From an uncultured Gammaproteobacteria bacterium (GTDB lineage: Bacteria > Patescibacteriota > Patescibacteriia > Magasanikbacterales > GWA2-37-8): DNA of 64,000 nucleotides. Where the stretch lies: assembly GCA_964496095.1 (NCBI GenBank), contig CAZBWU010000005.1, positions 19,704 through 83,703 of the forward strand. Direction: 5' to 3'. Both the position numbers and the translations under genes were made by a program. Below are positions 1 to 64,000 of the stretch, piece after piece. Position 1 is the stretch's first letter. The number at the start of each line of letters is the position of its first letter. The notes beneath the pieces were generated by a model that saw only the letters and a list, made by a program, of their open reading frames with translations, did not search any database and was not told where the DNA came from.

Positions 1-20
1 CACACTTTGGTGCGCAAGCG

Positions 21-620
21 GTGCAAGTTTTAAATACTCAAGTTTTTTCTAGTGGAGAGAATAAATTTAATGTAGTGGCTGAGCTGGTCAATCCAAACAA
101 ACAGTTTTTGGTTAAGTTCAATTATTATTTTATCGTGAATGATAAAAAAACATCTGCGCAAGCAGGATTCTTGCTTCCAGGCGAGACTAGGCCTGTGGCT
201 GAATTGGGCTTGGCTGATGGTGTTGGTGCTACACCAACCATAGTGTTGGAGAATATAAAATATGAAAGGATTAATAATCGCATGACTCCAGACCCAATGG
301 GCTGGCAAGCTTATAGATTGAATTTTCAAGTGAGTGATTTTGTTTTCTTGAAATCTTTGGCGCAAGAAGGGAATAATGCCGATGCCATTCAATTTAAATT
401 AACCAATGGTAGCCCGTATAGTTATGTGGCTCCGGATTTTTATGTGGCTTTATTGCAAAATGATCAGATGGTTGGTATCCTGCCTTTACATTTAGATTCT
501 ATAAATTCTTTGGAAACAAAAAACATTGACCTTCGCAGTTTGTTGCCGGGGTTAAATGTTAGTGCCATTTCTGTCTATCCGCTGATCAATGTCTATGATA
601 GCGGTGTGTATGTCCCTTAA
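21..620 (+). CDS. hypothetical protein; GTG start at 21 and the frame is open to window position 1, so it may be 5'-truncated
   Basis: 199-aa ORF with no recognisable motifs. No stop in frame upstream of 21. Confidence 0.35.
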   Translation: MQVLNTQVFSSGENKFNVVAELVNPNKQFLVKFNYYFIVNDKKTSAQAGFLLPGETRPVAELGLADGVGATPTIVLENIKYERINNRMTPDPMGWQAYRLNFQVSDFVFLKSLAQEGNNADAIQFKLTNGSPYSYVAPDFYVALLQNDQMVGILPLHLDSINSLETKNIDLRSLLPGLNVSAISVYPLINVYDSGVYVP

Positions 621-626
621 TATAAC

Positions 627-779
627 TGTCATCCCGAGGGATCTCTGTCTCAATTGTCATTCCCGCAACAGCGGGAATCCAGATAATTTAATTGTGTATT
701 TGATCCCCGATCAGGTCGGGTATAACAACGACTGAACGGGACAGAGATTCCTCACCCCGTAAAGGGTTCGGAATGACAA
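627..779. repeat. MITE-like palindromic repeat, copy A (TGTCATCCCGAG...CGGAATGACAA), with a nested inner palindrome TGTCATTCCCGCAACAGCGGGAATC
   Basis: Shares termini and the GGGATCTCTGTC/GACAGAGATTCC core with the copies at 16628, 18927, 53089. Intergenic, no coding capacity. Ends 10 nt before the SEDS gene start. Confidence 0.7.
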
Positions 780-788
780 ATAAAAATT

Positions 789-1883
789 ATGTTCAATTTT
801 GGTAAACTATCACCCCGAACTTTTGATTGGCAGATTTTTATCTGTATAGTTTTTTTGGTTATGATTGGTTTGGTATCTGTTTATAGTGTGGACCTTTCTC
901 GTGGTTCTGAACTTTTTTATTTTAAAAAACAATTATTATCTTTTGGGATTGGTCTGGGGCTTTTTTTTACTGCTAGTCTCAGTCAACATAATCTGTGGCG
1001 CTACTTGGCCAAGTGGTGGTATTTATTTTCTGCGCTTTTACTTTTGGCGGTATTATTTTTGGGTGAGGTTATTAGAGGTACCAGAGGCTGGTTTTCTGTC
1101 GCCGGGTTTTCTTTTCAGCCAGTGGAGATGGCAAAGATCGGACTTATTTTAATGCTTGCCTATATTATTTCTCGTTTTGGTCGCAGGTTTGACCGGCCGT
1201 TATTCTTTTTTGGTACGGGTCTTGTCACTCTGGTTTTGATTGGTCTGGTAATGTTACAGCCAGATTTAGGTTCTGCTTTTTTGTTGGGCGCTATTTGGTT
1301 GGGAATGGTTTGGGCAGTCGGAGCTCGTCGCCTATATTTAGGTGGATTAGTAGTAGCTATGGCAGTATTAGCCGTTGTTGGTTGGTTTTTTTTCTTACAA
1401 GATTATCAAAAAGATCGTCTAGCAAATTTCATTGATCCTGGTCGGGATCCTTTTAATAGTGGTTACAATGTTGCTCAATCAGCGATTGCAATTGGGGCTG
1501 GTCAATTATTTGGTCGGGGGTTAGGTTTTGGTTCGCAGAGTCAGTTGCGATTTTTACCAGAAGCCCAGACAGACTTTGTTTTTTCGGTGATTGGCGAAGA
1601 GCTTGGTTTGGCTGGTGTGCTCGTAATGCTGGTTTTATTTGGTATTTTGTTTTGGCGATTTTTATTGATAATCAGAAAATCTAACGATGATTTTGTGGCT
1701 ACAGCTGCCACCGGTATCTTAATCCTGTTTTTTGTGCAGTTGCTTACTAATGTTGGGGCCAATCTTGGCCTTTTGCCTATCACTGGTGTCACCCTGCCAT
1801 TTGTCAGCTACGGGGGCTCTTCTTTGGTTATAAACCTACTCCTGGTGGGTATTTTGGAGAGTATGATCGTGAAGAATTATTGA
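789..1883 (+). CDS. SEDS-family peptidoglycan glycosyltransferase (FtsW/RodA)
   Basis: Multi-TM protein with PDLGSAFLL and the C-terminal LPFVSYGGSSLV motif typical of FtsW/RodA/SpoVE. Confidence 0.85.
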   Translation: MFNFGKLSPRTFDWQIFICIVFLVMIGLVSVYSVDLSRGSELFYFKKQLLSFGIGLGLFFTASLSQHNLWRYLAKWWYLFSALLLLAVLFLGEVIRGTRGWFSVAGFSFQPVEMAKIGLILMLAYIISRFGRRFDRPLFFFGTGLVTLVLIGLVMLQPDLGSAFLLGAIWLGMVWAVGARRLYLGGLVVAMAVLAVVGWFFFLQDYQKDRLANFIDPGRDPFNSGYNVAQSAIAIGAGQLFGRGLGFGSQSQLRFLPEAQTDFVFSVIGEELGLAGVLVMLVLFGILFWRFLLIIRKSNDDFVATAATGILILFFVQLLTNVGANLGLLPITGVTLPFVSYGGSSLVINLLLVGILESMIVKNY

Positions 1884-1945
1884 TTAGGATAGGTGGGGTT
1901 GACATTTTTTGCAAAATCCTTTAGTATTAGTCCATACAAAAATAT

Positions 1946-2302
1946 ATGTTAGAAAAAGATGGCAAGTCAGATTCTTGGAAAAAAACCTTAAAATTTATCA
2001 GTAATTGCCCAGTCTGCAAAACGGAATATAAACCGGAAGCGGTGAAATTGCTGAACAATGAAAATAATACCCAAAGTCATTTGGGACAGGATGAGTCTAG
2101 ATTTGTGCATTTTACCTGCCATAATTGTAAAACCAATTTTATGGCCATGGTGATGATGATCTCAAAAGGCATCAGCACTGTCGGTATGATTACAGATTTA
2201 AATTTTTCCGATGTTGAGAGGTTATACAAAATGCCACCATTAACAGTAGATGAATTAATAGAAGCAAGACAATTTATAAACAGTAAAAATTTTAAGTTAT
2301 AA
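1946..2302 (+). CDS. small zinc-ribbon-like protein (two CxxC pairs)
   Basis: CPVCKTEY...CHNCKTNF. No family recognised. Confidence 0.4.
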   Translation: MLEKDGKSDSWKKTLKFISNCPVCKTEYKPEAVKLLNNENNTQSHLGQDESRFVHFTCHNCKTNFMAMVMMISKGISTVGMITDLNFSDVERLYKMPPLTVDELIEARQFINSKNFKL

Positions 2303-2306
2303 GTAT

Positions 2307-3020
2307 ATGTCATTTAAACTATCAGCCACCACCCGCAATGTTAAAGGAGAAAAAATCAGAACCAGAACTGCTATTCCGGCTGTTGTTTATGGTATGGGCG
2401 GAAAAGCAACTTCAATCACAATTGGTTACGAAGATTTTGCGAAATTATATCGCGAAGCTGGTGAAGCTAGTTTGATTGATTTGTTTTTGGATGATAAAGA
2501 AGATGGTAAAGTTTTGATTCAAGACATTGCTTACGATCCAGTAAGTGACTTGATGACTCATGCTGATTTGCGCAGAATTGATATGAATAAGACTTTGACT
2601 GCGACTGTGGAGTTGCGATTCATTGGCGAAGCTTCAGTTATTAAGGAACAAGGCGGAACTTTGATGCGCAATCTTACTGAAGTTGAGGTACAATGTTTAC
2701 CAAAGGATTTGATTTCCCATATTGATGTTGATATTTCTGTTCTTAAGACTTTTGATGATTTAATTAAAGTACAAGATTTGCCAGTCCCATCTACTGTTAC
2801 TATTACAAGTCCTAATGCAGAAGATTTGGTAGCCAAAGCCACTCCAGCTATGAGTGAAGAAGAGATGAAGGCTTTGGAAGCGGTAGCTGCTCCAGTTGAC
2901 TTGAGTAAGATTGAATCTGCTGGCAAGAAGAAAGAAGAGGGTGAAGAAGGCGATGAAGCAGAAGCTGGCGCACCTGCTAAAGGCGCTGCCCCTGCTGGTA
3001 AAGATGAGGCTAAGAAATAA
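2307..3020 (+). CDS. rplY: 50S ribosomal protein L25 / general stress protein Ctc with a lysine/glutamate-rich C-terminal tail
   Basis: N-terminus MSFKL..TRNVKGEKIRTRTAIPAVVYG...ITIGYEDF matches the L25/Ctc N-terminal fold. Acidic/lysine tail. Confidence 0.8.
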   Translation: MSFKLSATTRNVKGEKIRTRTAIPAVVYGMGGKATSITIGYEDFAKLYREAGEASLIDLFLDDKEDGKVLIQDIAYDPVSDLMTHADLRRIDMNKTLTATVELRFIGEASVIKEQGGTLMRNLTEVEVQCLPKDLISHIDVDISVLKTFDDLIKVQDLPVPSTVTITSPNAEDLVAKATPAMSEEEMKALEAVAAPVDLSKIESAGKKKEEGEEGDEAEAGAPAKGAAPAGKDEAKK

Positions 3021-3054
3021 AGTTATATATCTAACAACTTTCATTAAATTAAAA

Positions 3055-3086
3055 AACAGGCTACAATGTAAAGAGCCTGTTTTTTA
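3055..3086 (+). terminator. rho-independent terminator after rplY
   Basis: Hairpin CAGGCTACAATGTAAAGAGCCTG followed by TTTTTT. Confidence 0.6.
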
Positions 3087-3101
3087 ATTATTATTAAGTC
3101 T

Positions 3102-4148
3102 ATGCCAAAAAATTATAAACTACTTTCACTGATAGCCGGCCTGCTTACTTTGTCTTGTTTTTTAATTGGTTATTTTATTGTGGGTTATTTTTCTCTTATT
3201 CAATTTTCTCAGGCTATGGCTGATAATGATTTTCTTGTTAGCGCCAAAAGGTATACTAATAGTCTAGATGGACAAGTAGTAAAAACCAAAAATGAAACAG
3301 TTTCGGCTGTGGTAGGGATAATGATTGAAACTCACCCAGATGCCCGTCCAATGATTGGATTCTCCAAAGCCAAGATTGTTTATGAAGCTCCGGTAGAAGG
3401 AAGCTTTACTCGTTATCTAGCCATTTTTGATAGCAAACAAAATGTGCCAAAAATTGGACCAGTGCGTAGTGCTCGGCCATACTTTATAGATTGGTTGCAA
3501 GAATATGGCGCTGGGCTATATATGCATTCAGGTGGTTCGCCAGAGGCTTTGAGTTTAATAAAATCTAGAAATATTTTTGATGCCAATGAATTTTATTGGG
3601 GCCAGTATTATTGGCGTGACCAAGTGAGATTTGCTCCGCACAATCTGTATACAAGTAGTGATAATTGGAGGAAAATTTTGGATAAGTATGGCAATAACAA
3701 AGAACAATTTGGTCCGGCCAAGGCTTGGAAATATACAGCTATCGTGGGTAAGACGATTGCCAGTGACAGTAAGTTAAGTATTGATTTTAATTCAAGCTAT
3801 GGCGTGATGTGGAATTATGATTCGAAGTCCTTGCTTTATGTTCGCAGTGTCAATGGCAACAAAGAAAAAGATGCCGATGGTGCCGGAGTTTTTGCTCGAA
3901 ATGTGATTGTGCAATTTACCGATGTACAGCTAATTGCTGGTGATGATAGTGGTAGAAGAACTGTTCAGACTCTTGGTGGTGGTAAAGCTATGGTTTTAAA
4001 AAAAGGAAGTATTATTAATGGAACTTGGGAGAAGAAAACTTTGACTGACCGTACTAGGTTTTATGATAAAAATCACAGAGAAATTTTACTCGCCCCGGGT
4101 AATACTTGGGTAGAAGTAGTGCCAAATGAGGCCAAAATTTCAGGTTAG
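3102..4148 (+). CDS. exported/membrane-anchored hypothetical protein, possibly DUF3048-like
   Basis: N-terminal TM/signal segment. Family assignment is from memory of DUF3048 proteins common in small-genome bacteria and is low confidence. Confidence 0.45.
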   Translation: MPKNYKLLSLIAGLLTLSCFLIGYFIVGYFSLIQFSQAMADNDFLVSAKRYTNSLDGQVVKTKNETVSAVVGIMIETHPDARPMIGFSKAKIVYEAPVEGSFTRYLAIFDSKQNVPKIGPVRSARPYFIDWLQEYGAGLYMHSGGSPEALSLIKSRNIFDANEFYWGQYYWRDQVRFAPHNLYTSSDNWRKILDKYGNNKEQFGPAKAWKYTAIVGKTIASDSKLSIDFNSSYGVMWNYDSKSLLYVRSVNGNKEKDADGAGVFARNVIVQFTDVQLIAGDDSGRRTVQTLGGGKAMVLKKGSIINGTWEKKTLTDRTRFYDKNHREILLAPGNTWVEVVPNEAKISG

Positions 4149-4993
4149 TCCTTCGTTATTTTAACTAGCCTGTCTAGTCCCGCCAAGTCTTTTTTTATTT
4201 CTATTTTTGCACCAGGTAATATTTGTGCAATTAAGTTTGAGATGGTTTTTGTTTGGGAGGGGTCTATCTCTAAAAGAAGGAGTAGGTTGTGGGGAGGGGG
4301 TAGTAATTTTATTTGTTTTAATAATTCTTCGTATAGGGTTAGGCCTTGTTTGTTTGCTACCAGTGCATTTTTTGGTTCTTTTTGAATAGACGGTTCGTTT
4401 TGAAATTGTTGTTCGGTGATGTAGGGAAGATTGGCACTTATAATAAGCTGATTAGCTTGCAGGTTGTAGTTTTTTAGAATTGGTTCAAGTAAATTGCCTT
4501 GTAAAAAATTTATTTTTACCTCATGTGTTTTTGCATTTTTTTTGGCTACTTGTAGAGCTGGTTTAGATATATCAATCGCAAAAGTTTGGGTAGGTTCTTT
4601 TATATTTTTCAAAATTGAAATTGGAATACAGCCACTGCCTGTGCCAACGTCAATTAAAATATTCTTTTCGTTTTTTGTTTTTAATTCGTTATTCAAAATG
4701 CTTACAACTTCTTCTACCATCATTTCTGTTTCTGGGCGGGGGATTAAGACTTTTTTATTCACAAAAAAATCAAGGCCATAGAATTCTTTGTGGCCAATAA
4801 TAACAGCGACAGAGTAGCCTTTTTTTCGCAGATAAATAAAGTATGCTAAAGAGATCTTTTCTAAAAAAGATAGACTGTATTCTGGATGTATAAGTATGAA
4901 GTTCTTTGGTTTGTGAATGCTTTTGGCAAGGAGAAGTTCTAGGTCTAAGTTGTCTAGAGAGCTATATTTTTTTTGTAATTCACGAATGGTCAT
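4145..4993 (-). CDS. prmC: release-factor glutamine N5-methyltransferase PrmC/HemK
   Basis: EFYGLDFFVNKKVLIPRPETE, VGTGSGCI (SAM motif I), NLPY (NPPY-like). Lies immediately downstream of prfA on the - strand. Confidence 0.85.
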   Translation of the reverse strand: MTIRELQKKYSSLDNLDLELLLAKSIHKPKNFILIHPEYSLSFLEKISLAYFIYLRKKGYSVAVIIGHKEFYGLDFFVNKKVLIPRPETEMMVEEVVSILNNELKTKNEKNILIDVGTGSGCIPISILKNIKEPTQTFAIDISKPALQVAKKNAKTHEVKINFLQGNLLEPILKNYNLQANQLIISANLPYITEQQFQNEPSIQKEPKNALVANKQGLTLYEELLKQIKLLPPPHNLLLLLEIDPSQTKTISNLIAQILPGAKIEIKKDLAGLDRLVKITKD

Positions 4994-5001
4994 AACCCGG
5001 T

Positions 5002-6084
5002 TTATTCGTCATCGTCTTCTGCACCAGCGCTATCAAAGCCTTCGGCTTCAGCCTTGCGAACAGCTTCAATGATTGGTTCCAATTCGCCATTTAAAATTCT
5101 AGGAATACTGTTCCAGTTCTGGTGGATACGATGATCAGTGATGCGATCCTGAGGGAAATTATAAGTACGGATTTTTTCACTGCGATCGCCAGTACCGATC
5201 TGAGATCTGCGTTTTTCAGTAATTGCTTTCATTTTTTCTTCACGTTCGGCTGCGTAGATACGGGCGCGAAGCACGGCCATGGCTTTTTCTTTGTTCGCAG
5301 CTTGAGAGCGTTCGTCTTGGCACTGAACCATTATGTTTGTTGGAATATGGATAATACGCACAGCCGAGTAGGTAGTGTTAACACTTTGACCACCGGCGCC
5401 ACCAGCACAGAAGGTGTCAATGCGTAAATCTTTAGCTTCAATTTTTATTTCAGTTTCTTCGATTTCTGGAAGTACGGCCACGGTAATAGTGGAAGTATGA
5501 ATACGTCCGGCTTTTTCGGTGTCAGGCACTCTTTGGACTCTGTGCACACCCATTTCGTATTTGAGATCTTTGTAAACATTTTTACCTTTGATAGAAAAAA
5601 TAACTTCTTTAAAACCGCCGATACCAATACGGTTAACATCAAGCATTTCGGTTTTCCAACGTCTATTTTCAGCGTAGTGGCAATACATGCGATATACTTC
5701 GGCTGCAAACAAAGCGGATTCATCTCCGCCCACACCGGCTCTGATTTCCATAATCACACTTTTTTTATCAAATGGATCTTGGGGTCTAGTCATTTCGTCT
5801 AGTTCTTTTTCAAGTGATGCTTTTTTGGTTTCCAAATCCGGTAGTTCGGCTTTGGCCATTTCTTTCATTTGTTCGTCTGTTTCATTATCTATAATTGACT
5901 GAGTTTCTGACAGGGCTTTTTCTATTGTGGCTAGTTCATTAATTTTTTCAGCTACGGGCTTGAGTTCGGTATATTCTTGAGATATCTCCTTTATTTTTTT
6001 AGGGTCATTAAGCACAGCCGGATTTTGTAAATCAGCTTCAAGTTGCTGGAATCTATTTTGAGCGTCTATGTATTTTTTTTGCAT
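5002..6084 (-). CDS. prfA: peptide chain release factor 1 with an acidic C-terminal tail
   Basis: GGQSVNTT motif. RF1-type P-x-T tripeptide (PDT) in RVQRVPDTE. Confidence 0.9.
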
Positions 6085-6097
6085 ATTTTTTTGTTAT

Positions 6098-6195
6098 CCC
6101 CTCCTTTCCAAGGAGGGGTAGGGGTGGTTTGCCGAAGTCGCAGTAACGGCAACCACCCCGACCATAAATGGTCGCCCCTCCTTGGAAAGGAGGGG
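6098..6195. repeat. compound palindromic element (four nested hairpins) between rpmE and prfA
   Basis: CCCCTCCTTTCCAAGGAGGGG ... GGGGTGGTTTGCCG/CGGCAACCACCCC ... GACCATAAATGGTC ... CCCCTCCTTGGAAAGGAGGGG. The two end hairpins are exact reverse complements of each other. Confidence 0.6.
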
Positions 6196-6282
6196 ATGCC
6201 GGACAGCTCCCCATTTATACAACTTATTAAAAAAACAGACTAAATCAAAAGTATTATAGTCTGTTTTTAGAAATTTTTATAG

Positions 6283-6579
6283 CTAAGCCTTTTTGTCAGC
6301 AGCTTTCTTTGCAGATTTTTTGTCAGCCGCTCTAGCCTTTTTTACTTTTTGGCCTTTGCGAACAGCAGCCGCGCCTGTTTGTTTGTCAGTGCGTTCTTGG
6401 AATTTCTCTACACGTCTAGCTGTGTCAACAAACTTTTGTTTGCCGGTATAAAAAGGATGACACTTGTTGCAAAGTTCCACGCGGATGGTTTTGAGGGTAC
6501 TTCCAGTGATAAATTTGTTACCACAAGCACAGATTACTTCTGTATCATTGTTATATTGTGGGTGGATATCTTTCTGCAT
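6283..6579 (-). CDS. rpmE: 50S ribosomal protein L31 with a lysine/alanine-rich C-terminal extension
   Basis: MQKDIHPQY...CxC...[10 protein letters not shown] zinc-ribbon L31 signature. Confidence 0.85.
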
Positions 6580-6631
6580 AAGTTTGAAAAAAGTTTTAAT
6601 AATGGTATTATGTTAGCATAATATTTAAAGA

Positions 6632-7237
6632 ATGTCAACTATGAATACCTATAAACGAGATATTGAGTTTCTGTTTGAAGTTGGCTCGATGCGTAATATG
6701 CAAAGAGGTTGGCGACAGCACCTGGCTATGGATTGTGCTAATGACTTAGAGCATACTTATAGAGTCCTTTGGCTAGCCCTAATCATTGCTCGTCATGAAG
6801 GCGTTTCTAATGAGGAAAAAATAATGAAAATGGCTTTAGTTCATGATGTGGCGGAAACCAGGGTAAGCGATTTGAGCTATGTACAGAAAGTTTATGTTGA
6901 GGCTGATGAAAAACGAGCTGGTTTCGATATGTTTCAGGCCACATGTTTAGAGGATTTGTTTAGTAGTACACTTCTCGATTATGAGAAGCGTGATTCAATT
7001 GAAGCAAAAATTGTAAAAGATGCTGATAATTTAGATATTGATTTTGAGTTAAAAGAAATGGCTGAACGTGGCTCAAAGCTACCAGAAAAATGGCAAGGAT
7101 TTAGAGAAATGATAAGAAAGGAAAAACTATATACAGATTCGGCCAAAGAATTGTGGGATTTATTACAGAAAGTTGATGTGGCTGATTGGCATATGACTGC
7201 CAATAAATGGATAAAAATCCCTAAGGCAGGACTTTAA
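6632..7237 (+). CDS. HD-domain phosphohydrolase
   Basis: H...HD motif (ALVHDVAETRVSD), YfbR-like 5'-nucleotidase fold. Confidence 0.65.
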   Translation: MSTMNTYKRDIEFLFEVGSMRNMQRGWRQHLAMDCANDLEHTYRVLWLALIIARHEGVSNEEKIMKMALVHDVAETRVSDLSYVQKVYVEADEKRAGFDMFQATCLEDLFSSTLLDYEKRDSIEAKIVKDADNLDIDFELKEMAERGSKLPEKWQGFREMIRKEKLYTDSAKELWDLLQKVDVADWHMTANKWIKIPKAGL

Positions 7238-7357
7238 CTATTGACTAATCTCGGTCATTCCTATATAATCCACCCATCTTAATTAACTCTCGCCAGCTAT
7301 CTTTTTCCTCCCTTGGACCACTCCGGGGCAAGGCTGGGAGGCAATAATAAGGAAAAT

Positions 7358-8173
7358 ATGTCTAGAAAAATGCCAACATTGTTGGAAATGTTGAAGGCCG
7401 GTGTTCATTTCGGCCATCAAAAATCACGCTGGCACCCCAAGATGGAACAGTTCATCTTTGGTGTTCGCAACGGAGTTCACATTATCGACTTAGAAAAAAC
7501 TCAAGCTCAACTTGAGAAAGCTTTGGATTATACTCGTAACTTGGCCAGCAAAGGTCAGGTAATTTTATTTGTGGGCACAAAACGTCAAGCTCGCGAAGCC
7601 ATCAAAGAAGCTGCTCTATCCTGCGAAATGCCATATTTGGTAGAACGCTGGATTGGTGGACTTCTCACAAACTTCGAAGAAGTAAAACGTCGTTTGAAGA
7701 AATATAAAAATTTGAAAGAACAATTTGCTAGCGGAGAAATTGAGAAGTATACTAAGAAAGAGCAAGTTGTCATGAAAAAACAATTAGAAAAGTTAGATAA
7801 ATATCTTATCGGTTTAACTGCTTTGGAAAGATTGCCAGACGCAGTCTATATTGCCGATATGAGAACCGAAAAAACCGCTTTGGCTGAAACAGAAAGAACT
7901 GAAGTGCCAACCGTAGCTGTTTGCGATACCAACACCAACCCAAATAAAGTTAACTACCCAATTCCTGCTAATGATGATGCGGTTAACTCTATCAAATTGA
8001 TTGCCGACCTTATGGCCGAAGCAGTCAACGAAGGTAGAAAAGAATTTGAAAAGAAAAAACTTGAGAAAGCTAAAGAAGAACCAGCTGTAAAACAAAAAGC
8101 TGCTCAAGAAAAAGAAGAAGCTCCTGCTAGTTCTACAACTAGAAGAGCTCTTAAAAAAGATACTTCTATTTAA
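7358..8173 (+). CDS. rpsB: 30S ribosomal protein S2
   Basis: MLKAGVHFGHQKSRWHPKM... conserved S2 N-terminus. Start chosen at the internal ATG (the ORF track starts at 7313). Confidence 0.9.
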   Translation: MSRKMPTLLEMLKAGVHFGHQKSRWHPKMEQFIFGVRNGVHIIDLEKTQAQLEKALDYTRNLASKGQVILFVGTKRQAREAIKEAALSCEMPYLVERWIGGLLTNFEEVKRRLKKYKNLKEQFASGEIEKYTKKEQVVMKKQLEKLDKYLIGLTALERLPDAVYIADMRTEKTALAETERTEVPTVAVCDTNTNPNKVNYPIPANDDAVNSIKLIADLMAEAVNEGRKEFEKKKLEKAKEEPAVKQKAAQEKEEAPASSTTRRALKKDTSI

Positions 8174-8279
8174 GAATTGCACGAATGTCCTGCCAGACCA
8201 CGAATTCTACAAATTTATTTGTCTGATTCATGGGGCTCAAGCCCATTCGTATTTATTCATCAAATCAAATTAAAAACAT

Positions 8280-9152
8280 ATGTCAATTACAGCCTCAGAC
8301 GTAGCCAAACTCCGATCCCTTACCGGCGCAGGTATGATGGATTGCAAAAAAGCACTGGACGAAGCTGAAGGGGATATGGAAAAGGCTGGAGAAATTTTAC
8401 GTAAAAAAGGTATTATTAAGGCTGCAAAAAGAACAGATAAGGTAGCGGCTGAAGGTACAACCTTGGTAAAAGTAAGCGGTGATACAGCCGTTGTTGTAGA
8501 AGTAAACTCCGAAACAGATTTTGTTGCTCAAAACGAAGACTTCAAGAAATTGGTTGGTGATTTTGCTAGCGCTTTACTAGCTGAAAAACCAGCGAGTGTT
8601 GAGGCAGCAATGAGTGTGGTTTTTGAAGGACAGTCTTTGCAAGATCGCCTAAATAATCTCACTGCCAAAATAGGTGAGAAAATTTCTTTGCGTCGTTTTG
8701 AAGTAGTAGAAAAAACTTCTAGTGATGCCTTTGGTTCTTACTCACACTTGGGTGGAAAAATTTCTGTTTTGATTTTACTGCAAAATACTACTGATGCAAA
8801 CTTGGCTACGGATGTGGCAATGCATGCTGCGGCCAGCAATCCAAAATATGTCAGTCGTGATGAAGTTTCTGCCGAGCTTGTTGAAAAAGAAAAAGAAATC
8901 TATACAGATCAACTTAAGCAACAAGGCAAGCCAGAAGCGGCTATTGCTAACATCTTAAAAGGTAAACTAGATAAATTTTATAGTGAAATTTGTCTATTAG
9001 AACAGCCTTTCATCAAAGATGAAGAAAAGACTATTCAAAAACTTGTTGGTGAAAGTGTGCAGGTAGCCAAGATGGTCCGATTTGAACTTGGTGATGGTAT
9101 TACCAAAGAAACAACAGATTTCGCTGCTGAAGTAGAAGCTCAATTGAAATAA
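8280..9152 (+). CDS. tsf: elongation factor Ts
   Basis: ITASDVAKLRSLTGAGMMDCKKAL UBA-like N-terminus. Sits in the classic rpsB-tsf arrangement. Confidence 0.9.
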   Translation: MSITASDVAKLRSLTGAGMMDCKKALDEAEGDMEKAGEILRKKGIIKAAKRTDKVAAEGTTLVKVSGDTAVVVEVNSETDFVAQNEDFKKLVGDFASALLAEKPASVEAAMSVVFEGQSLQDRLNNLTAKIGEKISLRRFEVVEKTSSDAFGSYSHLGGKISVLILLQNTTDANLATDVAMHAAASNPKYVSRDEVSAELVEKEKEIYTDQLKQQGKPEAAIANILKGKLDKFYSEICLLEQPFIKDEEKTIQKLVGESVQVAKMVRFELGDGITKETTDFAAEVEAQLK

Positions 9153-9174
9153 GAAAATACTCTAAAAAACAAAA

Positions 9175-9206
9175 ATACCCAGCCATTGTGCTGGGTATTT
9201 CTTTTT
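9175..9206 (+). terminator. rho-independent terminator after tsf
   Basis: ACCCAGCCATTGTGCTGGGT hairpin followed by a T-run. Confidence 0.55.
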
Positions 9207-9230
9207 GGTATACTCCTAACATAATTAAAA

Positions 9231-10517
9231 TTGATTTTTATGAACAAATTAGTTGTACAACGACAAAGAGTAGGACCGATCCTTGGCAGACATCCATGGG
9301 TATTTTCTGGTGCCTTGCAACATATTCCCGAAGGCTTAAAAAGTGGCGACGCCGTGATGCTTGTAAATGAAGAGGGAGCTTTTTTGGCTCATGGTTATTT
9401 TAATTCCTATTCACAAATTGCGGTACGTCTTTGGAGCTGGGATGAAAATGAAGTTATAGATGCTAAATTTTTTGAAAAGAGAATTGCGAGTGCTTATGCT
9501 ATCAGAAAAAATCTTGTTGCTAGCCCCAAAACAGACTCTTATCGTTTGGTATATAGTGAAAATGATTTGCTACCAGGACTTATAGTTGATAAATACGCAG
9601 ATTGTCTGGTCTTGCAGTTTCATACCCCAGGCATGGAAGCTTGGAAAGATCAGATTGTTGGCGCATTGAAAAAAATTGTTAAACCAAAAGGTATTTATGA
9701 AAGATCTGATGTGCGGGATCGGCAGCGTCATGTCATTGCGACGCCGAATAATTCGGCGGAAGCAATCCCATCGGATGGTAGTGCTAACAGTTGGATTGCC
9801 GCGTCGTCCCAAACCGTTGGGACTCCTCGCAATGACAAAACCGGCCTGTTATATGGCAAAGTCCCGGAAAGAATAAAAATATCCGAGAATGGTTATAAGT
9901 TTTGGGTAGATGTAATTGGTGGCCAAAAAACCGGATTTTTTCTTGATCAAAGAGATAAGCGTCAGGCGTTGACCAGATATGTCAAAGGCAAAACTGTTGT
10001 GAACTGCTTTTCTTATTCCGGCGGTTTTAGTGTTTATGCTTTGGGCGCTGGCGCCAAAAAAGTTATTAGCGTAGATGCTTCTGAAAGCGCTTTGGAACTA
10101 GCCGTAGCCAATGTAAAACTAAATAAATTTGATACCAAAAAATGCGAGTTTATCGCCGGGGACGTCAAACAATATTTGGCAGATGCTCAAGCTGAAAAGA
10201 AAAAGTTTGATGTGATAATTCTTGACCCACCAGCTTTTGTCAAAGATAGGCATAAGGTAGCCGAAGGTATGATAGGCTATAAAAAAATAAACGAAGCAGC
10301 TCTGCGAATTTTATCACCAGACGGTATTTTAGTCTCTGCTTCTTGTTCAGCTCATGTATCACTCCTTGATTTTCGGCATATGCTGACTGAGTCTGCTGGT
10401 CGCGCTCGCCGGACTTTGCAGGTGCTTGAGACCTATACGCACGGCATAGACCATCCCGAATTGACTGCTTTTACCGAAGGGGAGTACCTGAAGTGTTTGT
10501 TTGCAAAAGTAGCATAA
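9231..10517 (+). CDS. class I SAM-dependent 23S rRNA (m5C) methyltransferase, RlmI/RlmK-like, with an N-terminal PUA-like region
   Basis: PUA-type N-terminus. Rossmann methyltransferase core (VVNCFSYSGGFSV, IILDPPAF). Typical RlmI length. Confidence 0.65.
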   Translation: MIFMNKLVVQRQRVGPILGRHPWVFSGALQHIPEGLKSGDAVMLVNEEGAFLAHGYFNSYSQIAVRLWSWDENEVIDAKFFEKRIASAYAIRKNLVASPKTDSYRLVYSENDLLPGLIVDKYADCLVLQFHTPGMEAWKDQIVGALKKIVKPKGIYERSDVRDRQRHVIATPNNSAEAIPSDGSANSWIAASSQTVGTPRNDKTGLLYGKVPERIKISENGYKFWVDVIGGQKTGFFLDQRDKRQALTRYVKGKTVVNCFSYSGGFSVYALGAGAKKVISVDASESALELAVANVKLNKFDTKKCEFIAGDVKQYLADAQAEKKKFDVIILDPPAFVKDRHKVAEGMIGYKKINEAALRILSPDGILVSASCSAHVSLLDFRHMLTESAGRARRTLQVLETYTHGIDHPELTAFTEGEYLKCLFAKVA

Positions 10518-10558
10518 TTAGGATACAATTTTACTCAGTAGTCATAAAAATTTGTGAG

Positions 10559-11002
10559 ATGAAAAAAATTGCACTTATAGTATATGTGTTAGCATCGTTT
10601 GGTATTGTTGCAACAATGGTTATTGTAATGTCAGCGGTTATTTTTGATAACAGTGAATTGAGACCAAGCAGTGATCATGTAACCGATTATATTTCACCAA
10701 CCAGTCGTTATGCGGTAAGAACTCTCTACGACGATAATGAAAGCCCGATTGACATTGTCATAGTTGATGCTAAGAGTGGTGTGTCTGTTGCGGGTATTAG
10801 TCAGGATGCTTATTCGTACGAGATTAGTGAGATTAGTTCGACTATCAAGTTTATCCTCCGTGATAATGAAGGGGTAGAAACGGGAGTGTATGAATTTGAT
10901 ACAAAAAAAGGTGAGTGGATTAATTTACCTGAAATTAGTGATGAGCCAAGTTCATATAATGAGAAGAAGAATGATAGTATAAATTCAAATATCAAAAAAT
11001 AA
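10559..11002 (+). CDS. hypothetical membrane-anchored protein
   Basis: N-terminal TM helix. No motifs. Start moved to the internal ATG (ORF track 10493). Confidence 0.35.
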   Translation: MKKIALIVYVLASFGIVATMVIVMSAVIFDNSELRPSSDHVTDYISPTSRYAVRTLYDDNESPIDIVIVDAKSGVSVAGISQDAYSYEISEISSTIKFILRDNEGVETGVYEFDTKKGEWINLPEISDEPSSYNEKKNDSINSNIKK

Positions 11003-11028
11003 AATTAATTATTATTTTAATTCTAAGT

Positions 11029-12021
11029 ATGAATATTGCTATAAATGGGTTTGGAAGGATAGGAAGGCAAGCCTTCAAAGTCGCTTTTGCCAAAAAAATT
11101 AAAATCGTCGCAATTAATGATTTGACTGATACCAAAACTTTGGCGCACTTACTCAAGTACGATACTGCTTATGGTAAGTATGAATTGCCAGTTGAATACG
11201 ATGAGAAAAATTTGATTGTCAAAGGTAAAAAAATTCCCGTCTTTGCCGAGAAAGACCCTAGTGTTTTGCCTTGGGGCAAATTAAAAGTAGATGTAGTACT
11301 AGAATGTACTGGCAGATTCACCGACAAGGACGGTGCAAGTTTGCACCTCAAAGCTGGTGCCAAAAAGGTAGTGATTAGCGCCCCAGCCAAGGGTGGCGAT
11401 GTGCCGACTTATGTCCGCGCGGTAAATTGTGCAAAGTGCAAAAAAGAAACTTCACCAGTAATCAATAATGCTTCTTGTACTACTAACAATATTGGACCAG
11501 TCATGGCTGTGCTTAATGAAAAATTCGGCATAGAAAAAGCAATGATGACCACCGCTCACGGCTATACTGCCGATCAAAATTTGCAAGACGGTCCGCATAG
11601 AGATTTGCGTCGTGCTAGAGCCGCGGCCGAAAATATTGTACCAACTACTACTGGTGCTGCTATTGCCGTTACCGAAGTTATTCCAGGATTGGTAGGTGTC
11701 TTTGATGGTTTGTCATTGCGTGTGCCAGTACCAACCGTGTCTGTATCGGATATGACAATCTTGTTGAAAAAAAATGTGACCAGAGATGAGGTAAATAAAG
11801 CGCTCGTTGACGCCTCCAAAACCGAAAGATTTAATGGAGTACTCACAACTACCAACGAACAGCTTGTCTCGTCTGATTTTATCGGTGATACTCACTCTGC
11901 TACAGTTGATTTGAGTCTGACAAATGTAGTAGGTGGAAATTTAGTCAAAGTTGTGGCATGGTATGATAATGAAACTGGTTATGCAAATAGGTTAGTTGAG
12001 ATTGCGGAGTTGTATGTTTAA
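11029..12021 (+). CDS. gap: glyceraldehyde-3-phosphate dehydrogenase
   Basis: NGFGRIGR NAD-binding motif. Catalytic ASCTTN. WYDNE C-terminus. Confidence 0.9.
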   Translation: MNIAINGFGRIGRQAFKVAFAKKIKIVAINDLTDTKTLAHLLKYDTAYGKYELPVEYDEKNLIVKGKKIPVFAEKDPSVLPWGKLKVDVVLECTGRFTDKDGASLHLKAGAKKVVISAPAKGGDVPTYVRAVNCAKCKKETSPVINNASCTTNNIGPVMAVLNEKFGIEKAMMTTAHGYTADQNLQDGPHRDLRRARAAAENIVPTTTGAAIAVTEVIPGLVGVFDGLSLRVPVPTVSVSDMTILLKKNVTRDEVNKALVDASKTERFNGVLTTTNEQLVSSDFIGDTHSATVDLSLTNVVGGNLVKVVAWYDNETGYANRLVEIAELYV

Positions 12022-12030
12022 TATATTTTT

Positions 12031-12531
12031 ATGAAAAAATTAGCGTTGTGGTTATTGCCAGTAATTACCTTACTCATTGGTTTTTACTTAGGTTCAATGA
12101 ATGAAAGTTGGAATATTAGAGCGTCCAATTTAAAATCAGCCAAGGGCTCGCTTGTTATTCAACAAGATGAGCCAATTTTTACTTTTGATATACCTGCAGG
12201 CTATGAAACAACTACCTGGGATGGTACTGTGTTATTATGGAAAAAGGGCAGATCTAAGCCTGGCCAGGACGCCGATGCCCACGCCGATTTATTTGCTTAT
12301 GTAAATAGGACAGGTCAAAGTACCCTGCAGCTTACTTCATCAAACCCGAAGCTGCTTCGATCTTTTAGCGTGAATGGGCATGCTGCCAGTTACTATAAAT
12401 TAGCTGATGAGCAGGCTGGTAATCCGTATTTGGTCATCATTGATCTTAATGGTCCTTTGATTGAAATTGAGAGTGCAGATCAAAAATTATTAGATGACGT
12501 TTTAAAAACGTTTAAAGTAGATAACAATTAA
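12031..12531 (+). CDS. hypothetical exported protein
   Basis: Signal/TM at the N-terminus. No family recognised. Confidence 0.35.
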   Translation: MKKLALWLLPVITLLIGFYLGSMNESWNIRASNLKSAKGSLVIQQDEPIFTFDIPAGYETTTWDGTVLLWKKGRSKPGQDADAHADLFAYVNRTGQSTLQLTSSNPKLLRSFSVNGHAASYYKLADEQAGNPYLVIIDLNGPLIEIESADQKLLDDVLKTFKVDNN

Positions 12532-12535
12532 AATT

Positions 12536-13927
12536 ATGAATCGTATTCTCTCAACAGAAACAGCGGATAAAGTTGGTCAGGAAGTTTTGCTCAAAGGCTG
12601 GGTCAATGCCCGCCGAAATATGGGTAAGATTGTCTTTTTGGATTTGCGTGATCGTGAGGGTATTGTGCAGGTAGTGGGAGTGCCAAGCGAACTGGATGAA
12701 CAGTCTGTGGAGCTTCTCAAAGACGTGCGTCCAGAATGGGTATTAGAAATTCATGGCGTGGTAAATGAACGTGGAGCTAAACAAAAAAATCCAGATATGC
12801 CAACTGGTAATGTGGAAGTATTAATGAAAAAATTAGTGATTCTTAATACTGCCGAAACACCTCCGTTTGAAATAGATAAAGATACAAAGGGGATTGGTGA
12901 AGAACTAAGATTAAAATATCGCTATTTGGATTTACGTTCTCAGAGAATGTTAAAAAATTTAGTTTTACGTGATAAGGTAGAAACTTTTTTCCGCGAATAT
13001 TTGCATGCCAAAAATTTTATCGAAGTGGAAACTCCAAATCTTACCAAAGGCACACCGGAAGGATCGCGCGAGTTTTTGGTTCCGTCTCGTATTCATCCAG
13101 GACAAATGTATGTTTTACCTCAATCACCACAACAATTCAAACAACTTTTGATGGTTGGTGGCGTGGAAAAATATTTTCAAGTAGCTAGATGTTTCCGCGA
13201 TGAAGACCAAAGAGGTGATCGTCAACCAGAATTTACCCAACTTGATTTGGAAATGTCTTTTGTAGAAAGAGAAGATGTTTTGAATTTGGTAGAAAATATG
13301 ATGGTAGAAATGGTAGCCAAAATTGCTCCAGAAAAAAAGATTCAGACTGTTCCGTTTCCACGTATTACCTATAAAGAAGCGATGGAAAAATATAATTCGG
13401 ACAAACCGGATTTACGCGCCGACAAAAATGACCAAAACTCTTTTGCTTTTGAGTGGGTGGTAGATTTTCCAATGTTTGAAAAAGCAGACGACGGTTCGGT
13501 GCAAGCCGTACATCATCCGTTTACTTCTCCTCTACCTGAGGATGCCGAGTTGCTTGCTGTTGATCCGTTCAAGGTTCGTGCTAATGCTTATGACTTGGTT
13601 CTCAATGGTAATGAAATTTTCGGTGGTAGTATCCGTATTCATAAACGAGATTTGCAAAATAAAGTTTTTGAGTTGCTTGGCTTGGATGCAGAAACAATTC
13701 AACAAAGATTTGGTCATATTTTGGAAGCCTTTACTTTTGGCGCGCCTCCTCATGGTGGTATCGCCTCCGGTATAGATAGAATCCTTATGATTCTGGCCAA
13801 CGAAGAAAATATTCGTGAAGTTATTCCTTTCCCAAAGACCGGTGACGCGAGAGATCTGATGATGAATGCACCGTCACCGATGCCAGATAAGGCTTTGAAG
13901 GATGTGCATATAAAAATTGATAAATAA
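12536..13927 (+). CDS. aspS: aspartyl-tRNA synthetase, short bacterial-type lacking the GAD insertion
   Basis: Class II motifs: FRDEDQRGDRQPEFTQLDLEMSF (motif 2) and GGSIRIH...GAPPHGGIASGIDR (motif 3). N-terminal OB fold. Confidence 0.85.
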   Translation: MNRILSTETADKVGQEVLLKGWVNARRNMGKIVFLDLRDREGIVQVVGVPSELDEQSVELLKDVRPEWVLEIHGVVNERGAKQKNPDMPTGNVEVLMKKLVILNTAETPPFEIDKDTKGIGEELRLKYRYLDLRSQRMLKNLVLRDKVETFFREYLHAKNFIEVETPNLTKGTPEGSREFLVPSRIHPGQMYVLPQSPQQFKQLLMVGGVEKYFQVARCFRDEDQRGDRQPEFTQLDLEMSFVEREDVLNLVENMMVEMVAKIAPEKKIQTVPFPRITYKEAMEKYNSDKPDLRADKNDQNSFAFEWVVDFPMFEKADDGSVQAVHHPFTSPLPEDAELLAVDPFKVRANAYDLVLNGNEIFGGSIRIHKRDLQNKVFELLGLDAETIQQRFGHILEAFTFGAPPHGGIASGIDRILMILANEENIREVIPFPKTGDARDLMMNAPSPMPDKALKDVHIKIDK

Positions 13928-13931
13928 AATC

Positions 13932-14627
13932 ATGTCCGCCGAATTAAAATTAGAAAAATTTGAAGGACCTCTGGATTTATTATTGCAACTGATTGATCAA
14001 GAAAAGTTAAGTATTACTGAAGTGGCGATATCCAAAGTCACGGAACAGTTTTTTTTGTATTTAGACAAGTTAGAAGAAGATCGTCCGGAAAAGTTGGCAG
14101 ATTTTTTGGTGGTAGCCACCAAGCTTATCCATCTCAAATCTCATAGTCTATTGCAATACGCCATGCCCGAGACAGAGGATAATGGTCCGGCGCTCGCTGA
14201 TCAATTGAAATTATATAAACAGTATGTAGATGCGAGCCGTACTATTAGCAGTTTCTGGGAAGAGGGCAAGGTCGCTTATGGCAGATTGGAACCGCCGATA
14301 AAAAACAAAGAATTTGTTTTGCCAAGTAATGTCAATCAGGACAATTTATATAAGGCAATGACTGTATTGTTGCGCCGACTAAAGCCGGTTGAGGCTTTAC
14401 CAAAAGTGACAATAGATCATTCGGTGTCTGTCAAACAAAAAATAGATATTATTCGTAATTTATTAAAAGGTAGTAAAGAATTTAGTTTTAATACTTTGCT
14501 ATCATCTGCCCAAAATAAAACTGAAGTAATTATGAATTTTTTGGCCGTGTTGGAACTGTTAAAAGAAAAGTCTATTTTTGTAAAACAAAGCCTGTCATTT
14601 GATGATATGCTAATTGTAAAAAAATAA
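13932..14627 (+). CDS. scpA: segregation and condensation protein A
   Basis: LEKFEGPLDLLLQLI kleisin N-terminus. Followed by scpB. ATG start preferred over the upstream TTG at 13917. Confidence 0.8.
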   Translation: MSAELKLEKFEGPLDLLLQLIDQEKLSITEVAISKVTEQFFLYLDKLEEDRPEKLADFLVVATKLIHLKSHSLLQYAMPETEDNGPALADQLKLYKQYVDASRTISSFWEEGKVAYGRLEPPIKNKEFVLPSNVNQDNLYKAMTVLLRRLKPVEALPKVTIDHSVSVKQKIDIIRNLLKGSKEFSFNTLLSSAQNKTEVIMNFLAVLELLKEKSIFVKQSLSFDDMLIVKK

Positions 14628-14630
14628 ATT

Positions 14631-15167
14631 ATGTCTATCCAATCAAAATTAGAATCAGTTCTCTTTGTTGCTTCCAAGCCAGTCGCTACTAAAAAATTAG
14701 TGAGTGTATTGAAGACAGATGAAAAGGAAGTTTTGGAAGCTTTGCAAACTTTACAAGACAAATATAATCAGCCTGATTTTGGGATTGTGATTCTAAAAAA
14801 TAATGACGAATGGCAGATGGTGGCTAGTCCTGATAATAGAGAAGAAGCCGAAAATTTTATGAAGGCCGAAGTGTCTGGAGAGCTTACTCGTCCTCAGCTA
14901 GAAACTCTGACTGTTATTTCTTATTGTGGACCAATTACCAAGCCAGAACTAGAACAAATCAGAGGTGTGAACTGCGGTCTCATTTTGCGTAATCTGATGT
15001 TGCGCGGATTAGTAAAAGAAAACGAAGACACTTCTAGCTTGTTGCCAGCGTATGAAACTACAATGGAATACCTAAGACACATGGGAATAAACAAGTTGGA
15101 GGATTTGCCAGATTATGCTCAGCTACATAATCATCCTTATATTACGAATTTAAATAATGAACAGTAA
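14631..15167 (+). CDS. scpB: segregation and condensation protein B
   Basis: ScpB winged-helix pattern (LESVLFVASKPV..., LTRPQLETLTVISY). Operonic with scpA. Confidence 0.8.
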   Translation: MSIQSKLESVLFVASKPVATKKLVSVLKTDEKEVLEALQTLQDKYNQPDFGIVILKNNDEWQMVASPDNREEAENFMKAEVSGELTRPQLETLTVISYCGPITKPELEQIRGVNCGLILRNLMLRGLVKENEDTSSLLPAYETTMEYLRHMGINKLEDLPDYAQLHNHPYITNLNNEQ

Positions 15168-16188
15168 GGTTCCTATGCCCACCAAAATCACAGATTTTCT
15201 TTCCTCGTTTGGCATGATGCTTGCCGGTATTTTTTTGCTATTTTTTTCTTCTGTATATTTTTCATCTGATAAAAATCTTTCTTTTTTACATTTACCAACC
15301 AGTGGTAAACGTACCGCCACTGTCGGTGGAGATATTGCTATAGAAAATTTGCCGGTAAGCAAACCAATTGTACCGCTGCCTAAAAATACAGGAATGTTTA
15401 ATAGTCCGCTCACTGCTGTCTCAGCCATAGTACTTGATACCAAAACTAAAACTGTTTTATTTAAAAAAAACACAGATGAAATCAGACCGCTCGCTAGTAT
15501 CACAAAACTCATGTCTGTCATGGTGTTGCTTGATTTGTCGCCAAATTGGAATGCTACCGCCACTATTACCGAAGCCGATTTGGATGCGGATCATCACGTG
15601 GAGGTGGGGGAGACATTTACGCTTGATGATTTATGGCACGCGGTGCTCATCGGATCTTCTAATACGGCTATCAATGCCTTGGTGCGCAGCACCGGTCTGA
15701 CCACTGAACAGTTTGTTTTAAAAATGAATCAGAAAGGGCAGGAGTTACGTTTGAAGTCCGCATTTTTTGATGAGCCGACTGGTTTGTCAGATAAAAATGT
15801 AGCCAGCGCTTTGGATACGGCCAGAATGCTTATTGATGCGCTTAAGTTTGAAAAAATTTATGACACCGTGCAGATAAGCGAATATTATATCCATCCTCTT
15901 CAAAGCAAAAAAGCAAGAAGAATCTGGACCACGAATTGGCTTCTTACTAACTGGGTGCCAAATAATTTTAAAGTAGAAAACATTGCGGGCAAGACTGGCT
16001 ATATCGATAATTCAGGTTATAACTTTGCGGTTAGTTTGGGTGATGACAAGGATCATAATATTACCGTAGTTGTTTTGGGCGCAGCCACCAATGAAGAAAG
16101 ATTTAGCGAGGCTCGCGATTTGGCAAAGTGGACTTTTGATCATTATCTCTGGCCGGATCAGGATGGGTATGAGGGGTTGGTGGAGTAA
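15157..16188 (+). CDS. D-alanyl-D-alanine carboxypeptidase (peptidase S11, PBP5-like)
   Basis: SxxK (SITK), SxN (SSN), KTG (KTGY) active-site triad. N-terminal membrane anchor. Confidence 0.75.
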   Translation: MNSKVPMPTKITDFLSSFGMMLAGIFLLFFSSVYFSSDKNLSFLHLPTSGKRTATVGGDIAIENLPVSKPIVPLPKNTGMFNSPLTAVSAIVLDTKTKTVLFKKNTDEIRPLASITKLMSVMVLLDLSPNWNATATITEADLDADHHVEVGETFTLDDLWHAVLIGSSNTAINALVRSTGLTTEQFVLKMNQKGQELRLKSAFFDEPTGLSDKNVASALDTARMLIDALKFEKIYDTVQISEYYIHPLQSKKARRIWTTNWLLTNWVPNNFKVENIAGKTGYIDNSGYNFAVSLGDDKDHNITVVVLGAATNEERFSEARDLAKWTFDHYLWPDQDGYEGLVE

Positions 16189-16258
16189 AATTAAATTATT
16201 TATGTACAAAAATGGAAGAAAGTGTTAATTTATATATTAATTTACTAATTTTAAACTT

Positions 16259-16549
16259 ATGACAAGAGAATCTATAGGTGAAAAAGTACCAGTTAATGCG
16301 GGTGAAGCAAAAGCAAGCCTGCTTCAGTATTTGGGAGGCTCGGAAAGTGATTTAGATCCTAGAGCACTTAGTTTTTATTTTGGCACTTATGACGTCCCCG
16401 AGGAGGCGATTAAAGATGTGGAAGTCCAAGCTCGGGTCGATCGTTTGCTAACAGAATTTGCTGAACCCACCGAAATAGGTGTAAGTGAATATGCGATAAG
16501 GCAAGAAAAGAAAATAGCGGATCTGCTAACTGGATTATTTAAAGGTTAG
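16259..16549 (+). CDS. hypothetical small protein
   Basis: 96-aa ORF. No motifs. Confidence 0.3.
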   Translation: MTRESIGEKVPVNAGEAKASLLQYLGGSESDLDPRALSFYFGTYDVPEEAIKDVEVQARVDRLLTEFAEPTEIGVSEYAIRQEKKIADLLTGLFKG

Positions 16550-16627
16550 TTTGACAGCATCTTCTCCAAATGTAACAAAAGTAGTATAATTGTATTATCT
16601 ATTATATGTAGTTTTTGTTTTTTAAGT

Positions 16628-16720
16628 TGTCATCCCGAGAGGGGTTAACACCCCCGAGGGATCTCTGTCCGGTTACCGTTGATTGAGACAGAGATTCCTC
16701 CTTCGTCGTCGGAATGACAA
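16628..16720. repeat. MITE-like palindromic repeat, copy B
   Basis: TGTCATCCCGAG-GGGGTTAACACCCCC-GAGGGATCTCTGTC ... GACAGAGATTCCTCC...GGAATGACAA. About 90% identical to copy C. Ends 13 nt before the pgk ATG. Confidence 0.75.
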
Positions 16721-16733
16721 AAACATTTTTAAG

Positions 16734-17900
16734 ATGAAATCCGTTGAACATCTTGGAAAATTAATCGGCAAAACCGTACTCTTGCGAGTTGATTTTAATG
16801 TTCCGCTCAAAGGCAAGAAAGTTTTGGATAATTATAAAATAAAAAAGAGTTTGGGCACTATCAAGTTTTTGGTTGAGCGTGGAGCAAGGGTAATTATTGT
16901 AAGTCATCTAGGTAGACCAGTCGGAGTAGATAAAAAACTGAGTCTCAAGCCGGTTGCTTTAGAACTTGGTAAATTCTTACAGAAAGATGTGCCGTTGCTG
17001 GATGTTTTGAATTTAACAAAAACAAAAATTCAAATTGAAAAATTATCACCTGCGACAGTGGTAATGTTAGAAAATATACGTTTTGTTAAAGGCGAAGAGG
17101 ATAATTCGGATAAGTTTGCCAAGGAGTTAGCTGCGTTGGCAGATATGTTCGTCTTAGACGGATTTGCGGTAGCGCATCGCCAATCTGCGTCTGTCTCAGG
17201 AGTGGCCAAATTTTTACCATCGTATGCCGGTTTACTTTTGGAAGAAGAAATCCAAGGGTTGGATAGAGTGGTCAAGAAACCAAAAAAACCACTGGTGTTA
17301 GTGCTAGGCGGAATCAAGATGGAAACAAAAATAAATGTTTTAAAAAATTTCTTAAAAATTGCCGATTACATCCTCGTGGGCGGGGGAATATTTAATACGT
17401 ATCTCTGGGCCAAGGGCTATAAAATCGGTTCGTCACTAGTTGATAAAAAATTTAAAAAAGAAATTTTGGAATACTGCGCTAAGAAAAAAATTATTCTACC
17501 AGTCGATGTAATTGTTGGTCCGGCTAACGGTAAGAAGGCTAAGGCAGTAGGAGTTAAAGATATTAAGTTAAAGCCGGGTGTTAGTATTTATGATCTCGGT
17601 CCGCAAACAATCAAACTATTTTCTAAATATATCAAAAAAGCGCAAACATTGGTGTGGAATGGGGCGATGGGAAATTTTGAACAGCACCCATACGAATATG
17701 CTACTTATTCAGTAGCGCACCTGATAGCTTCTCAGTCTAAGAGAAAAGCATTTGGAGTGGTAGGTGGAGGAGAGACAATTGAAATATTTAAAAAATTAAA
17801 TCTACTATCTGATATTGATTTGGCTTCTACTGGAGGCGGATCTATGCTAGAATATATCAGTGGAAAGAAATTACCTGGTATCGAAGCGTTAAAGAATTAA
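16734..17900 (+). CDS. pgk: phosphoglycerate kinase
   Basis: LLRVDFNVP N-terminus, GGGETI..., hinge and C-domain motifs. Start at the internal ATG after the repeat. Confidence 0.9.
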   Translation: MKSVEHLGKLIGKTVLLRVDFNVPLKGKKVLDNYKIKKSLGTIKFLVERGARVIIVSHLGRPVGVDKKLSLKPVALELGKFLQKDVPLLDVLNLTKTKIQIEKLSPATVVMLENIRFVKGEEDNSDKFAKELAALADMFVLDGFAVAHRQSASVSGVAKFLPSYAGLLLEEEIQGLDRVVKKPKKPLVLVLGGIKMETKINVLKNFLKIADYILVGGGIFNTYLWAKGYKIGSSLVDKKFKKEILEYCAKKKIILPVDVIVGPANGKKAKAVGVKDIKLKPGVSIYDLGPQTIKLFSKYIKKAQTLVWNGAMGNFEQHPYEYATYSVAHLIASQSKRKAFGVVGGGETIEIFKKLNLLSDIDLASTGGGSMLEYISGKKLPGIEALKN

Positions 17901-17965
17901 AATTTTTATTAATTAATAATCTGAATCGTTTGCTTTACGCAATATGATTCGTAAGGAGATAATTT

Positions 17966-18826
17966 ATGCCTTTACCAACAGGCGGAAATAAGCCGGAACA
18001 AGCAGTCAGTAGTATGAATGTGGGAAGTAGTTGTGGAAAATGTATGGGAGCATGCCATCACCATTTTGGCAAAAAAATAATGTGGACAGTTGTGGGAATT
18101 CTTTTGGTTTATGGAGTTTTTTATGTTGGTACTTTGATTCGAAACAATGTCAAAGAGTATGATTTTATTGGCAAAGCGCCACGCATGGAACGAAGTATTA
18201 ATATAAATGGTTTTGGTAAAGTTACAGGCAATAATGATATTGCCATGACTACAATTGGTTATTCCAACACCAATAAAGATGTAGCTGTAGCTCAAGTAGA
18301 AAACAAGAAAGTAATGGATCAAATTTTCGCGGAACTGAAAAAAATTGGTGTAGATGAAAAAGATTTGCAAAGCAATTACAGTATTTATCCTGAGTATAAT
18401 TACACCCAAGAAAAAGGCCAGGAACTTAAGGGTTATAAAGTTAGTAACAGTTTGACTATCAAGATTCGCGATCTTAATAAAATTAGCAATATCTTAGGTT
18501 TGGCTGGTAAATTTGGCGCTACTGAAGTTAATGGTTTAAACTTTACTATTGATGATACTGAGAATTTGAAAGCTCAAGCTAGAGAAAAAGCTTTGGTTGA
18601 CGCTAGAGCCAAGGCAGAGGTTTTGGCTAGCAAGTTGCATGTGCGTTTAGGTGGATTGATCAGTTATTATGAGAGTGAAGTAATGCCTGATATGTATGCA
18701 GTTAAGAGCTATGACATGGCTATGGGCATGGGAGGCGCACCAATGAATGCTGGTCCGGCCGCCGTTTCTTCTGGTAGTAAAGAAGTTAGTATGAATGTCA
18801 ATGTCATGTACGAAATTTTACAGTAG
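17966..18826 (+). CDS. SIMPL/DUF541-family (YggE-like) protein with an N-terminal Cys/His-rich cytoplasmic segment and one TM helix
   Basis: AAGGAG Shine-Dalgarno 7 nt upstream. CGKCMGACHHHF cluster, then a TM helix. C-terminal region resembles SIMPL proteins (family by recall). Confidence 0.55.
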   Translation: MPLPTGGNKPEQAVSSMNVGSSCGKCMGACHHHFGKKIMWTVVGILLVYGVFYVGTLIRNNVKEYDFIGKAPRMERSININGFGKVTGNNDIAMTTIGYSNTNKDVAVAQVENKKVMDQIFAELKKIGVDEKDLQSNYSIYPEYNYTQEKGQELKGYKVSNSLTIKIRDLNKISNILGLAGKFGATEVNGLNFTIDDTENLKAQAREKALVDARAKAEVLASKLHVRLGGLISYYESEVMPDMYAVKSYDMAMGMGGAPMNAGPAAVSSGSKEVSMNVNVMYEILQ

Positions 18827-18841
18827 TTATAGCCAAAAAAA

Positions 18842-18873
18842 GCCCTGTCCTTATCAAAGGCGGGGCTTTTTTG
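18842..18873 (+). terminator. rho-independent terminator
   Basis: AGCCCTGTCC...GGCGGGGCT imperfect hairpin plus TTTTTTG. Confidence 0.5.
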
Positions 18874-18926
18874 TTTGAAAACATTGTGATATACTAGATT
18901 TAATAAACTAAAGCTTAACTTTTTAT

Positions 18927-19018
18927 TGTCATCCCGAGTGGGGTAAACACCCCCGAGAGATCTCTGTCCGGTTACTGTTGATTGGGACAGAGATTCCTCC
19001 TTTGTTGTCGGAATGACA
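18927..19018. repeat. MITE-like palindromic repeat, copy C
   Basis: Near-identical to copy B. Ends 13 nt before the eno ATG. Confidence 0.75.
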
Positions 19019-19031
19019 GAAATTATTTTGT

Positions 19032-20279
19032 ATGCGCATAAAACAAATCATGGCGAGAGAAATTCTTGATTCCCGTGGTAATCCTACGGTAGAGGCAAAG
19101 GTAGTCTTGGAAAATGGTCTTAGTGCCATTGCCAAAGTGCCGTCAGGGGCTTCTACCGGCACGCACGAAGCCTTAGAGTTACGAGATGGCGGTAAACGTT
19201 ATGGTGGTAAAGGAGTCTTGAGAGCTGTAAAAAATGTTAATACAATTATCGCTAAATCAATTGTTGGGATGGAAGTAGAAGAGATAGAAAAAATAGATGC
19301 CAAGATGTTGTCACTTGATGGTACAAAAAATAAATCCAAACTTGGCGCTAATGCAATTTTGGCAGTATCGCTCTCTGTTGCTCGAGCTGGAGCAATGTCA
19401 GTCAAGTTGCCTTTATATAAGTATATTAGACAAGTTTATAAAATAGATGAAAAGAATTTTCGCCTGCCTGTGCTGGCTATGAATATTATCAATGGTGGCA
19501 GACACGCAGACAACGGCTTGTCTATCCAAGAGTTTATGATTTTACCAAAGCACAAACTTTTGCGAGAGCGAGTGCGTATGGGTTCGCAAATTTTTCATGC
19601 CTTGGCCGGATTGTTGAGTCAAAAAGGTTATGCGACTGGCGTCGGTGATGAGGGTGGTTTTGCGCCTGAATTATTGAATAATGAAAGAGGCTTGCAATTG
19701 ATTATGGAAGCTATTAAATTAGCCGGCTGGGTGCCAGGCAAGGATGTATTTTTAGGGCTTGATATTGCCGCCTCTGAATTTTATCGTCATGGTAATTATT
19801 ATTTCATGAATAAAAAGCAAGGTTGGTCTGCCGGTAAAATGATAGATATTTTCAAACAATGGATTAAGAAGTATCCAATTATTTCTATTGAAGATGGTTT
19901 GTCCGAGGACGATTGGGCAAATTGGCAAATTTTAACAAAAGAGTTGGGCGGTAAATTGGCTTTGGTTGGCGATGATTTATTTGTGACAAATGTCGATAGG
20001 ATTGCTCGAGGTATTAAAGAAGGTGTGGCCAATACGGTTTTAATTAAAGTTAACCAAATTGGTACACTATCTGAAACCATGGCTGCCATCAAATTGGCTC
20101 GTCAAAATAAGTATCAAATTTTTATTTCTCATCGTAGCGGTGAGACCGCCGATACTTTTATTGCCGATTTGGCGGTGGCGGTAAATTCCGAATTTATCAA
20201 AACCGGATCAATGTCCCGTTCCGAAAGAGTCGAAAAATATAACAGATTGATGGAGATAGAAGAAGAACTGGGAATGTAA
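19032..20279 (+). CDS. eno: enolase
   Basis: AREILDSRGNPTVE N-terminus. SHRSGETED-like motif (SHRSGETAD). Length 415 aa. Confidence 0.95.
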   Translation: MRIKQIMAREILDSRGNPTVEAKVVLENGLSAIAKVPSGASTGTHEALELRDGGKRYGGKGVLRAVKNVNTIIAKSIVGMEVEEIEKIDAKMLSLDGTKNKSKLGANAILAVSLSVARAGAMSVKLPLYKYIRQVYKIDEKNFRLPVLAMNIINGGRHADNGLSIQEFMILPKHKLLRERVRMGSQIFHALAGLLSQKGYATGVGDEGGFAPELLNNERGLQLIMEAIKLAGWVPGKDVFLGLDIAASEFYRHGNYYFMNKKQGWSAGKMIDIFKQWIKKYPIISIEDGLSEDDWANWQILTKELGGKLALVGDDLFVTNVDRIARGIKEGVANTVLIKVNQIGTLSETMAAIKLARQNKYQIFISHRSGETADTFIADLAVAVNSEFIKTGSMSRSERVEKYNRLMEIEEELGM

Positions 20280-20282
20280 TGT

Positions 20283-20392
20283 TGTCATCCCGAGCGAGCC
20301 CTTAAGGGCCACGAGGGATCTATCCAAGAAAAATTTTGTTAACAGAAAGATTCTCCGCGGAGTTTGTACCCTTTAGGGTGTTCAGAATGATA
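20283..20392. repeat. MITE-like palindromic repeat, copy D (divergent subfamily)
   Basis: TGTCATCCCGAGCGAGCCCTTAAGGGCCACGAGGGATCT...GGGTGTTCAGAATGATAA. Its reverse-complement-like partner is copy G. Ends 10 nt before the gpmI ATG. Confidence 0.65.
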
Positions 20393-20402
20393 ATTGTAAA
20401 AT

Positions 20403-21953
20403 ATGAATAAATTAAAAACAACTTTGCTTATAATTGTCGATGGTTGGGGAGTTGGTAATACCAAAGACCCAGGCAATCCGGTGACGCCAAAAACCGCGCC
20501 TAATTATTTTGCGTTTCTAAAAAAATATCCAAATTCAAAATTGGAAGCCAGTGGCGAAAGCGTTGGGTTGTTTAAAGGCCAAGAAGGCAATAGCGAAGCT
20601 GGGCATCTTAATTTGGGAGCCGGAAGAGTGGTAAAACAAGATGCTTTATATATCTCCGAGTCAATTAAAGACGGGTCTTTTTTTAAAAATAACGCCTTTC
20701 ATCAAGCAATTCATCATGTCAAAAAATACAAAACCTCGGTGCATCTGATGGGTTTATTATCCAATCATAACAGCGCGCATTCTACGCCGGAGCATCTTTA
20801 TGCTTTGTTAGAATTATTAAATCAAGAAAAAGTAAAAAATGTTTATTTACATTTATTTACTGATGGTCGAGACTCTGGTCAATATGAAGCGAGCAAGCAT
20901 CTTCGTTTATTAGAAAAGCATTTGCATGGTAATGAAAAAATAGCGACAATTATGGGGCGTTTCTATGGTATGGATAGAAATAAAAACTGGGATAGGACCA
21001 AGTCTGCTTATGAAGCGCTAGTTTTGGGCAAAGGATTTAAAGCTATTAGCCCGGCCGAAGTTTTTCGCAATGCCTATAATAAAAAAGACTCCGATGAGTA
21101 TATTGAGCCAAGTATTATTATTGAAAAAGGTAAACCGGTGGCAACAATAAAAAATAACGACGCTGTTTTCTTTTTCAATCTTCGCAGTGACCGCTCTCGT
21201 CAGCTTACCAAAGCTTTTATCCAGCCAAATTTTAAACAAATAAATCAAGGGGCTTTTGTGCGCGCCAAACAGCCAAAAAATATTCGTTTTGTAGCTTTGA
21301 CTGATTTTGGTCCGGATTTGCCAAATATATTGACCGCTTTTCCAAGTCGTGATATCCAAAATGGTTTAGTGCAGACATTATGTCCTAGAAAACAATTGTA
21401 TGTTGCTGAATCCGAAAAATTTGCTCACGTTACTTATTTTTTAAACGGCGGTTATGCCCAGCATTTTTGCGATGAGAATTGGGTTAAGATTGCTTCGCTT
21501 GATGTAAAAAATTATGCGACCAAGCCGGAGATGAGCGCGGACAGATTGGCCGACTATGTAAGCGTGGCTTTAGAGGCCGGACAGTATGATTTTATTGCGA
21601 TGAATTTTGCTAATATGGATATGGTTGGTCACACAGGTGATTTTTCTGCTGGACAAAAAGCAGTGACTGTTGTTGACGCAGCCATTGGTAAAATTGTAAA
21701 ATCCTTATTAAAAAATAAAGGTCAAGGTATTATTACGGCCGATCATGGCAATATTGAAGTAATGATAAATCCGGAAAGCGGAGAGCCAGACACTGAACAT
21801 TCGGTCAATCCTGTGCCATTTATTTTGATTAACAGTTTTGTCAAAACGCCAAAAAAATTACCTGACGGCAAATTGGCCAACGTGGCGCCAACAATTTTGA
21901 AAATGATGGGAATAAAACAGCCTGCTGAAATGACTGCTAAAAGTTTAATTTAA
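20403..21953 (+). CDS. gpmI: 2,3-bisphosphoglycerate-independent phosphoglycerate mutase, paralog 1
   Basis: DGWG, GNSEAGHLN (phospho-Ser), FTDGRD, ADHGN and MVGHTG motifs of the iPGM/alkaline-phosphatase superfamily. Confidence 0.85.
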   Translation: MNKLKTTLLIIVDGWGVGNTKDPGNPVTPKTAPNYFAFLKKYPNSKLEASGESVGLFKGQEGNSEAGHLNLGAGRVVKQDALYISESIKDGSFFKNNAFHQAIHHVKKYKTSVHLMGLLSNHNSAHSTPEHLYALLELLNQEKVKNVYLHLFTDGRDSGQYEASKHLRLLEKHLHGNEKIATIMGRFYGMDRNKNWDRTKSAYEALVLGKGFKAISPAEVFRNAYNKKDSDEYIEPSIIIEKGKPVATIKNNDAVFFFNLRSDRSRQLTKAFIQPNFKQINQGAFVRAKQPKNIRFVALTDFGPDLPNILTAFPSRDIQNGLVQTLCPRKQLYVAESEKFAHVTYFLNGGYAQHFCDENWVKIASLDVKNYATKPEMSADRLADYVSVALEAGQYDFIAMNFANMDMVGHTGDFSAGQKAVTVVDAAIGKIVKSLLKNKGQGIITADHGNIEVMINPESGEPDTEHSVNPVPFILINSFVKTPKKLPDGKLANVAPTILKMMGIKQPAEMTAKSLI

Positions 21954-21958
21954 AATTT

Positions 21959-23536
21959 ATGTCTTATAAACCAGTTGTGCTTGCAATTATGGATGGTTGG
22001 GGAGTAGCGCCAGACTCAGATGGTAATGCCATTACCAAAGCCAGCACACCCAACTTCACCAAGTTTGTTAAAAACTATCCCACCATGACGCTTCATGCTT
22101 CAGGCAATGAGGTGGGTTTGTTATTTGGCGAGATGGGAAACTCGGAAGTTGGACACTTAAATATTGGCGCTGGCCGAGTCTATTATCAAAGTTGTCCGAG
22201 AATTAACATGGCTATTGCTGATGGTAGCTTTTTTGAAAACTCAGCTTTGCTTTCAGCGATAGAAAAAGTAAAAAAAAATAATTCTAGTTTACATTTAGTT
22301 GGATTGATCGGTTCGGGTAATGTGCATGCTAGTAGCGATCATCTTTATGCCTTGCTGGCGTTCTGTAAAAAACAAAATTTAAGCAAAAATGTTTTTATTC
22401 ATGCTATTTTGGATGGGCGTGATGCCTTGTATAATTCCGGTCGTGATTTTGTTTTAGAATTGCAACAAAAAATGACTGAATTAAAAGTTGGTCAGATTGC
22501 ATCTTTGTCTGGTCGTTATTATGCGATGGATAGAGATAATCGTTGGGATAGAGTAGAGAAAGCCTACAGAGCCATTGCCGAGGGTAAGGCCGATAGATAT
22601 AGCGACAATCCTATCCAAGCGATAGACCAATCTTACGAGCAAAAAAATTACGATGAAGAATTTATCCCGACCGTTATTACAAATAAAGACAAGCCTCTAG
22701 CCACTATTGTTGGTCAGGATGCTGTGATTGTCTTTAACTTTCGACCAGATCGCGCGCGTGAATTAACCCAAGCTTTTTCAGTGCCGTCTTTTAATAAATT
22801 TCCTGCTACTTATTTAAAAGATTTATCGGTAGTGACGATGACCGAGTATGCCAAAGATTTGCCAGTGTCAGTCGCTTTTGCGCCGATTGTGGTGCATAAT
22901 TCTTTGGCCGAAGTTATTAGTAAGGCTGGCCTTAAACAAATGCATATTGCCGAAACTGAAAAATACGCTCACGTCACTTTTTTCTTGAATGGCACAGTCG
23001 AAGAACCTTTTGTGGGAGAAGATAGAAAACTCGTGCCATCGCCACGTGTTTCTAGTTATGACCAGCTACCGGAAATGTCTGCATTAGAAATCACCAAAGA
23101 AGCCAAAAAAATAATCGATAGCGGTAAATACGATTTTATAGTTTTAAATTTTGCTAATCCTGATATGGTAGCTCACACCGGCAATTTGACCGCGGGTATC
23201 AAGGCGTGTGAAGTGACTGATAAATGTTTGGGAGAGTTGGCAGATCATACGCTTGCGCAAAATGGTGTGATGCTTGTGACTGCCGACCATGGCAATGCCG
23301 AAGAAATGGCCAATTTGCAAACCACGGAAATGGATAAAGAACACTCAACTAATCCTGTGCCTCTTATTATTGTGGGCAAAGATTTTATGGGGCAAGCTGG
23401 GCTGTCGGGTGATGCGCCTGAAGACGACTTAAGTCTCATTCAGCCAGTGGGAGTGCTTGCAGATGTGGCACCGACAATTTTGAAGCTTTTAGATATTCCA
23501 CAGCCGGAAGATATGACTGGACAGGCTTTGATTTAG
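21959..23536 (+). CDS. gpmI: 2,3-bisphosphoglycerate-independent phosphoglycerate mutase, paralog 2 (tandem duplicate)
   Basis: The same motif set (DGWG, GNSEVGHLN, LDGRD, ADHGN, MVAHTG). Roughly 40% identical to paralog 1 by eye. Confidence 0.8.
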   Translation: MSYKPVVLAIMDGWGVAPDSDGNAITKASTPNFTKFVKNYPTMTLHASGNEVGLLFGEMGNSEVGHLNIGAGRVYYQSCPRINMAIADGSFFENSALLSAIEKVKKNNSSLHLVGLIGSGNVHASSDHLYALLAFCKKQNLSKNVFIHAILDGRDALYNSGRDFVLELQQKMTELKVGQIASLSGRYYAMDRDNRWDRVEKAYRAIAEGKADRYSDNPIQAIDQSYEQKNYDEEFIPTVITNKDKPLATIVGQDAVIVFNFRPDRARELTQAFSVPSFNKFPATYLKDLSVVTMTEYAKDLPVSVAFAPIVVHNSLAEVISKAGLKQMHIAETEKYAHVTFFLNGTVEEPFVGEDRKLVPSPRVSSYDQLPEMSALEITKEAKKIIDSGKYDFIVLNFANPDMVAHTGNLTAGIKACEVTDKCLGELADHTLAQNGVMLVTADHGNAEEMANLQTTEMDKEHSTNPVPLIIVGKDFMGQAGLSGDAPEDDLSLIQPVGVLADVAPTILKLLDIPQPEDMTGQALI

Positions 23537-24681
23537 AGGGAAGCGCCTAATGTTTTTTTAATTTTTCCAATAACTTCAGTTTCAACTTCTTTAATATTTT
23601 TTCCACTTATTACAAAAGAAGCAGTTTTTTTGTTGCCTTCTGGTTGGTAGCCTTGAAGAAGTGCTTTGGCATCATGCTGTTTGCCGGCGCATAAAAATCC
23701 ATGGATTTTATTTTCTCCATGAGTATTTTCGTAGAGTAATAGTACGATTTTTGCTTCCGGTGAATTTTGGATAAGTTCATCAGTAAGATCTTTCAGTTCC
23801 TCTTCGGTAGCGCCAGCTCTGGCAAAATCTTCTCTAGTAATTGTTGTCCAAACGAGTCCTAGCTGTGGATCGTTTTCAATATGAGTCAGCGCTGTGCCCC
23901 AAATACGCATCGAAGCAACCGATTTGGTGCGGTATAAATTTTTGACGATTCTTTCTCTGTCTGCGCCAAGCGTTATTAGTTTGCTGGCAGTGGCGAGTGT
24001 GGTAGGGCTGACATTAGCAGTTTTGAAACTTTGAGTTTGGCTAATCATGCCGGTAAGTAAGAATGTGGCGATGTCAGCATCAATATCAGGTTCGGAAATT
24101 TTTACCATTGCCTTGTAGATGATTTCGGAAATAGAAGTGGCGTTAAGTTCCACAAAATTTACTTGGCCAAAATGTTCGTTGGCTGGGTGGCTATCAAAAT
24201 TGATAACCGGAACTTTGTAAAACAAGTCGGTGTTATTAAAAAAAACATTGCCCAAAGATTCTAAATCTTGAGCGTTAACGGTAATAATCAAATCGTATTT
24301 GAGACCAGACTGAGCCGTGCGGAGTTCATTCTTGGTGATAGTACCTTGCTTGGGAGTGAGGTAAATTGAAAGCCAGTTGTCTTTGATGTCATAACTAAGT
24401 GTATCAATTTTGATATTACTGACATCAACTTTGAGAATGAATTTTTGTAAGTGAGAAAGTTGTGGTTGGATTTCTTCTAGATTTTTGAGGAAGCGGAGAT
24501 TTTTTGGCACAACAAAATTATCAGCAACGACATCAACTTGCTTATGTTTTTTTTCCAGGAATTTCTTCCAGGCCATGGCTCCACAAACTGAATCTGCGTT
24601 TTGGTTGGCGCTTAGTACCAATAAAACATGCCGACTCTGTTCCAAGAGATGGTTGAGTTGTTCGGTTTCGGTAAATGACAT
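23533..24681 (-). CDS. DHH/DHHA1-family phosphoesterase-like protein with degenerate catalytic motifs
   Basis: Collinear with the NrnA at 55195-56157. Motif I is NQNADSV instead of HQNPDGD, motif III is DSHP instead of DHH, and the GGGH region is degenerate. Confidence 0.5.
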   Translation of the reverse strand: MSFTETEQLNHLLEQSRHVLLVLSANQNADSVCGAMAWKKFLEKKHKQVDVVADNFVVPKNLRFLKNLEEIQPQLSHLQKFILKVDVSNIKIDTLSYDIKDNWLSIYLTPKQGTITKNELRTAQSGLKYDLIITVNAQDLESLGNVFFNNTDLFYKVPVINFDSHPANEHFGQVNFVELNATSISEIIYKAMVKISEPDIDADIATFLLTGMISQTQSFKTANVSPTTLATASKLITLGADRERIVKNLYRTKSVASMRIWGTALTHIENDPQLGLVWTTITREDFARAGATEEELKDLTDELIQNSPEAKIVLLLYENTHGENKIHGFLCAGKQHDAKALLQGYQPEGNKKTASFVISGKNIKEVETEVIGKIKKTLGASL

Positions 24682-24857
24682 GAATTTTGACTTGTTCTGT
24701 TAGACAGCTAAAAAATCTGAATAACAGCCTATATTAGCAGTATTTTAAAGGTTTGTCAAATATAGATAGGCAGCCATTTAAAGATGATATTTTCGTCTAA
24801 AAACTCGAACGCCCCGGCTTGTGGCCGGGGCTTCGAGCGTTGTCGTTGCCCCTTCAA

Positions 24858-25283
24858 CTACGGCGGCGGGGATGACCACAGGTCATCCCCAGTTATCGGG
24901 TCCTTCTCCCCGCTCGGGAAGTAGAGGATCTTGCCTGACTTCTCCTCCCGACCACGCCTGGAAGGGAGGGGGCGGAAGATTTCTTGCCGCCCGTGGAGCC
25001 ACTTGCCCGACGGGCAAAGTAGCCCAACGGCAGGACCATTGCAGTTCCCCCGTCGGCTTGTGTCCTCCTTCCCGTCAGGCCCGACCCACTCGCTTCTGCA
25101 GTTGCAGTAGCAGGTGGAGGGCGGGCCGCAGGGCGGCGACAGTACCGGCTCGTGGTCGCGGTGCTTGAAGACGACGATCTCGGTGGGGTTGGCAAGGGCC
25201 TTCTCCTTCGTGGTGTGGCAGTCGTGGACCACCACGCCGACAGTCAGAAGAATAGCCCCGACGATGGCGATGATTTCTTTCAT
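24858..25283 (-). CDS. small Cys-rich protein with an N-terminal signal anchor, encoded in a GC-rich island
   Basis: Only frame in the island with an ATG, a hydrophobic N-terminus (MKEIIAIVGAILLTVGVVV) and a downstream hairpin terminator (GCCCCGGCTTGTGGCCGGGGC at 24808-24832). Frame choice is uncertain because high GC yields long ORFs in several frames. Confidence 0.35.
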   Translation of the reverse strand: MKEIIAIVGAILLTVGVVVHDCHTTKEKALANPTEIVVFKHRDHEPVLSPPCGPPSTCYCNCRSEWVGPDGKEDTSRRGNCNGPAVGLLCPSGKWLHGRQEIFRPLPSRRGREEKSGKILYFPSGEKDPITGDDLWSSPPP

Positions 25284-25664
25284 TGTATCTAGCCTTCCCG
25301 CCTATTGGTGGAGGTGTGAGACACCAACAGGCGTATCAAAAATCGTTAAAATTTCTAATACGCATGTTGATGTCTTTCGCTACCTTTTAACAACGCTCTT
25401 TTGAAATGGGTATCTGCCTATTATATTAGGCTTATTACCACTTTCTCAATCGCCTATATGCCGTAAGCATAAAGACGATTGTTAAAAACAGTAAAATTTG
25501 TTAGTTAATTCAAGACTTTATCATCTTATACGGGATTTGTCAATCTTCTCCTTTTCTGTTATTATTTATCTAAATCTATAACATTTATAGGGGCCTTGCC
25601 CATATAATCTCATTTGCTCGAAAATGTCTCGACAAGTCAGACATTTTACTCACTCATTTCGATT

Positions 25665-28259
25665 ATGCACGAACTACCAAAGGTTTACGAACCTCACAAT
25701 TACGAAGATGAAATCTATAAAAAATGGGAAGAATCAGGGCTTTTTAACCCTGATGTTTGTGTTGAGAAAGGTTTTACCAAAAGTGACGCTGAGCCATTTT
25801 CTATTGTCTTGCCTCCGCCAAACGTCACAGGTACTTTGCATATGGGTCATGCCGCCATGCTGGCCATTGAAGACGTGATGGTGCGCTACCATCGGATGAA
25901 AGGCGACAGGACGCTCTGGGTGCCTGGTACTGACCATGCGGCTATTGCAACTCAGTCTAAGGTAGAAAAATTGGTCATGGAGAAAGAAGGTAAAAGTAAA
26001 TATGATTTGGGCAGGTCCGAATTTCTCAAACGAGTAGAAAAATTTGCTCAGGAAAGTCATGACACAATAGTTAATCAATGTAAAAAAATGGGTGCTTCTT
26101 TGGATTGGAGTCGAGAAGCCTATACGCTGGATGAAAAAAGAAATTTGGCTGTCCGCACCGTGTTTAAAAAAATGTATGATGACGGACTGATTTATCGTGG
26201 ACACAGAATTGTAAACTGGGATCCAAAAGGTCAGACTGTAATTTCGGATGACGAATTAGTTTATGAAGAAAGAAAAGCAAAATTTTATACTTTTAAGTAT
26301 GGTCCTTTTGAAATAGGCACTGCTAGACCGGAAACAAAATTTGGCGATAAGTATGTGGTCATGCATCCAGAGGACAAACGTTATAAAAAATGGAAGCACA
26401 TGCAAAAAATAACTGTCGAGTGGATTAACGGTCCGATTGAGGCGACTGTTATTAAAGACCCAATGATTGATATGGAATTTGGGACGGGTGTGATGACCAT
26501 TACTCCTTGGCATTCCCATGAAGATTTTGCCTTGGCTGAAAAATATAAATTAGACAAAGAACAAATTATTGATAAATCTGGAAAGTTGCTTGAAGTCGCG
26601 CAAGAATTTGCGGGGATGGAAATCGGCAAAGCGCGGGACAAGATAGTACAAAAATTAAACGCCAAAGGCCTGCTTGTCTCAGTTGATGAAAATTATGTAA
26701 ATCGGATTGCGACGGCTGAAAGAACTGGTGGAGTTATTGAGCCACAGATAATGGAACAATGGTTTATAAATGTAAATAAGCCGATTGAAGCTCGGGATGG
26801 AAAAACTTTGAAAGAGTTGATGCAAGATGTGGTAAAAAATAAACAAATAGAAATAGTTCCTGATCGATTTGAAAAAACTTATTTTCATTGGATAGATAAT
26901 TTGCGAGATTGGTGTATTAGCCGCCAGATTTGGTTTGGGCATCGGATTCCGGTTTGGTATAAAGGTGAAGAGATTCATGCTGGTATTGAACCACCAACTG
27001 GTGAGGGTTGGACTCAAGACTCAGACACTCTAGATACTTGGTTTAGTGCTGGACTTTGGACATTCTCTACTTTAGGTTATCCCGATCTTAACGCCGAAGA
27101 TTTGAAAAAGTACCATCCAACTTCTGTGCTTGAAACCGGTTATGATATTTTATTTTTCTGGGTAGCGAGAATGATTCTAATGACTACTTACACTCTTGGT
27201 GAAGTGCCGTTTAAGACGGTTTACTTGCACGGACTTGTACGTGATGAGCAGGGGAGAAAGATGAGCAAGTCTTTGGATAATATTATCAATCCGCTTGATA
27301 TGATTGCTAAGTATGGCACAGATGCGACGCGTTTGTCGTTGCTCTTGGGCAATACGCCGGGCAATGATATGAAATTATCCGAAGAAAAAATTGCCGGCTT
27401 TAGAAACTTTACCAATAAGCTTTGGAATATTTCGAGGTTTATTTTATCTCAGGTAGATGATAAAGAGCCAGTTATGACAATGGCCGATTCTTGGATTGTA
27501 GGCAGGATGGCGAAGTCGTTCGGAGAGTTCAGAGAAAGCATGGAAAAGAATCAGTTTTCAGTCGCAGGAGAAAGCCTACGTGATTTTACCTGGAATGATT
27601 TAGCGGATTGGTATTTGGAAATTTCCAAGATTGAAGGAAATAAGTCAGGAGTTTTAATGCTTATTTTAGATTTTATTTTAAAAGCATGGCATCCGTTTAT
27701 GCCTTTTGTGACTGAGGCTATCTGGCAAGAAATACATGAGGGTGGAAAAATGCTCATGGTAGAAAATTTTAAAATTTCAGAAGGCCTTTTGGAAGCATCT
27801 CCTAAAAAAACCTCAGTAAAAAACGAAGAAACAGCTTGGTTAGATTTCGAAGTTGTGCGAAACGCGGTAGTTGCTATCAGATCTTTGCGCGCCGAATATA
27901 AAATAGAACCTGTTAAAAAAATCACGGTAAAAATTAATTTTGGAAAACAGGAGAGCATAATAAGAGAAAACGAACATATAATTAAAGGATTAGCTCGTTT
28001 AGAAAAAATAGAATTTGTAGAGTCTGGCGCAGAAATTTCTTTGGATTTGACTGGTGCAATAGATGTAGAAAAAGAAAAACCAAGGCTAGAAAAAGAAATA
28101 GCTGAAATTAAAAAATATGTTTCTGGTTTGGAAAATAAATTATCCAATCAAGAATTTGTCACCAATGCCCCTCCAGCAGTAGTGGAAAAAGAAAAGGCAA
28201 AGTTGAGTGAAGCACAGGGGAAGTTGGAAAAGTTACAAGAACAATTAAATAAGATGTAA
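25665..28259 (+). CDS. valS: valyl-tRNA synthetase
   Basis: PPPNVTGTLHMGHA (HIGH) and KMSKS. Editing domain and C-terminal coiled coil. Start at the internal ATG. Confidence 0.9.
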   Translation: MHELPKVYEPHNYEDEIYKKWEESGLFNPDVCVEKGFTKSDAEPFSIVLPPPNVTGTLHMGHAAMLAIEDVMVRYHRMKGDRTLWVPGTDHAAIATQSKVEKLVMEKEGKSKYDLGRSEFLKRVEKFAQESHDTIVNQCKKMGASLDWSREAYTLDEKRNLAVRTVFKKMYDDGLIYRGHRIVNWDPKGQTVISDDELVYEERKAKFYTFKYGPFEIGTARPETKFGDKYVVMHPEDKRYKKWKHMQKITVEWINGPIEATVIKDPMIDMEFGTGVMTITPWHSHEDFALAEKYKLDKEQIIDKSGKLLEVAQEFAGMEIGKARDKIVQKLNAKGLLVSVDENYVNRIATAERTGGVIEPQIMEQWFINVNKPIEARDGKTLKELMQDVVKNKQIEIVPDRFEKTYFHWIDNLRDWCISRQIWFGHRIPVWYKGEEIHAGIEPPTGEGWTQDSDTLDTWFSAGLWTFSTLGYPDLNAEDLKKYHPTSVLETGYDILFFWVARMILMTTYTLGEVPFKTVYLHGLVRDEQGRKMSKSLDNIINPLDMIAKYGTDATRLSLLLGNTPGNDMKLSEEKIAGFRNFTNKLWNISRFILSQVDDKEPVMTMADSWIVGRMAKSFGEFRESMEKNQFSVAGESLRDFTWNDLADWYLEISKIEGNKSGVLMLILDFILKAWHPFMPFVTEAIWQEIHEGGKMLMVENFKISEGLLEASPKKTSVKNEETAWLDFEVVRNAVVAIRSLRAEYKIEPVKKITVKINFGKQESIIRENEHIIKGLARLEKIEFVESGAEISLDLTGAIDVEKEKPRLEKEIAEIKKYVSGLENKLSNQEFVTNAPPAVVEKEKAKLSEAQGKLEKLQEQLNKM

Positions 28260-28265
28260 GAAAAT

Positions 28266-29045
28266 ATGCTTGATGCAGCCCACGCGCCCATTGGAGAAGC
28301 GGTCTTGTCAGATATGGATCGTCGTAAAAAGGAGAGAGCTGAAATAAATGATGCCGCTTTAAAAGTCCAGACAGCGCCAGATGACGAAACAAAAAAAATA
28401 GCTGTGGATGAGCTATGGCTTAAAGTAGAGTCTAGTATAGAATCTTTTCTTAGAGAGAGGGCAAAAGAAAATACTAAAGATATTGTACAGGAATTTTATA
28501 CAAAGTTATCGTACGTCGCTTGTAAATGGAGAAGCGAAGAGGGAGATTTTTTGTCGTATTGCTTTACGGCAGTTCGTAATTCGTTTCTGACATATTTGGA
28601 AAAAAAAAGAACCTACAGTAGATATAAAGATAAATTTGAAGATTCAGTTCGTGGAAATGTTGCAGAGCCTGATGGTAGTTATTTTACCGAGAATAACTTT
28701 TCTATTGAAGATAAAATAGCAATTGGGCAAATAAAGTCTAAAATCTTAGGGTGGATTAGAGGAGGCTATATTAGTCCAGTCGAGGGAATGGCGGTAGTTT
28801 TAAAATACGGACTCGGTAAAGATATGGTGATTGCAATTTTATCTGACTTTGATGGTAGGGCTAAAGAAGGGCCAAGGGCCGATAATTTTAAAAAATTAAG
28901 AAATTTAAATTTGGACAATATAGATTTTGATTCCGGAATGGTTGATATGAAAATTGCGTCCCTATTAAGAAAAAGAAATGGTTCGGTAGAAGAATTTGTA
29001 AATGGGGCATTAAATAAAATAAAAGTTCAGTTGAGGGTAGAATAA
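28266..29045 (+). CDS. hypothetical protein with weak sigma-70 region 2 / region 4-like segments
   Basis: VQEFYTKLSYVACKW...GDFLSYCFTAVRNSFLTYLEKKR resembles sigma region 2.1-2.3. SPVEGMAVVLKYGLG resembles the start of region 4. No clear HTH. Confidence 0.3.
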   Translation: MLDAAHAPIGEAVLSDMDRRKKERAEINDAALKVQTAPDDETKKIAVDELWLKVESSIESFLRERAKENTKDIVQEFYTKLSYVACKWRSEEGDFLSYCFTAVRNSFLTYLEKKRTYSRYKDKFEDSVRGNVAEPDGSYFTENNFSIEDKIAIGQIKSKILGWIRGGYISPVEGMAVVLKYGLGKDMVIAILSDFDGRAKEGPRADNFKKLRNLNLDNIDFDSGMVDMKIASLLRKRNGSVEEFVNGALNKIKVQLRVE

Positions 29046-29067
29046 ATTATAGTTTACTTTCTTAAAT

Positions 29068-30252
29068 ATGAAAACAAATACCGACCCACAAAAAATAGAA
29101 GAACTGTTAAGTCGAGGCGTGGAAAATATTTACCCTAAACGGGAATTTTTGGAAGCACAACTTAAATCCGGCAAACAGCTTACGCTCTATACTGGCTATG
29201 ATCCAACTGCGCCAACGTTGCATATCGGTCATGGTATCACTATGCTCAAGCTTCGTCAGTTCCAGGAATTGGGGCATAAAGTAATAATGCTTATTGGTGA
29301 TTTTACCGGTATGATTGGCGACCCGACTGACAAAACTTCTGCTAGACAAAAACTGACCCGCAAGCAGGTTTTGGAAAATTGTAAGAATTATAAAAAACAA
29401 GCAGGAGCTATTTTGAATTTAACTGGCAAGAATCCTGTGCAGGTAAAATTTAATAGTAAATGGTTGGCTAAAATGAGCTTTGCCGATGTAGTGGAGCTAT
29501 CTTCGCACTTTACAGTACAGAGAATGATGGAGCGGGATATGTTCCAAAATAGAATTAAAGAAGAGAAGCCGATTTACCTTCATGAATTTTTGTATCCGCT
29601 TATGCAAGGCTATGATAGTGTGGCGATGGATGTGGACGGAGAGGTGGGCGGAAATGATCAGACATTTAATATGTTGGCTGGCCGAACACTCATGAAAGAT
29701 TTGAAGAATAAAGAAAAATTTGTTTTGACAAGCAAATTGCTTGTTGATTCTAGTGGTAAGAAGATGGGAAAGACCGAAGGAAATATGGTGGCCTTTTCCG
29801 ATACGCCGGAAGATATGTTTGGTAAAGTGATGAGTTGGACAGACGGGATGATCAAAAACGGCTTTGATTTGTGCACGACCATGCCAGTTGTTGAAATAGA
29901 AAAATATTTAAAAGAAATTCCAAATCCTCGCGACCAAAAGCTACTTCTCGGATATGAAATCGTAAAAACATTTTTGGGAGAACCAGAAGCTCTTAAGGCG
30001 CAACAAAATTTTATTAGAAAATTTTCTGAAAAAGAAACTCCAGATGATATTCCCGAACTCAAACCAACTGCTTTAGATATTATTACCGTGTTAGTAGAAG
30101 CAAAAATTTGTAAAAGTAAATCCGAAGCTAGACAAGTAATATCTCAAGGTGGTGTAAAAATAAATGATAAGAAAGTAGAAGGTTTTGAAATGCAAGTAAA
30201 AGCAGGGGATGTAGTGCAAAAAGGAAGTCGTTTCTTTGTAAAAATAAAATAA
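29068..30252 (+). CDS. tyrS: tyrosyl-tRNA synthetase
   Basis: TGYDPTAPTLHIGHG (HIGH), KMGKT (KMSKS). C-terminal S4 domain. Confidence 0.9.
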   Translation: MKTNTDPQKIEELLSRGVENIYPKREFLEAQLKSGKQLTLYTGYDPTAPTLHIGHGITMLKLRQFQELGHKVIMLIGDFTGMIGDPTDKTSARQKLTRKQVLENCKNYKKQAGAILNLTGKNPVQVKFNSKWLAKMSFADVVELSSHFTVQRMMERDMFQNRIKEEKPIYLHEFLYPLMQGYDSVAMDVDGEVGGNDQTFNMLAGRTLMKDLKNKEKFVLTSKLLVDSSGKKMGKTEGNMVAFSDTPEDMFGKVMSWTDGMIKNGFDLCTTMPVVEIEKYLKEIPNPRDQKLLLGYEIVKTFLGEPEALKAQQNFIRKFSEKETPDDIPELKPTALDIITVLVEAKICKSKSEARQVISQGGVKINDKKVEGFEMQVKAGDVVQKGSRFFVKIK

Positions 30253-30294
30253 CTTTACCTATACTTTTTGTCACCAAAAAGTATCAAAAAAGTG

Positions 30295-30385
30295 TTGGGG
30301 TGGCAGAACTCCCGCCAGAGGCGGGCAGGCGCCTTTGTACTAAAGCTCCTTGTCTGCCTTGGGCGGAAAACAGCTGCCACCCCAA
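30295..30385. repeat. long palindromic element between tyrS and argS
   Basis: TTGGGGTGGCAG...CCCGCCAGAGGCGGG...CTGCCACCCCAA. Outer 12-bp stem enclosing an inner hairpin. Confidence 0.5.
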
Positions 30386-30419
30386 ACCCCACGTACCGTT
30401 TTCAAAGTATAATTAAACT

Positions 30420-32123
30420 ATGACACTTACGATAAAAGAAAATATTTTTAAATTGTTGAAATCCGCTGGAGTGGAAGGGGAGATAGAATTGACCTCTCCG
30501 CCAAATCCAGAAATGGGTGATTTTGCTTTTGCTTGTTTTGGTGTGGCTAAATTTTGGCAGATGAATCCAGCGGAAGCGGCAAAAAAAATCAGTTCTCAGT
30601 TCGAAGTCCACAGCTCCCAGATGATTGAAAAAGTGGTTGCCCTTGGTCCTTATGTAAATTTTTATCTTAACTCTGGTAAAGTAGCGGATCTCATTATAAA
30701 AGAAATTTTAAAAAAAGGAAAAAAATATGGCATAAATAATTCCGGCAAAGGTAAGAAAGTTTTGATTGAGTATCCTTCTAATAATACTCATAAAGAATTT
30801 CATATCGGCCATTTCCGTAATGTTTGTATGGGCAATGCTTTGGTTAATCTGTACGAACAAAATGGTTATAAAGTTTATCCGGTAAATTATCTCAATGATT
30901 TTGGAAATCACGTGGCCAAGTGTTTGTGGGGTTTACAAAAATTTCATAAAGATGAAAAGCCTCCAGCCAATCAGCAAAAATGGTTGGGTGAGATTTATGC
31001 GGAAGCGAGCGCGAAACTAAAAGAAAATCCTGATTTTGCGCCAGAGGTAGCTGATGTGCAAAGACAATTAGAAAGCCATGATAAAAAATTATGGCCATTG
31101 TTTATCAAAACCAGGCAGTGGAGTATATATCAGTTTGCTAAAATTTTTAAAGATCTGGGTGTCAAACACAAAGCGGTTTTTTATGAAAAAGATCTCAAAG
31201 CCAAAGGCCAGAAAATGGTGGATGAGTTGCTCAAAAAAGGTATAGCCACAGTCGGTGAGGGTGGAGCGATTATTATTGATTTGAGTCAGTATAATTTAGA
31301 TGTGGCGTTGTTGCGAAAATCAAACGGCGCTGGTTTGTATCTGACGAGCGATTTGCCGCTCGCGACGGAGAAATTCAAAAAATGCAATGCGGATGAAAGT
31401 ATTGTTATTACCGGTATTGAGCAAAATTTATATTTTAAACAACTATATAAAATTTTGGAGTTAATGGGTTTCAAGAAAAAATTAACTCATATTGGGTATG
31501 GGCTCATAAATCTCAAAGAAGGTAAGATGGGCTCAAGGTTTGGCAATGTGATTTTGTATGAAGATTTGTATGCGGATATTTATGAAAGCCTAAAAGCCGA
31601 ATCTGTAGAGAGGCATGTTGACTGGAGTGATAAAAAAATTAGCGCCAATGCGAAAATTTTGGCTTTAGCTGCCCTGAAGTTTGATATGCAAAAACATGAG
31701 GCTAATAAAAATATTGTTTTTGATGCGAAAGAGGCGACTTCGGTTGAAGGTTTTAGCGGACCATATGTTTTGTATGTGGTCGCGCGAATAAACAGCATGC
31801 TCAGTAAAGCAAGTAGCAAATCGCAAATAGTAAAAAGCAAATTTTCGTTACTGGATAAGCCGGAAGAAAAGCGGTTGGTTTTGTGGCTGGGCAAGTATGA
31901 AGAAACTGTGGAAAAAGCTTTAGCAGAATATAATCCATCTGTAATGACTCGTTATTGTTTTGATCTGGCACAGGCGTTTAATAATTTTTATAATAATTGC
32001 AGTATTTTAAAAGCGGAAACCAAAGATTTAATGTCTGCCAGACTATCGTTGTCTGTGGCCACAAAAAATGTTTTGGAAAGCGCTTTAGGGCTTCTTACTA
32101 TTGACACGGTTGAGGAGATGTAA
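30420..32123 (+). CDS. argS: arginyl-tRNA synthetase
   Basis: HIGH-type motif FHIGHFRN, class I core, DALR anticodon-binding C-terminus. 567 aa. Confidence 0.9.
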   Translation: MTLTIKENIFKLLKSAGVEGEIELTSPPNPEMGDFAFACFGVAKFWQMNPAEAAKKISSQFEVHSSQMIEKVVALGPYVNFYLNSGKVADLIIKEILKKGKKYGINNSGKGKKVLIEYPSNNTHKEFHIGHFRNVCMGNALVNLYEQNGYKVYPVNYLNDFGNHVAKCLWGLQKFHKDEKPPANQQKWLGEIYAEASAKLKENPDFAPEVADVQRQLESHDKKLWPLFIKTRQWSIYQFAKIFKDLGVKHKAVFYEKDLKAKGQKMVDELLKKGIATVGEGGAIIIDLSQYNLDVALLRKSNGAGLYLTSDLPLATEKFKKCNADESIVITGIEQNLYFKQLYKILELMGFKKKLTHIGYGLINLKEGKMGSRFGNVILYEDLYADIYESLKAESVERHVDWSDKKISANAKILALAALKFDMQKHEANKNIVFDAKEATSVEGFSGPYVLYVVARINSMLSKASSKSQIVKSKFSLLDKPEEKRLVLWLGKYEETVEKALAEYNPSVMTRYCFDLAQAFNNFYNNCSILKAETKDLMSARLSLSVATKNVLESALGLLTIDTVEEM

Positions 32124-32220
32124 TACTTTCATATTGGCTGCATGTTTGTTCTCGCCAAATTTTGGTTGTGAGCAGTGCAAGCCACGAATATAAACAATCT
32201 CAAAGAAAAAGAGGTGTGGC

Positions 32221-33235
32221 TATGGACGCCTTGAAGATCTGGTTCTGGAATAAGGGACGGCAGTTTGGTTTGATTCTGCTGGAATTTCTCTGGAAGTTGG
32301 TTGTCCGGTTTTTTTATCAGCCGGATTTCATTTTCCTGGTCTACGGCCAGTTGCGCCACAAGCGCGCTTGCTGGTCTGAGAGAACGGAGAAGCGTATCGG
32401 TCTCTGTGGTTTGATCAGCTTCATCAGATGGAAGAAGGACGGTGTTCGGTTTCGTGGTTTGGTGATAGCTTCCACGGTGAGTATGGAAGAATTTAGCGAG
32501 CGACCCGAACTCGCTTTGAGAGTTGTTGAAGAAGTGAAAAAGCGCTTTCCTAAGGTGAAGGCAATTGCTTTGGCCGGGCAGCTTCCTGGATGGATTGCTC
32601 GTGCATCGGGACAAGCCCCAGTCACACCTTGTGTTGGTGGAAGTCTTGGAACTTGCTTTGCTGTAGGGCGGGCGGTATTTGAACTCTCTTCTTCTTTGAG
32701 GGGTGTGTCGGATCAACATGTTGTTGTGGTGGGTGGAGCTGGTCATACCGGTTCTCAGGTGGTTGAGGTCTTGTCGGTCGCAAATCGATTTAGAATCACT
32801 GCCTTTGATCGCCGTTTGTCAGAAAATGTCACAGGCAATGTTCGTCAAACCAGTGACCCTGTTTGTTTGGAGAGCGCCTCTCTAGTGGTGGTGCTTACTG
32901 CCCAAGGAGATGAAGTTAGATCTCTTGTTCCAAACATTAGGCGGGGAACGATTGTTGCTGATGACACGCACCCCATGATTGGTTCGCGCGTGCGCAAGGC
33001 GCTTTTTGACCAGGGTGCAAAGCTCGCCAAGATCACGATGACTGCAAATCCCTCCTTGAGGATGTTTCCGCGTCTTCCCGACTTCAAGTCGGATGATATT
33101 CCCGGGTGCCTTCTTGAGGCTTTGGTGGTTTCTGTGAGGGGGCGTGAAGTTCTCTCTAGCCAGTCAAGATTTGATGCGGAAGCTGAGCGTTTGGGGTTCA
33201 AGCCTAAGTTGGGGGATCACCCAACGTATTCGTAG
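32221..33235 (+). CDS. NAD(P)-binding Rossmann-fold protein of unknown function in a moderately GC-enriched segment
   Basis: AAGAGG Shine-Dalgarno before ATG 32221 (ORF track starts at TTG 32162). VVVVGGAGHTGSQVV GxGxxG dinucleotide-binding motif. Local GC is clearly above the flanks. Confidence 0.45.
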
Positions 33236-33270
33236 TTGACTTCGCGAGCTTGTTGAAAGACAGTCTCGCG

Positions 33271-33318
33271 AAAAAACAAAGCATTCAATTATTTTTTTTG
33301 AATGCTTTGTTTTTTAAT
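33271..33318. terminator. strong bidirectional rho-independent terminator
   Basis: Perfect 15-bp stem AAACAAAGCATTCAA/TTGAATGCTTTGTTT with a T-rich loop and T-runs on both sides. Confidence 0.65.
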
Positions 33319-33326
33319 AGAAAAAA

Positions 33327-34952
33327 GTGTATAATATTTTTATGTTTGAATTAGATTTTATAAATATTATTGTTGCAGTTTCGCTTGTCATACACGCTGT
33401 GTTGTTGTGGCTTTTATATCGTTATGGTCGCACAACTCCCGGAGGTAAAGCATATTCAGTTGCAATTTTAGCTATCGCCGGTTGGATTTTACCGATGGTA
33501 TTTTATCGGAGTCATATTTTTGGAGAAGTTATTTTGTGGGCGCGCATGCTTTATATTATGGCGTCTTTTACTTCTACCAGCTTTTTTTTATTTACCTTCG
33601 TATTTCCTGATAATAAAAAACCGCCACTGTGGGTTGAATTGGGGCTTCTTATAGAAAATATTTTAATAATTCTACTTTGTCTTCATCCGACCCTTATGAT
33701 TAGAGGTGTTTCTTTTGTTGATAAAGGTGAAGATATTATTTTGTGGGGACCGTTGTATTTTGTGTATTCCTTGCATATCAGTACTTTTTTTATTTTGGGT
33801 TTTGTTAATCTTTTTATTAAAATGCGTCGTTCGGTAGGTGTGGTGCGTAGTCATATTTTATATATTCTCATCGGTTATTTTTTTGCTTCCAATTTAGCGA
33901 TGGCTACAAATCTGATTTTGCCATGGTTTGGGTATTTTGAATTAAATTGGATGGGGCAATTTTTTTCAACTATTATTGCCATCTTTACTACTTACGCTAT
34001 TTTGAAGCATCAGCTACTGAGTATAAAAGTTATTGCTACTGAGGGTTTTTTAATGATCTTGAATTTTCTTTTAATTTTACGTCTTATTATTTCCGAGTCC
34101 TATCAGCAGTTTATTATTAATTTCTTTTTAGCTTTAGTTGTTTTATTTATTTCTTATTTACTAATAAAAAGCGTATCAAGCGAAGTGAAAAGACGCGAAG
34201 AAACTGCCAAACTTGCCGATTCTCTAGAACGCGCCAATATTCAGCTCCAGGAACTTGATAAACAAAAAACTGAATTTTTATCTATTGCCTCGCACCAGCT
34301 ACGTACGCCATTATCAATTTTAAAAGGTTATATAGAATTAATTATTGATGGCGCCTATGGCAAGGTAGAAAAAAAAACAGTTAAGATTTTGCAAGACATG
34401 GATCTAAACAATGAACATTTAATCAAGCTGGTAGATGAATTTTTAAATATTTCTCGCATTGAGCAGGGGAGAGCCAAGTATAATTTTAGCTTAGTAGATA
34501 TAATTGGTATCACCGAAAGTGTAGTTAAAGATTTCAAAATCAAAGCCAAAGAAAAAAAGATAAAAATTTTATGGGATAAACCAAAAAATATACCGCAGGT
34601 TGATTGTGATCAAGAAAAAATTCATCATGTGGTATTTAATTTTGTTGACAACGCTTTGAAGTATAGCGAAGAAGGTGAGATAAAAGTTTTATTAACTCAA
34701 GAAGAAAAAGGAATTAGTATTCGTGTTCAAGACAATGGTATTGGATTTAATAAAACAGATGAGGTTAATTTTTATCAGAAATTTTATCGAGGTGAAAATG
34801 TAAAAGGGTCTAATGTGACTGGCACTGGCCTGGGTCTTTTTGTCTGCCGTAAGTTCATTGAGGCACACAATGGTCGGATTTGGGCTCGTAGCTCCGGCTT
34901 GGGCAAGGGCAGTGAATTTGGTTTTTGGATTCCTTTGAAACATGTGATATAA
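33327..34952 (+). CDS. sensor histidine kinase with a multi-TM N-terminal domain
   Basis: HisKA H-box (ASHQLRTPLS). HATPase_c N, G1, G2 boxes (NALKYS, DNGIGF, GTGLGL). At least six N-terminal TM helices. Confidence 0.8.
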   Translation: MYNIFMFELDFINIIVAVSLVIHAVLLWLLYRYGRTTPGGKAYSVAILAIAGWILPMVFYRSHIFGEVILWARMLYIMASFTSTSFFLFTFVFPDNKKPPLWVELGLLIENILIILLCLHPTLMIRGVSFVDKGEDIILWGPLYFVYSLHISTFFILGFVNLFIKMRRSVGVVRSHILYILIGYFFASNLAMATNLILPWFGYFELNWMGQFFSTIIAIFTTYAILKHQLLSIKVIATEGFLMILNFLLILRLIISESYQQFIINFFLALVVLFISYLLIKSVSSEVKRREETAKLADSLERANIQLQELDKQKTEFLSIASHQLRTPLSILKGYIELIIDGAYGKVEKKTVKILQDMDLNNEHLIKLVDEFLNISRIEQGRAKYNFSLVDIIGITESVVKDFKIKAKEKKIKILWDKPKNIPQVDCDQEKIHHVVFNFVDNALKYSEEGEIKVLLTQEEKGISIRVQDNGIGFNKTDEVNFYQKFYRGENVKGSNVTGTGLGLFVCRKFIEAHNGRIWARSSGLGKGSEFGFWIPLKHVI

Positions 34953-34990
34953 TTAAATTCTTAAAATAATCTAACTTTTTTATCAAACAT

Positions 34991-35470
34991 ATGATATTCC
35001 AAAGACAACAGCCAAAAATCCTTGAAGAAATTAATGAGGTAGAAATTGAAGAAATGCCTAGTCATAATGTTCAGGATGAAGTAGAAACAGTGGTTGGCCC
35101 TTCGGTCAACGTAGAAGGGGATTTTGCTTCTGAAGGAAATATCGTAGTCAAAGGAACTGTCTCTGGGAGTGTCTTTACCAGCAAGCATTTGACCGTTGAG
35201 CGTGGCGCCAAAATTATTGCCAATGTACGAGCGGGGAGCGCTACTATTTCTGGTGAAGTAAAAGGCAATATGAAGATAAAAGGAGCTTTGGAATTAACTT
35301 CTACTGCCAAAGTTACGGGTGATATCGATGCTCAAAATTTAAAAATCGAATCAGGCGCGATGCTCTATGGTAAGGTGACTATGCCGGGAATGGAAGTGGG
35401 AGAAAAAAATAGCCGACAAAAAAGTTCTTCAAAGAAAATAGACGAAGCCGAATCTCAGTTCCTGTCTTAG
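34991..35470 (+). CDS. bactofilin-family cytoskeletal protein
   Basis: Repetitive beta-helical segment (VEGDFASEGNIVVKGTVSGSVFTS...ISGEVKGNMKIKG...VTGDIDAQNLKIESGA) typical of bactofilin/DUF583. Confidence 0.65.
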   Translation: MIFQRQQPKILEEINEVEIEEMPSHNVQDEVETVVGPSVNVEGDFASEGNIVVKGTVSGSVFTSKHLTVERGAKIIANVRAGSATISGEVKGNMKIKGALELTSTAKVTGDIDAQNLKIESGAMLYGKVTMPGMEVGEKNSRQKSSSKKIDEAESQFLS

Positions 35471-35482
35471 TGTGTCTAGTTT

Positions 35483-36256
35483 TTGGTAAATATGTATGTT
35501 TATATCTACGACAATTTTTTACGTCAAAAAAATTTCCTCTCTATCGTCCATACCATGGAGGTTATTCTTACCGACTATGGTATAGCCGGTAAAATTTTGC
35601 GTTTACAAAACTATACAGACTCCAAAACAATTATAGAAGACGAAATCAAGCGTGGTGCCAAGACGATTGTGATTGTCGGCAATGATGCTACTTTTGGTCA
35701 AGTCTTGTCTCGCAGTGCTACCAGCAACTGCACCTTTGGTTTTCTTCCCGTTGGCCCAAACAATACCATTGCGGAAGTTTTGGGTATCCCTGTCGGGGTG
35801 GAAGCCTGCACCGTCTTGTCCCGCCGTCGCAAAGAGTTTCTGGATGTGGGTTGGATGAATAATCGCTATTTTGTGTCTCAGCTCAAAGTAATGCCAGCCA
35901 AGTTGGAGGTAGTTTATGATGAGCGTTTCAAGGTGACGGCTACCGATAAAATGGAGGTAATTGTTTGTAATTTACAACCATTTTTTTGGAAAAAAGACAA
36001 AAGAGATAAAGAAGCGCACGTTGTCCATCCCCAAGATGGCAAGCTAGAAGCGTTTATCAGACCATTGACAAAGAGTGGCTGGTGGGGTTATAAATACGAA
36101 GACCCAAGTATCTTTCCTTTTGAAGAAATGACTATTACCGGCAAAGAAGCCTTTACTGTTGAGGCTGATGGTAAGATTTCCAAAGAAGTAAAAGTAAAAA
36201 TAAAATTGGCTCATAGTAAGGTAGAGATGATTGTGGGTAGGGACAGAAAGTTTTAG
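35483..36256 (+). CDS. DAGK_cat/YegS-family lipid kinase-like protein (GGDGT motif degenerated to GNDAT)
   Basis: IVIVGNDATFGQVL...FGFLPVGPNNTIAEVLGIP matches the GGDGT...LGxLPxGTxNDFA..GIP pattern of the diacylglycerol kinase catalytic family. Confidence 0.5.
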   Translation: MVNMYVYIYDNFLRQKNFLSIVHTMEVILTDYGIAGKILRLQNYTDSKTIIEDEIKRGAKTIVIVGNDATFGQVLSRSATSNCTFGFLPVGPNNTIAEVLGIPVGVEACTVLSRRRKEFLDVGWMNNRYFVSQLKVMPAKLEVVYDERFKVTATDKMEVIVCNLQPFFWKKDKRDKEAHVVHPQDGKLEAFIRPLTKSGWWGYKYEDPSIFPFEEMTITGKEAFTVEADGKISKEVKVKIKLAHSKVEMIVGRDRKF

Positions 36257-36257
36257 T

Positions 36258-36911
36258 ATGAAACCGCAGGGAAAGGTAAAAATAAAATGGTCGCCAGAGT
36301 TCGCATATGCAATAGGGTTAATTACATCGGATGGTAGTTTATCAAAAGACGGCAGGCATATATCATTTGTTTCAAAAGATATAGAAATGATAAAAAATTT
36401 TCAGAGAAGCTTGGATTTTTCATGTAAAGTTGGTAAAAAATCGAGCGGTTCAAATAAGAATAAAATTTACAAATTTGTTCAGATAGGCGATGTAAGTTTT
36501 TATAATTTTCTTATTTCAATAGGTTTAATGCCTAATAAAAGCAAGGTAGTAGGAAGTGTCAAAGTTCCAAAAAAATATTTTTTTCATTTTTTAAGAGGTT
36601 GTTTTGATGGAGACGGGAGTTTTTATTCTTATTATGATAAACGATGGAAGTCTAGTTTAATGTTTTATGTAAGCCTTGCCTCAGCAAGTAAAACACATAT
36701 TTTGTGGTTAAGGGCCGAAATTTTAAAGAGATTAAAAATTAAAGGGCATATAGCAAAGAGCTTGCAAAGTTCTGCTTATCAGCTAAGATATGCAAAACAA
36801 GAGTCCCTTAAATTATTGTCTAGTTTATATTTAGATGATACAGTTAGCCTGTCTAGAAAGAAGTTAAAAATACTGAAAGTTATAAAAAGTAAAAAAGCGC
36901 GGGTGGTGTAA
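36258..36911 (+). CDS. LAGLIDADG-family homing endonuclease (two-motif, single-chain type), free-standing
   Basis: Two LAGLIDADG motifs about 100 aa apart: YAIGLITSDGSL and FLRGCFDGDGSF. The last 15 nt overlap the 5' end of tRNA-Leu. Confidence 0.8.
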   Translation: MKPQGKVKIKWSPEFAYAIGLITSDGSLSKDGRHISFVSKDIEMIKNFQRSLDFSCKVGKKSSGSNKNKIYKFVQIGDVSFYNFLISIGLMPNKSKVVGSVKVPKKYFFHFLRGCFDGDGSFYSYYDKRWKSSLMFYVSLASASKTHILWLRAEILKRLKIKGHIAKSLQSSAYQLRYAKQESLKLLSSLYLDDTVSLSRKKLKILKVIKSKKARVV

Positions 36912-36979
36912 TGGTAGCCACGCAGCCTTGAGGTGGCTGTGCCCGCAAGGGCATGGAGGTTCAAGTCCTCTCCCGCGCA
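36897..36979 (+). tRNA. tRNA-Leu (anticodon GAG), class II with a long variable arm; CCA not encoded
   Basis: Acceptor stem GCGCGGG/CCCGCGC. Anticodon stem CAGCC/GGCTG with loop TTGAGGT. 15-nt variable arm. T-loop TTCAAGT. Discriminator A. Confidence 0.85.
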
Positions 36980-37073
36980 CTAGTTAAATATCGAATTGTG
37001 GTTTGATATTTTATAATTTATAGAATTTTCTAAATTTTATAAATAATCTTCAGGTTATTTTGTGAAATAATTT

Positions 37074-39047
37074 ATGAAACGAGAATATTATTCTAATTCG
37101 ATTGCTCTTTTCATAAAGTCTGATGTAGATGAGATACTTGGTAAATTGACACGAAATAGCGACTTTGATTTAGGGCAAAATCAGCGAGACGCATGGGTAG
37201 AAGAAATTAATATTTTGCAAAAAGTTTTAGCTTCTTATTCTGGCTCAATTTGCTTTGAATATTCTATTCCCAGAATGGGAAAGAGAATTGACACAGTTTT
37301 AATTATTGGGCCAGCTATTTTTATTCTTGAATTTAAGGTTGGAGATAAAGAATTTTCTTCCAGTGCGCTAGATCAGGTTTGGGATTATGCTCTGGATTTA
37401 AAAAATTTCCACAGCTCAAGTCATAATCATTTTATAGTACCTGTTCTTATTGCAACAAATGCAAAAAATATTTCTCCTGTTATTTCGTTAACTCCAAAGA
37501 GCGACAAGGTTCTTTTTCCTATAAAATCAAACCTGGAAACATTAAAGATTGTTTTAGATAATTCCTTGGCTTTATTAGACGGGAATAGTATTGATGTTGC
37601 AGAATGGGAAAAAGGAAGATACTGTCCTACCCCGACTATTGTTGAAGCGGCTATGGCTTTATATAGGGGGCATTCTGTTGAAAATATTTCGCGAAATGAT
37701 GCTGGGGCAATTAATTTGACCCAAACATCTGAGGTTGTGTCAGAAATAATCAGGTCTTCACGAGATAAATCACAAAAATCAATTTGCTTTGTTACTGGTG
37801 TGCCTGGTGCTGGAAAGACGTTAGTTGGGTTAAATATCGCAAATAAACATATTGATAAAGAAAATGATTTGTACAGTGTCTTTCTTTCTGGAAACGGACC
37901 GCTTGTAGCAATTCTGCGAGAAGCATTGACTCGTGATAGGGTGTTCCATGAGAAAGAAAAAGGAAATAAAATTACCAAAGGTGACGCCATGCGAAATGTT
38001 AAATTATTTATTCAAAATGTTCATAATTTTCGGGATGATTGTTTGAAGGATGAAAAACCACCAATTGAACATGTTGCTCTTTTTGATGAAGCACAGCGAG
38101 CTTGGAATTTAGAACAAACAGCTAATTTCATGCAGAGGAAAAAAGGTAAGCCAGATTTTAATCAATCTGAGCCAGAGTTTCTTATTTCTTGTCTTGATCG
38201 TCATAAGGACTGGGCAGTTGTTGTTTGTTTAGTTGGTGGAGGTCAAGAAATAAATACGGGGGAGGCGGGAATTAGCGAATGGATTAAATGTTTAAATAGT
38301 TCATTTCCAGATTGGAATGTTTATGTGTCTTCTAGGTTAACTGATAGTGAATATGGAGCAGGAAAAATTCTAGACCAAATCAAGGCTCATAAAAATGTAT
38401 TTATGAAAGATGAACTACATTTGTCTGTTTCGATGCGTTCATTTCGTGCTGAGCATGTTTCGTTGCTTATAAAACAAGTTCTTGATATAGATTTAGCAGA
38501 AGCGCAAAAAACATTAACACAGGTAAAATTACAATATCCAATTGTAATTACTCGTGATATTGTAAAAGCAAAGGAATGGTTAAAAAAACAAGCTCGTGGT
38601 TCCGAACGTTATGGAATGGTTGTTTCTTCACAGGCAGAGAGATTAAAACCTCATGCAGTGTTTGTAAAGTCAGCCATGGACCCTATTCATTGGTTTCTTG
38701 ATGGTAAGGAAGATGTTCGCTCGTCGTATTACCTTGAAGATGTAGCAACAGAATTTGATATTCAAGGGTTGGAATTAGATTGGTCATGTGTAGTTTGGGA
38801 TGCTGATTTTAGGTATACAGTGACTGGTTGGGACTGCAGATCATTTGTTGGTAGTAAGTGGAATTATATTAAAAAATTTGAGAGGCAAATGTATTTAAAA
38901 AATGCATATCGTGTTTTACTCACTCGAGCCAGGCAAGGAATGGTTATTGTTATTCCACCTGGTGATCCTTTAGACCCCACTCGTAATCCAGATTTTTATA
39001 ATCCTATTTTCAATTACCTTAAAGATGTCGGCTTCGAAGAGATTTAG
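37074..39047 (+). CDS. PD-(D/E)xK nuclease plus SF1-helicase-like ATPase fusion (DUF2075-like)
   Basis: N-terminal nuclease-type D...ExK (IDTVLI ... ILEFK). Walker A GVPGAGKT. Walker B / DExQ (LFDEAQRAW). SF1 motif VI ([11 protein letters not shown]). Confidence 0.65.
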
Positions 39048-39128
39048 AATATTGACCAAGACGGTCTCTTCTTTCAATTTCCCTCAAAAAATGCTAAAAT
39101 TCCTTTAGTATTTTTTTATTATATTTCT

Positions 39129-39371
39129 ATGCGCTATTTTATCGGTATTGTCCTAGTCTTAATCGGTGTGGCTTTAGTTCTCAAAACTGAATGGTTTCTT
39201 CAAAACTTTGGTAGTAATGCTTGGGCAGAAGAAAAATTTGGCACTGCGGGCGGTTCGCGTTTAATGTACAAGCTTATTGGTATTGCCTTTATTTTTTTTG
39301 GGTTTCTCTCTATAACCAATATGATTAATGGTTTCTTGATGGGAACGTTGGGTAAAATTTTTATTAGATAG
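39129..39371 (+). CDS. small two-TM membrane protein
   Basis: 80 aa with two hydrophobic helices. Confidence 0.35.
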   Translation: MRYFIGIVLVLIGVALVLKTEWFLQNFGSNAWAEEKFGTAGGSRLMYKLIGIAFIFFGFLSITNMINGFLMGTLGKIFIR

Positions 39372-39376
39372 TTTCT

Positions 39377-39925
39377 ATGTCTCACTCTGGTACGGCGCTT
39401 ATCGATCCATACAAAATATTTGAAAGAATTTCATTGTCAGCCGGACAACGGGTGGCTGATTTGGGTTGCGGTCGCACCGGTCATTTTGTTTTTCCAGCAG
39501 TTAAAGTCGTGGGTGATAAGGGTGTGGTCTATGCGGTTGATGTAGTCAAAAATATTTTGGAGAGCATAAAAAGCATGGCGCGAAGCGAAGGTTTTGATAA
39601 TGTGCAGACAGTTTGGTCTGATATTGAGATGCCCGGTAAAACGCCTATTCCTGAGGGGTCACTTGACGCTTGTTTTTATATTAATGTATTATTCCAGCTG
39701 AAAAATAAAGATAGCGCTTTGCAAGAGGCGGTGCGGATGCTCAAAAAAGGTGGGTATCTAGTAGCGGTTGATTGGGCAAGGAAACTAGGGGCGCTAGGTC
39801 CGTCAGAAAACCTAATGCTTAAACCAGACGAGCTGATGCGTTTGGCAAGTAGTCAAGGTTTAAAATTTATCGACAAGATTTTACCAGGCGATTATCATTA
39901 TTCATTAATTTTTGAGAAAATTTAA
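39377..39925 (+). CDS. class I SAM-dependent methyltransferase (small-molecule type)
   Basis: Motif I VADLGCGRTGHF. Motif post-II LKKGGYLV. Confidence 0.65.
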   Translation: MSHSGTALIDPYKIFERISLSAGQRVADLGCGRTGHFVFPAVKVVGDKGVVYAVDVVKNILESIKSMARSEGFDNVQTVWSDIEMPGKTPIPEGSLDACFYINVLFQLKNKDSALQEAVRMLKKGGYLVAVDWARKLGALGPSENLMLKPDELMRLASSQGLKFIDKILPGDYHYSLIFEKI

Positions 39926-40343
39926 TTATTCTACTATGAGTTTCGCGAATCTCTTCCACCTAGATTATTGGTTCAGCCAGCCGTTTATCGCCAGAGGCAA
40001 TTCTTTGAAATTAATTGTTGGCGCTTTTTTACTTTTTATCGTAGTAGGTTTGGTTTGTAGAATTCTTTCTCAGTATAAAGAAGAAAAATACAAAAAAATT
40101 ATTTTGAAAAGATTTGGAAATTTGGGAATGACTGTGGGTTTTTTGGGGATGGTCTGGATGTTTTTCCGCCAGGAAGGTGTTATGTATTTATCATATCGTG
40201 TTTGGTTGTTACCCGTAGCTGTCTATGCAGTCTGGTCTCTATATAAAACTTACAAATACATGACTTCTCGAGTTCCTCAAATAAAAGAGGAAGAAGACAG
40301 ACGTGCTAGAATAGAAAAATATTTACCTCATCAAAAAAAATAA
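39912..40343 (+). CDS. hypothetical membrane protein
   Basis: Three predicted TM helices. No motifs. Confidence 0.35.
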   Translation: MRKFNYSTMSFANLFHLDYWFSQPFIARGNSLKLIVGAFLLFIVVGLVCRILSQYKEEKYKKIILKRFGNLGMTVGFLGMVWMFFRQEGVMYLSYRVWLLPVAVYAVWSLYKTYKYMTSRVPQIKEEEDRRARIEKYLPHQKK

Positions 40344-40344
40344 T

Positions 40345-40701
40345 GTGACTCGCCATAATAAAAATTTAGGCGATTGGGGAGAAGAACAAGCCTGTAATTT
40401 TTTAAAACGACACGAATTTAAAATTGTTGAACGGAATTTTCATACAACCATGGGTGAAATTGATATCATCGCTGTCAAAGGCGATGATTATTATTTTATA
40501 GAGGTAAAGACAAGAAAAGATAGAGAGTTGGCCAACGACGATTCTATTACTTATTTCAAGAAATTAAAGCTTCAAAAAACGGTCAGAGCGTATTGTTATG
40601 CGAGAAGTATAAAGGACAAATCCATTATTTTGGCTGGGTTAATTGTAAAAGTAAATGAACTTGAGAAAAAGGCTAGTTTTCGGTTTTGTGTTATCTATTG
40701 A
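40345..40701 (+). CDS. YraN/UPF0102-family endonuclease-like protein
   Basis: GDWGEE...EIDIIA...FIEVKTRK, the restriction-endonuclease-like fold signature of UPF0102. Confidence 0.7.
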   Translation: MTRHNKNLGDWGEEQACNFLKRHEFKIVERNFHTTMGEIDIIAVKGDDYYFIEVKTRKDRELANDDSITYFKKLKLQKTVRAYCYARSIKDKSIILAGLIVKVNELEKKASFRFCVIY

Positions 40702-41846
40702 CCCTGTTAAATCCGACTAAGGTCGGTCTGCCGCAAGGCAGGAAATAATCAAGTTAAGCTGGAACCACTTTCTGCATAACTTCGTTAGGGGTTTTATACC
40801 CCAAACACTTCCGTGGTCTGTTATTCAATTTTTCCTGTATCTCATAAATATCTCTATCAGTCAGTTTGTCCAAGTCTGTGCTTCTAGGTAAGTAGTGTCG
40901 TATTAACTTATTAGCATTCTCAACCCCTCCCTTTTGCCACGAGGCAAAAGGATCACAGAAGTATGTTGTAATACCATACTCTTTTTGTATCTCCATATGT
41001 TTGGCACCTTCGGTGCCATTATCAAAGGTAATGGTTTTAAACAATTCACCTGGCAATGATTCGATACTTCTGATTAAAGCATACTTAGTCTCTTCAGCGG
41101 TCTTGTTTATCACCTTATGTATTCGTATTAGTTTAGACTTTCTCTCTGATTGGACTGACAAGATGTTCTTTTGTTTAGAGAAGATAACACTGTCACTTTC
41201 CCAATCGCCATACCTTATTCTAGCACCAACGACCTCTGGTCGTTGGTGAATGGATTTTCGCTCAGGTATGCGTAATTTACCGCTTTTTCTAGTATGCTTT
41301 TTCTGTCTTTTTGTCTTACCTTGCCTTAGGTATTTGTATAACCCTTCATACCGACCGTCCTTGTTATATATGTAATGATAGATACTTTCATGGCTGATGG
41401 TTTGTTTATGACCACTCTCCTTCAAATTACCGGCAATCACATTTGTTTATGACCACTCTCCTTCAACTTACCGGCAATTACATCTGGACTCCATTCTTTT
41501 ACCAACCCCTCAATCACTGTTTGTTTTAACTGTGGGTATTTATCTAACTTACCTCTACGTTGTTTGTGTTGTCTTCTTTCAAACATCCACTGTGCTGTAT
41601 CGGCTCGGTATCTCTTTCTATCACCACTACCATTTTTAGTGATTTCTTTGCTCAACGCACCGTGAGTTCTCCTCATTATTTTGGCTATATCTCGAAGGCT
41701 CATCTTAGTTCTAAGCCAATATTCCAGCATCTGTCTCTCGTAAAACCTAAAGTCATTTGACATATGTACCACCTTTATGGATAAAGCCGTATTTTACCAT
41801 TAGGGTGGTTCTAGTAGTTTAGATTATTGCCAGAATTTAACAGGGT
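40702..41846 (-). mobile_element. IS30-family insertion sequence (about 1.15 kb) with 12-bp terminal inverted repeats ACCCTGTTAAAT / ATTTAACAGGGT
   Basis: IRs at 40702-40713 and 41835-41846 bracket an IS30-type transposase (N-terminal HTH, C-terminal DDE with the ...WQKGGVENANKLIR... block). Confidence 0.75.
40754..41772 (-). pseudogene. IS30-family transposase split into two ORFs (41437-41772 and 40754-41440) by a 41-bp tandem duplication
   Basis: Imperfect direct duplication TTGTTTATGACCACTCTCCTTCAA(A/C)TTACCGGCAAT(C/T)ACAT at 41402-41442 and 41443-41483. The peptide IAGKLKESGHKQ is encoded at the end of the upstream ORF and again at the start of the downstream ORF. Confidence 0.75.
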
Positions 41847-41981
41847 TGACCAATTCTTTGTTTTGTACTAGAATTACCCCAATTATATTCTTATTAACTA
41901 ATAAATCCCGATTTTGCTTTGGCAAAGTCGAGGATCCACGACTTTTTCTCGTAAAAAAGTCGGGACTAATCATTTAAGCGT

Positions 41982-42584
41982 ATGACACATCCTTCCAAAG
42001 AAAGAACATTTGTCATCATCAAACCTGACGGCGTTCAACGTGGTCTAGTTGGTGAAATTTTGAAACGCATTGAGCGAGTAGGTTTGAAGGTTAGCGCTCT
42101 CAAAATGGTAGTGCCTACTGAAGAACAATGCTGGACACACTATAACAAAGATGAAGCCTGGTTTTTGAAAAAAGGCGAGCGCACTATTAATGATCGTACC
42201 GCTGCCGGGTTAGTAGTAGACAAAGAACCAATAGAATATGGTAAAGACATTGTCCGTGCTTTGGTAAAATTTATGACTTCTGGACCGGTAGTAGCAATGG
42301 TTTTATCTGGCAATCAAGCCGTAGGAATCATTCAAAAATTAGTTGGTGGCACTGAGCCTCTTACTTCTGATGTTGGTACTATTCGCGGTGATTTTACTTT
42401 GGATTCATACGCTCTCTCCGGTCAAGATGAAAGAGCTGTTAGAAACCTGATCCACTCTTCTGATAAGCCAGAAGAAGCGGAAAGAGAAATAAAAATTTGG
42501 TTCAAACCGGAAGAAATTATCGGCTATCGCCAGTTGAATGAAGAAATTCTCTACGATGTAAATTTGGATGGAATCTTAGAATAA
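41982..42584 (+). CDS. ndk: nucleoside diphosphate kinase (long form with insertions)
   Basis: ERTFVIIKPDGVQRGLVGEIL N-terminus. NLIHSSD active-site His motif. Confidence 0.8.
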   Translation: MTHPSKERTFVIIKPDGVQRGLVGEILKRIERVGLKVSALKMVVPTEEQCWTHYNKDEAWFLKKGERTINDRTAAGLVVDKEPIEYGKDIVRALVKFMTSGPVVAMVLSGNQAVGIIQKLVGGTEPLTSDVGTIRGDFTLDSYALSGQDERAVRNLIHSSDKPEEAEREIKIWFKPEEIIGYRQLNEEILYDVNLDGILE

Positions 42585-42609
42585 AAAATTATTTAAATTA
42601 TCAACAAGA

Positions 42610-42633
42610 TTGCCCTAAGTAGGGCTTTTTTGT
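42610..42633 (+). terminator. rho-independent terminator after ndk
   Basis: GCCCTAAGTAGGGC hairpin followed by TTTTTTG. Confidence 0.55.
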
Positions 42634-42676
42634 TCGTTGATTTTTGATAGGAATAAATATATAATTAAGCGGGCGG

Positions 42677-42777
42677 TGTCATTCCGACCGAAGTGGAGGA
42701 ATCCCTTAAACACGGTATTTGCAATTACATAGTTTAAGGGATCCCTCGACTCGGGAAAAGCCTCGCTCGGGATGACA
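42677..42777. repeat. MITE-like palindromic repeat, copy E (inverted orientation, variant core)
   Basis: TGTCATTCCGACCGAAG...GGAGGAATCCCTTAAAC...GTTTAAGGGATCCCTCG...CTCGGGATGACA. Ends 23 nt before the gpsA ATG. Confidence 0.7.
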
Positions 42778-42800
42778 GATGAAAACATTAAATAATTCAT

Positions 42801-43802
42801 ATGTCAAAAAAAGAACAAGTAGCAATTCTGGGAGCGGGCAATATGGGCACGGCCTTGGCGCAGGTGGTTGCTTCTAATGGCTTTGTCGTTAAGCTTTGGA
42901 ATCACGCCGGAGATTTGGAGCCATTACAGCAAATTACAGAGACTAGAGAAAATCAAAAATATCTTCCTGGCATAAAATTATCTGCTAATATAGAGAGTGA
43001 GGCGGATATTGAAAAGGCGCTTTTTGGGGCAGATGTGGTATTTGTAGTTGTACCGAGTGTGTTTGTACAAAAGATTATTAAAAGTGGAGCGTCGTATATT
43101 TCTAAAAAAGCAATTTGTGTGGATGTTTCCAAGGGCTTGGATTTTACAGATAAATCTTATGCGCTTACAACTGATGTCTTGCAAAAATTATTGCCAAAAA
43201 ATAAAATCGCTTCTATTTCCGGTCCGGCTATTGCTGGACAGATGGCCTTGGGTAAGTTTACCGCCATGAATGTTGTTTCAAAAGATAAAAACGTCATTAA
43301 GGTTATTAAAAAAATAATAGAAAATAAAAACTTAAGATTGATACCGACTAGCGACATAATAGGAGTAGAAACATCTGGGTCTTTCAAAAATGTCTATGCC
43401 ATTGCCTTGGGTATGTGTGATGGTATGCAAATTACAACTAATACCAAAGCAGTGCTATTTACAGTTGCTTTGCGCGAGATGGCGCAACTGGTTAAAAAAA
43501 TGGGTGGCAAATCTGAAACAGTCTATGGTTTGGCTGGGCTGGGTGATTTGTTTGGTACTGGACTGGCCACAGTTAGTCGTAATCGAAAATTTGGTGAGTT
43601 TGTCGGTAGCGGTCTAAACACCGAACATGCTTTGGCTAAAGTCGGACAAGTGGTAGAAGGCGTGCCGGCCACCAAAGCTTTGCACCATTTGTCTAAAAAA
43701 TTTAAATTAAAAATGCCGTTAGCTAGTTTGGTTTATAAAATTGTTTATGAACAATCTAATCCTCAGGCAGAAATAGAAGACTTTTTAAATAATTTAGAGT
43801 AA
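42801..43802 (+). CDS. gpsA: NAD(P)H-dependent glycerol-3-phosphate dehydrogenase
   Basis: VAILGAGNMGTALA Rossmann N-terminus. GpsA-type C-terminal domain. Confidence 0.85.
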   Translation: MSKKEQVAILGAGNMGTALAQVVASNGFVVKLWNHAGDLEPLQQITETRENQKYLPGIKLSANIESEADIEKALFGADVVFVVVPSVFVQKIIKSGASYISKKAICVDVSKGLDFTDKSYALTTDVLQKLLPKNKIASISGPAIAGQMALGKFTAMNVVSKDKNVIKVIKKIIENKNLRLIPTSDIIGVETSGSFKNVYAIALGMCDGMQITTNTKAVLFTVALREMAQLVKKMGGKSETVYGLAGLGDLFGTGLATVSRNRKFGEFVGSGLNTEHALAKVGQVVEGVPATKALHHLSKKFKLKMPLASLVYKIVYEQSNPQAEIEDFLNNLE

Positions 43803-43823
43803 GTACGTTATTTATATAACCTC

Positions 43824-45560
43824 ATGCCTCAACATAAAGACAAAGATACTGACAAATCACTTCGTATAATTTCTGTTCTAACTTTGCTAGGGGCTTTTAT
43901 TATAATCGGCCGTCTTTTTGTATTGCAGATTTTTGATCATTCATATTATACAGCCATGGCGCTTAGTAATCATGAGATCTATAAGCAGCTTTATCCGCAT
44001 CGGGGCAGTATTTTTTTGCAAGACACTCGTACGAGTGGCAAAGAATATCCGGTTGCCGTTAATCGTGAGTATTATTCTTTGTATGCTGTACCTCGGGATG
44101 TGCCAGATGACCAGGTTGGCGCTATAGCTGATTTTATTTCCAAAATGCTTGGTTATTCGGATGTAGAAAAAACCAATTTGATTGCCAAACTTTCAAAGAA
44201 AAATGATCCGTACGAACCGATTGCCAAAAAAATTTCAGATGAATTTAAAGATAAAATAGACGCGCAAAAATTTGTTGGTATCTATACTACTGGTCAAGAA
44301 TTTCGCTATTATCCAGAGGCGAGTCTGGCAGCCAGTGTTTTGGGTTTTACAAGTCAGAACGAAAAAGGGCAATTGGTAGGTCGTTATGGTATAGAAGGTT
44401 TTTTGGATAATGTGTTGACTGGTCGTAGTGGTTTTTTGGCGGGAGAGAAAGGAGCTCTTGGAAGCATTATTCCGATGGCGGACAGGACAGTTAAGCAAGC
44501 CGAAGATGGAGCGAATTTACTTTTGACCATAGATAGAAATTTACAATACAAAGCCTGTGAAAGATTAAGGCAGGGCTTTGATCAGTATCAAGCCAAGAGT
44601 GCCTCTCTAATTTTGATGGATCCAAAAACCGGCGCCATTTTGGCTATGTGTAGTTTACCGGATTTTAACCCCAATGATTTGTCTGGTGTTAAAGATGTCA
44701 GTGTTTTTAATAATACAAATATTTTTACTGCCTATGAGCCTGGTTCGGTTTTCAAACCGATTACGATGGCGACTGGTTTAGATTTGGGTTTGGTTTCACC
44801 ATTTACCACCTATATTGATACTGGTGAGAAAATAATTAAAGGCAGTAAACCTATTCATAATGCCCTGAATAAAGTTTATGGTCTGGCGACGATGACAAAT
44901 GTTTTGGAAAATTCTATCAATACCGGCATGATTTTTGTGGTAGAAAAAATTGGCAGAGAAACGTTTAAAGAGTATGTAGAAAAATTTGGGTTTGGACAGA
45001 AAACGGGAATTAATTTGGACACTGAAGTATCTGGTGAGATTGATTCGCTTAGCAAAAAATCTCCAATTTATATAGCTAATGGTTCTTTTGGTCAAGGTTT
45101 AACGGCGACGCCTTTACAGGTGGCAACAGCGTATGCGGGTTTAGCAAATGGAGGAAAAATGCCAACACCCTTTATAGTGGATGAAATTCGCCATGTTAAT
45201 GGCCAAATAGACAAAACCGAACCGGAAACTAAGCTTGTAATTTCTCCAAATACTGCTAAACTTATCACAGCTATGTTAATTTCAGTGGTAGAGAAAACAT
45301 ATCATAAAGCAGTTGGTTTGAAAGATTATTATATTGCTGGCAAAACTGGCACTGCCCAAATCGCATCTAAAGGTGGTTATGATGCCGATAAAACTAATCA
45401 TACTTTTGTTGGATTTTTTCCAGCCACAGATCCGAAATTCGTCCTACTAGTAAAATACGAAGAGCCACAACGAAACTGGGCAGAATCAACCGCTGCGCCG
45501 GTCTTCAAAGATGTTGCGCAGTTTGTTTTGGAATATCGAGGTGTTCCTGGAGATAAATAA
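43824..45560 (+). CDS. ftsI: class B penicillin-binding protein (transpeptidase; FtsI/PBP2-like)
   Basis: N-terminal TM anchor and dimerisation domain. SxxK (SVFK), SxN (SIN), KTG (KTGTA). Assigned ftsI rather than mrdA only because of the nearby murF. Confidence 0.8.
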   Translation: MPQHKDKDTDKSLRIISVLTLLGAFIIIGRLFVLQIFDHSYYTAMALSNHEIYKQLYPHRGSIFLQDTRTSGKEYPVAVNREYYSLYAVPRDVPDDQVGAIADFISKMLGYSDVEKTNLIAKLSKKNDPYEPIAKKISDEFKDKIDAQKFVGIYTTGQEFRYYPEASLAASVLGFTSQNEKGQLVGRYGIEGFLDNVLTGRSGFLAGEKGALGSIIPMADRTVKQAEDGANLLLTIDRNLQYKACERLRQGFDQYQAKSASLILMDPKTGAILAMCSLPDFNPNDLSGVKDVSVFNNTNIFTAYEPGSVFKPITMATGLDLGLVSPFTTYIDTGEKIIKGSKPIHNALNKVYGLATMTNVLENSINTGMIFVVEKIGRETFKEYVEKFGFGQKTGINLDTEVSGEIDSLSKKSPIYIANGSFGQGLTATPLQVATAYAGLANGGKMPTPFIVDEIRHVNGQIDKTEPETKLVISPNTAKLITAMLISVVEKTYHKAVGLKDYYIAGKTGTAQIASKGGYDADKTNHTFVGFFPATDPKFVLLVKYEEPQRNWAESTAAPVFKDVAQFVLEYRGVPGDK

Positions 45561-45583
45561 TTTTTTATTTTTATTTAAGTCAT

Positions 45584-46657
45584 ATGGAAAATTTAGAGTC
45601 AAGCCAAGCCCAAGATGTAATAGAGCCCGAGGTTAAGGTGTCGGTGCAAAAACCACAAAAAACTTGGATAATTATTTTGGTTCTGCTATTTCTAGGAGTT
45701 GTTGGCGCAGGTAGTGTCTTGGCTTATAATAAATATACGGATTCCGTAGAAACTAAAATAAAAAAATCCTTTGCAAAAATGTCAGAAATTAACTCATTTG
45801 TCTATGAAGGATCGGTTAACCTTGATGTTTCCAAGTCAGAGTATAAAAATTATCTAAATACAGGCGATGGTAGTGTAAATAATGTTGAAATCAGTTTTAG
45901 CGGAGCGCAAGAAAATTTTGGCAAAGCCAATGAAAAAAATAAGTTCTCTTTTTTAATTAAAACCTTGCCAGGGGATAGTGGCATGTCTCTTGGGTTTGAT
46001 ACGATTTTGCAAGATAAAAGATTTTACGCTAGGTTATCTGGCACCAAAAATTTGCCACTTGATGTTGGTCAGTATAAAGACAAATGGATAAAAGTAGATT
46101 TAGACAATTATTTAGATGCGCTAGGATTAAAAACTGCTGTTTTAGCCACGGGGACGACCTCTGGTAATATCGAAACCTTAGATGACATTAACAATAAAAA
46201 AGTTGAAGAAATGATTTTAAGTGCTGACTTATTAAAGGTAAATAATAAATCCACCCGAAAAATCGATGGTCTCTCATATATTGTTTATAACGTTACGGTT
46301 CAAAAAGAAAATCTAAAAAAATTAGTTTTAGATATTTTTGTGTTTGAAAATAAACGCATTACCGAAAAGCAGTTGGCTTCATTTGAAAAGGGTATGGAGT
46401 CGGTTAAAGATGTCACTGGAGAAATTTGGATTGGTAAAAAAGACAGTCTCATTTATAAGTTAAATTTTAATATAACTGGTAACGACGGATCCAAAGCATT
46501 GTTTAGACTATCCTTTAAAGATTTTGATAATAAAATGGTGATAGATGAACCTGCCAACTTCATTCCTTTGGAAGAATTACTTAAAGAGTTATTTAGTGGC
46601 TTAGGCTTGTCGTCTACCTCCTCAGCATCTCTATTTAATCCTGGCAGTAATTTATAA
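45584..46657 (+). CDS. hypothetical membrane-anchored exported protein (paralog 1 of a tandem pair)
   Basis: N-terminal TM. Shares a conserved C-terminal block with the next ORF (GEIWIGKKDSLIYKLNFNITGN vs GQIWIGKKDGYPYRLSMNIIGN). Confidence 0.45.
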   Translation: MENLESSQAQDVIEPEVKVSVQKPQKTWIIILVLLFLGVVGAGSVLAYNKYTDSVETKIKKSFAKMSEINSFVYEGSVNLDVSKSEYKNYLNTGDGSVNNVEISFSGAQENFGKANEKNKFSFLIKTLPGDSGMSLGFDTILQDKRFYARLSGTKNLPLDVGQYKDKWIKVDLDNYLDALGLKTAVLATGTTSGNIETLDDINNKKVEEMILSADLLKVNNKSTRKIDGLSYIVYNVTVQKENLKKLVLDIFVFENKRITEKQLASFEKGMESVKDVTGEIWIGKKDSLIYKLNFNITGNDGSKALFRLSFKDFDNKMVIDEPANFIPLEELLKELFSGLGLSSTSSASLFNPGSNL

Positions 46658-46689
46658 TATAAATTTTAAATAATTCATAACACGAAAAT

Positions 46690-47709
46690 ATGTTGCGTAA
46701 AATTTTATCTATGCGGAGTTTAGTTTTTTTATTTGTGGCGACTGGAGTTTTAGTTGGTACGAGTGCGCAAGCTCTTGTTATGACTCGTGAGCAGAAAGTT
46801 TGGACTGCTCTGTCAAAATTAGAAGAAATCCAATCTGTTTCATTTGATGGATCGGTCAATTATTTTGGCAAAGTGAATACAAAATATAAAGACCTTTTGT
46901 TGGAGACTGTTCCCAGTAAAAAATCTGTTGCTAACTATGAAAGTTTAACAGTTGAGTTTAAAGGAGGCAGGCAAACTTTTACACCCACAGAGAGCCAATC
47001 TTGGGTTGCTTTTTCTGCTAGATCTGCCGATAAGAAGGCGCCAGCTATGGGTATAGAACTAAGATCAGTGGGTGGCAATAACTTTGCGGCTCTAACCACT
47101 CTCGATAATATGCCTGCAGGTGTAGACACCTACAAGTACATATGGGTCAAATTAGATTTTAAATCCCTATTAAAGGGCTTTGACCTTGATGCTATATTAG
47201 ATAAGGAATCCGTAGCACAAGATATATATAATAAAGAGGAGCTCAAAAATACCAGGGACTTGATTTTAAAATCAAAAATTCTAAACATTAGAAGCGTTTC
47301 TGTAAAAAAATTAAACGGCCTTTCATTTGATGTTTATAATTTTTCTGTTAATCAGAAGAATTTAAAAAACCTCATCGCCGTCAGCATGGCTTTAAACGGT
47401 CGGATGCTTGCTACGCAAGAGCTTGCTACATTAAACAAAGAAATGACAGATGCCAAATCTGTTTCAGGACAGATCTGGATTGGCAAAAAAGACGGCTACC
47501 CATATCGTTTAAGCATGAATATAATTGGTAATCAGCCCAAAGAAAAAACATCTATAAATTTAAACTTTAAAAACTTTAATCAGCCCGTCACTGTCTCTGA
47601 ACCAACTTCATATATCACTACACAAGAATTGATGAATAAACTTTTTCCTGGCTTGTCTCAGTTCTTAACTAATACCAGCACCACTACGACTGTGCCGGCA
47701 ATGTGGTAA
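46690..47709 (+). CDS. hypothetical exported protein (paralog 2 of the tandem pair)
   Basis: Signal peptide. Paralogous to 45584-46657. Confidence 0.45.
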   Translation: MLRKILSMRSLVFLFVATGVLVGTSAQALVMTREQKVWTALSKLEEIQSVSFDGSVNYFGKVNTKYKDLLLETVPSKKSVANYESLTVEFKGGRQTFTPTESQSWVAFSARSADKKAPAMGIELRSVGGNNFAALTTLDNMPAGVDTYKYIWVKLDFKSLLKGFDLDAILDKESVAQDIYNKEELKNTRDLILKSKILNIRSVSVKKLNGLSFDVYNFSVNQKNLKNLIAVSMALNGRMLATQELATLNKEMTDAKSVSGQIWIGKKDGYPYRLSMNIIGNQPKEKTSINLNFKNFNQPVTVSEPTSYITTQELMNKLFPGLSQFLTNTSTTTTVPAMW

Positions 47710-49016
47710 ATAAAGTAATTATGTTAAAAAATCTTATCCAAACAATTATTAGAGATTTGGCCAAAAGAATCTTGGCCAAGTATAAACCCGATGTGATTGG
47801 TATTACGGGTTCGGTTGGTAAGACTTCCAGCAAAGAAGCCATTGCTTATGTTTTGCAGAGTAAATTTTCTGTGCGTCGCACTCTCAAAAATTATAACAAT
47901 GAAATTGGTCTGCCCCTCACAATTTTCGGCATAGAAAAATCTCCAGGGAAATCAATTCTTGGTTGGTTGGGAGTAATTTGGAAAGCCAAAAAATTACTTT
48001 TAGCTAGAGATAATAATTATCCGGAAGTTTTGGTTTTAGAAATGGGTGCTGATAAGCCAGGGGATATAGAGTATCTAACCGAGATTGCGCCGTGTAAAGT
48101 CGGCGTGCTGACTTTTATTTCTCACGCTCATACTGAATTTTTCAAAACCATTAAAAAAATCTCACAAGAAAAAAGAATTATTATCTCTCATCTTAAACAG
48201 GATGGTTTTGCCGTGATGAATTTTGACAATGAAATGGTTATGCAAAATATCGGTGCGACCAAAGCCGAAGTTCTTACCTATGGTTTCAAAGACGGGGCTG
48301 ATTTGCGAGCAACAGATGTAAACCTAATCAAAGACGCTCAGACCGGCTGGCCATCAGGCTTGAATTTTAAAGTTCTATACAAAGGCAATGTGGTGCCGGT
48401 ATTTTTGCCAGGTGTAATTTCTAAGTCTTCTATTTCGGCAGCTTTAGCCGGGTTGGCTGTTGGTACTATTTTTGGGGTAAATCTGGTAGAGGGGTCTCAA
48501 GCGCTTAGTAAGTTACAGCGTCTTCCTGGCCGTATGCGCCTCATTGAGGGTGTTAAGCACACGCTGGTGGTAGATGACTCGTATAGTTCTAGTCCAGAGG
48601 CAGCCAAGACCGCTCTAGAGGCTCTAGTGCAGATTGAGGTCAGACCGGAGTCTCGTCGTTATGCGGTTTTGGGTGATATGTTAGAGTTAGGTACAGAGAC
48701 CGAAAACGCCCATCGTGAGCTCGGTTTTAAAGTCGCTGAATTAGGGCTTGATTTTCTTATTACTGTCGGCGAGGCGGCCAAGCATATTGCTCAAGCTGCC
48801 AAAGAAGCGGGGATGGAAGAAAATAAGATCGCCTCTTTTGCTAACGGTGGTGAAGCGGGCAGATTTTTGCAAGAAAAAATAAAAGAGGGGGATTTAGTTC
48901 TTGTTAAAGGTTCTCAAGGTATTCGTTTAGAGAGAGTGGTTAAAGAAATAATGGCCGAACCTTTGCAAGCTTCCAACCTTTTGTGTCGTCAAGAACAGTC
49001 TTGGCTTGAAAAATAA
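47703..49016 (+). CDS. murF: UDP-N-acetylmuramoyl-tripeptide--D-alanyl-D-alanine ligase
   Basis: Mur ligase P-loop IGITGSVGKTSSKE. Middle and C-terminal Mur ligase domains. MurF-like N-terminus. Confidence 0.8.
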   Translation: MVNKVIMLKNLIQTIIRDLAKRILAKYKPDVIGITGSVGKTSSKEAIAYVLQSKFSVRRTLKNYNNEIGLPLTIFGIEKSPGKSILGWLGVIWKAKKLLLARDNNYPEVLVLEMGADKPGDIEYLTEIAPCKVGVLTFISHAHTEFFKTIKKISQEKRIIISHLKQDGFAVMNFDNEMVMQNIGATKAEVLTYGFKDGADLRATDVNLIKDAQTGWPSGLNFKVLYKGNVVPVFLPGVISKSSISAALAGLAVGTIFGVNLVEGSQALSKLQRLPGRMRLIEGVKHTLVVDDSYSSSPEAAKTALEALVQIEVRPESRRYAVLGDMLELGTETENAHRELGFKVAELGLDFLITVGEAAKHIAQAAKEAGMEENKIASFANGGEAGRFLQEKIKEGDLVLVKGSQGIRLERVVKEIMAEPLQASNLLCRQEQSWLEK

Positions 49017-49021
49017 TAAGT

Positions 49022-49894
49022 ATGCCAGAATTACCAGAGGTAGAAACGATTAGACAAGATTTGATTAAAGTTCTTGTTGGGAGAAGGATTGTTGATGTTG
49101 AAATTATAAATAAAAAAGCAATCAAAAGTAGTCCGACAAGTTTTAAAAAATTATTACTAAATAAAAAAATAAAAAACATAGATCGGATTGGCAAGCTCAT
49201 GATGATAGATTTGGAAGGTAAAGATTTTTTGTTAGTACACTTAAAGATGACCGGTCAGTTAATCTATCGTCGCAAAGATAAGATTATAGAAGGAGGCCAC
49301 AGTCTGTCAGTTGCGCTCACTCGAGATTTTCCGCCAAAGTATACTTGGGTGATTTGGAGTTTTGATGATGGCGCCAAACTTTGTTTTAGTGATATGCGCA
49401 AGTTTGGTTATCTCAAAATTGTTGATGCTAGAGCTAAAGATAAAATTGTAGCGAAGTATGGTCCAGAACCGTTAACCAAAAATTTTACCTATCTTAATTT
49501 TATTAAGGCTTTAGGCAAAAGAACGGCACCGATAAAATCATTATTACTTAATCAAGCGCTGATTGCGGGGATTGGTAATATCTATGCTGATGAAGCTTGT
49601 TTTGAAGCCAAAATATTTCCGGGCACGCCCGCCAACAAATTAACTGAACCAGAAAAGAAAAATTTGTTTACGGCTATAAATTTTATTCTCAAAAAAGCAA
49701 TCAAACATAAGGGAACTACTTTTAAAGATTATCTTAGTCCGCATGGTAAAAAAGGAAACTTCTCGGATTTCTTGCAAGTCTATAAAAGGGATAAGCAGAA
49801 ATGTTTCCGTTGTGAGAAGGGTGTTATTGCCAACAAAAAAATCGGCGGTCGCAGTTCTCGGTATTGTCCGGTGTGTCAAAAAATGTTAAAGTAG
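49022..49894 (+). CDS. mutM: formamidopyrimidine-DNA glycosylase
   Basis: MPELPEVE catalytic N-terminus (Pro2, Glu3). H2TH. C-terminal CxxC...CxxC zinc finger. Confidence 0.85.
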   Translation: MPELPEVETIRQDLIKVLVGRRIVDVEIINKKAIKSSPTSFKKLLLNKKIKNIDRIGKLMMIDLEGKDFLLVHLKMTGQLIYRRKDKIIEGGHSLSVALTRDFPPKYTWVIWSFDDGAKLCFSDMRKFGYLKIVDARAKDKIVAKYGPEPLTKNFTYLNFIKALGKRTAPIKSLLLNQALIAGIGNIYADEACFEAKIFPGTPANKLTEPEKKNLFTAINFILKKAIKHKGTTFKDYLSPHGKKGNFSDFLQVYKRDKQKCFRCEKGVIANKKIGGRSSRYCPVCQKMLK

Positions 49895-49929
49895 ATTCAG
49901 AAATAAAATAAATAACTTTAGTTTGATTT

Positions 49930-50700
49930 ATGGCTGAACGTCAATTAAAACGGGGCTTTAGAGATTTACAAGAGATACACTTAAAGAACGCAAGAGATTT
50001 AACTTTAAATCCTGAAGAAAGTGAGAGGTATGCTTGTTTAGATACTGGATTAGAGAAGTATGAAAAAGATCTATTGGAAGGTAATCGTTTAATGGATTTT
50101 GTTGAACAGGCCTTTAATAAAGACAAAAAAGATCAGCCAGTGCGTATTCTTGATTATGGTTGTGGGCATAACGTAGCGTTACGAGAATTAGTAGCAGATA
50201 ATAATAATCCCGAAATTAAAATTGAGGCAACAGGAGTAAGTGCTGGCGATCCTCGAACTCTAGAAGAAAAGGAAGTTGATGAAAGTTGTAATATAAAGTT
50301 CATTGATCAGACAGGTATTTTTCTCAAACTTCCGATAAATACATATGATATAATTATAAGTAGGTTTGCTTTTTTTCATTTGCCAAATCCGTTAGAAACA
50401 CTTCGGACCTTGTATAAATCTCTTAAGATTGGTGGAATTATGCGAATTCATCTTAGAACATATACAGGGGCAGGATTAGCAGATAAGTTTTTTAATGATA
50501 AAGTTAGTCAAGAAGATGCAAGTAAAATTGAAGACAGGTTGATTAATGATTTAAAAAAATCAGGTATCGATTTAGAGTTAAACGGTCGAATATTATCAGT
50601 TAAAAAAAATGATGTGAATATGAGGTTCCCAAACGTGGGTTTATCTACTTCCTTCACAGATGGTCTTAAAAAGACTGGCGTGTATGTTTATAAAGACTAG
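49930..50700 (+). CDS. SAM-dependent methyltransferase-like protein
   Basis: Motif I ILDYGCGHN. Otherwise uncharacterised. Confidence 0.5.
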   Translation: MAERQLKRGFRDLQEIHLKNARDLTLNPEESERYACLDTGLEKYEKDLLEGNRLMDFVEQAFNKDKKDQPVRILDYGCGHNVALRELVADNNNPEIKIEATGVSAGDPRTLEEKEVDESCNIKFIDQTGIFLKLPINTYDIIISRFAFFHLPNPLETLRTLYKSLKIGGIMRIHLRTYTGAGLADKFFNDKVSQEDASKIEDRLINDLKKSGIDLELNGRILSVKKNDVNMRFPNVGLSTSFTDGLKKTGVYVYKD

Positions 50701-50714
50701 GGTTATAATGATTT

Positions 50715-51143
50715 ATGTTCAACGACCCCATCAAAAAAATTACATTTGACTTAGGCTCAGAAAATGATAGTATAGATTTTTCGTACCTCAAAAATCAAGA
50801 AATTTTACATACCCCCGAAGGTCAATTGGCTGTAGATGTGGCTCAAACTGCCGACGAACTCATTGTGGTAGCCGCCATGGCTGGGACGAGGCCAGAGAAT
50901 ATTGAATTGCATTTACACAACGATTTGCTTACCATTCGTGGTGAACGAGTTTCGCCGGTGTCACTTTCGGACGAGCACTTCTACCAAGAATGTTATTGGG
51001 GTAAGTTTTCTCGTAGTATTATTTTGCCGGTAAATGTTAAGGCAGAAGCAGTGCAAGCGCAGTATAGTCACGGAGTGTTGACTATTAGATTGCCAAAAGT
51101 TAACCGTGGCAATGATATTCCAATTATGGTAGTAGAAGAATAA
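50715..51143 (+). CDS. Hsp20/alpha-crystallin family small heat-shock protein
   Basis: Alpha-crystallin domain (LLTIRGER ... GVLTIRLPK). Confidence 0.75.
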   Translation: MFNDPIKKITFDLGSENDSIDFSYLKNQEILHTPEGQLAVDVAQTADELIVVAAMAGTRPENIELHLHNDLLTIRGERVSPVSLSDEHFYQECYWGKFSRSIILPVNVKAEAVQAQYSHGVLTIRLPKVNRGNDIPIMVVEE

Positions 51144-51147
51144 AAAT

Positions 51148-53073
51148 ATGTCAGACGAAGAAAAAGTACAACCAAATTTGGTTGGTGCTAAGAAAAATTA
51201 TATAAAGAAAGCGCTTGTGGCTATTGGCGCTATTTTGATTTTAGTAGCTGTATTTTTTGGCGTTTCGTTTGTTTACGGTAAAGTCTATAAGGATAAAGTT
51301 TTCCCCGGAGTTTATTTGGGACAGTATCATGTAGGTGGAATGACTCAGATAGAAGTCCGAGACATGGTTGAGAATTTTAATAATAGAATTGCCAAAGAAA
51401 GTTTGGATTTTAATTTCAAAAAAGATGATCAGTCTATTAGTTTTAAACTGGATGTTATTTCAGCTGAGGATAGTTCTGTAGAAATGGTAAAAGTAAACAG
51501 TGAGACTACTGCCGCCAAACTCTTGGCTGTAGGCCGACAGGATGGTTTTTGGAACAGTTTATGGCAACCGTTATATTATCGTTTGATTTCTAATCGTTTT
51601 GATTCGGCTGATGTTGTTCTTGAAGACAAGCTTATCTCAAACTTGCAGAATTATATGTTGGCTTTTGGCAATCCGCCTCGCAATGCCAATATTAAAATTA
51701 CCGACTTGATGCCGCTGTCTTATACTATAGAATCGGAAAAAAGTGGTTTTATTTTTGACTACGATGAATTAAAAAATAAAATAGTAAGTCAAATCTCAGA
51801 ATTATCGCTCAAGCCAATTGCTATAACTAAAAAAGAATTTAAACCGGATGTTGTGGTGTCTGATTTAGAACCACTCAAAAGCAAGTTGGCTGAAGTTTTA
51901 AATTATGGCAATTTAGGATTAAATTATACTGATCCTCAAACAGCGGTAAAACGTGACTGGAGCATTGGTCCAACTATTTATACCGATTGGCTGGAAGTGC
52001 GAAAAGAAAACGGTGAGCCGATTTTTGCCTTAAACAAAGAAAAAGTAAAAACCTATTTAGAAACCATAGCTCCATTTGTAAATACTCCAGCCAAAGACGC
52101 AAAGTTTGTGATGGAAGGGGAAAAAGTCAAAGAGTTTCAAGCAAACCAGTCAGGGTTAAGTTTGAATGAAGAAAAGACCTACCAGGATCTTGATTCTGTT
52201 TTTAGAGATAGAAATTATCGTCCGGCTGATTTGGCCAAAACAGTCACTGTCTCTGTAGATATTGTTGAGCCAAATATTGTCATGGCTAATATCAATAATC
52301 TCGGTATTATGGAAAAAATAGGTACAGGCTACTCTACCTTTAAAGATAGTCACACCAATAGAATCAAAAATATTGCTAATGCTGTAAAAAGATTAAATGG
52401 TGTTTTGATAAAACCAGGTGAAGAATTTTCTGCCAATAAATATGCTGGTCCATATACCAAAGAAAATGGATTTTTACCGGAACAAGTAATCAAAGGCAAT
52501 GAAATAAAGCCAGAAATTGGTGGGGGTATGTGTCAGATTGGGACGACTTTGTTTAGGACCGCGATGAATTCCGGTATGCCCATTACCGAACGTCGTAATC
52601 ATTCCTTGGTAGTTGGTTACTATGCCGATCCAGTTAACGGTAATCCTGGCACGGACTCTACGCTTTACGAGCCAAGCGTCGATTTTAAATTTATGAATGA
52701 TACCGGTAATTACTTGCTTTTACAGACTTCAATTGATTATGCAAAACAACAATTGGTGTTTACCTTGTGGGGTAAAAGCGATGGTCGTAGTGGATCCTAT
52801 ACTCATCCAATTGTCAGTAAATGGATACCAGCAGGCGAACCTCAAAATATTGTCTCCAATACTTTGAAACCAGGAGAAACAAAATGTCAGGCTGCATTCC
52901 GTGGGGCGGTTGCTTCTTTTGTCTATACTCGTTTTACTTCTACGACTGAAAAAATAGAAAGAGTCTTCGATAGTTATTATAGGCCGTTGCCAAAAATTTG
53001 TATGGTCGGCGCTTCTGCATCTACCAGTACTCCTGGTTCTGATGTGCCTTTGGACTTGGGAGAAGGGAATTAG
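51148..53073 (+). CDS. VanW domain-containing protein with an N-terminal TM anchor
   Basis: VanW core GGGMCQIGTTLFRTAMNSGMPITERRNHS. Confidence 0.7.
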   Translation: MSDEEKVQPNLVGAKKNYIKKALVAIGAILILVAVFFGVSFVYGKVYKDKVFPGVYLGQYHVGGMTQIEVRDMVENFNNRIAKESLDFNFKKDDQSISFKLDVISAEDSSVEMVKVNSETTAAKLLAVGRQDGFWNSLWQPLYYRLISNRFDSADVVLEDKLISNLQNYMLAFGNPPRNANIKITDLMPLSYTIESEKSGFIFDYDELKNKIVSQISELSLKPIAITKKEFKPDVVVSDLEPLKSKLAEVLNYGNLGLNYTDPQTAVKRDWSIGPTIYTDWLEVRKENGEPIFALNKEKVKTYLETIAPFVNTPAKDAKFVMEGEKVKEFQANQSGLSLNEEKTYQDLDSVFRDRNYRPADLAKTVTVSVDIVEPNIVMANINNLGIMEKIGTGYSTFKDSHTNRIKNIANAVKRLNGVLIKPGEEFSANKYAGPYTKENGFLPEQVIKGNEIKPEIGGGMCQIGTTLFRTAMNSGMPITERRNHSLVVGYYADPVNGNPGTDSTLYEPSVDFKFMNDTGNYLLLQTSIDYAKQQLVFTLWGKSDGRSGSYTHPIVSKWIPAGEPQNIVSNTLKPGETKCQAAFRGAVASFVYTRFTSTTEKIERVFDSYYRPLPKICMVGASASTSTPGSDVPLDLGEGN

Positions 53074-53088
53074 TTGACCATTATCATT

Positions 53089-53260
53089 TGTCATCCTGAG
53101 TGGGGTTAACACCCCCGAAGGATCTCTGTCTGTTTTGTTCGTTGTCATTCCGAACGAAGGAGTTTTTACGACGGAGTGGAGGAATCCCTTAAACTTGGTT
53201 TTTGCAATTATGATGTGTAAGGGATCCTTCGACTCCGCTACGGCTCCGCTCAGGATGACA
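53089..53260. repeat. MITE-like repeat, composite copy F: left half of a B-type copy (53089-53130) joined head-to-head to a full inverted E-type copy (53144-53260)
   Basis: TGTCATCCTGAGTGGGGTTAACACCCCCGAAGGATCTCTGTC, then TGTCATTCCGAACGAAGG...GGAGGAATCCCTTAAAC...GTAAGGGATCC...CTCAGGATGACA. Confidence 0.7.
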
Positions 53261-53900
53261 GAAAAAAATCCACCCCCACCTCAGTAAAGAGATGGGGGTG
53301 GTTTAATTTTATTGGAGGAAAGAAACTTCCCTCCTGAACCGCACCCAAGAAGATGTATTAAAGATGAAAACGAGCCGAAGCCTGTTTGTCCCTCTAACAC
53401 ATCTCCATGCTTGTCGTGGATACGGGATGATACATGTTAGTCTTACTAGTAACTCTATCATGCACTACCCGTTTCCAGACTTGCTAATGTGCGCTTGTGT
53501 CTAATTATTAAAGTATTGTATTTTTGCCTCGTAGTAGTACCGTTTTAGGGGTTCATAACTCTTGTGGCGACTTTGCTTTTTAGACAACTGCGAATTATAC
53601 TATAAATTAATAAATTTGTCAAGGGTATGGAGGGGATAAGACCATTTTTTTGGCTAATTTAAGCGGAAATAGTACTAAAGAATATTATTGACAAAGCTTA
53701 ATTTTTATGACATACTCTGTTATTCGATAATTAAGCGAATAAATAGCTCTTTAAAATTCGATATGGTTCTTCGGTGCGAATAGAGCTTCGTTTATCATTT
53801 GAATATGGTAGTAGGAGTTCTATTCGCACTATAATTACAATCTCTCCTCGGGTATGCCGAAGAGGGATCTCACCCGAATTGAAAAACTGGAGGAGGTCGT

Positions 53901-54224
53901 ATGAGCAACAAGGAAGGGCCGCCTAAAGGGTGGAAAGAGGGTGTCTTCGAGCAAATCGATGCCGAGGAGGAAGATGATGCGCTGGATCGATGGGACAGAG
54001 GCCTGCCGCTTACAGCAGCACAAGAGGCCATTGTCCAGCGGTATAGGACTATGGTGCACAGGATGAGAAGTCTCCCCCCTGTGGAACCGCCTGTTGGATG
54101 GGAGGCGCGCGCTCGCGCCCGGTTCCGCAACGCTCGTGCCCGCGAGCGCCGCCGCATGCTGGCCGTGTGCGCTGTTCTCGTCTTCATCGCCGTTGCGGCG
54201 GCATTCGTGGTGGTCGGCCGTTAG
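53901..54224 (+). CDS. small tail-anchored membrane protein encoded in a GC-rich island
   Basis: GGAGGAGG Shine-Dalgarno 4 nt upstream. Acidic N-terminal domain, an RARARFRNARARERRR basic stretch, then C-terminal TM MLAVCAVLVFIAVAAAFVVVG. GC-rich codon usage unlike neighbouring genes. Confidence 0.4.
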   Translation: MSNKEGPPKGWKEGVFEQIDAEEEDDALDRWDRGLPLTAAQEAIVQRYRTMVHRMRSLPPVEPPVGWEARARARFRNARARERRRMLAVCAVLVFIAVAAAFVVVGR

Positions 54225-54377
54225 ATCGTCGTCACGACGGGAATCGGAGAATCATGTCCACGCTGGGCCACCACGGTCGTGAGATCGAGCTGGCCTGCGT
54301 CCGAAGAGGCGTTGCACTTGCTCAGTGCGCGCCTCACTCCGAATATTTTTTGTACTTTGTAAAAAAGATTGAGGAAT

Positions 54378-54410
54378 AAAAAACTATCCTTCTGTGGATA
54401 GTTTTTTATT
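54378..54410. terminator. bidirectional rho-independent terminator between the GC island and clpP
   Basis: AAAAAACTATCC-TTCTGT-GGATAGTTTTTT. Confidence 0.6.
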
Positions 54411-54423
54411 TTGTAGTTTGTTT

Positions 54424-55023
54424 TTATTTTTCAATCACCTTATCAATCAATCCGTAAGCCAAAGCTTCCTCGGCGCTCATAAAGTTGTCTCTATCAGTAT
54501 CTTTTTCTACCTGCTCAAGCTTTTTGCCAGAATGTTTGGACATTATTTTATTTAAATTATCTTTTATTTTTAAGATTCTTTCCGCGCGGATTTTAATATC
54601 ACTCGCTTGTCCTTCCATTCCACCCATTACTTGGTGGATCATAATTTCGGCATTAGGCAAAGCAAAACGTTTTCCTTTAGCGCCGGCATTAAGTAGAAAC
54701 GCGCCCATGCTAGCAGCCATACCAATACAAATAGTACTGACATCTGGTTTGATATATTGCATGGTGTCATATATTGCCATACCAGCAGTTACTGATCCGC
54801 CAGGGGAGTTGATGTACAACTTGATATCTTTTTCTGGGTTTTGGTTTTCCAAGAATAACAATTGGGCGATAATAACATTGGCGACATTATCATCTACTTG
54901 TGTACCCAAAAATATAATTCGATCTTGGAGTAAGCGAGAATAAATATCATAAGCGCGTTCACCGAAGGTAGTTTTTTCGATGACGGTTGGGATGAGGTAT
55001 TGGGATTTGATTTCTTCTTTCAT
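54424..55023 (-). CDS. clpP: ATP-dependent Clp protease proteolytic subunit
   Basis: [15 protein letters not shown]. Catalytic Ser in GMAASMG. His in MIHQ. 199 aa. Confidence 0.9.
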
Positions 55024-55060
55024 ATTGTTATTATTAAGAATTTAGAATATAGGTTACAAC

Positions 55061-55171
55061 TGTCATTCTGAACACCCTAAAGGGTATAAACTCCGTGAAG
55101 AATATTTCCGTTAGCAAAACTTTTTCTCGGAAAGATCCCTTGTCGCCCTTGAGGGCTCGCTCAGGATGACA
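55061..55171. repeat. MITE-like palindromic repeat, copy G (D-type subfamily, oriented toward clpP on the - strand)
   Basis: CTGTCATTCTGAACACCCTAAAGGG...GGGCTCGCTCAGGATGACA. Lies in the clpP 5' region, 38 nt from the start codon. Confidence 0.65.
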
Positions 55172-55194
55172 TTGCAGTTTTTTTATTCTACCAT

Positions 55195-56157
55195 TTACTT
55201 TTTACTCTGTAAATCTACCACGCGTTGCACAATACTTTCAATACTGCCTTCAGCTGTAAATCCAGCTGCCTTTTTATGCCCACCACCGCCAAGTTTTTTG
55301 GCCAGAGCTGCTACGTCTACACCTTCGTGGGTGGTGCGGAAACTGCCTTTAATTTTTCCATCTTCGGTTTCTCGCATAAAGAGAGAAATGGTCGAGTCGT
55401 TAAGTTTATTTAAAAAATTGGAAATGCCTTCGGCGTCAGCATCGCTCGCATTGTATTTTTTTAGATCTTGATTGGTGAGATATGTATAAGCCAATCCGAT
55501 TTCTTCTTTCTTTTTTAATCGCCCCAATACTACTCCCCAAAGCTTGAACAGATTAATAGATTTGTTTTGCATGAGCGATCGATTGATGATAATCCAATTA
55601 GCTCCGAGGCGTAATAATTCTCCAGAAGCGGTCAGGGCGGTATATGAGGTTGCGGAGTTAGTAAAATTATCGGTGTCGGTGATTAGACCCATCAGGAGAG
55701 CGGTGGCCATAGTAGGAGTAATGCGAATAGTGTTGGCTTTGAAATAATTATAGACAATTTCGGTAGCGGAGGCAGATTTGTCATTAACTAGATTAAACAA
55801 GCCGTATTTTTCATTGGTAGCGTGGTGATCAATATTAACAATGCTTGCCGGGTGGTCTTTGATAATCTCGGCTACACCAGCATAGCGTAAGTCGCCACAG
55901 TCCACAACCATGATTACATCAGCGTCTTTAAATATTTTTGGGTCGTTGCTTACGAGATTAATATTGTGCAAGAAGTTGAATTTTTCAGGTACAAGACTTA
56001 GGCAAAAAATTTGTACGGTTTTATTCATTGCTATTAGATATTCTGCCAAAGATAAGGACGAGCCCAAAGTATCACCATCAGGATTTTGATGCGACACAAG
56101 CACGATTTTATTGGCAGTTTGGACATGCCGGTGAATTTGTTGGGCAGTTCTATGCAT
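55195..56157 (-). CDS. nrnA: DHH/DHHA1 bifunctional oligoribonuclease / pAp phosphatase NrnA
   Basis: HQNPDGDTLGS, VVDCGD, NIDHH, GLITDT, GGGHKKAAG. Full canonical motif set. Confidence 0.8.
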   Translation of the reverse strand: MHRTAQQIHRHVQTANKIVLVSHQNPDGDTLGSSLSLAEYLIAMNKTVQIFCLSLVPEKFNFLHNINLVSNDPKIFKDADVIMVVDCGDLRYAGVAEIIKDHPASIVNIDHHATNEKYGLFNLVNDKSASATEIVYNYFKANTIRITPTMATALLMGLITDTDNFTNSATSYTALTASGELLRLGANWIIINRSLMQNKSINLFKLWGVVLGRLKKKEEIGLAYTYLTNQDLKKYNASDADAEGISNFLNKLNDSTISLFMRETEDGKIKGSFRTTHEGVDVAALAKKLGGGGHKKAAGFTAEGSIESIVQRVVDLQSKK

Positions 56158-56276
56158 ATTTTAGTTAACGGACAATTATATAGTGATTATACACCTTTGT
56201 CAACCCTAGCGGTTGTATGGTACAATCTTTGTAGTTATTTTCCTAAAAAGCTAACTAGCTAAGAAGCTACAAGCTT

Positions 56277-59200
56277 TTGGTTATGCATCTTAAGCGTTTA
56301 GAAATAAAAGGTTTTAAATCATTTGCCGAAAAGACTGTTTTGGATTTTTTGTCGTACAAAAATAATCGTTATAGCATTACTGCCATTGTTGGTCCAAATG
56401 GATCAGGCAAATCAAATGTGGCTGACGCTATTCGTTGGGTAATGGGTGAGCAGAGTGTCAAAAATTTGCGCGGTAAAAAAACCGAAGATGTTATTTTTAA
56501 TGGTTCCGAAGTAAAGGGTCAGCTCAGCGCCGCCGAAGTGACCATGGTTTTAGATAATAATTTGGGAGCTAGCGGATCTGCTCAAACCAAAGTCATGCAA
56601 GATTATCCAGAGATTACGGTTTCACGTCGTTTGTATCGATCAGGAGAGAGTGAATATTTGATAAATAATAATCCAGTTCGTCTTTTGGATATCCACATGT
56701 TTTTGGCGCAAGCGCAATTTGCTCAGCATTCATATAGTGTGATTGGCCAGGGAACTATAGATAAATTATTGACCGTCAGTCCAGCCGAACGTAAAGATTT
56801 TTTGGATGAAGCCTCTGGTATAAAAGAATTTCAAATCAAACAGCATCAGTCAAGTCTCAAAATGGCGCGTACTAGAGAAAATTTGGAACAAGCGGAGAGA
56901 TTAGTACAAGAAGTAGAACCCCGCCTCAAAATTTTGGCTCGGCAAGTAAAAAAATTGGAACAGCGCCAAGAGGTAGAAATTGAGCTTCGGGAAAATCAGC
57001 AAAAATATTTTACTTCAGTTTATCTGGCTAATAAGTCGGAATTAGATAAATTTAATCTTACCCTTTCAGGTGTGGAGGTAAATTATCGCCAGACATTTCA
57101 AGAATTAAATGAAGTGCAAACCGAACTTTCTGTTTTGGCTAGAGCTTCTACTAGGCAAGAAATTTTTAATGATTTACAGGCCAAGTTTCAGTTATTGGTT
57201 CATGAAAAAAATGATTTGGAAAGACAGTTGGCTATCAAAGATGGTCAGATGAAAACGGAATACAATAAAGAAGGCAAGCAAAATATTGGTTGGTTGGAAG
57301 AAAAAATAGGCACTTTAAAATTACAACATGATTCTCTTCTTAACCAGATTAGTTTAGCGCAGACTGAAATGGAGCAATCCGCTGATTTTGTGGCTGAACA
57401 GAAAAATTTATTATCACAGATTACCCAAGAAAAGACCGAATCCCAAATAAAATTATCAGCCTTGGATAAACAAGTTTTTCAAGATCAATCAGAGCAAAAT
57501 TATCGCCAGTTGAGCGGTTTGTTTGCGGTGCAATCAGTTTTAGAAAACAAAGACAAATTTGGCACTGTGCATGGCCTGGTGGCTGAGTTGGGTGAAGTAG
57601 AAGAAAAGTTTCGTTTGGCTTTGGAGGTGGCAGCCGGTTCTTATCTTTCGGCGCTGGTAGTAGCCGACGAAGAAGTGGCCAGACTAGGGATTGAATTTTT
57701 GCGTAATAACAGATTAGGTGTCGCTACGTTTTTGCCACTTAGTAAAATTAGACCTAGATTTGTAGATCAGGAAGTGAGCTCCGTTTTGTCTTTGCCGGGA
57801 GTGGTAGGATTGGCTACTGATATTGTGAAGTATGATAATAAATTTTCTAATATTTTTTCTTTTGTTTTTGGTCAAACTGTAGTGGTAGAAGATTTGGTTG
57901 TTGCCAAAAAGATTGGTGTTGGTCGAGTGCGGATGGTGACTTTGACAGGTGATATGGTAGAAAAAAACGGGGTTATGAAAGGTGGCTTCAAGCAAATTAA
58001 AAAAGATGCTTTAGGCTTCTCAACACGGTTGCGTTGGAAAGGAGACAATTTGGCTGAGTCTCAAGCGCAGATTAGTTTGGTCAAACAAAAAATTAATGAT
58101 TTGGACGCTGATTACGAAAAAATAAAAATAAAACTTTTAGAATTTGAATCCAAAAAAGAAATTACCGGTTCTAAGTTTAATCTTTTACAAGAAGAGATTA
58201 AGCGAGTTGGTCAAGAAAAAGGCAGCCTGGAACACGAACTGGCTTTGTATAATTCAGATCCAAAAGATATCGGTCTTTTGTTGTCTGGTTTGGCAGAAGA
58301 AAAAGAACGTCTGCTGGCGCAGATAGAGACCAAAGCAAAAGAAGCGCAAGAATATTCTCAAAAAATAGACAGTTTCAACAAAGACGAAGAAGCTAAGAAA
58401 CAAAAAGTTTTTGCGTTGCAAGATGCCATGCAGAAAAAACAGAATTTGCTCAATGAAATTTTGTCAAAGAGAAATGATCTAAAAATTGAAGTGGCAAAGC
58501 TAGAGACAAAGCAGGAGGCTTTGGCGGAAGAAGTCAGAATCGAACTTGGTATTTCTATAGAATCTTTATTGGAAAAAAATGCGACTGCCGTTGGTTTGGA
58601 AAATATCACTCAGGTCATGGATGAGATTCAAAAATTAAAATATCAACTTAGTTTGATCGGTGGAATTGATAAAGAAGTAGTAGGGGAATACCAACAAAGT
58701 AAAGAGAGGTATGATTTTCTGTCAGATCAGATTAATGATTTGCGCACAGCTATGACTGATCTAGAAAAAATGATTTTGGAGTTGGATGAAATTATGAAAA
58801 AGAAACGATCTGCTTCGTTTAAAAAAATTAGAAAAGAATTCGATCGTTATATTAAAATATTATTTGCCGGCGGTGATGGGGATATATTTGAAATTTATGG
58901 AGAAGAAAAAGAAGAGAATGATGAGGCTGGTTCAGTTGATGGAGTTATATCAGCAGAAGAAGCAATAAAAAATAAAGATAAAGTTTTGATGGGTATAGAT
59001 ATTTCTATCAACCCTCCCGGCAAAAAAGTAAAAAATATCAGCATGCTTTCCGGTGGTGAGCGCACTCTTGCCTCAATCGCTCTTATTTGCGCAATATTAA
59101 GTTATAATCCATCCCCGTTTGTGGTGCTTGATGAAGTTGAGGCGGCTCTTGATGAGGCCAATACTAGGAGGTTTGCCGAGATTGTCGCCGAACTATCATC

Positions 59201-59360
59201 GCAGTCTCAGTTTATTATTATTACCCATAATCGGGTAACTATGCACGCCGCCGATGCTTTGTATGGGGTAGTGATGAACAATGATGGTATTTCCAAATTG
59301 TTAAGCGTAAAATTGGAAGAAGTGCCAAAATATTCTGAAGATAATACAATTATTAAATAA
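56277..59360 (+). CDS. smc: chromosome segregation protein SMC (compact, 1027 aa)
   Basis: Walker A GPNGSGKSN. Long coiled coils. Hinge (GTVHGLVAELGEVEEKFRLALEVAAG). Signature LSGGERTLASIAL. Walker B VVLDEVEAALD. Confidence 0.85.
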   Translation: MVMHLKRLEIKGFKSFAEKTVLDFLSYKNNRYSITAIVGPNGSGKSNVADAIRWVMGEQSVKNLRGKKTEDVIFNGSEVKGQLSAAEVTMVLDNNLGASGSAQTKVMQDYPEITVSRRLYRSGESEYLINNNPVRLLDIHMFLAQAQFAQHSYSVIGQGTIDKLLTVSPAERKDFLDEASGIKEFQIKQHQSSLKMARTRENLEQAERLVQEVEPRLKILARQVKKLEQRQEVEIELRENQQKYFTSVYLANKSELDKFNLTLSGVEVNYRQTFQELNEVQTELSVLARASTRQEIFNDLQAKFQLLVHEKNDLERQLAIKDGQMKTEYNKEGKQNIGWLEEKIGTLKLQHDSLLNQISLAQTEMEQSADFVAEQKNLLSQITQEKTESQIKLSALDKQVFQDQSEQNYRQLSGLFAVQSVLENKDKFGTVHGLVAELGEVEEKFRLALEVAAGSYLSALVVADEEVARLGIEFLRNNRLGVATFLPLSKIRPRFVDQEVSSVLSLPGVVGLATDIVKYDNKFSNIFSFVFGQTVVVEDLVVAKKIGVGRVRMVTLTGDMVEKNGVMKGGFKQIKKDALGFSTRLRWKGDNLAESQAQISLVKQKINDLDADYEKIKIKLLEFESKKEITGSKFNLLQEEIKRVGQEKGSLEHELALYNSDPKDIGLLLSGLAEEKERLLAQIETKAKEAQEYSQKIDSFNKDEEAKKQKVFALQDAMQKKQNLLNEILSKRNDLKIEVAKLETKQEALAEEVRIELGISIESLLEKNATAVGLENITQVMDEIQKLKYQLSLIGGIDKEVVGEYQQSKERYDFLSDQINDLRTAMTDLEKMILELDEIMKKKRSASFKKIRKEFDRYIKILFAGGDGDIFEIYGEEKEENDEAGSVDGVISAEEAIKNKDKVLMGIDISINPPGKKVKNISMLSGGERTLASIALICAILSYNPSPFVVLDEVEAALDEANTRRFAEIVAELSSQSQFIIITHNRVTMHAADALYGVVMNNDGISKLLSVKLEEVPKYSEDNTIIK

Positions 59361-59366
59361 TGCAAT

Positions 59367-59735
59367 ATGAAAATAAATTTTTCTTTTTTTAAAAAATACT
59401 ATGGCAGTATAATTGGTATGATTATTGGGTTTTTGTTGCTAGGTACATACTATTATTTTTCTGAATTTCATACTCCAGTAGGAATGTCTATGTTGCGAGT
59501 ATCTGAAACGGTTGAGACATTAGTGCTTCCTATTTTGACATTAGTTACAATCATAACTGGTCCATTGGCTATAGTCCTTTGGCTATTAGGGAGTATTGGA
59601 GTTTATATACTTCTTACTTTTCATTCTATTGTGACTATCTTGGTGTATGGTTTTATAGGGTTTGGCATCCATTATTTATTTCTTAAAGCTGAGAGGCCTG
59701 GTCGGGTAATAATTGACAAGAATAAGAAAATATAG
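59367..59735 (+). CDS. hypothetical membrane protein
   Basis: Three or four TM helices. No motifs. Confidence 0.35.
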   Translation: MKINFSFFKKYYGSIIGMIIGFLLLGTYYYFSEFHTPVGMSMLRVSETVETLVLPILTLVTIITGPLAIVLWLLGSIGVYILLTFHSIVTILVYGFIGFGIHYLFLKAERPGRVIIDKNKKI

Positions 59736-59862
59736 TATATTTAGCCTGCTCTAATCGTCACTTTTTTTAAACTAAGTTCTCAGTTCTCTGTTATCAGTTC
59801 TCGGATTTTTTTCCGTAGTCTGTGAACTATGAACTGTGAACAGAGAACTATTAAAATTTATG

Positions 59863-60225
59863 TTAACTATTCGCTTACAAAGAATTGGAAAAAAGAACAA
59901 CGCCACCTATCGTTTGGTACTTGCTGAAAAAGGCAGAGATACCCAAGGCAGAAACTTGGAAATTTTAGGTACCTATAATCCTCGCACTAAGGTTAATGGC
60001 TTTTTGCCAAAAGCCGAGCGTGTTAAGTATTGGTTAGAAAAAGGTGCTCAAGCTTCAAACACTATCCACAACTTGCTTTTGAAAGCTGGTCTTATCACCG
60101 ATCAAAAGAAAAAGAAATCAGTATATATTTCTACTAAGCGCGCTGCAAAGATTGCTGAAAAAAAGAAATCAGCCAAACCTGCTGAAGCTCCAGTCGCTCC
60201 AGTTGAACCAACTCCAGCTGCCTAA
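59863..60225 (+). CDS. rpsP: 30S ribosomal protein S16 with a lysine/alanine/proline-rich C-terminal tail
   Basis: MLTIRLQRIGKKNNATYRLV...GTYNP. Start at the internal ATG. Confidence 0.9.
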   Translation, partial: LTIRLQRIGKKNNATYRLVLAEKGRDTQGRNLEILGTYNPRTKVNGFLPKAERVKYWLEKGAQASNTIHNLLLKAGLITDQKKKKSVYISTKRAAKIAEKKKSAKPAEAPVAPVEPTPAA

Positions 60226-60368
60226 CTTTATTCTTGCACAGTTTTTTCAGATTTGATATTATATAGAAAGCAGAACTGGAGGGTTCCGACTAAAACGGGA
60301 TCAGGGTCGACCGGCTGCAGTAAAGCAAAATTGAAAGTTGATAATATAATTTACCTTATTGAAAACAT

Positions 60369-60707
60369 ATGGAAGCAGATCAACAGTTTGTAGAAACACT
60401 TGTCAGATCAATCGTTAATAATCCTGGAGATGTAAAGACTACTCGCACAATTGACGAAAGAGGAGTTTTGATCACTTTGGATGTGAACCCAGCTGATATG
60501 GGTTATGTCATCGGTCGCCAAGGCCAAACCGCTCGTTCTATTCGCACTTTGCTCAAAATCGTTGGTGCTAAGCACAATGCTCGCGTGAACCTAAAGATTA
60601 ATGAGCCAGTCGGAGGCAGAGCCCCTCGCCCAGTCACTCAAATGGAAAGCCAACCTATGGACAACCAAATGATTGATACAAGCGCTGTGGACAATTTGAA
60701 CATCTAA
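60369..60707 (+). CDS. KH-domain RNA-binding protein (YlqC/UPF0109 family) with a C-terminal extension
   Basis: VIGRQGQTARSIRTL GXXG KH loop. Conserved position after rpsP. Confidence 0.75.
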   Translation: MEADQQFVETLVRSIVNNPGDVKTTRTIDERGVLITLDVNPADMGYVIGRQGQTARSIRTLLKIVGAKHNARVNLKINEPVGGRAPRPVTQMESQPMDNQMIDTSAVDNLNI

Positions 60708-60820
60708 GACAAAAGTTATACTAAAATTAAAGCCACCTGAAAGGGTGGTTTTAAAATCCTTAATCCTTGCCTGCTGATATTATTCGTAGTATATTAGAAG
60801 TCATAAATTAAAGTAATTAT

Positions 60821-61363
60821 ATGGTTTTTAAAATTATAAATAAGCGAGAAATTTTAAAAGGCAAATTCACCAATCTTTGGGAAACAATTTTTTTGGATAA
60901 AGAAGGTAATGAGCAGACTTGGAGATGGCTTGAAAAAAAAGATGTGGTAATGGTATTTGCCATTACTAAAGATAATAATGTAGTTTTAATAAAAAATTTT
61001 CGAGTACCATTAGAAAAATACGTTATTGAGCTACCGGCAGGCCTGTTAGATAAAAAAGGAGAAAATACAGAAGAAGCAATACGCCGAGAGTTGCTTGAAG
61101 AAACAGGTTATGCCGTAGAAGCCTTACACGCACTTCCGCCAGACCCTTTTTCAGCTAGTATAAGTAATAATATACGTCATTGCTATATTGCTACGGGCGC
61201 AATTAAAGCATCTGATGCTCATGGCGATGCAGCAGAAGATATTACTGTCATGGAAGTGCCACCTCATGAACTAGTAGATTTTTATCTTAATGGCACAGAA
61301 TTATTTAATATGCATATTTTAGCCTTATATCAAGTGGCCTTATCAAAGGGGTTAATTAAATAG
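60821..61363 (+). CDS. NUDIX hydrolase (ADP-ribose pyrophosphatase-like)
   Basis: Nudix box GLLDKKGENTEEAIRRELLEETG. Confidence 0.7.
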   Translation: MVFKIINKREILKGKFTNLWETIFLDKEGNEQTWRWLEKKDVVMVFAITKDNNVVLIKNFRVPLEKYVIELPAGLLDKKGENTEEAIRRELLEETGYAVEALHALPPDPFSASISNNIRHCYIATGAIKASDAHGDAAEDITVMEVPPHELVDFYLNGTELFNMHILALYQVALSKGLIK

Positions 61364-61370
61364 AATATTT

Positions 61371-62099
61371 GTGAAATTCAACATCATTACAATTTTCCCG
61401 AAATTTTTTGAAAGTTTTAAAAATGAAGCTTTAATTAATCGCGCGCAAAAAAAACCCGCCCGACCGGACGCCTCCGGTCGTTCGGGCGGGGGATTAATTT
61501 CTATTAATATTCACAATCTGCGAGACTTCGCCGATGATAAGAGGGGAACCGTAGATGATCGGCCGTATGGTGGTGGCGCGGGCATGGTCTTGATGTTTCC
61601 TCCGATTTATAAAGCAGTGAAGTCTATAAAGTCGAAAGTCAAAAGTCAAAAGTCAAAAGTTAAAGTAATTGTTTTTAATCCAAAAGGCAAAAAGTTTACC
61701 CAAGAAATGGCGCGCGAATGGAGTAAGTTAGATCAGCTGGTAATGATCTGTGGTCGCTACGAAGGCATAGACGAGCGTGTCATGACTGAAGTGGCTGATG
61801 AAGAAATCTCTATTGGTGATTATGTTTTGTTTGGTGGGGAAGTGCCAGCTATGGTGGTGATGGAAGCGATTACCAGGCTACTTCCTGGCGCCATTGGCGC
61901 GCAAGAATCTCTCAAAGATGAATCATTTAATGATGCTGGAGAAATGGGTAAAAAACAGCTTACACAATTTCTTGAATATCCACATTATACTAGACCAGAA
62001 ACAGTAGTTGTAAAAAGAAAAAAAATAAATGTGCCTGAAGTTTTGCTTTCCGGTGATCATAAAAAGATAGAGGAGTGGAGAAAAGAGCAGAGTAAATAG
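61371..62099 (+). CDS. trmD: tRNA (guanine37-N1)-methyltransferase with two internal insertions
   Basis: MKFNIITIFP..F N-terminus. DDRPYGGGAGMV SAM-binding loop. CGRYEGIDERV. See the findings for the insertions. Confidence 0.85.
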   Translation: MKFNIITIFPKFFESFKNEALINRAQKKPARPDASGRSGGGLISINIHNLRDFADDKRGTVDDRPYGGGAGMVLMFPPIYKAVKSIKSKVKSQKSKVKVIVFNPKGKKFTQEMAREWSKLDQLVMICGRYEGIDERVMTEVADEEISIGDYVLFGGEVPAMVVMEAITRLLPGAIGAQESLKDESFNDAGEMGKKQLTQFLEYPHYTRPETVVVKRKKINVPEVLLSGDHKKIEEWRKEQSK

Positions 62100-62167
62100 T
62101 CTTTTTGCCTTATTTTTTAGGTATAAAATGGCTAATTTTATCCCCAACTTACGCACAATATAAGCCC

Positions 62168-62196
62168 TTGACATTAATTTTACATAGTGTTAATAT
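62168..62196 (+). promoter_or_regulatory. candidate sigma70-type rRNA promoter
   Basis: TTGACA (62168-62173), a 17-nt spacer, then TAATAT (62191-62196). Lies about 390 nt upstream of the 16S 5' end, followed by leader hairpins including a processing-stem-like TTGTTCATCAGCCC...GGGTGAACAA. Confidence 0.45.
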
Positions 62197-62583
62197 GTAA
62201 AAGCTTAAAAAACTAATAAAACTCCCGCAAAAAAATTTCATTAAAAATTAATATTCTCGGGCAAGTCCGCTGTGGAAACTGTCTGCCTCATTTTGAGGGA
62301 AAGAAAAAAGAGCAATCAAGATTTGATTTCTCTTTTTTCTTTCTAACCTGTCATTAGGTAAGGTCAGGTAATAGATTGAAAAAAGTATTTCGTTCCGCTA
62401 CGGTGGAAAACGAAAAAGTACATTGACAACACAAATGTGACAAAGACCACAAAAAAAGTCTATCCGAAAAAACTCGGGTTATTCCGAGTCTAAATAATAA
62501 ATAAATCCAAAAATGATAACTTGTTCATCAGCCCTTACAGCTTCGGCTGTGTAGGGTGAACAAAAATCAAATCTCTTTTTTTA

Positions 62584-64000
<1,417 letters not shown>

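Follow-up and report, generated by a model that had tools for sequence, protein, structure and literature searches.

The palindromic repeats described here are probably gene-less, head-to-head pairs of the recognition hairpins of Ssn-type cassettes, and thus REPIN-like or MITE-like derivatives of those cassettes. This places them in a recently described repeat/nuclease system, as a previously unrecognised variant and not as an element or RNA of a new kind. The stretch of 64,000 nucleotides that carries them (the window) belongs to a CPR bacterium resembling Candidatus Magasanikbacteria, which bears out the CPR origin assumed in the earlier note. The catalogue of CGTC/TGTC-tagged palindromes published in 2013 linked no gene to them (PMC3733652), and in 2025 the Neisseria form of these palindromes was identified as the target of a new single-strand-specific nuclease (PMC11893778).

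Eight copies of the repeat in the window

Searching the 64-kb window with TGTCATCCCGAG and allowing up to 2 mismatches gave 17 matches where 2.2 were expected, and none of 100 shuffles reached 17. The motif TGTCATYCYGA, with up to 1 mismatch, likewise gave 17 matches (3.1 expected). All seven copies listed in the earlier note were recovered, with their termini where it had placed them, in short spacers between the housekeeping genes ftsW, pgk, eno, iPGM, ndk/gpsA, vanW and clpP. That list was one short, as an eighth copy lies inside an rlmI-like gene. Together the eight elements cover 1.5% of the window (about 940 nt).

Copy A (627-778) is a head-to-head dimer whose left unit (627-649) is devoid of an apical hairpin and whose right unit (744-778) is on the minus strand; its central stem is CTCTGTC/GACAGAG. 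Nested within it on the plus strand, at 655-681, is a canonical CGTC-1/NTS-like unit of 27 nt (TGTCATTCCCGCAACAGCGGGAATCCA) with an 8-bp stem and a 4-nt loop, reading TGTC-ATTCCCGC-AACA-GCGGGAAT-CCA. As folded DNA this nested unit has an energy of -9.0 kcal/mol (z -4.7). The eighth copy (9731-9837) is a head-to-head dimer with ATTGC/GCAAT stems and variant termini (TGTCATTGCGA...TCGCAATGACA). It is in frame in the rlmI-like ORF 9231-10517, where it encodes the peptide ...HVIATPNNSAEAIPSDGSANSWIAASSQTVGTPRNDK..., and the insert sits where E. coli RlmI (PDB 3c0k) has an 8-residue linker.

The remaining dimers are also head-to-head. Copy B (16628-16719; units 16628-16665 on the plus and 16691-16719 on the minus strand) lies immediately upstream of pgk, and copy C (18927-19018) ends 13 nt upstream of the eno start codon. 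Copy D (20283-20392) occupies the eno-iPGM spacer, beginning 3 nt past the eno stop codon and stopping 10 nt before the iPGM start codon; its right terminus is degenerate (TATCAT). Copy E (42677-42777) is found between ndk and gpsA. Copy F is a composite of a solo B/C-type unit on the plus strand, F1 (53089-53126; TGTCATCCTGAG-TGGGGTTAACACCCCC-GAAGGATCTC), and the abutting E-type dimer F2 (53143-53260), downstream of a vanW-like gene. Copy G (55061-55171) is a D-type dimer flanked by clpP and a DHH-family gene, both on the minus strand.

The subfamilies proposed earlier were reproduced. Copies B and C, put at about 90% identity, measured 89% over 104 nt; E and F2 share 79% over 97 nt, and D and G 86-87%, with G inverted relative to D. 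The best-matching pairs are thus just 79-89% identical and there has therefore been no recent burst; the window copies may be relics of an older expansion.

Each half of an element is a separate hairpin unit

An element consists of two hairpin units arranged head-to-head across a spacer. Each unit reads, in order, an unpaired TGTC tag, a 5-bp stem (AT-YCY/RGR-AT), a conserved GA...GA, potentially a tandem G.A pair, an apical hairpin that is free in sequence and length, and an unpaired C. The nested internal hairpins quoted in the earlier note were found in the copies, and the first 8-10 bases of the spacer are inverted repeats as well. The earlier note had described the ends as terminal inverted repeats (TIRs). 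The termini are real, but they are not simple TIRs; they are the outer arms of two separate units. In the dimers with unlike ends (97 of 135), complementarity of the outer arm to its own half's inner arm was seen in 84 cases on the left and 92 on the right, against just 2 and 0 for the inner arm of the opposite half. Each half is thus self-complementary and co-varies independently of the other. In the rlmI copy all four arms have been altered together, to ATTGC/GCAAT.

In a census of 390 units, partly biased by the search pattern, GA followed the 5' stem in 303 and preceded the 3' stem in 282, and C followed the palindrome in 324. Within the window every unit carries the TGTC tag except the right unit of copy D (TATC), and the 3' C is present in 14 of the 15 units recovered automatically, the exception being the left unit of copy G. 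The main units total 22-74 nt. We found 116 head-to-head pairs, 108 of which measure 54-181 nt. For units with short apices, DNA folding predicts no stable structure in isolation (z about 0), and the whole element folds better, through pairing of the outer arms and the central stem. The case for the unit hairpin is accordingly built on covariation and analogy. Target-site duplications of 1-9 nt were sought among 248 dimers, and no length class exceeded the control range; the 2-nt class alone lay above the control mean (19 versus 12.6, control maximum 22).

The same units bracket ssn genes in related bacteria

In related Patescibacteria, a head-to-head unit pair with the same sub-terminal bases tightly brackets an ssn gene at all five independent CPR cassette loci (L289, L291/L292, L293, L294 and L296, the last identical to L195). 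Ca. Magasanikbacteria RIFOXYD2_FULL_41_14 has two ssn paralogues, each within a unit pair. TGTC units bracket ssn in the same way at five of five loci of a verrucomicrobial clade, and at all 10 loci examined the gene between the units is a GIY-YIG gene. The CPR products are single-domain GIY-YIG proteins (PF01541) of 96-99 aa. They share 45-49% identity with the gonococcal SsnA orthologue, whose own gene is surrounded by NTS repeats, and their catalytic residues Y6, Y17 and E64 are invariant.

The window copies can be aligned with these cassettes base by base. The reverse complement of copy E matches the L291 cassette at 84 of 90 aligned bases, the ATG and TAA of ssn included, and from this alignment copy E looks like an internal-deletion derivative of an L291-type cassette that would have lost about 290 nt. 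The ends of the L289 cassette match copy B at 70 of 74 aligned bases and copy C at 71 of 75. The A/B/C and E/F2 subfamilies correspond to two different cassettes. These gene-carrying counterparts in related Magasanikbacteria and Patescibacteria, with the same termini and sub-terminal bases, support the earlier proposal of an amplified non-autonomous element. No ssn gene or remnant was found within the 64-kb window.

Presence and absence among relatives

Comparison with a syntenic relative, L157, also speaks for amplification. Four window copies (B, C, D and the rlmI copy) are missing from L157, where the orthologous sites are empty, and L157 has a copy of its own at a site that is empty in the window. 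Copy F2 is 81% identical to an L157 copy at a different site. Another compared sequence, L081, has an unrelated palindrome at the copy C site. Copies in frame in genes were found in rlmI (window), valS (L157) and a LeuRS-like gene (L289). The TGTCATYCYGA...GARGRATC family as a whole has members in CPR bacteria, among Verrucomicrobia-like contigs and on at least 79 contigs of IMG/VR.

These comparisons bear on whether the copies are immobile, the decaying remains of an ancestral expansion whose cognate Ssn has been lost, now serving as neutral spacer DNA or recombination substrates. The identity of the closest pairs, the left unit of copy A without an apex, the degenerate terminus of copy D and the lack of an ssn gene within the window all fit this explanation. 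Presence and absence nevertheless differ even among syntenic relatives, and related genomes have kept one or two intact ssn cassettes. Moreover, the unit core (tag, stem, GA and C) is intact in 15 of about 18 window units despite diverged apices and spacers, which suggests continued constraint. We therefore regard complete immobility as unlikely, though it is the strongest of the competing explanations.

A family of structured RNAs, which the earlier note had offered as an alternative, is considerably less probable. Transcript hairpins could stabilise mRNA, act as terminators or regulate translation of the glycolytic and other housekeeping genes that follow them. Given the very short spacers in co-directional gene runs, the copies are almost certainly transcribed; whole elements fold well as RNA (z -2.7 to -6.7); and within the window the members of a subfamily keep one orientation relative to the flanking genes. 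In the CPR-type sets, however, orientation to transcription is unbiased (6:10 and 4:2), and some copies lie in frame inside ORFs. The two strands fold about equally well, with one mismatch per strand, each in a different stem, so neither strand is favoured. Conservation falls on the unpaired tag and tail, the bases relevant to a single-strand DNA nuclease that does not bind RNA. Rfam covariance models run against the window returned just 16S rRNA and tRNA-Leu, both at the gathering threshold and at E<=1, and the repeats themselves are without an Rfam match.

The gene content of the cassettes argues in turn against REPINs moved by a RAYT, an IS200/IS605-type Y1 HUH transposase, as outlined for Pseudomonas and enterobacteria (Bertels and Rainey 2011; PMC3116915, PMC3337134). 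The architecture is the same: a non-autonomous unit of two inverted hairpins and a spacer, an unpaired 5' tetranucleotide, no target-site duplication, a single-copy gene flanked by the same repeats and single-stranded DNA hairpins as presumed substrate. In contrast, the tag is TGTC and not GTAG, and a GIY-YIG nickase takes the place of a Y1 HUH transposase with covalent intermediates; the gene between the units was never a Y1 transposase at the 10 loci, and Di Nocera et al. did not observe CGTC-type repeats on either side of any tyrosine transposase gene (PMC3733652). RAYT-driven movement is thus very improbable. Least credible are classical MITEs cut and pasted through terminal inverted repeats by the DDE transposase of an insertion sequence, as had also been suggested by the label MITE-like: inverted-repeat ends of about 11 nt, a size of 90-170 nt and multiple copies agree with them, but the 248 dimers show no target-site duplication, the ends pair preferentially inside their own half, and the full-length counterpart encodes solely a 98-aa nuclease.

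Relation to the Neisseria Ssn system and to CGTC-tagged REPs

The repeats had not been matched to any named family in the earlier note; they fall beside the CGTC/TGTC-tagged REPs (PMC3733652) and the Ssn-related motifs (SRM; PMC11893778). In the latter work, the GTC 5' of the palindrome was critical for cutting by SsnA and the 3' C for binding; SsnA cut single-stranded DNA only, the hairpin loop was dispensable, and RNA was not bound (PMC11893778). Specific binding and cleavage of a single-stranded repeat by its cognate Ssn were demonstrated for Neisseria and Wolbachia pairs only, and transposition of the ssn cassette was put forward as a hypothesis only (Chenal et al. 2025, PMC11893778).

As in the Neisseria NTS/dRS3-SsnA pair, the present units have an unpaired (C/T)GTC tag, a palindrome starting with AT, an unpaired 3' C and an apex of any sequence, and in CPR relatives two repeats surround a single-domain GIY-YIG gene of about 95 aa. 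Canonical NTS-like units occur in the Magasanikbacteria locus L289 (4791-4860) and, one base off, in copy A. The window-type units differ from NTS in that the stem has just 5 bp, a GA...GA is conserved next to it and the apical hairpin spans 3 to >20 nt. Unlike NTS, nearly all copies form head-to-head dimers, and the ends of their spacers match the cassette. The host is also different, a CPR bacterium. Cleavage of CPR-type units would be expected by analogy. The SRM pattern, HGTCWYN(0-2)YYVSBRHN(0-5)WNVSBRGN(0-2)RNCYNB, had 0 matches in the window (Markov controls averaged 0.09), while the gonococcal NTS and L289 4791-4860, used as positive controls, both matched. The right unit of copy B fails this pattern, as does the nested unit at 655-681, by a single loop position.

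The CGTC-tagged REPs, which include Rickettsia RPE-4 and RPE-6, were described by Di Nocera, De Gregorio and Rocco in 2013 in five phyla, CPR not among them, and no associated gene was reported (PMC3733652). The present family resembles them in a CGTC tag that is often TGTC, a stem opening with A-T and T-A, a short unpaired tail and the dominance of head-to-head dimers, mostly heterodimers. Dimer spacers of 20-100 nt, sometimes structured, copies in frame in genes (tRNA synthetases and RNA-modification enzymes included) and the absence of a transposase are further likenesses. In CGTC-1 to -4 the stem runs uninterrupted for 8-9 bp and the loop has 4-5 nt, whereas the main units here combine a 5-bp stem with a variable apex; only the nested unit in copy A fits the stem and loop definition of the CGTC families. 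Unlike the families of 2013, the present one has ssn inside the dimer in CPR relatives.

In-frame copies invite comparison with another repeat of reduced genomes. RPE-1 is a Rickettsia palindromic element inserted in frame in protein genes. In both cases an in-frame palindrome is tolerated in surface loops or linkers of essential proteins, but RPE-1 belongs to a different, longer sequence family. We know of no link between RPE-1 and Ssn.

A model for the gene-less hairpin pairs

If the repeats are gene-less recognition-hairpin pairs of Ssn cassettes, their behaviour can be modelled on the biochemistry of SsnA acting on the NTS of Neisseria (PMC11893778). An Ssn whose gene lies elsewhere in the genome would bind the unit hairpin in DNA that becomes single-stranded during replication, repair or DNA uptake. 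Its nicks would then fall 5' of the TGTC tag at a distance of a few nucleotides, which puts them directly beyond the two ends of the element and on opposite strands. Such nicks, followed by host repair, might allow copies to spread or be maintained and would create hotspots of single-strand cleavage. We infer mobilisation by Ssn from this analogy. To our knowledge, there is no established way in which a nicking GIY-YIG enzyme moves DNA.

A bolder proposal, which we hold with less than even confidence, is that Ssn cassettes are themselves autonomous mobile elements belonging to a class with a new mechanism: single-stranded DNA hairpins would guide them, a 98-aa GIY-YIG protein would nick them, and no target-site duplication would be left. 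The 90-170-nt dimers would be their equivalents of MITEs or REPINs. If so, several paralogous nuclease/repeat pairs would co-exist in CPR bacteria, colonising the spacers of core operons and inserting in frame into essential genes.

Assignment to Ssn cassettes would join the very widespread TGTCATYCYGA...GARGRATC family to the Ssn system, even though the published search pattern misses it. Short dimers traceable base by base to ssn cassettes without their gene are the relationship expected of autonomous and miniature forms. It would also mean that genome-reduced, DNA-scavenging CPR bacteria retain at least one nuclease/repeat pair, with repeats extending into essential genes. Natural nuclease/site pairs of differing specificity could be of use for single-strand DNA tools. 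In practice, the family flags a source of assembly breaks in CPR MAGs and of spurious ORFs, such as those encoding the peptides VIPSE..., CHSERSEES... and ...RMT.

Repeat copies in the window and their host

Seven palindromic repeats had been listed for the window in the earlier note (copy A, 627-779; B, 16628-16720; C, 18927-19018; D, 20283-20392; E, 42677-42777; F, 53089-53260; G, 55061-55171), and their termini were found in place in all seven. The 12-mer TGTCATCCCGAG, with up to 2 mismatches, occurred 17 times in the window against a mean of 2.2 in dinucleotide shuffles (17 was reached by 0 of 100), and the degenerate 11-mer TGTCATYCYGA, with up to 1 mismatch, gave 17 matches compared with 3.1 expected. 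The subfamilies proposed there also held: identity is 89% over 104 nt for copies B and C, 79% over 97 nt for E and F2 (the dimer within copy F), and 86-87% for D and G, in inverted orientation. An eighth copy, absent from that list, lies at 9731-9837 with co-varied termini TGTCATTGCGA...TCGCAATGACA. Also overlooked were the composite nature of copy F, a solo B-type unit (F1, 53089-53126) followed by an E-type dimer (F2, 53143-53260), a nested 27-nt hairpin within copy A (655-681) and the degenerate right terminus of copy D. The repeat sites are short spacers among ftsW, pgk, a SIMPL-family gene, eno, iPGM, ndk/gpsA, a vanW-like gene, clpP and a DHH-family gene.

The window enolase (19032-20279) shares 86% identity with the enolase of Candidatus Magasanikbacteria bacterium RIFOXYD1_FULL_40_23 (L157) and 70-76% with those of other Patescibacteria MAGs, and gene order is kept over about 21 kb. 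Enolase identity and synteny thus bear out the earlier guess of a CPR host, since the Magasanikbacteria fall within the Parcubacteria group of the Patescibacteria/CPR. The closest relative was locus L081, with a 94% identical enolase. Several of the MAGs behind L081-L083 and L086-L088 are titled 'uncultured Gammaproteobacteria bacterium'; they are syntenic with Magasanikbacteria/Patescibacteria genomes, to whose enolases theirs are 60-94% identical, and these titles look mislabelled.

Each element is two hairpin units head to head

In IMG/VR, a search for both termini at a spacing of 68-98 nt returned 79 putative viral contigs (L002-L080) that carry the same dimers. These sequences follow a common plan, TGTC-AT-YCY-GA-[variable]-GA-RGR-AT-C-[spacer]-G-AT-YCY-TC-[variable]-TC-RGR-AT-GACA. 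Covariation was examined in the dimers with unlike outer arms (97 of 135). The left outer triplet complements the left inner arm in 84 of these 97 and the right outer triplet the right inner arm in 92, while the cross-half combinations are complementary in only 2 and 0, respectively. Each half is therefore a hairpin in itself, and two such hairpins in inverted arrangement make up the element, so that its ends are not simple terminal inverted repeats but two units placed head to head. In the 9731-9837 copy all four arms are altered together, from ATYCY/RGRAT to ATTGC/GCAAT.

A census of the window and 120 metagenome loci yielded 390 units. GA follows the 5' stem in 303 and precedes the 3' stem in 282, both counts being upper bounds because about a third of the units had been chosen by a pattern that fixes GA; C directly follows the palindrome in 324. 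The free apical part makes unit length vary between 22 and 74 nt; it may consist of a GCGNAGC mini-hairpin, of a long GC-rich hairpin or even of a hexamer expansion. In two viral contigs (L038, 4157-4259; L075, 10480-11244) the unit hairpin has parallel expansions, of (CCCTGA)n in its 5' arm and of (GAAGGG)n in its 3' arm, that keep the GA-interrupted stem.

Isolated short-apex units were predicted to fold as DNA no better than shuffles, and single units reached significance only with a long GC-rich apex or as the canonical nested unit. The whole element as DNA folds well through pairing of the outer arms and of a central stem (z -3.7 and -4.9). The X...X'...X...X' arrangement allows both conformations. 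It is covariation, not predicted energy, that supports the unit hairpin; thermodynamics alone gives it no support.

The repeats flank ssn genes in related lineages

In related lineages the repeat family is tied to ssn, a gene for a single-domain GIY-YIG nuclease homologous to SsnA. In one IMG/VR contig (L071) a unit is followed by a 98-aa GIY-YIG ORF and then a dimer. The five independent loci examined, L071 included, encode this protein or close homologues, and they appear to be Verrucomicrobial, judging from one named homologue (P0060). A TGTCATTCTGAGCGRAGCGAAGAATCTCTC unit lies 40-85 nt upstream of ssn in all five, and units also lie just downstream in four. Among the viral contigs, a search for relatives of the Verrucomicrobial Ssn returned the query locus only.

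A metagenome scan with the unit type of the window, TGTCATYCCGA...GAGGRATCTCTGTC, gave at least 120 contigs, many from 0.1-0.2 µm groundwater fractions, and an ssn homologue adjoined a unit in 2 of the 120 contigs listed. In one of them (L195) a 98-aa GIY-YIG ORF has a unit ending 4 nt ahead of its start codon and an inverted unit starting 3 nt past its stop codon. Its product, P0121, is the NCBI 'GIY-YIG nuclease family protein [Patescibacteria group bacterium]'; among its homologues, 60-65% identical, are two paralogues of Ca. Magasanikbacteria RIFOXYD2_FULL_41_14 and further proteins with Magasanikbacteria or Doudnabacteria labels. Head-to-head TGTC units tightly bracket ssn in all five independent CPR loci (L289, L291/L292, L293, L294 and L296, the last being the same locus as L195).

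The CPR Ssn proteins match PF01541 and are 45-49% identical to the gonococcal SsnA orthologue, whose gene sits among 12 copies of NTS, the Neisseria form of the motif, in 1.5 kb. They keep Y6, Y17 and E64, and mutation of the equivalent SsnA residues abolishes cleavage (PMC11893778). NCBIfam holds no model for them, and their only solved relative is the UPF0213 protein 1zg2.

In the Magasanikbacteria contigs one cassette (unit, ssn, inverted unit) stands directly upstream of comEC, for the competence channel (L289, 2957-3338/3353-4858), and another upstream of ruvA (L293, 2942-3352/3361-3945). This placement is suggestive by analogy with Neisseria, where SsnA modulates transformation, and may be coincidence. 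In L294 (3334-3651) a second, 80-aa GIY-YIG ORF directly follows the first cassette, and beyond it two canonical NTS-like units (TGTCATTCCCGCCGGAGCGGGAATCCAG) stand head to head; the nuclease and repeat here may form a second pair, arranged in tandem.

Window copies as probable ssn cassettes without the gene

The sub-terminal bases inside the units match the cassettes by subfamily. Copies A, B and C agree with the L289 cassette, ...GAGGGATCTCTGTCC-ssn-GGACAGAGATTCCTC..., and copies E and F2 with that of L291, a second paralogue from the same genome, ...GAGGGATCCCTTACACT-ATG...ssn...GGTTTAA-GGGATTCCTCC.... Aligned in reverse complement with the 367-nt L291 cassette, copy E is identical at 84 of 90 bases; the match spans the ssn start and stop codons, and about 290 nt of the ORF are missing. 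The ends of the L289 cassette match copy B at 70 of 74 aligned bases and copy C at 71 of 75. The window copies are read as derivatives of ssn cassettes that have lost the gene by deletion. Among the fetched loci there was no D/G-type cassette and one short match to such a unit, in L215.

Using tblastn probes, HMMs from two alignments (A1 and A2) and the CPR Ssn proteins, we found no ssn gene or remnant in the 64-kb window and no ssn in about 330 kb of CPR enolase loci. Marginal HMM matches, such as L084 306-632, were rejected for want of Pfam support. Some viral-contig dimers stand on both sides of tail/tape-measure genes (L019, 1055-2490; L053, 2886-4765), and read-through ORFs there begin with repeat-encoded peptides; the genes between these paired elements are not nucleases.

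Relation to CGTC-tagged REPs and Ssn-related motifs

Rfam gave nothing on the repeats at the gathering threshold or at E<=1, and a literature search with 10-mers of the termini returned unrelated primers only. The superfamily of 'CGTC-tagged' REPs defined by Di Nocera et al. 2013 has an unpaired CGTC tag, often TGTC, a stem in which A-T and T-A pairs nearly always come first, and a short unpaired tail (PMC3733652). Its members, which include Rickettsia RPE-4 and RPE-6 and Neisseria dRS3, occur mostly as head-to-head dimers with spacers of 20-100 nt, heterodimers being frequent, and have no dedicated transposase; copies in frame within genes encode peptides such as VIPAKAGI, SFPRKRES and DSRFRGND (PMC3733652). 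The nested unit of copy A, TGTC-ATTCCCGC-AACA-GCGGGAAT-CCA, translates as VIPATAGI and, by its sequence, is a textbook CGTC-1 unit.

SsnA, a 94-aa single-domain GIY-YIG protein, binds NTS (CGTCATTCCCGCGMAVGCGGGAATCYRG) and cuts it a few nucleotides upstream of the motif, in single-stranded DNA only (Chenal et al. 2025, PMC11893778). Cleavage depends critically on the GTC 5' to the palindrome and binding on the C 3' to it, and the loop is dispensable (PMC11893778). The conserved unpaired TGTC and C of the window units are exactly these critical positions. Motifs lie near 71% of ssnA homologues, and NTS-ssnA-NTS resembles an insertion sequence, a likeness on which Chenal et al. only remark (PMC11893778).

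The published degenerate pattern for Ssn-related motifs (SRM) had 0 matches in the window, whereas it detected the NTS of the gonococcus as well as one NTS-like dimer from a Magasanikbacteria contig; the main window family is therefore a relative outside the published definition. It differs from the published REP and SRM definitions in that the stem is short, with GA...GA, the apex is open-ended, and miniatures are clearly related to cassettes. The repeats are a previously undescribed variant of the CGTC/TGTC-tagged REP and Ssn-related-motif system, which now extends to CPR bacteria. The reading of them as a non-autonomous element was essentially right, but they are not without a named match.

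Gain, loss and possible mechanism of spread

The copies show presence/absence polymorphism. Copies B, C and D and the 9731-9837 copy are absent from the orthologous sites of the syntenic L157; conversely, L157 has an E-type copy, 81% identical to F2, where the orthologous window spacer has a different sequence. That spacer is occupied by a GC-rich, near-perfect long hairpin of 97 nt (30292-30388, GGGGTGGCAG...CTGCCACCCC; -57.7 kcal/mol, z -6.05), which matched nothing in Rfam and recurred in none of the fetched loci. At the L081 site orthologous to that of copy C (1104-1206) is an unrelated palindrome of about 100 nt, with TACCC...GGGTA arms around an A/T-rich hairpin, which appears to be another repeat family. 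Between the most similar copies identity is 79-89%, which gives no sign of a very recent burst.

Co-transcribed hairpins may have a side effect at the RNA level. No specific evidence favours this: whole elements folded as RNA in both orientations had similar energies, without strand preference, their orientation relative to transcription was unbiased in the CPR-type sets, and Rfam gave no match; an apparent bias of 20:6 in the viral loci probably reflects related contigs. A classical DDE-type MITE is excluded, since no target-site duplication of 1-9 nt was found in 248 dimers, an absence that fits hairpin- or single-strand-based elements.

For spread through Ssn, the biochemistry of SsnA offers an analogy. 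As single-stranded DNA, each strand of a dimer would present one unit in the cleavable orientation, so that a cognate Ssn would make its nick immediately beyond the left end of the element on one strand and immediately beyond the right end on its complement. Candidate routes from such nicks to a new copy are template switching, repair synthesis induced by the nick, and recombination.

In-frame copies in protein genes

The 9731-9837 copy lies inside an intact rlmI-like ORF of 428 codons. Residues 3-164 and 204-422 of its product align to chain residues 4-165 and 174-393 of E. coli RlmI (PDB 3c0k), so that about 36 element-encoded residues take the place of an inter-domain linker of 8 residues; in the L157 orthologue the linker at this site is short. 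A 74-nt dimer is in frame in the valS orthologue of L157 (18903-18976, peptide ...IVILNGVKNPLTSKREGSFAKAQDD...), and a unit cluster is in frame in a LeuRS-like ORF of L289 (2362-2483). Such insertion is as described for CGTC repeats and Rickettsia RPEs (PMC3733652).

Other features of the window

Between a minus-strand gene and valS, some 930 nt (24682-25613) have a raised GC content of 44.5%, compared with about 38%; the only ORFs there are short, overlapping and free of Pfam matches, Rfam gave no match, and the stretch did not align to the syntenic L157. The roughly 1.1 kb from copy F to clpP (53261-54423) carries two overlapping ORFs of about 105 aa on opposite strands, with no Pfam match, and together with clpP is flanked by copies F and G. 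Tandem paralogous iPGM genes (516 and 525 aa) at 20403-23536 share DNA stretches that are 72-79% identical. Two minus-strand ORFs meet at a 41-nt tandem duplication (41401-41482) that is in perfect register and 95% identical.

Follow-up and report, generated by a model that had tools for sequence, protein, structure and literature searches.

Two complete genes for cofactor-independent phosphoglycerate mutase (iPGM), c1 and c2, lie in tandem directly 3' of the enolase gene on the + strand of the window, that is, of the whole 64,000-nucleotide stretch of DNA that was analysed (Table 1), and on balance they probably encode two active isozymes with partitioned properties. Judged by its sequence, c1 represents a distinct iPGM subfamily (c1-type), in which the first-shell active site is the same but the second shell and the His-bearing loop are remodelled; c2 reads as an ordinary iPGM of the CPR type. 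The TAA stop codon of c1 is followed by aattt and then by the ATG codon of c2.

Table 1. Genes and spacer of the lower-glycolysis cluster in the window
Feature	Position	Strand	Description
PGK	16683..17900	+	Pfam PGK 401 bits; opens the conserved lower-glycolysis cluster
SIMPL/DUF541 protein	17966..18826	+	Pfam SIMPL 163 bits; conserved between PGK and enolase
enolase	19032..20279	+	ORF immediately 5' of c1; Enolase_N and Enolase_C found on the 98%-identical relative L081
eno-c1 spacer	20280..20402	+	123 nt; short GC-rich palindromes/hairpins, read from sequence
c1 (divergent c1-type iPGM subfamily)	20403..21953	+	516 aa; LLSNHNSAHS, GNSEAGH
c2 (ordinary CPR-type iPGM)	21959..23536	+	525 aa; 5 nt 3' of c1; GNSEVGH, LIGSGNVHAS

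Both proteins belong to the bacterial iPGM family, far beyond chance. They are 41% identical over the full length (E = 5e-136), and in each of them Pfam detects the transferase domain iPGM_N (PF06415) inserted in the phosphatase core Metalloenzyme (PF01676). Whole-protein scores with the equivalog model TIGR01307 amounted to 540.5 bits for c1 and 624.4 bits for c2 at a curated cut-off of 330.65 bits, and the narrower model NF003897 (cut-off 862) was reached by neither of them (433 and 522 bits, respectively). Alignment with the iPGM of G. stearothermophilus (1EJJ) runs from end to end (E = 3.7e-126 for c1 and 2.1e-152 for c2). Thus, the ORFs, the domains and the TIGR01307 and 1EJJ matches bear out the suggestion of the earlier note that two full-length, divergent iPGM paralogues are located here 5 nt apart. 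The AF2 model, built for c1 alone (pLDDT 91.9), superposes best on substrate-bound closed iPGMs (TM 0.86–0.88 to 1EJJ/1O98, with 42–43% identity in the structural alignment). Phosphopentomutase-like activity, also considered in that note, fails on both HMM score and fold. DeoB belongs to the same alkaline-phosphatase superfamily as c1 and c2 and has its phospho-enzyme chemistry and Metalloenzyme core in common with them, but its cap domain differs: its models (NF003766/NF009049, cut-offs 256/254) gave only 39.2/35.3 bits with c1 and 23.4/23.0 bits with c2, confined to the C-terminal core, and the c1 model shows a TM of 0.31–0.38 to solved phosphopentomutases. The archaeal-type iPGM ApgM was rejected as well (TIGR00306, cut-off 320; 29.2 bits for c1 and 41.5 bits for c2).

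All motifs noticed earlier (GNSEAGH/GNSEVGH, DGRD, ADHGN, MVGHTG/MVAHTG and LLSNHNSAHS/LIGSGNVHAS) were found, and the last pair had been interpreted as a deviation in the Mn-binding block SDGGVHSH. In 1EJJ this block is not the metal site; the residue of functional importance in it is His123, which contacts the substrate, and phosphoglycerate is taken to be bound by H66, H123, R153, D154, R185, R191, R261, R264 and K336. The metal ligands we take to be D12, S62, D403, H407, D444, H445 and H462 (Jedrzejas et al. 2000). The list of bimetal ligands and the Ser nucleophile is partly backed by PMC5382265; of the individual residue roles, only those of Lys336 (PMC3145672) and of the nucleophilic Ser are confirmed in published papers. 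The 16 metal, catalytic and substrate positions that make up these two sets are invariant in 30 c1 and 28 c2 orthologues, as well as in 114 deeper c1-type proteins; the Ser nucleophile with its metal ligands and the phosphoglycerate-binding residues are present in both copies. What stands of the earlier interpretation of the motif is that the loop before His123 does deviate. A deviation of the metal site was rejected, all seven ligands and His123 being invariant in c1 and c2; D119 and H125 of the block vary among ordinary iPGMs. A different metal use, also proposed in the note, finds no basis in this motif, since c1 and c2 have the same first-shell ligands.

With GpmI/GpmM (1EJJ/1O98) both proteins share the two-domain architecture, the Ser nucleophile, seven metal ligands and eight substrate-binding residues, but c1 differs from them in the features that form the c1-type signature: a one-residue insertion in the loop before His123, V64A, G121S, V122A/P (V122A in c1 itself), F298 and the loss of E349, with P126 also counted among the defining residues. 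There are 130 columns in which other iPGMs show a conservation of at least 85%; c1 deviates in 13 of these, and its deviations are conserved subfamily-wide, apart from T334S and Y337F, which are found only in the Magasanik clade of the c1-type. Several of them flank catalytic residues, namely those at 64 (by S62/H66), 120–122 (before H123) and 334/337 (around K336). E349 is kept by 96% of other iPGMs but has been lost from every one of the 114 deeper c1-type proteins, and within the core of the model confidence is lowest in the c1-specific loop (pLDDT 78). For c2 only ordinary lineage variation was registered in comparison with the 1EJJ-type iPGM (G121N, H125S). Its GSGNVHAS resembles the corresponding segments of related CPR iPGMs that have no second copy at the locus (GNGYVHAS in L076, GRGTVHSS in L051), and c2 clusters with the iPGMs from further CPR loci that bear one copy.

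Subfamily-conserved changes beside catalytic residues would be compatible with a changed specificity too. In this case c1 would keep the phosphoserine/bimetal chemistry but serve another phospho-acid or be chiefly a phosphatase, leaving c2 as the only glycolytic mutase; C4/C5 phospho-aldonate and phosphoserine/phospholactate-type compounds may be named as possible substrates. The clustering of the substitutions near catalytic and substrate residues, most of them shrinking side chains or lengthening the loop, together with the loss of E349 and the lower confidence of the loop, is consistent with such a change. However, the known contacts to 3PG/2PG, all five arginines included, are invariant, c1 exceeds the TIGR01307 cut-off by 210 bits, and it is c1 rather than c2 that always adjoins enolase and that at two loci (L029 and L089) represents the only complete iPGM. 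A changed specificity of c1 is therefore regarded as unlikely; no evidence of a new enzyme in the pair has so far appeared, and the two proteins are most likely isozymes.

The gene pair is ancient. In neighbour-joining (NJ) trees c1 and c2 are non-sister in 100/100 bootstrap replicates, their identity within each genome is 38–45%, gene conversion having left no trace, and loci labelled as several candidate phyla have conserved the pair, so that the duplication is not recent. The c1-type clade takes different positions in the two NJ trees, and the pair, co-inherited ever since, may go back either to a duplication within the lineage or to a transfer from outside, ancient in both cases. Both genes are under purifying selection and diverge at similar rates. 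Their dN/dS values are 0.10 for c1 and 0.075 for c2 (0.057 for enolase), and over 378 genome pairs c1 diverges 1.13 times faster than c2 (r = 0.92). Pseudogenisation of either copy was rejected on the basis of the same dN/dS values and of ORFs that are intact in all loci, with the exception of one domain-deleted downstream copy (L029). Simple gene dosage, implying two interchangeable copies retained for higher flux, could rely on the identical first-shell active sites and on the putative common operon. Nevertheless, it is hardly probable in view of the divergence within each genome, the non-sister position in the trees and the fixed subfamily-specific differences, as well as the retention of both copies in loci labelled as several candidate phyla, a persistence unexpected for redundant genes in reduced genomes. 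Long-term retention under purifying selection points instead to partitioned properties, and subfunctionalisation of the pair is plausible.

Among loci labelled Magasanik-, Kerfeld-, Buchanan- and Falkowbacteria, the gene order PGK-SIMPL-eno-c1-c2 is found repeatedly. PGK was found 5' of enolase and the c1-type gene in L085, L086, L088, L090, L091 and the P0124 contig, and the SIMPL gene occupies the same place in L081, L086, L087, L090, L091 and the P0124 contig. An enolase match (tblastn) directly precedes c1 in all 32 c1-type loci (L001–L032), and c2, full-length or truncated by the contig end, comes next after c1 in 30 of these 32. The one-copy loci (L033–L080) show no enolase match in this position. 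The spacing of 5 nt, the invariant order of c1 and then c2, overlaps of the two genes in L088 (5916 vs 5919) and L090 (6589 vs 6614) and the correlated divergence could also be explained by an obligate partnership, in which c1 and c2 assemble into a heteromer or act as a coupled pair, one protein tuning the other or channelling to enolase; this would account for the tight, translationally coupled tandem. Such a partnership seems quite improbable. Another gene stands between the copies in L085, the downstream copy in L029 lacks the transferase domain and in L089 there is no adjacent second copy, so that at the latter two loci the c1-type gene is the only complete iPGM adjoining enolase. Moreover, both active sites are complete, and neither protein resembles a regulatory pseudoenzyme, while the nematode enzyme is described as a hinge-linked monomer (PMC8113725). 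If, contrary to expectation, the c1-type were a functionally distinct enzyme derived from iPGM and present in several CPR candidate phyla, either as a mutase or phosphatase of another phospho-acid or as an obligate partner altering the working of c2 and enolase, which we hold to be unlikely, the minimal carbon metabolism of Patescibacteria would include a step that has not been recognised so far.

Within the preferred scheme of two isozymes, the predicted product of each gene is a cofactor-independent phosphoglycerate mutase that depends on metal and is catalytically competent, and eno-c1-c2 would form one transcription unit, in which c1 and c2 may supply enolase with 2-phosphoglycerate produced from 3-phosphoglycerate. 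Interconversion of 3PG and 2PG without 2,3-BPG is predicted for both, and the invariant adjacency to enolase is the supporting context. By the mechanism of the family, the metal-activated Ser (Ser64 in c1, Ser62 in c2) would accept the phosphate, the glycerate would be held and re-oriented by the Arg/His/Asp cluster in the transferase domain, and the phosphate would then go back to its other hydroxyl. Both proteins are most probably active and their genes probably co-transcribed with enolase, and the candidates for the property divided between them are metal or pH optimum, kinetics and regulation of domain closure.

More than one iPGM of the bacterial type per genome was found in only 4 of 702 genomes, mostly large ones (Foster et al. 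2010, PMC2964296), and tandem copies were rare in that survey. The duplicates described there (A. ferrooxidans, S. cellulosum, D. reducens and P. putida F1) are isolated cases: a pseudogene, a recent duplicate with 90% similarity and two instances of lateral transfer, whereas c1 and c2 are adjacent, ancient and co-inherited across loci labelled as several candidate phyla, and stand in a reduced genome. Since iPGM paralogues are rare and occur mostly in large genomes, retention of two copies in a small CPR genome calls for a reason, which weighs somewhat against the isozyme scheme. The genomes of CPR/Patescibacteria are very small and their glycolysis is patchy (PMC7304191), and a tandem iPGM pair conserved across loci labelled as several candidate phyla is, because of this small size and the rarity of such paralogues elsewhere, a mild surprise. 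Among the papers searched, none links Magasanikbacteria with phosphoglycerate mutase. The host of the window is a groundwater bacterium of Candidatus Magasanikbacteria with a small genome. If metal dependence, pH dependence or substrate sets c1 and c2 apart, the pair would inform on lower glycolysis in these organisms; if both are ordinary mutases, it would be an evolutionary footnote. In any case the c1-type is a clear-cut subfamily, as yet uncharacterised, and its diagnostic signature can separate two genes that annotators and metabolic reconstructions now label alike as gpmI.

Downstream of the pair, an Rfam search of the GC-rich patch at 24600–25700 gave no match at E <= 1. A consensus scan for promoters and terminators gave a number of sites not above that in shuffled sequence, and none in the eno-c1 spacer. 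Three short palindromes were read in this spacer: GCCCTTAAGGGC at 20298–20309, CTCCGCGGAG at 20353–20362 and ACCC-TTTA-GGGT at 20368–20379.

The window (38% G+C) has a lower-glycolysis gene cluster that contains two tandem genes of cofactor-independent phosphoglycerate mutase (iPGM), designated c1 and c2; only 5 nt (aattt) separate the TAA codon ending c1 from the ATG that opens c2. Their products are 41% identical over the whole length (E = 5e-136), and c1 is most closely related to proteins encoded in metagenome-assembled genomes of Candidatus Magasanikbacteria. Pfam domains iPGM_N and Metalloenzyme were found in both, scores with the iPGM equivalog model TIGR01307 (540.5 bits for c1 and 624.4 for c2) exceed its curated cut-off of 330.65 bits, and each can be aligned over its full length with 1EJJ, the iPGM of G. 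stearothermophilus whose structure is known (E = 3.7e-126 and 2.1e-152, respectively). Reading frames, domains, scores and alignments thus agree with the full-length pair described in the earlier note, and all motifs it quoted were found exactly as given. Every family feature testable in sequence is present, and both proteins are already annotated as iPGM in databases; c1 and c2 are members, or a subfamily, of a known family.

Features of the iPGM locus and other regions of the window
Feature	Position	Strand	Remark
GAPDH	11029-12021	+	
PGK (phosphoglycerate kinase)	16683-17900	+	
SIMPL/DUF541	17966-18826	+	
Enolase (eno)	19032-20279	+	
Palindrome/hairpin	20298-20309		GCCCTTAAGGGC, eno-c1 spacer
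Palindrome/hairpin	20353-20362		CTCCGCGGAG, eno-c1 spacer
Palindrome/hairpin	20368-20379		ACCC-TTTA-GGGT, eno-c1 spacer
c1	20403-21953	+	iPGM, 516 aa
c2	21959-23536	+	iPGM, 525 aa
DHH-family gene	23533-24681	-	convergent
G+C patch	24800-25290		about 63% G+C
GC hairpin	about 24803-24836		after the 141-aa ORF
141-aa ORF	24858-25283	-	Cys/Pro/Gly-rich, hydrophobic N-terminus
Second G+C patch	53800-54400		63-65% G+C
107-aa ORF	53901-54224	+	hydrophobic C-terminus, in second patch
ClpP-like gene	54424-55023	-	107-aa ORF just upstream
16S rRNA gene	62577-64000		model positions 1-1446 of 1533

The SIMPL/DUF541 gene, of a family without obvious link to glycolysis, keeps its place between PGK and enolase in several CPR lineages (in the 98%-identical relative L081 and at loci L086, L087, L090 and L091). 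Short GC-rich palindromes or hairpins of the eno-c1 spacer (20280-20402) could be candidate attenuators, terminators or protein-binding sites.

Conservation of the active site was checked at 16 positions (1EJJ numbering: D12, S62, H66, H123, R153, D154, R185, R191, R261, R264, K336, D403, H407, D444, H445 and H462), with functional roles as reported for the 1EJJ structure by Jedrzejas et al. in 2000. None of these positions varies among 30 sequences of the c1 clade and 28 of the c2 clade, nor among another 114 c1-type proteins, which come from other lineages. The role of Lys336 was confirmed in PMC3145672, and the Ser nucleophile with the His/Asp metal triads in PMC5382265 and PMC8113725. The SDGGVHSH block, regarded in the earlier note as Mn-binding, is not a metal site but a part of the transferase domain, and the metal ligands are invariant in both copies; D119 and H125 of this block vary among ordinary iPGMs. 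The one residue of the block known to be functional, substrate-contacting His123, is kept in c1 and c2. Deviation at this block, noted earlier for both genes, is real in c1, where it marks a subfamily, but the GSGNVHAS motif of c2 resembles those of related CPR iPGMs having no second copy at their loci (for instance GNGYVHAS of L076 and GRGTVHSS of L051).

Among 130 alignment columns conserved in at least 85% of other iPGMs, c1 deviates at 13 and c2 at 9. In c1, V64A falls between S62 and H66, and one residue is inserted after position 119, next to G120N, G121S and V122A directly before H123; further changes include Y298F, E349A, and T334S and Y337F on either side of K336. Profile and full-library phmmer searches revealed the core signature in proteins just 43-56% identical to c1, those with named sources belonging to Buchananbacteria, Falkowbacteria and the “Parcubacteria/Patescibacteria group”. 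The insertion, F298 and the absence of E349 are common to all 114 of these deeper proteins, S121 to 113, A64 and A or P at 122 to 112 each, and P126 to 110, so the deviation of c1 is real and sets a subfamily apart. What has changed is the second shell and the loop, with unaltered metal ligands. Clustering of conserved substitutions beside catalytic residues suggests, as a rival reading, that c1 may act on another substrate or as a phosphatase.

The AlphaFold2 model of c1 has a mean pLDDT of 91.9 and pTM of 0.85, with pLDDT falling to 78 in the c1-specific loop block (residues 121-130). In Foldseek it retrieved substrate-bound closed iPGMs 1EJJ and 1O98 on top (TM 0.86-0.88) and phosphopentomutases only at TM 0.31-0.38. 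With phosphopentomutase HMMs, whose cut-off is 256 bits, c1 scored 39 and c2 scored 23. The phosphopentomutase-like activity supposed earlier is therefore unsupported, and such an identity is ruled against by scores and fold.

Enolase directly precedes c1 in all 32 c1-type genome loci and is absent from the flanks of 48 one-copy iPGM loci. At 30 of these loci, one of them in a Kerfeldbacteria genome (L031), c1 is followed by c2, full-length or truncated by the contig end; at L030 the contig stops after c1. Downstream of the c1-type gene of L029 lies a 269-aa ORF (7577..8386) whose similarity to c2 is confined to residues 7-53 and 314-513 of the latter, so it is an iPGM from which the entire transferase domain has been cleanly removed; this phosphatase-domain-only protein may be in decay or may act as a phosphatase in its own right. 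Deeper c1-type loci (L085, L086/L087, L088, L090, L091 and the P0124 contig) have the order PGK-SIMPL-eno-(0-2 genes)-c1type-(0-1 gene)-second iPGM. L089 contains eno, the c1-type gene, a PfkB-family sugar kinase in place of the adjacent second iPGM, and ADP-forming acetyl-CoA synthetase. Extension into the latter in some deeper lineages (L088, 8485..10524; L089, 6573..9640) ties the cluster to substrate-level ATP formation. Junctions of 5 nt or overlapping genes suggest, as another rival reading, an obligate c1-c2 partnership.

Persistence of a tandem pair in reduced genomes is mildly surprising. Among 702 bacterial genomes more than one bacterial-type iPGM was registered in just four (one pseudogene, one recent duplicate and two transfers), and PGM paralogues occur mainly in large genomes (PMC2964296). 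The CPR-wide glycolysis study (PMC7304191) does not mention the pair, and our literature search found no paper tying Magasanikbacteria to phosphoglycerate mutase. In the neighbor-joining (NJ) tree the Magasanik c1 clade with L029 and Kerfeldbacteria c1-like proteins, and likewise the Magasanik c2 clade, had 100% support, while c1 and c2 were sisters in none of 100 replicates, which contradicts recent duplication for simple gene dosage, the case that the earlier note had set against its own reading. In a second NJ tree the broad c1-type clade was monophyletic in 78% of replicates, and c2 partners lay among one-copy iPGMs of other CPR loci, a grouping without its own bootstrap value. Since the two trees place the c1-type clade differently among other bacteria, either ancient duplication or ancient transfer may be its origin. 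Compared with L081, dN/dS is 0.10 for c1, 0.075 for c2 and 0.057 for enolase; over 378 genome pairs c1 diverged just 1.13 times faster than c2 with correlated distances (r = 0.92), and steady c1/c2 identity inside each genome (38-45%) gives no sign of gene conversion. Both genes are kept by purifying selection and co-inherited. Plain redundancy is unlikely for a pair that is old and has fixed differences.

The best-supported reading is that c1 and c2 are predicted working iPGMs feeding enolase. In this pair c2 would be the ordinary CPR enzyme, and c1 an isozyme that is old and under constraint, remodelled in the region of its substrate loop and domain interface. Invariance of all substrate-binding arginines, constant association with enolase and its being the sole complete iPGM at L029 and L089 argue for c1 as a true mutase. 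Metal preference, pH response, kinetics or closure dynamics are candidates for the property divided between them.

Similarity to L081 ends at about 24830, within the first G+C patch, and the 141-aa protein has no match in any compared locus; the patch therefore has the appearance of either an insert of foreign composition specific to this strain or a chimera from assembly. Its Rfam search gave no match at E <= 1. The second patch may be an insert of the same foreign kind. The bacterial 16S rRNA gene, running past the 3' end of the window, could be used for precise placement of the organism. Contigs L001, L002, L007-L012 and others, fully syntenic with the Magasanikbacteria locus of the window and 73-85% identical to it, bear in public records the title “uncultured Gammaproteobacteria bacterium” or else “Candidatus Udaeobacter sp.”; these titles are probably taxonomic mislabels of MAGs.

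Follow-up and report, generated by a model that had tools for sequence, protein, structure and literature searches.

A GC-rich island between a DHH phosphoesterase gene and valS in a Magasanikbacteria genome, read as the cargo of a strain-variable expression cassette

Why does an island of ~490 bp of strongly GC-rich DNA stand next to valS in the genome of a Candidatus Magasanikbacteria member (CPR; 39% GC)? An earlier note, made from the letters alone, had described it as a terminator-bounded single-gene unit of foreign composition, encoding a small Cys-rich signal-anchored protein. The question extends beyond one gene. CPR/Patescibacteria are ultra-small, many are thought to be episymbionts, and they are believed to attach to their hosts by means of surface proteins; to our knowledge almost nothing is known of surface variation and gene regulation in CPR, and we know of very few regulatory RNAs in this phylum. 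We examined the island within a window of 64,000 nucleotides, the whole stretch of DNA analysed (contig CAZBWU010000005.1), and in the corresponding locus of related genomes. The island is, in our judgement, probably the cargo module of an expression cassette, self-contained and variable between strains, that is inserted at a hotspot between the DHH and valS genes, a reading drawn from comparison of sequences.

The island and its open reading frame

GC content was 0.63 over 24800-25300 compared with 0.33-0.42 in the flanks and a window mean of ~0.39, which bears out the island as first described, and its edges were abrupt in the GC profile (up at ~24800, down at ~25315). It occupies the spacer from which two genes diverge: the DHH phosphoesterase gene covers 23533-24681 on the minus strand, and valS starts with an ATG at 25665 on the plus strand. 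The other neighbours at this locus are enolase, two iPGM genes, tyrS and argS. Where the island meets the DHH gene, the sequence was the same in Logan SRR10036080 and NCBI GCA_013565595.1, and both junctions of the unit were recovered independently in three data sets. Because the junction is reproduced by two other assemblies, we conclude that the unit is not an assembly artefact, and the chimera considered in the earlier note can be set aside. Several unrelated projects also yielded assemblies of the equivalent cassettes in relatives. Rfam (Rfam 15) at gathering thresholds gave no match on the island or its leader and 16S only in the whole window, while a permissive search (E up to 10) of the island and of the related locus L008 returned chance-level matches only. 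ARAGORN found one tRNA, unrelated to the island, and neither PHROG matches nor phage or IMG/VR matches to the locus were obtained.

The minus-strand ORF in the island has the ATG, hydrophobic N-terminus and Cys motifs previously ascribed to it (Table 1). Its GC content at codon positions 1/2/3 was 0.60/0.50/0.80, and the order GC3 > GC1 > GC2 was found in no other frame; the phase contrast reached 0.303, as against 0.069 ± 0.036 in shuffles (z = 6.4; 0/5000 shuffles reached it). The length of the ORF alone is compatible with chance at this composition (p ~0.11), and long ORFs of 115, 100 and 96 aa are present in competing frames. The ambiguity of gene calling anticipated earlier is real: public gene callers picked another frame in L001 and L002, two further assemblies of this sequence. 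The second of these differs by one SNP, synonymous in the frame of the ORF and the sole variant seen, there being no homologues for comparison. Sequence and GC profile place the start of the GC-rich cargo module ~30 nt 5′ of the start codon.

Hydropathy analysis of the encoded protein gave a KD19 maximum of 2.34 at residues 4-22 and no other hydrophobic window, in agreement with the single N-terminal transmembrane (TM) helix that had been proposed. Its seven cysteines lie at 22, 52, 58, 60, 62, 81 and 90 (motifs CYCNC, CGPP and CNGP). By eye, the cargo protein contains no signal-peptidase or lipobox motif (AxA or L-x-x-C). With one N-terminal helix and no cleavage or lipobox motif, the predicted protein is of the signal-anchored (type II) kind. 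An AlphaFold model from the single sequence had a pLDDT of 36, below usable confidence. Overall, the predictions support a genuine transcription unit with one gene and an atypical composition, which would encode a small Cys-rich anchored protein.

We found no relatives of the 141-aa ORF among 5.8 billion clusters in a word-indexed search or among 1.84 billion representatives in an exhaustive phmmer search. Scans with the back-translated ORF of GTDB genomes, IMG/VR and JGI metagenomes gave zero matches, as did tblastn against phages and plasmids; Pfam, PHROGs and PADLOC returned no significant match, and an exact look-up found the protein absent from record in the databases searched. The homologue search proposed for the Cys-rich protein was thus negative in every database searched. 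Of the foreign composition claimed for the unit, the atypical composition stands, and an origin in high-GC bacteria finds no support, no homologue having appeared in the databases searched.

Promoter, structured leader and 3′ end

The unit had been thought to end at 25290. We find that it runs on through a leader and an AT-rich promoter to ~25545, so that the whole predicted unit spans ~24795-25545 on the minus strand and is larger than the GC-rich patch (Table 1). The predicted cassette promoter lies back-to-back with a promoter-like site for valS (25537-25565, plus strand), and the box ATTGACAAAT aligns in 4/4 closely related cassettes. On the other side, the predicted promoter of the DHH gene is kept at empty sites, where it aligns with the sole promoter in the spacers of L084, L003 and L004. 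TTGACA(AA) was considered as a target-site duplication and rejected, the same box heading unrelated promoters, for example beside a second GC-rich island (island 2); it resembles an extended -35 consensus of the host.

Table 1. Features of the unit and of its DHH-side edge (positions in the window)
Feature	Position	Strand	Description
DHH gene promoter (predicted)	24731..24759	-	TTGACA, 17 nt, TAATAT; DHH-side edge of insertion
Intrinsic terminator	24799..24837	-	14-bp GC-rich stem with one bulge, loop CACAA, then UUUUU
3′-UTR element ACAACGCUC	24835..24843	-	family consensus CAACAACG; overlaps foot of terminator stem
Cargo ORF	24858..25283	-	141 aa, ATG start; GC periodicity, N-terminal TM helix, Pro/Gly/Cys-rich tail
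Shine-Dalgarno-like GGGAAGG	25293..25299	-	9 nt 5′ of ATG; read from sequence
Structured 5′ leader	25316..25492	-	hairpins P0, P1 and long P2; invariant strands GAGAAnGUGGUA and ACCCAUUUCAAAAGAGCGUUGUU
Leader element GAGCGUUGU	25390..25398	-	complementary to 24835-24843; inverted repeat I5, 9 nt, 100%
Second promoter-like site	25420..25449	-	TTGAGA, 18 nt, TATAAT; 11/12 consensus; inside conserved motif and P1 loop
Cassette promoter (predicted)	25515..25543	-	-35 TTGACA(AAT), 17-nt spacer with TG, -10 TAAAGT; 10/12 consensus

Between the AT-rich, host-type promoter and the ORF lies a leader of ~180 nt, within an AT-rich 5′ UTR of ~225 nt. The hairpin at 25300-25335 is part of this structured leader and not a terminator; the description of a terminator-bounded single-gene unit therefore holds for the single gene and the 3′ terminator and fails at the 5′ side. 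A covariance model (R1) was built from four leader copies, the window copy included, and finds six copies, those of relatives included, of which L071 and L089 are independent of the model; its score of 161.6 bits at the window leader is circular, this copy having been used in building it. In a 5-copy leader alignment 92.3% of cells were paired, compared with 34-41% in slid controls, and compensatory double changes occurred at 16 leader pairs (0/500 shuffles reached this). These figures are to be read with the bias towards the structure that comes from fitting the alignment to the model, and with the six related copies, all from one lineage, on which the covariation rests. By its covarying conserved structure the leader is a new candidate cis-regulatory RNA motif. 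An exact degenerate pattern of the leader motif, which may be overly strict, matched nothing in JGI metagenomes and IMG/VR, and in MFE folds the leader did not consistently sequester the ribosome-binding site from copy to copy. The second promoter-like site may serve as another promoter, or the motif may resemble one by chance; a -10-like hexamer was read in the P1 loop of three copies. A GUGGUA motif beside valS was tried as a T-box and rejected, being on the wrong strand and having no Rfam T-box match.

The downstream hairpin reported in the earlier note is present and longer than described: its core, GCCCCGGC-TTGTG-GCCGGGGC at 24811-24831, reaches 24804-24837 when one bulge is allowed, with an energy of -32.7 kcal/mol (z = -5.4; 0/200 shuffles equally stable). 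The 3′ element is conserved inside GC-rich modules that are otherwise unrelated. Complementarity between leader and 3′ UTR amounted to 6-10 bp in each of the five cassettes tested, and L071 and L089 show a compensatory change; p per cassette was 0.006-0.14, moderate support in each case.

The same spacer in related genomes

In the closest relative, whose DHH protein is 97% identical, the spacer between valS and DHH was empty (~118 nt) in two assemblies, and spacers of 107-146 nt were found in L003, L004, L009, L038 and L086. L008 carries two cassettes in tandem, and one cassette each was present in L085, the P0002 contig, L071 and L089. The promoter and leader were found in relatives at the DHH-valS spacer only, in 0, 1 or 2 copies, and each leader copy precedes a small GC-rich ORF with a single TM helix (the helices of the L085 and L089 cargos were read from their sequences). 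In the window, both L008 cassettes (A and B) and L071, the ORF in the equivalent position had a GC3 of 0.72-0.92, and cargo of 63-69% GC is joined to host-like control regions. Because the promoter and leader are common to six cassettes with unrelated cargo and missing at empty sites, we assign them to the cassette, not to the local spacer.

BLASTP of cargo against cargo gave E-values of at least 1.3. At the DNA level, local scores with codon-shuffle controls gave similarity z of -1 to 3.3 for cargos and 6-92 for leaders; cargo identity from global alignment was discarded in favour of these local scores, GC bias and gaps making it misleading. The L085 cargo matched itself only in the search of 5.8 billion clusters. 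One orthologous cargo pair was seen, L071/L089, with 7 synonymous versus 8 non-synonymous codon changes, indicating weak constraint. These two cargos are 48-63 aa long with a charged tail, whereas most are 115-152 aa with long Pro/Cys-rich ectodomains. As judged from these comparisons, the predicted payload at this spot is present, absent or replaced by unrelated ones among close Magasanikbacteria genomes.

Readings of the locus

Our best reading is a hypervariable, moron-like expression cassette whose products would be small surface-anchored proteins and whose leader would be a new cis-regulatory element. A host-type sigma-70-like promoter is predicted to drive it on the minus strand, the 5′ UTR would fold into the conserved, covarying three-hairpin structure, and the GC-rich module would supply the ribosome-binding site, the 141-codon ORF, the short 3′ element and the strong terminator. 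Translation would yield a single-pass protein with its N-terminus in and its C-terminus out, placing a Cys/Pro-rich ectodomain on the cell surface with six cysteines outside the membrane, probably disulfide-bonded. The leader may act as a cis-regulatory RNA that sets translation or mRNA stability, a possible switch being the choice of pairing partner for the GCGUUGUU strand: AACGU within the leader, or CAACAACG in the 3′ UTR. Because of the mosaic pattern, we infer that strains exchange cargo by recombination, for which homology arms could come from the conserved leader and from the DHH gene with its promoter; DNA uptake would be the most plausible step before it. What strains gain may be a set of small surface proteins that differs from one strain to the next, of use in attaching to hosts or in avoiding phages or competitors.

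Such a cassette would make the spacer a compact hotspot for small orphan proteins anchored at the surface, of which close strains hold none, one or two, each different, and would add a new, well-supported structured RNA leader in CPR. It also poses a compositional puzzle, host-like control regions being combined with cargo of 63-69% GC without relatives in billions of proteins. Public gene calls take another frame in two further assemblies, and the protein databases searched lack the window ORF; should the same apply to other cassettes of this kind, their genes would be largely invisible there. A bolder proposal, to which we give little probability, is that the leader, the 3′ CAACAACG element and the hairpin form an undescribed CPR platform for gene capture and expression. 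Small GC-rich membrane-protein genes would be inserted precisely between a fixed, host-made promoter/riboregulator and a terminator tail and swapped between strains, and the captured genes would possibly come from the high-GC organisms hosting these episymbionts, or from their viruses. If true, this would be a functionally integron-like system without integron integrase or attC sites.

Other accounts fit parts of the evidence. In hok mRNA, the 5′ and 3′ ends pair through the fbi-tac interaction, and the conserved 5′-3′ complementarity of the cassettes recalls it. A type I toxin-antitoxin-like module of this kind would encode a toxic small membrane protein with selfish or defensive persistence, its mRNA held inert by a long structured 5′ UTR and by fold-back of the 3′ end onto the leader. 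It would be compatible with stand-alone promoter-ORF-terminator units that vary in presence at an intergenic hotspot, with the single TM helix in every cargo, with the long, conserved and structured 5′ UTR, and with the short, charged-tailed cargos of L071 and L089 (just 48-63 aa). However, known type I toxins are mostly <60 aa, whereas the window protein has 141 aa and most cargos, at 115-152 aa, include an ectodomain; conservation is the rule in known toxin families, whereas the cargos are homologous neither mutually nor to known toxins, and PADLOC and Pfam gave no toxin match. No antisense RNA gene was detected, a consensus scan (weak evidence) showed no plus-strand sigma-70-like promoter at 25284-25500, and no shared plus-strand promoter was read in the window, L008A and L085 copies. 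We regard a toxin module as quite unlikely. One-off horizontal transfer, in which a small gene (a 'moron') came from a high-GC donor as yet unsampled or from a phage of that donor, with local intergenic DNA upstream and no system-level property, we regard as unlikely. The GC1/2/3 pattern does fit a gene that evolved in a ~63-68% GC genome, the compositional borders are sharp, island 2 and other leaderless GC-rich single ORFs occur in the window and relatives, and frequent horizontal gene transfer has been documented in Patescibacteria (PMC12455944). Yet simple one-off transfer of the whole unit is argued against because the host-like promoter and leader are homologous across the six cassettes with unrelated cargo and missing from empty sites; the 3′ element is also conserved within otherwise unrelated GC-rich modules, and no donor homologue was found for the window cargo in 15 billion proteins or for the L085 cargo in 5.8 billion clusters. 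The cassette does resemble phage morons in being a single ORF of deviant composition with its own (predicted) promoter and terminator, present or absent between syntenic genomes, and morons often encode small membrane or surface proteins. It differs in its place between two housekeeping genes of the chromosome, DHH phosphoesterase and valS, and outside any prophage, in that only the cargo is deviant while promoter and leader are host-like, and in the common structured leader of different cargos.

An integron-like array (CALIN), in which a distant integrase would capture cargo at attC-like sites folded as single-stranded DNA, appears highly improbable. Integron cassettes and this locus have in common 0-2 unrelated single-gene cassettes at one fixed site (in tandem in L008), mixed cargo composition, and hairpin-forming conserved elements between cargos, here with covarying stems; short inverted repeats, GCGTTGTT and AACAACGC, also stand either side of each cargo. 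By eye, though, no RYYYAAC/GTTRRRY cores were in register at four 3′ ends and the leaders. The conserved element lies 5′ of each ORF, with none after the last, and is 5′ UTR-like: it has a promoter, ~230 nt and three hairpins, whereas attC sites measure 57-141 nt. Each cassette has a terminator of its own, the 3′ hairpins being plain terminators with U-runs, and the Pfam tables list no integrase or recombinase up to 5 kb from DHH in L083, L084 and L085 or up to 4 kb in L086, L087 and L089, and for the closest relative (L084 and L083) no integrase gene out to 6 kb from the locus. More improbable still is a structured non-coding RNA gene, or an assembly chimera with high-GC contaminant DNA. RNA genes often explain GC-rich islands of AT-rich genomes, several frames of the island are open, the ORF is insignificant by length alone and public gene callers missed it; but the strong 3-base periodicity is unexpected in an RNA gene, and on this codon periodicity we ruled one out for the GC-rich part. 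Rfam gave no match, permissive mode included, and the chimera is opposed by the independent assembly of the unit junctions in three data sets and of relatives' cassettes in several unrelated projects.

Further likenesses of the cassette are partial. With hok/sok loci it has in common a small single-TM protein, a long structured 5′ UTR, a 3′ end complementary to the leader, and variable presence in an intergenic position. Riboswitch-type leaders likewise have invariant junction strands, covarying helices and unrelated ORFs downstream, but the leader described here belongs to no Rfam family, was found in one spacer of one CPR lineage only, and has no recognisable ligand or expression platform. 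Replacement-type flexible genomic islands resemble the locus in their conserved flanks, non-homologous cores, fixed position, and empty and filled alleles; they are multi-gene clusters, whereas each insertion here is one ~0.5 kb gene, and the cargos are all orphan and GC-rich.

Island 2 is a strain-level insertion or deletion as well. The recurring acquisition route suggested from the two GC-rich islands is upheld to the extent that both are strain-variable insertions and recurring gain and loss is real. GC-rich single ORFs that do not carry this leader, island 2 included, are also seen in the window and in its relatives.

Composition and coding content of island 1

We examined island 1, the GC-rich patch in the 983-nt spacer that separates the DHH phosphoesterase gene from valS in the window. 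GC content is 63% at 24800-25300, against 33-42% in the flanks and ~39% across the whole window, and the borders are abrupt (~24800 and ~25315). Both the GC-rich island with its minus-strand ORF and the hairpin 3' of it, described in the earlier note, were confirmed, the hairpin being longer than first seen. While the length of the ORF is unremarkable at this composition (p ~0.11, shuffles) and there are also ORFs in other frames (115, 100 and 96 aa), its GC1/2/3 values (0.60, 0.50 and 0.80; GC3 of host genes is ~0.35) show strong three-base periodicity, with a phase contrast of 0.30 versus 0.07 +/- 0.04 in shuffles (z = 6.4; 0/5000 as high). This periodicity is the signature of a coding sequence evolved under GC-rich pressure.

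Coordinates of the features of island 1, island 2 and related loci
Feature	Contig	Position	Strand	Basis or remark
Cargo ORF, 141 aa, ATG start	window	24858..25283	minus	ORF scan
Shine-Dalgarno-like GGGAAGG	window	9 nt 5' of cargo ATG	minus	sequence
Terminator hairpin	window	24811-24831, extending to 14-bp stem 24804-24837	minus	followed by UUUUU; -32.7 kcal/mol, z = -5.4
Cassette promoter ATTGACAAAT, 17 nt, TAnAnT	window	25543-25515	minus	consensus scan; predicted
Leader: hairpin P0, strand GAUUGAGAAnGUGGUA, hairpin P1, strand ACCCAnUUCAAAAGAGCGUUGUU, long hairpin P2	window		minus	in this order after promoter
5'-3' pairing, 9 bp	window	25398-25390 with 24843-24835
Promoter look-alike (TTGAGA, 18 nt, TATAAT)	window	25420-25449	minus	11/12 positions; inside leader conserved motif
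valS 5' region, ~100 nt, with hairpin (AAAATGTCTCGACAAGTCAGACATTTT)	window	25575-25664	plus
tRNA-Leu	window	36897-36980		ARAGORN
Island 2 ORF, 107 aa, Arg-rich, C-terminal TM helix	window	53901..54224	plus
Island 2 segment, ~726 nt	window	53675-54400		present in L091
argS-adjacent gene (343-357 aa across window, L008 and L071)	window	32162-33235	plus
argS-adjacent gene	L008	11829-12860
argS-adjacent gene	L071	12064-13104
Public gene call on island 1	L001	3-449		passes in-frame TGA codons
Public gene call on island 1	L002	3-152
Diversity-generating retroelement	L086	5155-7746		between DHH and iPGM
GC-rich ORF	L007	4064-4504
GC-rich ORFs	L057	3479-4264, 11713-12300

A GC-rich island inside an AT-rich genome first raises the suspicion of an RNA gene. 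Rfam, however, matched only the 16S gene at the end of the window, ARAGORN found one tRNA-Leu unrelated to island 1, and a permissive Rfam search of island 1 gave matches at chance level only; together with the strong codon periodicity, this ruled out an RNA gene. An assembly chimera, a possibility raised by the earlier note, was likewise excluded because the junction with DHH is reproduced in two other assemblies: it is base-identical in Logan assembly SRR10036080 and differs in NCBI GCA_013565595.1 by one SNP (CGC -> CGG), which is synonymous in the frame of the ORF. Gene calling proved as ambiguous as the note had warned. Public calls on both other assemblies of this sequence (L001 and L002) use a frame other than the periodicity-supported one, and the L001 call reads as though an alternative genetic code had been used. 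The 141-aa ORF is missing from protein collections because gene callers chose another frame, and given such wrong-frame calls, cassettes of this type may be mis-annotated or absent in protein databases.

The homologues of the Cys-rich protein that the note had proposed to seek were found neither in 5.8 billion clusters nor in 1.84 billion representatives (exhaustive phmmer), GTDB species genomes, IMG/VR, JGI metagenomes, or six-frame translated phages and plasmids, and Pfam, PHROGs and PADLOC gave no significant match. An AlphaFold model made without an alignment (pLDDT 36) was informative for the N-terminal helix only.

Variable occupancy of the DHH-valS spacer and a common leader

Relatives of valS place the host in Candidatus Magasanikbacteria, a CPR/Patescibacteria lineage across which the gene order iPGM, DHH (minus strand), valS (plus strand) is kept. 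In the closest relative (DHH protein 97% identical; ENA assemblies L083 and L084) the spacer is only ~118 nt and contains the DHH promoter only, and spacers of 107-146 nt occur in L003, L004, L009, L038 and L086. A 93% relative has a 151-aa ORF at this site, L085 (83%) has one island, L008 (82%) has two in tandem (A and B; 68-69% GC at the 300-nt window peak), and L071 (also L087, L088) and L089 (also L090) each have a short one. The spacer is therefore a hotspot holding 0, 1 or 2 units. Between the window and its closest relative, DHH DNA is 84-90% identical, yet the whole spacer differs, beyond the cassette alone; the relative is without the valS 5' region, and its valS starts 9 nt from a -10 box.

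An AT-rich sequence, comprising a predicted promoter and a leader, is common to the window, L008 A, L008 B and L085, where it lies 5' of the GC-rich ORF, and is absent from empty spacers. R1, a covariance model of the leader built from four copies, recovered two independently diverged copies (E ~1e-9 to 1e-10), in L071 and L089, both in the DHH-valS spacer directly 5' of a small ORF; the ~0.6 Mb searched, which included the surroundings of island 2 (the second GC-rich patch of the window), held no other copy. In a five-copy alignment fitted to R1, a bias favouring the structure, 92% of cells were paired versus 34-41% with partners slid, and compensatory double changes occurred in 16/50 pairs (0/500 shuffles attained the observed values). 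RNAalifold had found 15 compensated pairs even on a MAFFT alignment that was not fitted to R1. No Rfam family corresponds to the leader, a permissive search giving chance-level matches only. The unit had been taken as ~490 nt long and terminator-bounded; its 3' side does end in a stem and UUUUU, but the hairpin implied as a 5' terminator belongs to this new structured leader, and the actual size is ~750 nt.

The leader also contains a promoter look-alike, which may be a second promoter or a coincidence. Its -10 element lies in the P1 loop, and the loops of L008 A and B also hold a -10-like hexamer; since both P0 and P1 covary, the promoter in use would be the upstream one.

Unrelated cargos of common architecture

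The cargos, the GC-rich ORF modules behind the leader, share no detectable homology: BLASTP between them gave E values of at least 1.3, and their local DNA scores against codon shuffles were z = -1 to 3.3 versus z = 6 to 92 for leaders. In a gapped alignment whose cargo values were discarded as GC-biased, L008 A matches L085 at 83% identity in the leader and at 85% in the first 300 nt of the DHH gene. The two nevertheless carry different cargos, which suggests that the cargo was replaced while the flanks evolved at a normal rate. Since similarity between cassettes stops right after P2, ~25-35 nt 5' of the start codon, and returns at the U-tract of the terminator, the exchanged GC-rich module probably consists of ribosome-binding site, ORF, 3' UTR and terminator stem.

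The cargos of L008 A, L008 B and L085 had no family matches in PHROGs, Pfam or PADLOC, and the L085 search returned only itself. Every cargo nonetheless has a single TM helix near the N-terminus, with Arg or Lys mostly ahead of it, and those of L008 A, L008 B and the window have a Pro- and/or Cys-rich tail behind it; GC3 is 0.72-0.92 (four cassettes computed). The orthologous L071/L089 pair retains the helix, and its 7 synonymous and 8 non-synonymous codon differences point to moderate constraint at best.

Each of these otherwise unrelated modules carries, between stop codon and terminator, a CAACAACG-like element complementary to the invariant leader GAGCGUUGUU. L071 and L089 have AAACGCUG in the leader and CAGCGUUU in the 3' element, a compensatory change. 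The duplex is only modestly better than shuffles in individual cassettes (p = 0.006-0.14; Fisher combination ~0.002). The leader GCGUU strand also pairs, within the leader, with AACGU of the GAGAACGUGG strand; as both pairings need GCGUU, only one can form at a time, which points to a possible switch. MFE folds did not mask the ribosome-binding site consistently across copies.

Proposed mechanism and further GC-rich insertions

Together, our results show a promoter-leader-ORF-terminator cassette, variably present at one site, whose leader is homologous and structured and whose GC-rich cargo is non-homologous. In falling confidence, we infer that the ORF would encode a protein that spans the membrane once, N-terminus inside and C-terminus outside, and bears a Cys/Pro-rich ectodomain, that the leader would act as a cis-acting regulatory RNA, that recombination using the conserved leader together with the DHH gene and its promoter may exchange cargos, and that the benefit could be a set of small surface proteins that varies from strain to strain.

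A type I toxin module of the hok kind would account for the 5'-3' pairing as well as for the leader. It leaves the cargo size unexplained, however, and a consensus scan of the window's leader gave no antisense promoter. Plain one-off HGT does not explain the shared leader, and while GC-richness derived from unsampled high-GC donors would be compatible with the GC1/2/3 pattern, such transfer conflicts with the total absence of relatives and with the host-like control regions. Against an integron-like array, no attC cores were seen by eye, Pfam annotation of the closest relative has no integrase within 6 kb of the locus, and the conserved element, with the promoter in it, precedes the ORF. The earlier note's outline thus stands, in that this is a genuine single-gene unit of atypical composition which a recurring process brought in, except that foreignness is not its key property; what makes it notable is that, in a CPR genome, a conserved front-end for expression is combined with orphan cargos that are interchangeable. 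We regard the cassette as a variation on known types (moron-like or replacement cassettes) with a new, putatively cis-regulatory RNA motif, and a genuinely new gene-capture platform as improbable.

Island 2, too, varies between strains by insertion or deletion: L091 has the segment, and L092 and L093 (95-98% identical) are without it, 54401 being joined to 53674 with 27 nt between. A TTGACAAAG promoter of its own precedes island 2, whose AT-rich leader (~170 nt) is unrelated to R1 and whose GC-rich 3' UTR spans ~120 nt. Because a TTGACAAA box also starts an unrelated promoter adjacent to island 2, the TTGACA boxes flanking island 1 were read as host promoter consensus and rejected as a target-site duplication.

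DHH and iPGM overlap in the window. In L086 (GCA_964734585.1; a 79% relative) a diversity-generating retroelement lies between them, with an RVT_1 reverse transcriptase, a bAvd accessory protein and a 215-aa ORF, and this position is taken by GC-enriched ORFs (157-184 aa) in L089, L003 and L073, making both DHH flanks hotspots. More distant Magasanikbacteria (L007, L057) have GC-rich ORFs in or near the DHH-valS spacer (GC3 up to 0.83) that have neither R1 leader nor TM helix, so GC-rich single-gene insertions are broader than this cassette family. A conserved gene near argS in the window, L008 and L071, with weak Rossmann-fold matches only (XdhC_C, saccharopine dehydrogenase, epimerase), is clearly richer in GC than its genome in each case (0.51-0.60 versus 0.39-0.43) and may be an older, fixed acquisition.

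Follow-up and report, generated by a model that had tools for sequence, protein, structure and literature searches.

Homing endonuclease genes usually spare their hosts by residing in self-splicing introns, inteins or harmless intergenic DNA. The 64-kb stretch of DNA analysed here (the window) holds a LAGLIDADG gene that stands outside such shelters and ends within a tRNA-Leu(GAG) gene, raising the question of how an endonuclease gene can occupy an essential tRNA locus. The element seems to invade the essential tRNA-Leu(GAG) gene without breaking it, and we consider it probable that the family lives at one address in CPR (Patescibacteria) genomes, the 5′ end of tRNA-Leu(GAG), homing into the tRNA gene and rebuilding it.

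A free-standing LAGLIDADG gene overlapping a tRNA gene

The features of the locus are as follows.

35483–36256, + strand: gene with a DAGK_cat domain (lipid-kinase-like; Pfam DAGK_cat E 9.5e-8), stop TAG at 36254–36256
36254–36260, + strand: left junction 'TAG T ATG' (DAGK-like stop, 1 nt, endonuclease start)
36258–36911, + strand: free-standing ORF of a predicted monomeric double-motif LAGLIDADG homing endonuclease, ATG at 36258, TAA at 36909–36911, 217 aa
36300–36335, + strand: LAGLIDADG motif 1, FAYAIGLITSDG, residues 15–26, catalytic-position D25; G20, L21, D25 and G26 invariant (alignment A1)
36579–36617, + strand: LAGLIDADG motif 2, FFHFLRGCFDGDG, residues 108–120, catalytic-position D119; G114, D117, G118, D119 and G120 invariant (alignment A1)
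36897–36911, + strand: right junction, ORF/tRNA overlap, GCG CGG GTG GTG TAA = tRNA positions 1–15
36897–36980, + strand: tRNA-Leu(GAG), intact and intron-free (ARAGORN; Rfam tRNA, 48.9 bits, full length)

Judged by its motifs, Pfam match and predicted fold, the ORF is a monomeric double-motif LAGLIDADG homing endonuclease. Enzymes of this class make site-specific double-strand cuts at long (~20 bp) targets, leaving 4-nt 3′ overhangs. The double motif described in an earlier note on this DNA is borne out, but the length of 218 aa given there is not: the ORF list extends to a TTG at 36231, and the start was set at 36258 by the N-terminus MKPxGKVKIKWS conserved in homologues. The Pfam model LAGLIDADG_3 matched two stretches of the protein at 43.1 bits (cut-off 22.5). 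Motif 1 aligns with the first motif of I-Tsp061I (PDB 2DCH), and motif 2 with both the second 2DCH motif and I-CreI. Disruption of the motifs had been named as a finding that would speak against the endonuclease; both are intact, and their acidic residues, D25 and D119, do not vary across 24 homologues. The AF2 model (pLDDT 89.1, pTM 0.87) contains two α-β-β-α-β-β-α halves with the expected order of elements, and Foldseek matched it to I-Tsp061I, I-AniI, I-DmoI and I-SceI (E 1e-12 to 1e-7), with WhiA and LAGLIDADG maturases also among the matches. I-Tsp061I is both the best PDB fold match (E 3.7e-12, TM 0.64–0.68) and the best sequence match (E 3e-6), at only ~22% identity.

The gene lies, as had been noted, between the lipid-kinase-like ORF, which ends at 36256, and the tRNA, which starts at 36897. 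The kinase-like gene likely starts at an ATG ~9 nt downstream of the listed position, giving 254 aa, and has more than 100 homologues at 73–91% identity, from Magasanikbacteria/Patescibacteria where named. The free-standing nature of the endonuclease gene was likewise confirmed: no group I intron or other RNA family was detected in 35000–38000 (Rfam, E up to 10), and the ORF opens with its own ATG 1 nt past the stop of its neighbour and does not continue the reading frame of a host protein. The left junction is too tight for a promoter between the DAGK-like stop and the endonuclease ATG, and with a start 1 nt past the upstream stop, the gene is probably co-transcribed and translationally coupled with its upstream neighbour. 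The 1-nt junction is identical in the related locus L167, and the corresponding distance is 3–4 nt in L001 and L012.

At the right junction, four sense codons and the stop cover the acceptor 5′ strand, positions 8–9, the D-stem 5′ strand and the start of the D-loop, so that the tRNA D-loop supplies the TAA stop codon of the endonuclease. The earlier note rightly equated the 3′ end of the ORF with the first 15 nt of the tRNA, but the two AAA codons it listed as part of the overlap both precede the tRNA. Its description of the tRNA as intact and intron-free holds. In the 3′ end of the window ORF, no separate tRNA promoter was found by eye (no box with a match of at least 5/6, 8–45 nt before the tRNA). 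Across the whole family, −10-like boxes occur in 48% of the 3′ coding ends versus 15% of control windows, and may drive the tRNA.

Linkage to tRNA-Leu(GAG) across the family

The protein has at least 3671 homologues, and relatives are found in at least 565 species-level CPR genomes. The closest non-self match among 5.8 billion proteins is 73% identical, and there is no second copy within the 64-kb window. In 76 of the 80 best homologous loci, all from CPR genomes, the ORF is followed by a same-strand tRNA-Leu(GAG). L007 (anticodon AAG), L016 (where the tRNA call is anomalous) and three contigs that break off at this point are the exceptions. The gap between ORF and tRNA, scored in 88 loci, ranges from −44 to +52 nt (median 2.5) and falls within 0–15 nt in 64. 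The ORF runs into the tRNA in 21 of the 88, and 20 of these 21 overlapping ORFs are in the frame set by tRNA position 1 (GCG CGG GTG), L033 being the one that differs; they end at a D-loop TAA/TAG or an anticodon-loop TGA. The overlap is thus not confined to the present genome but is a recurrent state of a junction conserved family-wide. Upstream of the endonuclease lies rplS in 52 of 70 loci, a DAGK gene in seven and other genes elsewhere. The ORF–tRNA pair is thereby shown to be conserved over many CPR lineages, with variable upstream context (rplS, DAGK-like and others). No description of a tRNA-Leu(GAG)-linked endonuclease family was found in the literature searched. A phage vector was considered and rejected, as only distant relatives (27–33% identity) occur among viruses in IMG/VR.

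Presence, absence and decay of the gene

In the clade of the window, the gene order is kinase-bactofilin-DAGK-[endonuclease]-tRNA, and a comparison of tRNA-Leu loci, as had been proposed, showed that close relatives differ in whether they carry the endonuclease gene at this very site. The window, L166 and L167 are occupied; L161, L162/L163 and L164/L165 are empty. The endonuclease-less relatives have DAGK proteins 80–83% identical to that of the window and a DAGK–tRNA gap of 4–68 nt, the spacer measuring 8 nt in L161 (TTAAACCA), 4 nt in L162 (ATAA) and 68 nt in L164. Such presence/absence at one site is a homing signature, in agreement with the earlier suggestion that the gene homes into or beside the tRNA locus.

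An unbiased subsample was obtained from metagenomes by anchoring on rplS. Its 52 interpretable rplS-tRNA loci comprise 40 empty loci, 11 occupied ones and one remnant (L103), and the endonuclease thus occupies about one fifth of the rplS-tRNA-Leu loci sampled. One locus counted as empty, L098, keeps the upstream motif described below and the last ~60 nt of the ORF. The closest occupied/empty pairs have L19 proteins 91–92% identical. Hainich groundwater metagenomes are one source from which occupied as well as empty contigs came. Single nonsense codons interrupt the gene in L012, L044 and L055, and L098 and L103 are deletion derivatives. The gene is mobile or losable, and its intact copies are under purifying selection (dN/dS 0.02–0.2).

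A pseudo 5′ half of the tRNA precedes the gene in most occupied loci

In 66 of the 88 occupied loci, a pseudo 5′ half of tRNA-Leu(GAG) lies just upstream of the ORF; it breaks off in the anticodon loop, and TATAAT follows. The consensus of the pseudo-half ends ...ACGCTATTACCTTGAGGT, and the upstream motif of the endonuclease loci is ATTGGTATACGCTATTACCTTGAGGTATAAT; the motif ATTGGTATACGCTATTACCTTGAGGT with TATAAT was found in 66 of the 88 occupied loci and in no empty spacer, L098 (counted as empty) keeping the upstream motif. Most empty sites bear no trace of either motif or ORF. The D-loop TTGGTA of the pseudo-half, followed after 18 nt by TATAAT, looks like an endonuclease promoter.

In L027 and L065, the pseudo 5′ half is still whole, acceptor stem included (nhmmer E 9e-7 and 2e-4, respectively). 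In L065 the pseudo-half lies 6 nt past the rplS stop. The closest endonuclease-less relatives of this locus have the real tRNA 0–6 nt (L151, L140 and L149) or 37 nt (L144) past that stop, and the pseudo-half therefore occupies the place of the real tRNA in three of them. These sequences suggest that the element inserted into a tRNA gene and brought a new 5′ part with it. The pseudo-halves all belong to one sequence type and resemble each other across loci more than the real tRNAs do, a likeness that fits a single ancient insertion carried with the element, or promoter selection, better than fresh capture in each host.

In the window, no remnant of the tRNA or of the upstream motif was found, and a motif HMM gave no match in the whole stretch. 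We infer the architecture in this lineage from its relatives, the pseudo-half presumably having been lost. Neither the family-wide linkage nor the upstream pseudo-half is visible from the window sequence alone.

A model for insertion and tRNA rebuilding

The predicted substrate of the enzyme is the endonuclease-less tRNA-Leu(GAG) gene; we infer both the target site and its cleavage. In the proposed mechanism, the endonuclease would cut such genes in or near the anticodon stem-loop, and repair would copy in a cassette consisting of a −10 box, a short leader, the endonuclease ORF and a new 5′ part for the tRNA. The 5′ half already in place (positions 1–38) would be shifted upstream as a pseudo-fragment, and a complete tRNA would be rebuilt directly behind the ORF. 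In the window lineage, the pseudo-half would then have been deleted, and the ORF borrows its stop codon from the tRNA D-loop. Insertion with rebuilding of the tRNA would explain the invariably tight ORF–tRNA junction, the survival of an intact essential tRNA in the absence of an intron, and the presence in most copies of a pseudo 5′ half that breaks off in the anticodon loop.

More tentatively, this may represent a homing endonuclease gene that enters an essential tRNA gene with no intron, a new 5′ part for that tRNA being joined to the end of its ORF. The tRNA-derived flanks, pseudo 5′ half on the left and complete tRNA on the right, might serve as portable homology arms, and the displaced half might be re-used as the promoter or operator of the element. 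If true, homing would not depend on flanking synteny and could reach across deeply divergent CPR lineages.

The tRNA itself was compared between occupied and empty loci. The consensus sequences of 88 occupied and 40 empty tRNAs are nearly identical, with no fixed difference, and fixed 'immunity' substitutions in endonuclease-linked tRNAs were consequently rejected. A rebuilt tRNA would still contain the proposed target, which, together with this lack of a fixed difference, counts against the mechanism. The allele GACGC[AG]CTAC[CT]TTGAGGTGGTAG is found less often in occupied loci (2/89) than in empty ones (15/43), a difference confounded by phylogeny, and in the unbiased subsample the bias is not significant (1/11 occupied versus 13/40 empty, p 0.25). 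For pairs at equal L19 distance, divergence of the D-arm and anticodon stem is the same whether both loci are occupied, both are empty or only one is occupied, with the exception of a few very close pairs, and partial Mantel tests of tRNA against endonuclease gave r ~0. Co-conversion or replacement of the tRNA 5′ part together with the endonuclease thus left no signal by either approach. Fast evolution of tRNA-Leu(GAG) driven by the endonuclease was also discarded, its pairwise identity being 0.735 versus 0.724 for eight other tRNAs in the same genome pairs.

Alternative explanations

A more static history would have a single entry of the gene into the tRNA-Leu(GAG) locus, in an early CPR ancestor, followed by vertical inheritance with many losses and no mobility today. 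Synonymous sites are saturated even in the closest copies, including the window and L167, whose DAGK proteins are 90% identical, and no near-identical copies exist in different lineages among the 5.8 billion proteins, so that no recent transfer is visible; ancient residence would account for this, as well as for the single sequence type of the pseudo-halves, the deletion derivatives L098 and L103 and the correlation between endonuclease and L19 distances (Pearson r 0.42, Mantel p 5e-4). We nevertheless regard it as unlikely. Purifying selection persists although about three quarters of syntenic loci are without the gene, which calls for either homing or a host benefit, and the similarities of the endonuclease are incongruent with those of its hosts: the window and L166 are 83% identical in DAGK but 56% in the endonuclease, and the nearest neighbour by endonuclease is also the nearest by L19 in only 6 of 52 loci. 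Most empty sites are moreover traceless, and those with a mere 0–8 nt between the upstream gene and the tRNA would have required very clean losses. The protein might instead be a domesticated LAGLIDADG with a host function tied to tRNA-Leu(GAG), either as a DNA-binding regulator of the tRNA/rplS region or as a maturase-like RNA chaperone, its adjacency being maintained by co-expression. The strong purifying selection, the many invariant residues on the β-sheet surface, the tight and conserved linkage to one tRNA, the −10-like boxes that may drive that tRNA and the WhiA and maturase fold matches all point this way, and so does a mean pairwise identity of 60% for the endonuclease versus 46% for L19 in the same genomes. 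To conclude from the last comparison that this is a host gene, more conserved than a ribosomal protein, would be misleading, since endonuclease identity plateaus at ~55–60% in deep comparisons and between close relatives the gene changes at three times the rate of the DAGK gene next to it (dN 0.18 versus 0.06). Of the 52 interpretable rplS-tRNA loci, 40 also lack the endonuclease gene, as do close relatives of the window organism, and nonsense and deletion alleles occur. Unlike WhiA, the protein keeps both catalytic acidic residues; its 217 aa include no extra HTH or RNA-binding domain, and the Pfam LAGLIDADG_WhiA model scores 16.5 bits, below its threshold of 23.2. A WhiA-like protein was rejected on these grounds, and domestication in general appears improbable, more so than ancient residence.

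The earlier note had also offered a tRNA-targeted integration module and seen the tRNA as the start of an accessory island. Genes for tRNAs are classic integration sites, and one further gene is inserted right after this one:

37074–39047: 2.1-kb PDC-S41 defence-candidate gene (helicase), identified by PADLOC

However, neighbouring ORFs include no integrase or recombinase, and the 26-mer at the tRNA 3′ end occurs once in the 64 kb, even when three mismatches are allowed, leaving no att-like direct repeat. The word island overstates what is a single inserted gene. Of six loci examined in relatives, five (L161, L164–L166 and L167) lack PDC-S41, L167 having a minus-strand gene in its place; synteny resumes at an 80-aa gene (39129 in the window) in L161 and L164–L166, a gene that L162/L163 lack after the tRNA. 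Insertion of the helicase is independent of the endonuclease, because L166 and L167 have the latter without the former. An intron or intein missed by gene calling fares no better: group I introns are lacking in and around the ORF here and next to the gene in 20 other loci, and the ORF, with its own ATG directly behind the upstream stop, is out of frame with any host protein. With no recombinase, repeat, ribozyme or host-protein frame, the integrative element, intron and intein are refuted for practical purposes, and we give them almost no credence.

Comparison with known systems

I-Tsp061I/I-DmoI-type enzymes resemble the window protein in size (~200 aa), in having two LAGLIDADG motifs per chain with an acidic residue ending each motif, and in fold. 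They are archaeal and reside inside rRNA introns, where splicing shields the host gene, whereas the window gene is bacterial, free-standing and tRNA-linked. In CPR bacteria, LAGLIDADG genes occur in insertion sequences and group I introns of 16S and 23S rRNA genes, and are proposed to have spread by homing into highly conserved RNA genes (PMC11270868). These share the host group and enzyme superfamily with the window family but, unlike it, lie within introns or insertion sequences; the text of that paper makes no mention of tRNA or free-standing copies (PMC11270868).

By analogy, phage T4 SegB is the closest match for how the tRNA-Leu(GAG) element probably works. SegB is a free-standing endonuclease encoded among tRNA genes, with a recognition site in tRNA-gene sequence (TψC stem-loop motif), and it spreads with flanking tRNA genes into relatives without it (PMC2330249). 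The resemblance is functional only, SegB being a phage protein of the GIY-YIG fold and the window protein a LAGLIDADG enzyme encoded on a cellular chromosome, and neither a pseudo-tRNA half nor a fused ORF/tRNA junction is described for SegB. Some of the group I introns known from the anticodon loops of tRNA genes carry endonuclease genes; in tRNA introns of Patescibacteria, the reported endonucleases are HNH enzymes, and tRNA-Leu(GAG) is absent from the reported cases (PMC13011429). The left boundary of the proposed cassette (after position ~38) falls in the same loop, but here there is no ribozyme, and the tRNA behind the ORF is whole, with nothing inserted in it. A mobile endonuclease ORF in the mitochondrial atp6 gene of Allomyces, reportedly described by Paquin, Laforest and Lang in 1994, is said to bring a replacement gene end with it. 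That element inserts in an essential gene, supplies the displaced part anew and leaves the old part as a pseudo-fragment, the same principle as in the architecture proposed here, although it concerns the 3′ end of a protein-coding gene in a fungal mitochondrion rather than the 5′ part of a tRNA gene in a bacterium.

Beside introns, inteins and intergenic DNA, there thus appears to be a third route in bacteria, by which a homing endonuclease family occupies an essential tRNA gene and rebuilds it. The family offers a natural system for following the cycle in which a selfish gene is gained, decays and is lost in minimal-genome organisms, and may explain some features of gene order and promoters near tRNA-Leu(GAG) in CPR bacteria. 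The 217-aa protein also constitutes a compact meganuclease scaffold whose natural target is presumably highly conserved. Family ORFs are at present mostly annotated as 'hypothetical' or 'intein-encoded endonuclease-like', and many are called with their 3′ end inside the tRNA.

The endonuclease gene and the tRNA it overlaps

Three features make up the locus:

to 36256, upstream of the endonuclease: ORF with a DAGK catalytic domain (lipid-kinase-like; DAGK below), its stop 1 nt before the endonuclease ATG
36258 (ATG) to 36909-36911 (TAA), + strand: LAGLIDADG endonuclease ORF, 217 aa (Pfam LAGLIDADG_3)
36897-36980, + strand: tRNA-Leu(GAG), 84 nt (Rfam 48.9 bits, full model, intron absent)

The final 15 nt of the endonuclease ORF (GCG CGG GTG GTG TAA) are positions 1-15 of the tRNA. 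The earlier note had described ORF, tRNA and overlap correctly, save for a protein length of 218 aa. It had also placed the gene outside an rRNA intron or intein. Direct tests (Rfam scans for introns; a tRNA-repeat search) spoke against an intron, an intein and an integrative island. A permissive Rfam scan of 35000-38000 found no other RNA families. The tRNA is the sole one in the 64-kb window, where the only other RNA gene found is a bacterial 16S rRNA gene (62577-64000, +), truncated at the edge of the window. Its 1424 nt match model positions 1-1446, so that this part is without a large insertion.

The protein matches LAGLIDADG_3 in two stretches (43.1 bits, cut-off 22.5). Both motifs, FAYAIGLITSDG and FFHFLRGCFDGDG, are intact in a 24-sequence alignment, with D25 and D119 invariant, and the motif disruption that would have spoken against the earlier note is not seen. 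The AlphaFold model, of high confidence (pLDDT 89, pTM 0.87), has two alpha-beta-beta-alpha-beta-beta-alpha halves. The closest solved structure by sequence and fold is the archaeal rRNA-intron enzyme I-Tsp061I (2DCH), followed by intein endonucleases, WhiA, I-AniI, I-DmoI and I-SceI, and by fold the protein groups with I-Tsp061I/I-DmoI-type enzymes. Its homologues number at least 3671. The top 120 are 59-73% identical to it and about 215-227 aa long, and their source-named entries are all Patescibacteria (CPR). Several homologues end in 'ARV...', the translated 5' end of tRNA-Leu.

Juxtaposition with tRNA-Leu(GAG) is a family trait

A scan with one genome per species confirmed at least 565 relatives. 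Among the best 80, tRNA-Leu(GAG) follows the endonuclease on the same strand in 76, the exceptions being L007 (anticodon AAG), three contigs ending there and one odd tRNA call. The stop codon lies -44 to +52 nt from the tRNA (median 2.5; 88 loci), and the distance is 0-15 nt in 64/88. The ORF extends into the tRNA in 21 of the 88. All but one of these (20/21) read the tRNA in the frame that begins at its position 1, as GCG CGG GTG in most. They terminate at the D-loop TAA/TAG or at the TGA within CTTGAGG, the anticodon loop, and the 15-nt overlap of the window is the most frequent overlap state. The 5' neighbour is variable (rplS, the gene of L19, in 52/70 loci, a DAGK-like gene in 7, others in the remainder), at a gap of 1 to about 900 nt.

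Many of the comparison loci L001-L160 have a loose tRNA neighbourhood: at 1-3 kb on the upstream side lies tRNA-Val (TAC or GAC), tRNA-Ile or tRNA-Arg(TCT), and on the downstream side tRNA-His(GTG) or the series Val-Phe-Gly. The tRNAs of these genomes are generally very divergent (about 72-74% pairwise identity even among relatives). An acceleration of tRNA-Leu evolution by the endonuclease was tested and rejected.

In the last 8-45 nt before the tRNA, -10-like boxes (at least 5/6 match) occur in 48% of occupied loci (those with the endonuclease gene) vs 15% of control windows within the ORF, and exact TATAAT in 18% vs 1%. This 3' coding end encodes the tail '...ALxIIG...'. The boxes may be an embedded tRNA promoter; none was seen at the 3' end of the window copy.

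Presence, absence and decay

A metagenome scan anchored on L19, and hence sampled independently of the endonuclease, gave 52 interpretable loci. In 40, rplS is directly followed by tRNA-Leu(GAG) and the endonuclease is absent (empty loci); 11 carry a full-length copy, and L103 retains the C-terminal third only. The comparison of related tRNA-Leu loci proposed in the earlier note thus yields both states, as it does in the window's own clade. In the nearest occupied/empty pairs (L19 91-92% identical), DNA homology ends about 9 nt past the rplS stop and returns about 8 nt before the tRNA.

Three otherwise intact, well-conserved copies carry a single in-frame nonsense codon: L012 (4031, W11 to TGA), L044 (4484, G163 to TGA) and L055 (4226, Q75 to TAG). 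Each is an early pseudogene or else reflects an error of assembly or of strain consensus. In the occupied locus L097, a 16S rRNA gene (10-2388) just 5' of rplS-endonuclease-tRNA-Leu holds a group I intron (1000-1439; Rfam Intron_gpI, 53.4 bits). It has no relation to the endonuclease ORF, which lies at 3680-4309.

A pseudo-tRNA half and a proposed insertion

In 66/88 occupied loci the motif ATTGGTATACGCTATTACCTTGAGGT, then TATAAT, lies 10-60 nt 5' of the start codon; it was found in no empty spacer. L098, scored empty, keeps the upstream motif and the final ~60 nt of the ORF, and is therefore an internal deletion. ATTGGTATACGCTATTACCTTGAGGT is the stretch of tRNA-Leu(GAG) from the D-loop through the end of the anticodon loop. 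The entire 5' half including the acceptor stem is kept in L027 (E 9e-7) and L065 (E 2e-4; nhmmer, tRNA-Leu profile), and acceptor pieces split by indels in L003, L034 and L045. The L065 pseudo-half starts 6 nt past the rplS stop; the true tRNA starts 0-6 nt past it in three of its closest empty relatives (L151, L140, L149), and a fourth, L144, has a 37-nt spacer.

On the simplest reading, for which we infer cleavage and target, a cassette would have entered a resident tRNA-Leu(GAG) gene near position 38/39. The resident 5' half would have stayed upstream, and the cassette would have supplied a tRNA 5' part (or whole tRNA) fused to the ORF end, restoring the gene. Such an insertion would explain the tight right and loose left junctions, the intact tRNA and the irrelevance of the flanking genes to the element. 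Fungal mitochondrial elements have a similar 'bring your own gene end' architecture.

If the enzyme targets the anticodon stem-loop, it would be expected to target the rebuilt tRNA as well. Comparison of occupied and empty tRNAs found no fixed protective difference in the endonuclease-linked ones; one allele has a skewed frequency between them, which is suggestive but confounded. Tests for co-conversion of tRNA and endonuclease were negative or uninformative.

From D-loop to anticodon loop the pseudo-half is >90% conserved and its acceptor part is decayed, which may be due to use as a promoter, operator or homology arm. Many loci have TTGGTA (D-loop), an 18-nt spacer and TATAAT, on sequence grounds a plausible promoter. 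The pseudo-halves are of a uniform sequence type, which fits a single ancient insertion after which the entire unit spread or was passed on by descent.

The window's own clade

The conserved block here is histidine kinase - bactofilin - DAGK - [endonuclease] - tRNA-Leu(GAG) - 80-aa protein - methyltransferase. Its HisKA_7TM histidine kinase - bactofilin - DAGK-like part (window 33327-35470, +) is strictly conserved 5' of the tRNA in the window and L161-L167 (Magasanikbacteria-like clade).

DAGK identity to the window, endonuclease state and junction at related loci
L161: 83%; absent; DAGK stop-tRNA 8 nt
L162/L163: 81%; absent; DAGK stop-tRNA 4 nt
L164/L165: 80%; absent; DAGK stop-tRNA 68 nt
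L166: 83%; present, only 56% identity with the window copy
L167/L168: 90%; present, 72% identical; 'TAG T ATG' junction as in the window

In empty relatives the tRNA starts only 4-8 nt past the DAGK stop, so its promoter must lie inside the DAGK-like gene or further 5'. The pseudo-half motif is absent from the window, L167, L001 and L012, where the ORF starts 1-4 nt past the DAGK stop, but is retained in L055, likewise in DAGK context; the window copy is thus derived and streamlined, and probably depends on upstream transcription.

Selection, history and known systems

Between endonuclease copies dN/dS is 0.02-0.2, with dS saturated even for window vs L167, a pair in which dN is 0.18 for the endonuclease vs 0.06 for the adjoining DAGK gene. 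In deep comparisons of matched genomes, mean identity is 60% for the endonuclease vs 46% for L19. Endonuclease and L19 distances are only weakly correlated (r 0.42) and point to a common nearest neighbour in 6/52 cases. Only distant phage relatives were found in IMG/VR contigs. Taken together, the gene is functional, its core is constrained, and its patchy distribution is in part incongruent with that of the host, all of which fits the homing endonuclease life cycle; the data show no recent transfer. Purely vertical inheritance with losses is improbable, leaving both the purifying selection and the host incongruence unexplained. Domestication as a host protein is also unlikely, given that the gene is missing from most syntenic loci and retains its catalytic residues.

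By lifestyle, the closest system to this homing-type endonuclease is SegB of phage T4. Encoded free-standing within a tRNA cluster, SegB recognises sequence of tRNA genes and carries adjoining ones along (PMC2330249), but its fold is GIY-YIG whereas that of the window protein is LAGLIDADG. In the CPR literature searched, one paper describes LAGLIDADG genes within rRNA insertions (PMC11270868) and another describes tRNAs whose anticodon loops hold group I introns (PMC13011429); this free-standing tRNA-Leu(GAG)-linked LAGLIDADG family is in neither report.

The gene after the tRNA

The gene at 37074-39047 (+) encodes a 657-aa protein with a Schlafen-group-3/DUF2075-type helicase domain and a full-length match to the PADLOC candidate defence family PDC-S41 (E 3.8e-288). 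It is inserted 3' of tRNA-Leu(GAG) and 5' of the conserved gene for the 80-aa protein (39129), and is missing from L161, L164-L166 and L167, so that this hotspot next to the tRNA contains just one gene. The 80-aa gene directly follows the tRNA in L161 and L164-L166, and L162/L163 have other sequence there. The accessory island that the earlier note saw starting at the tRNA therefore reduces to the insertion of one gene, which is independent of that of the endonuclease.
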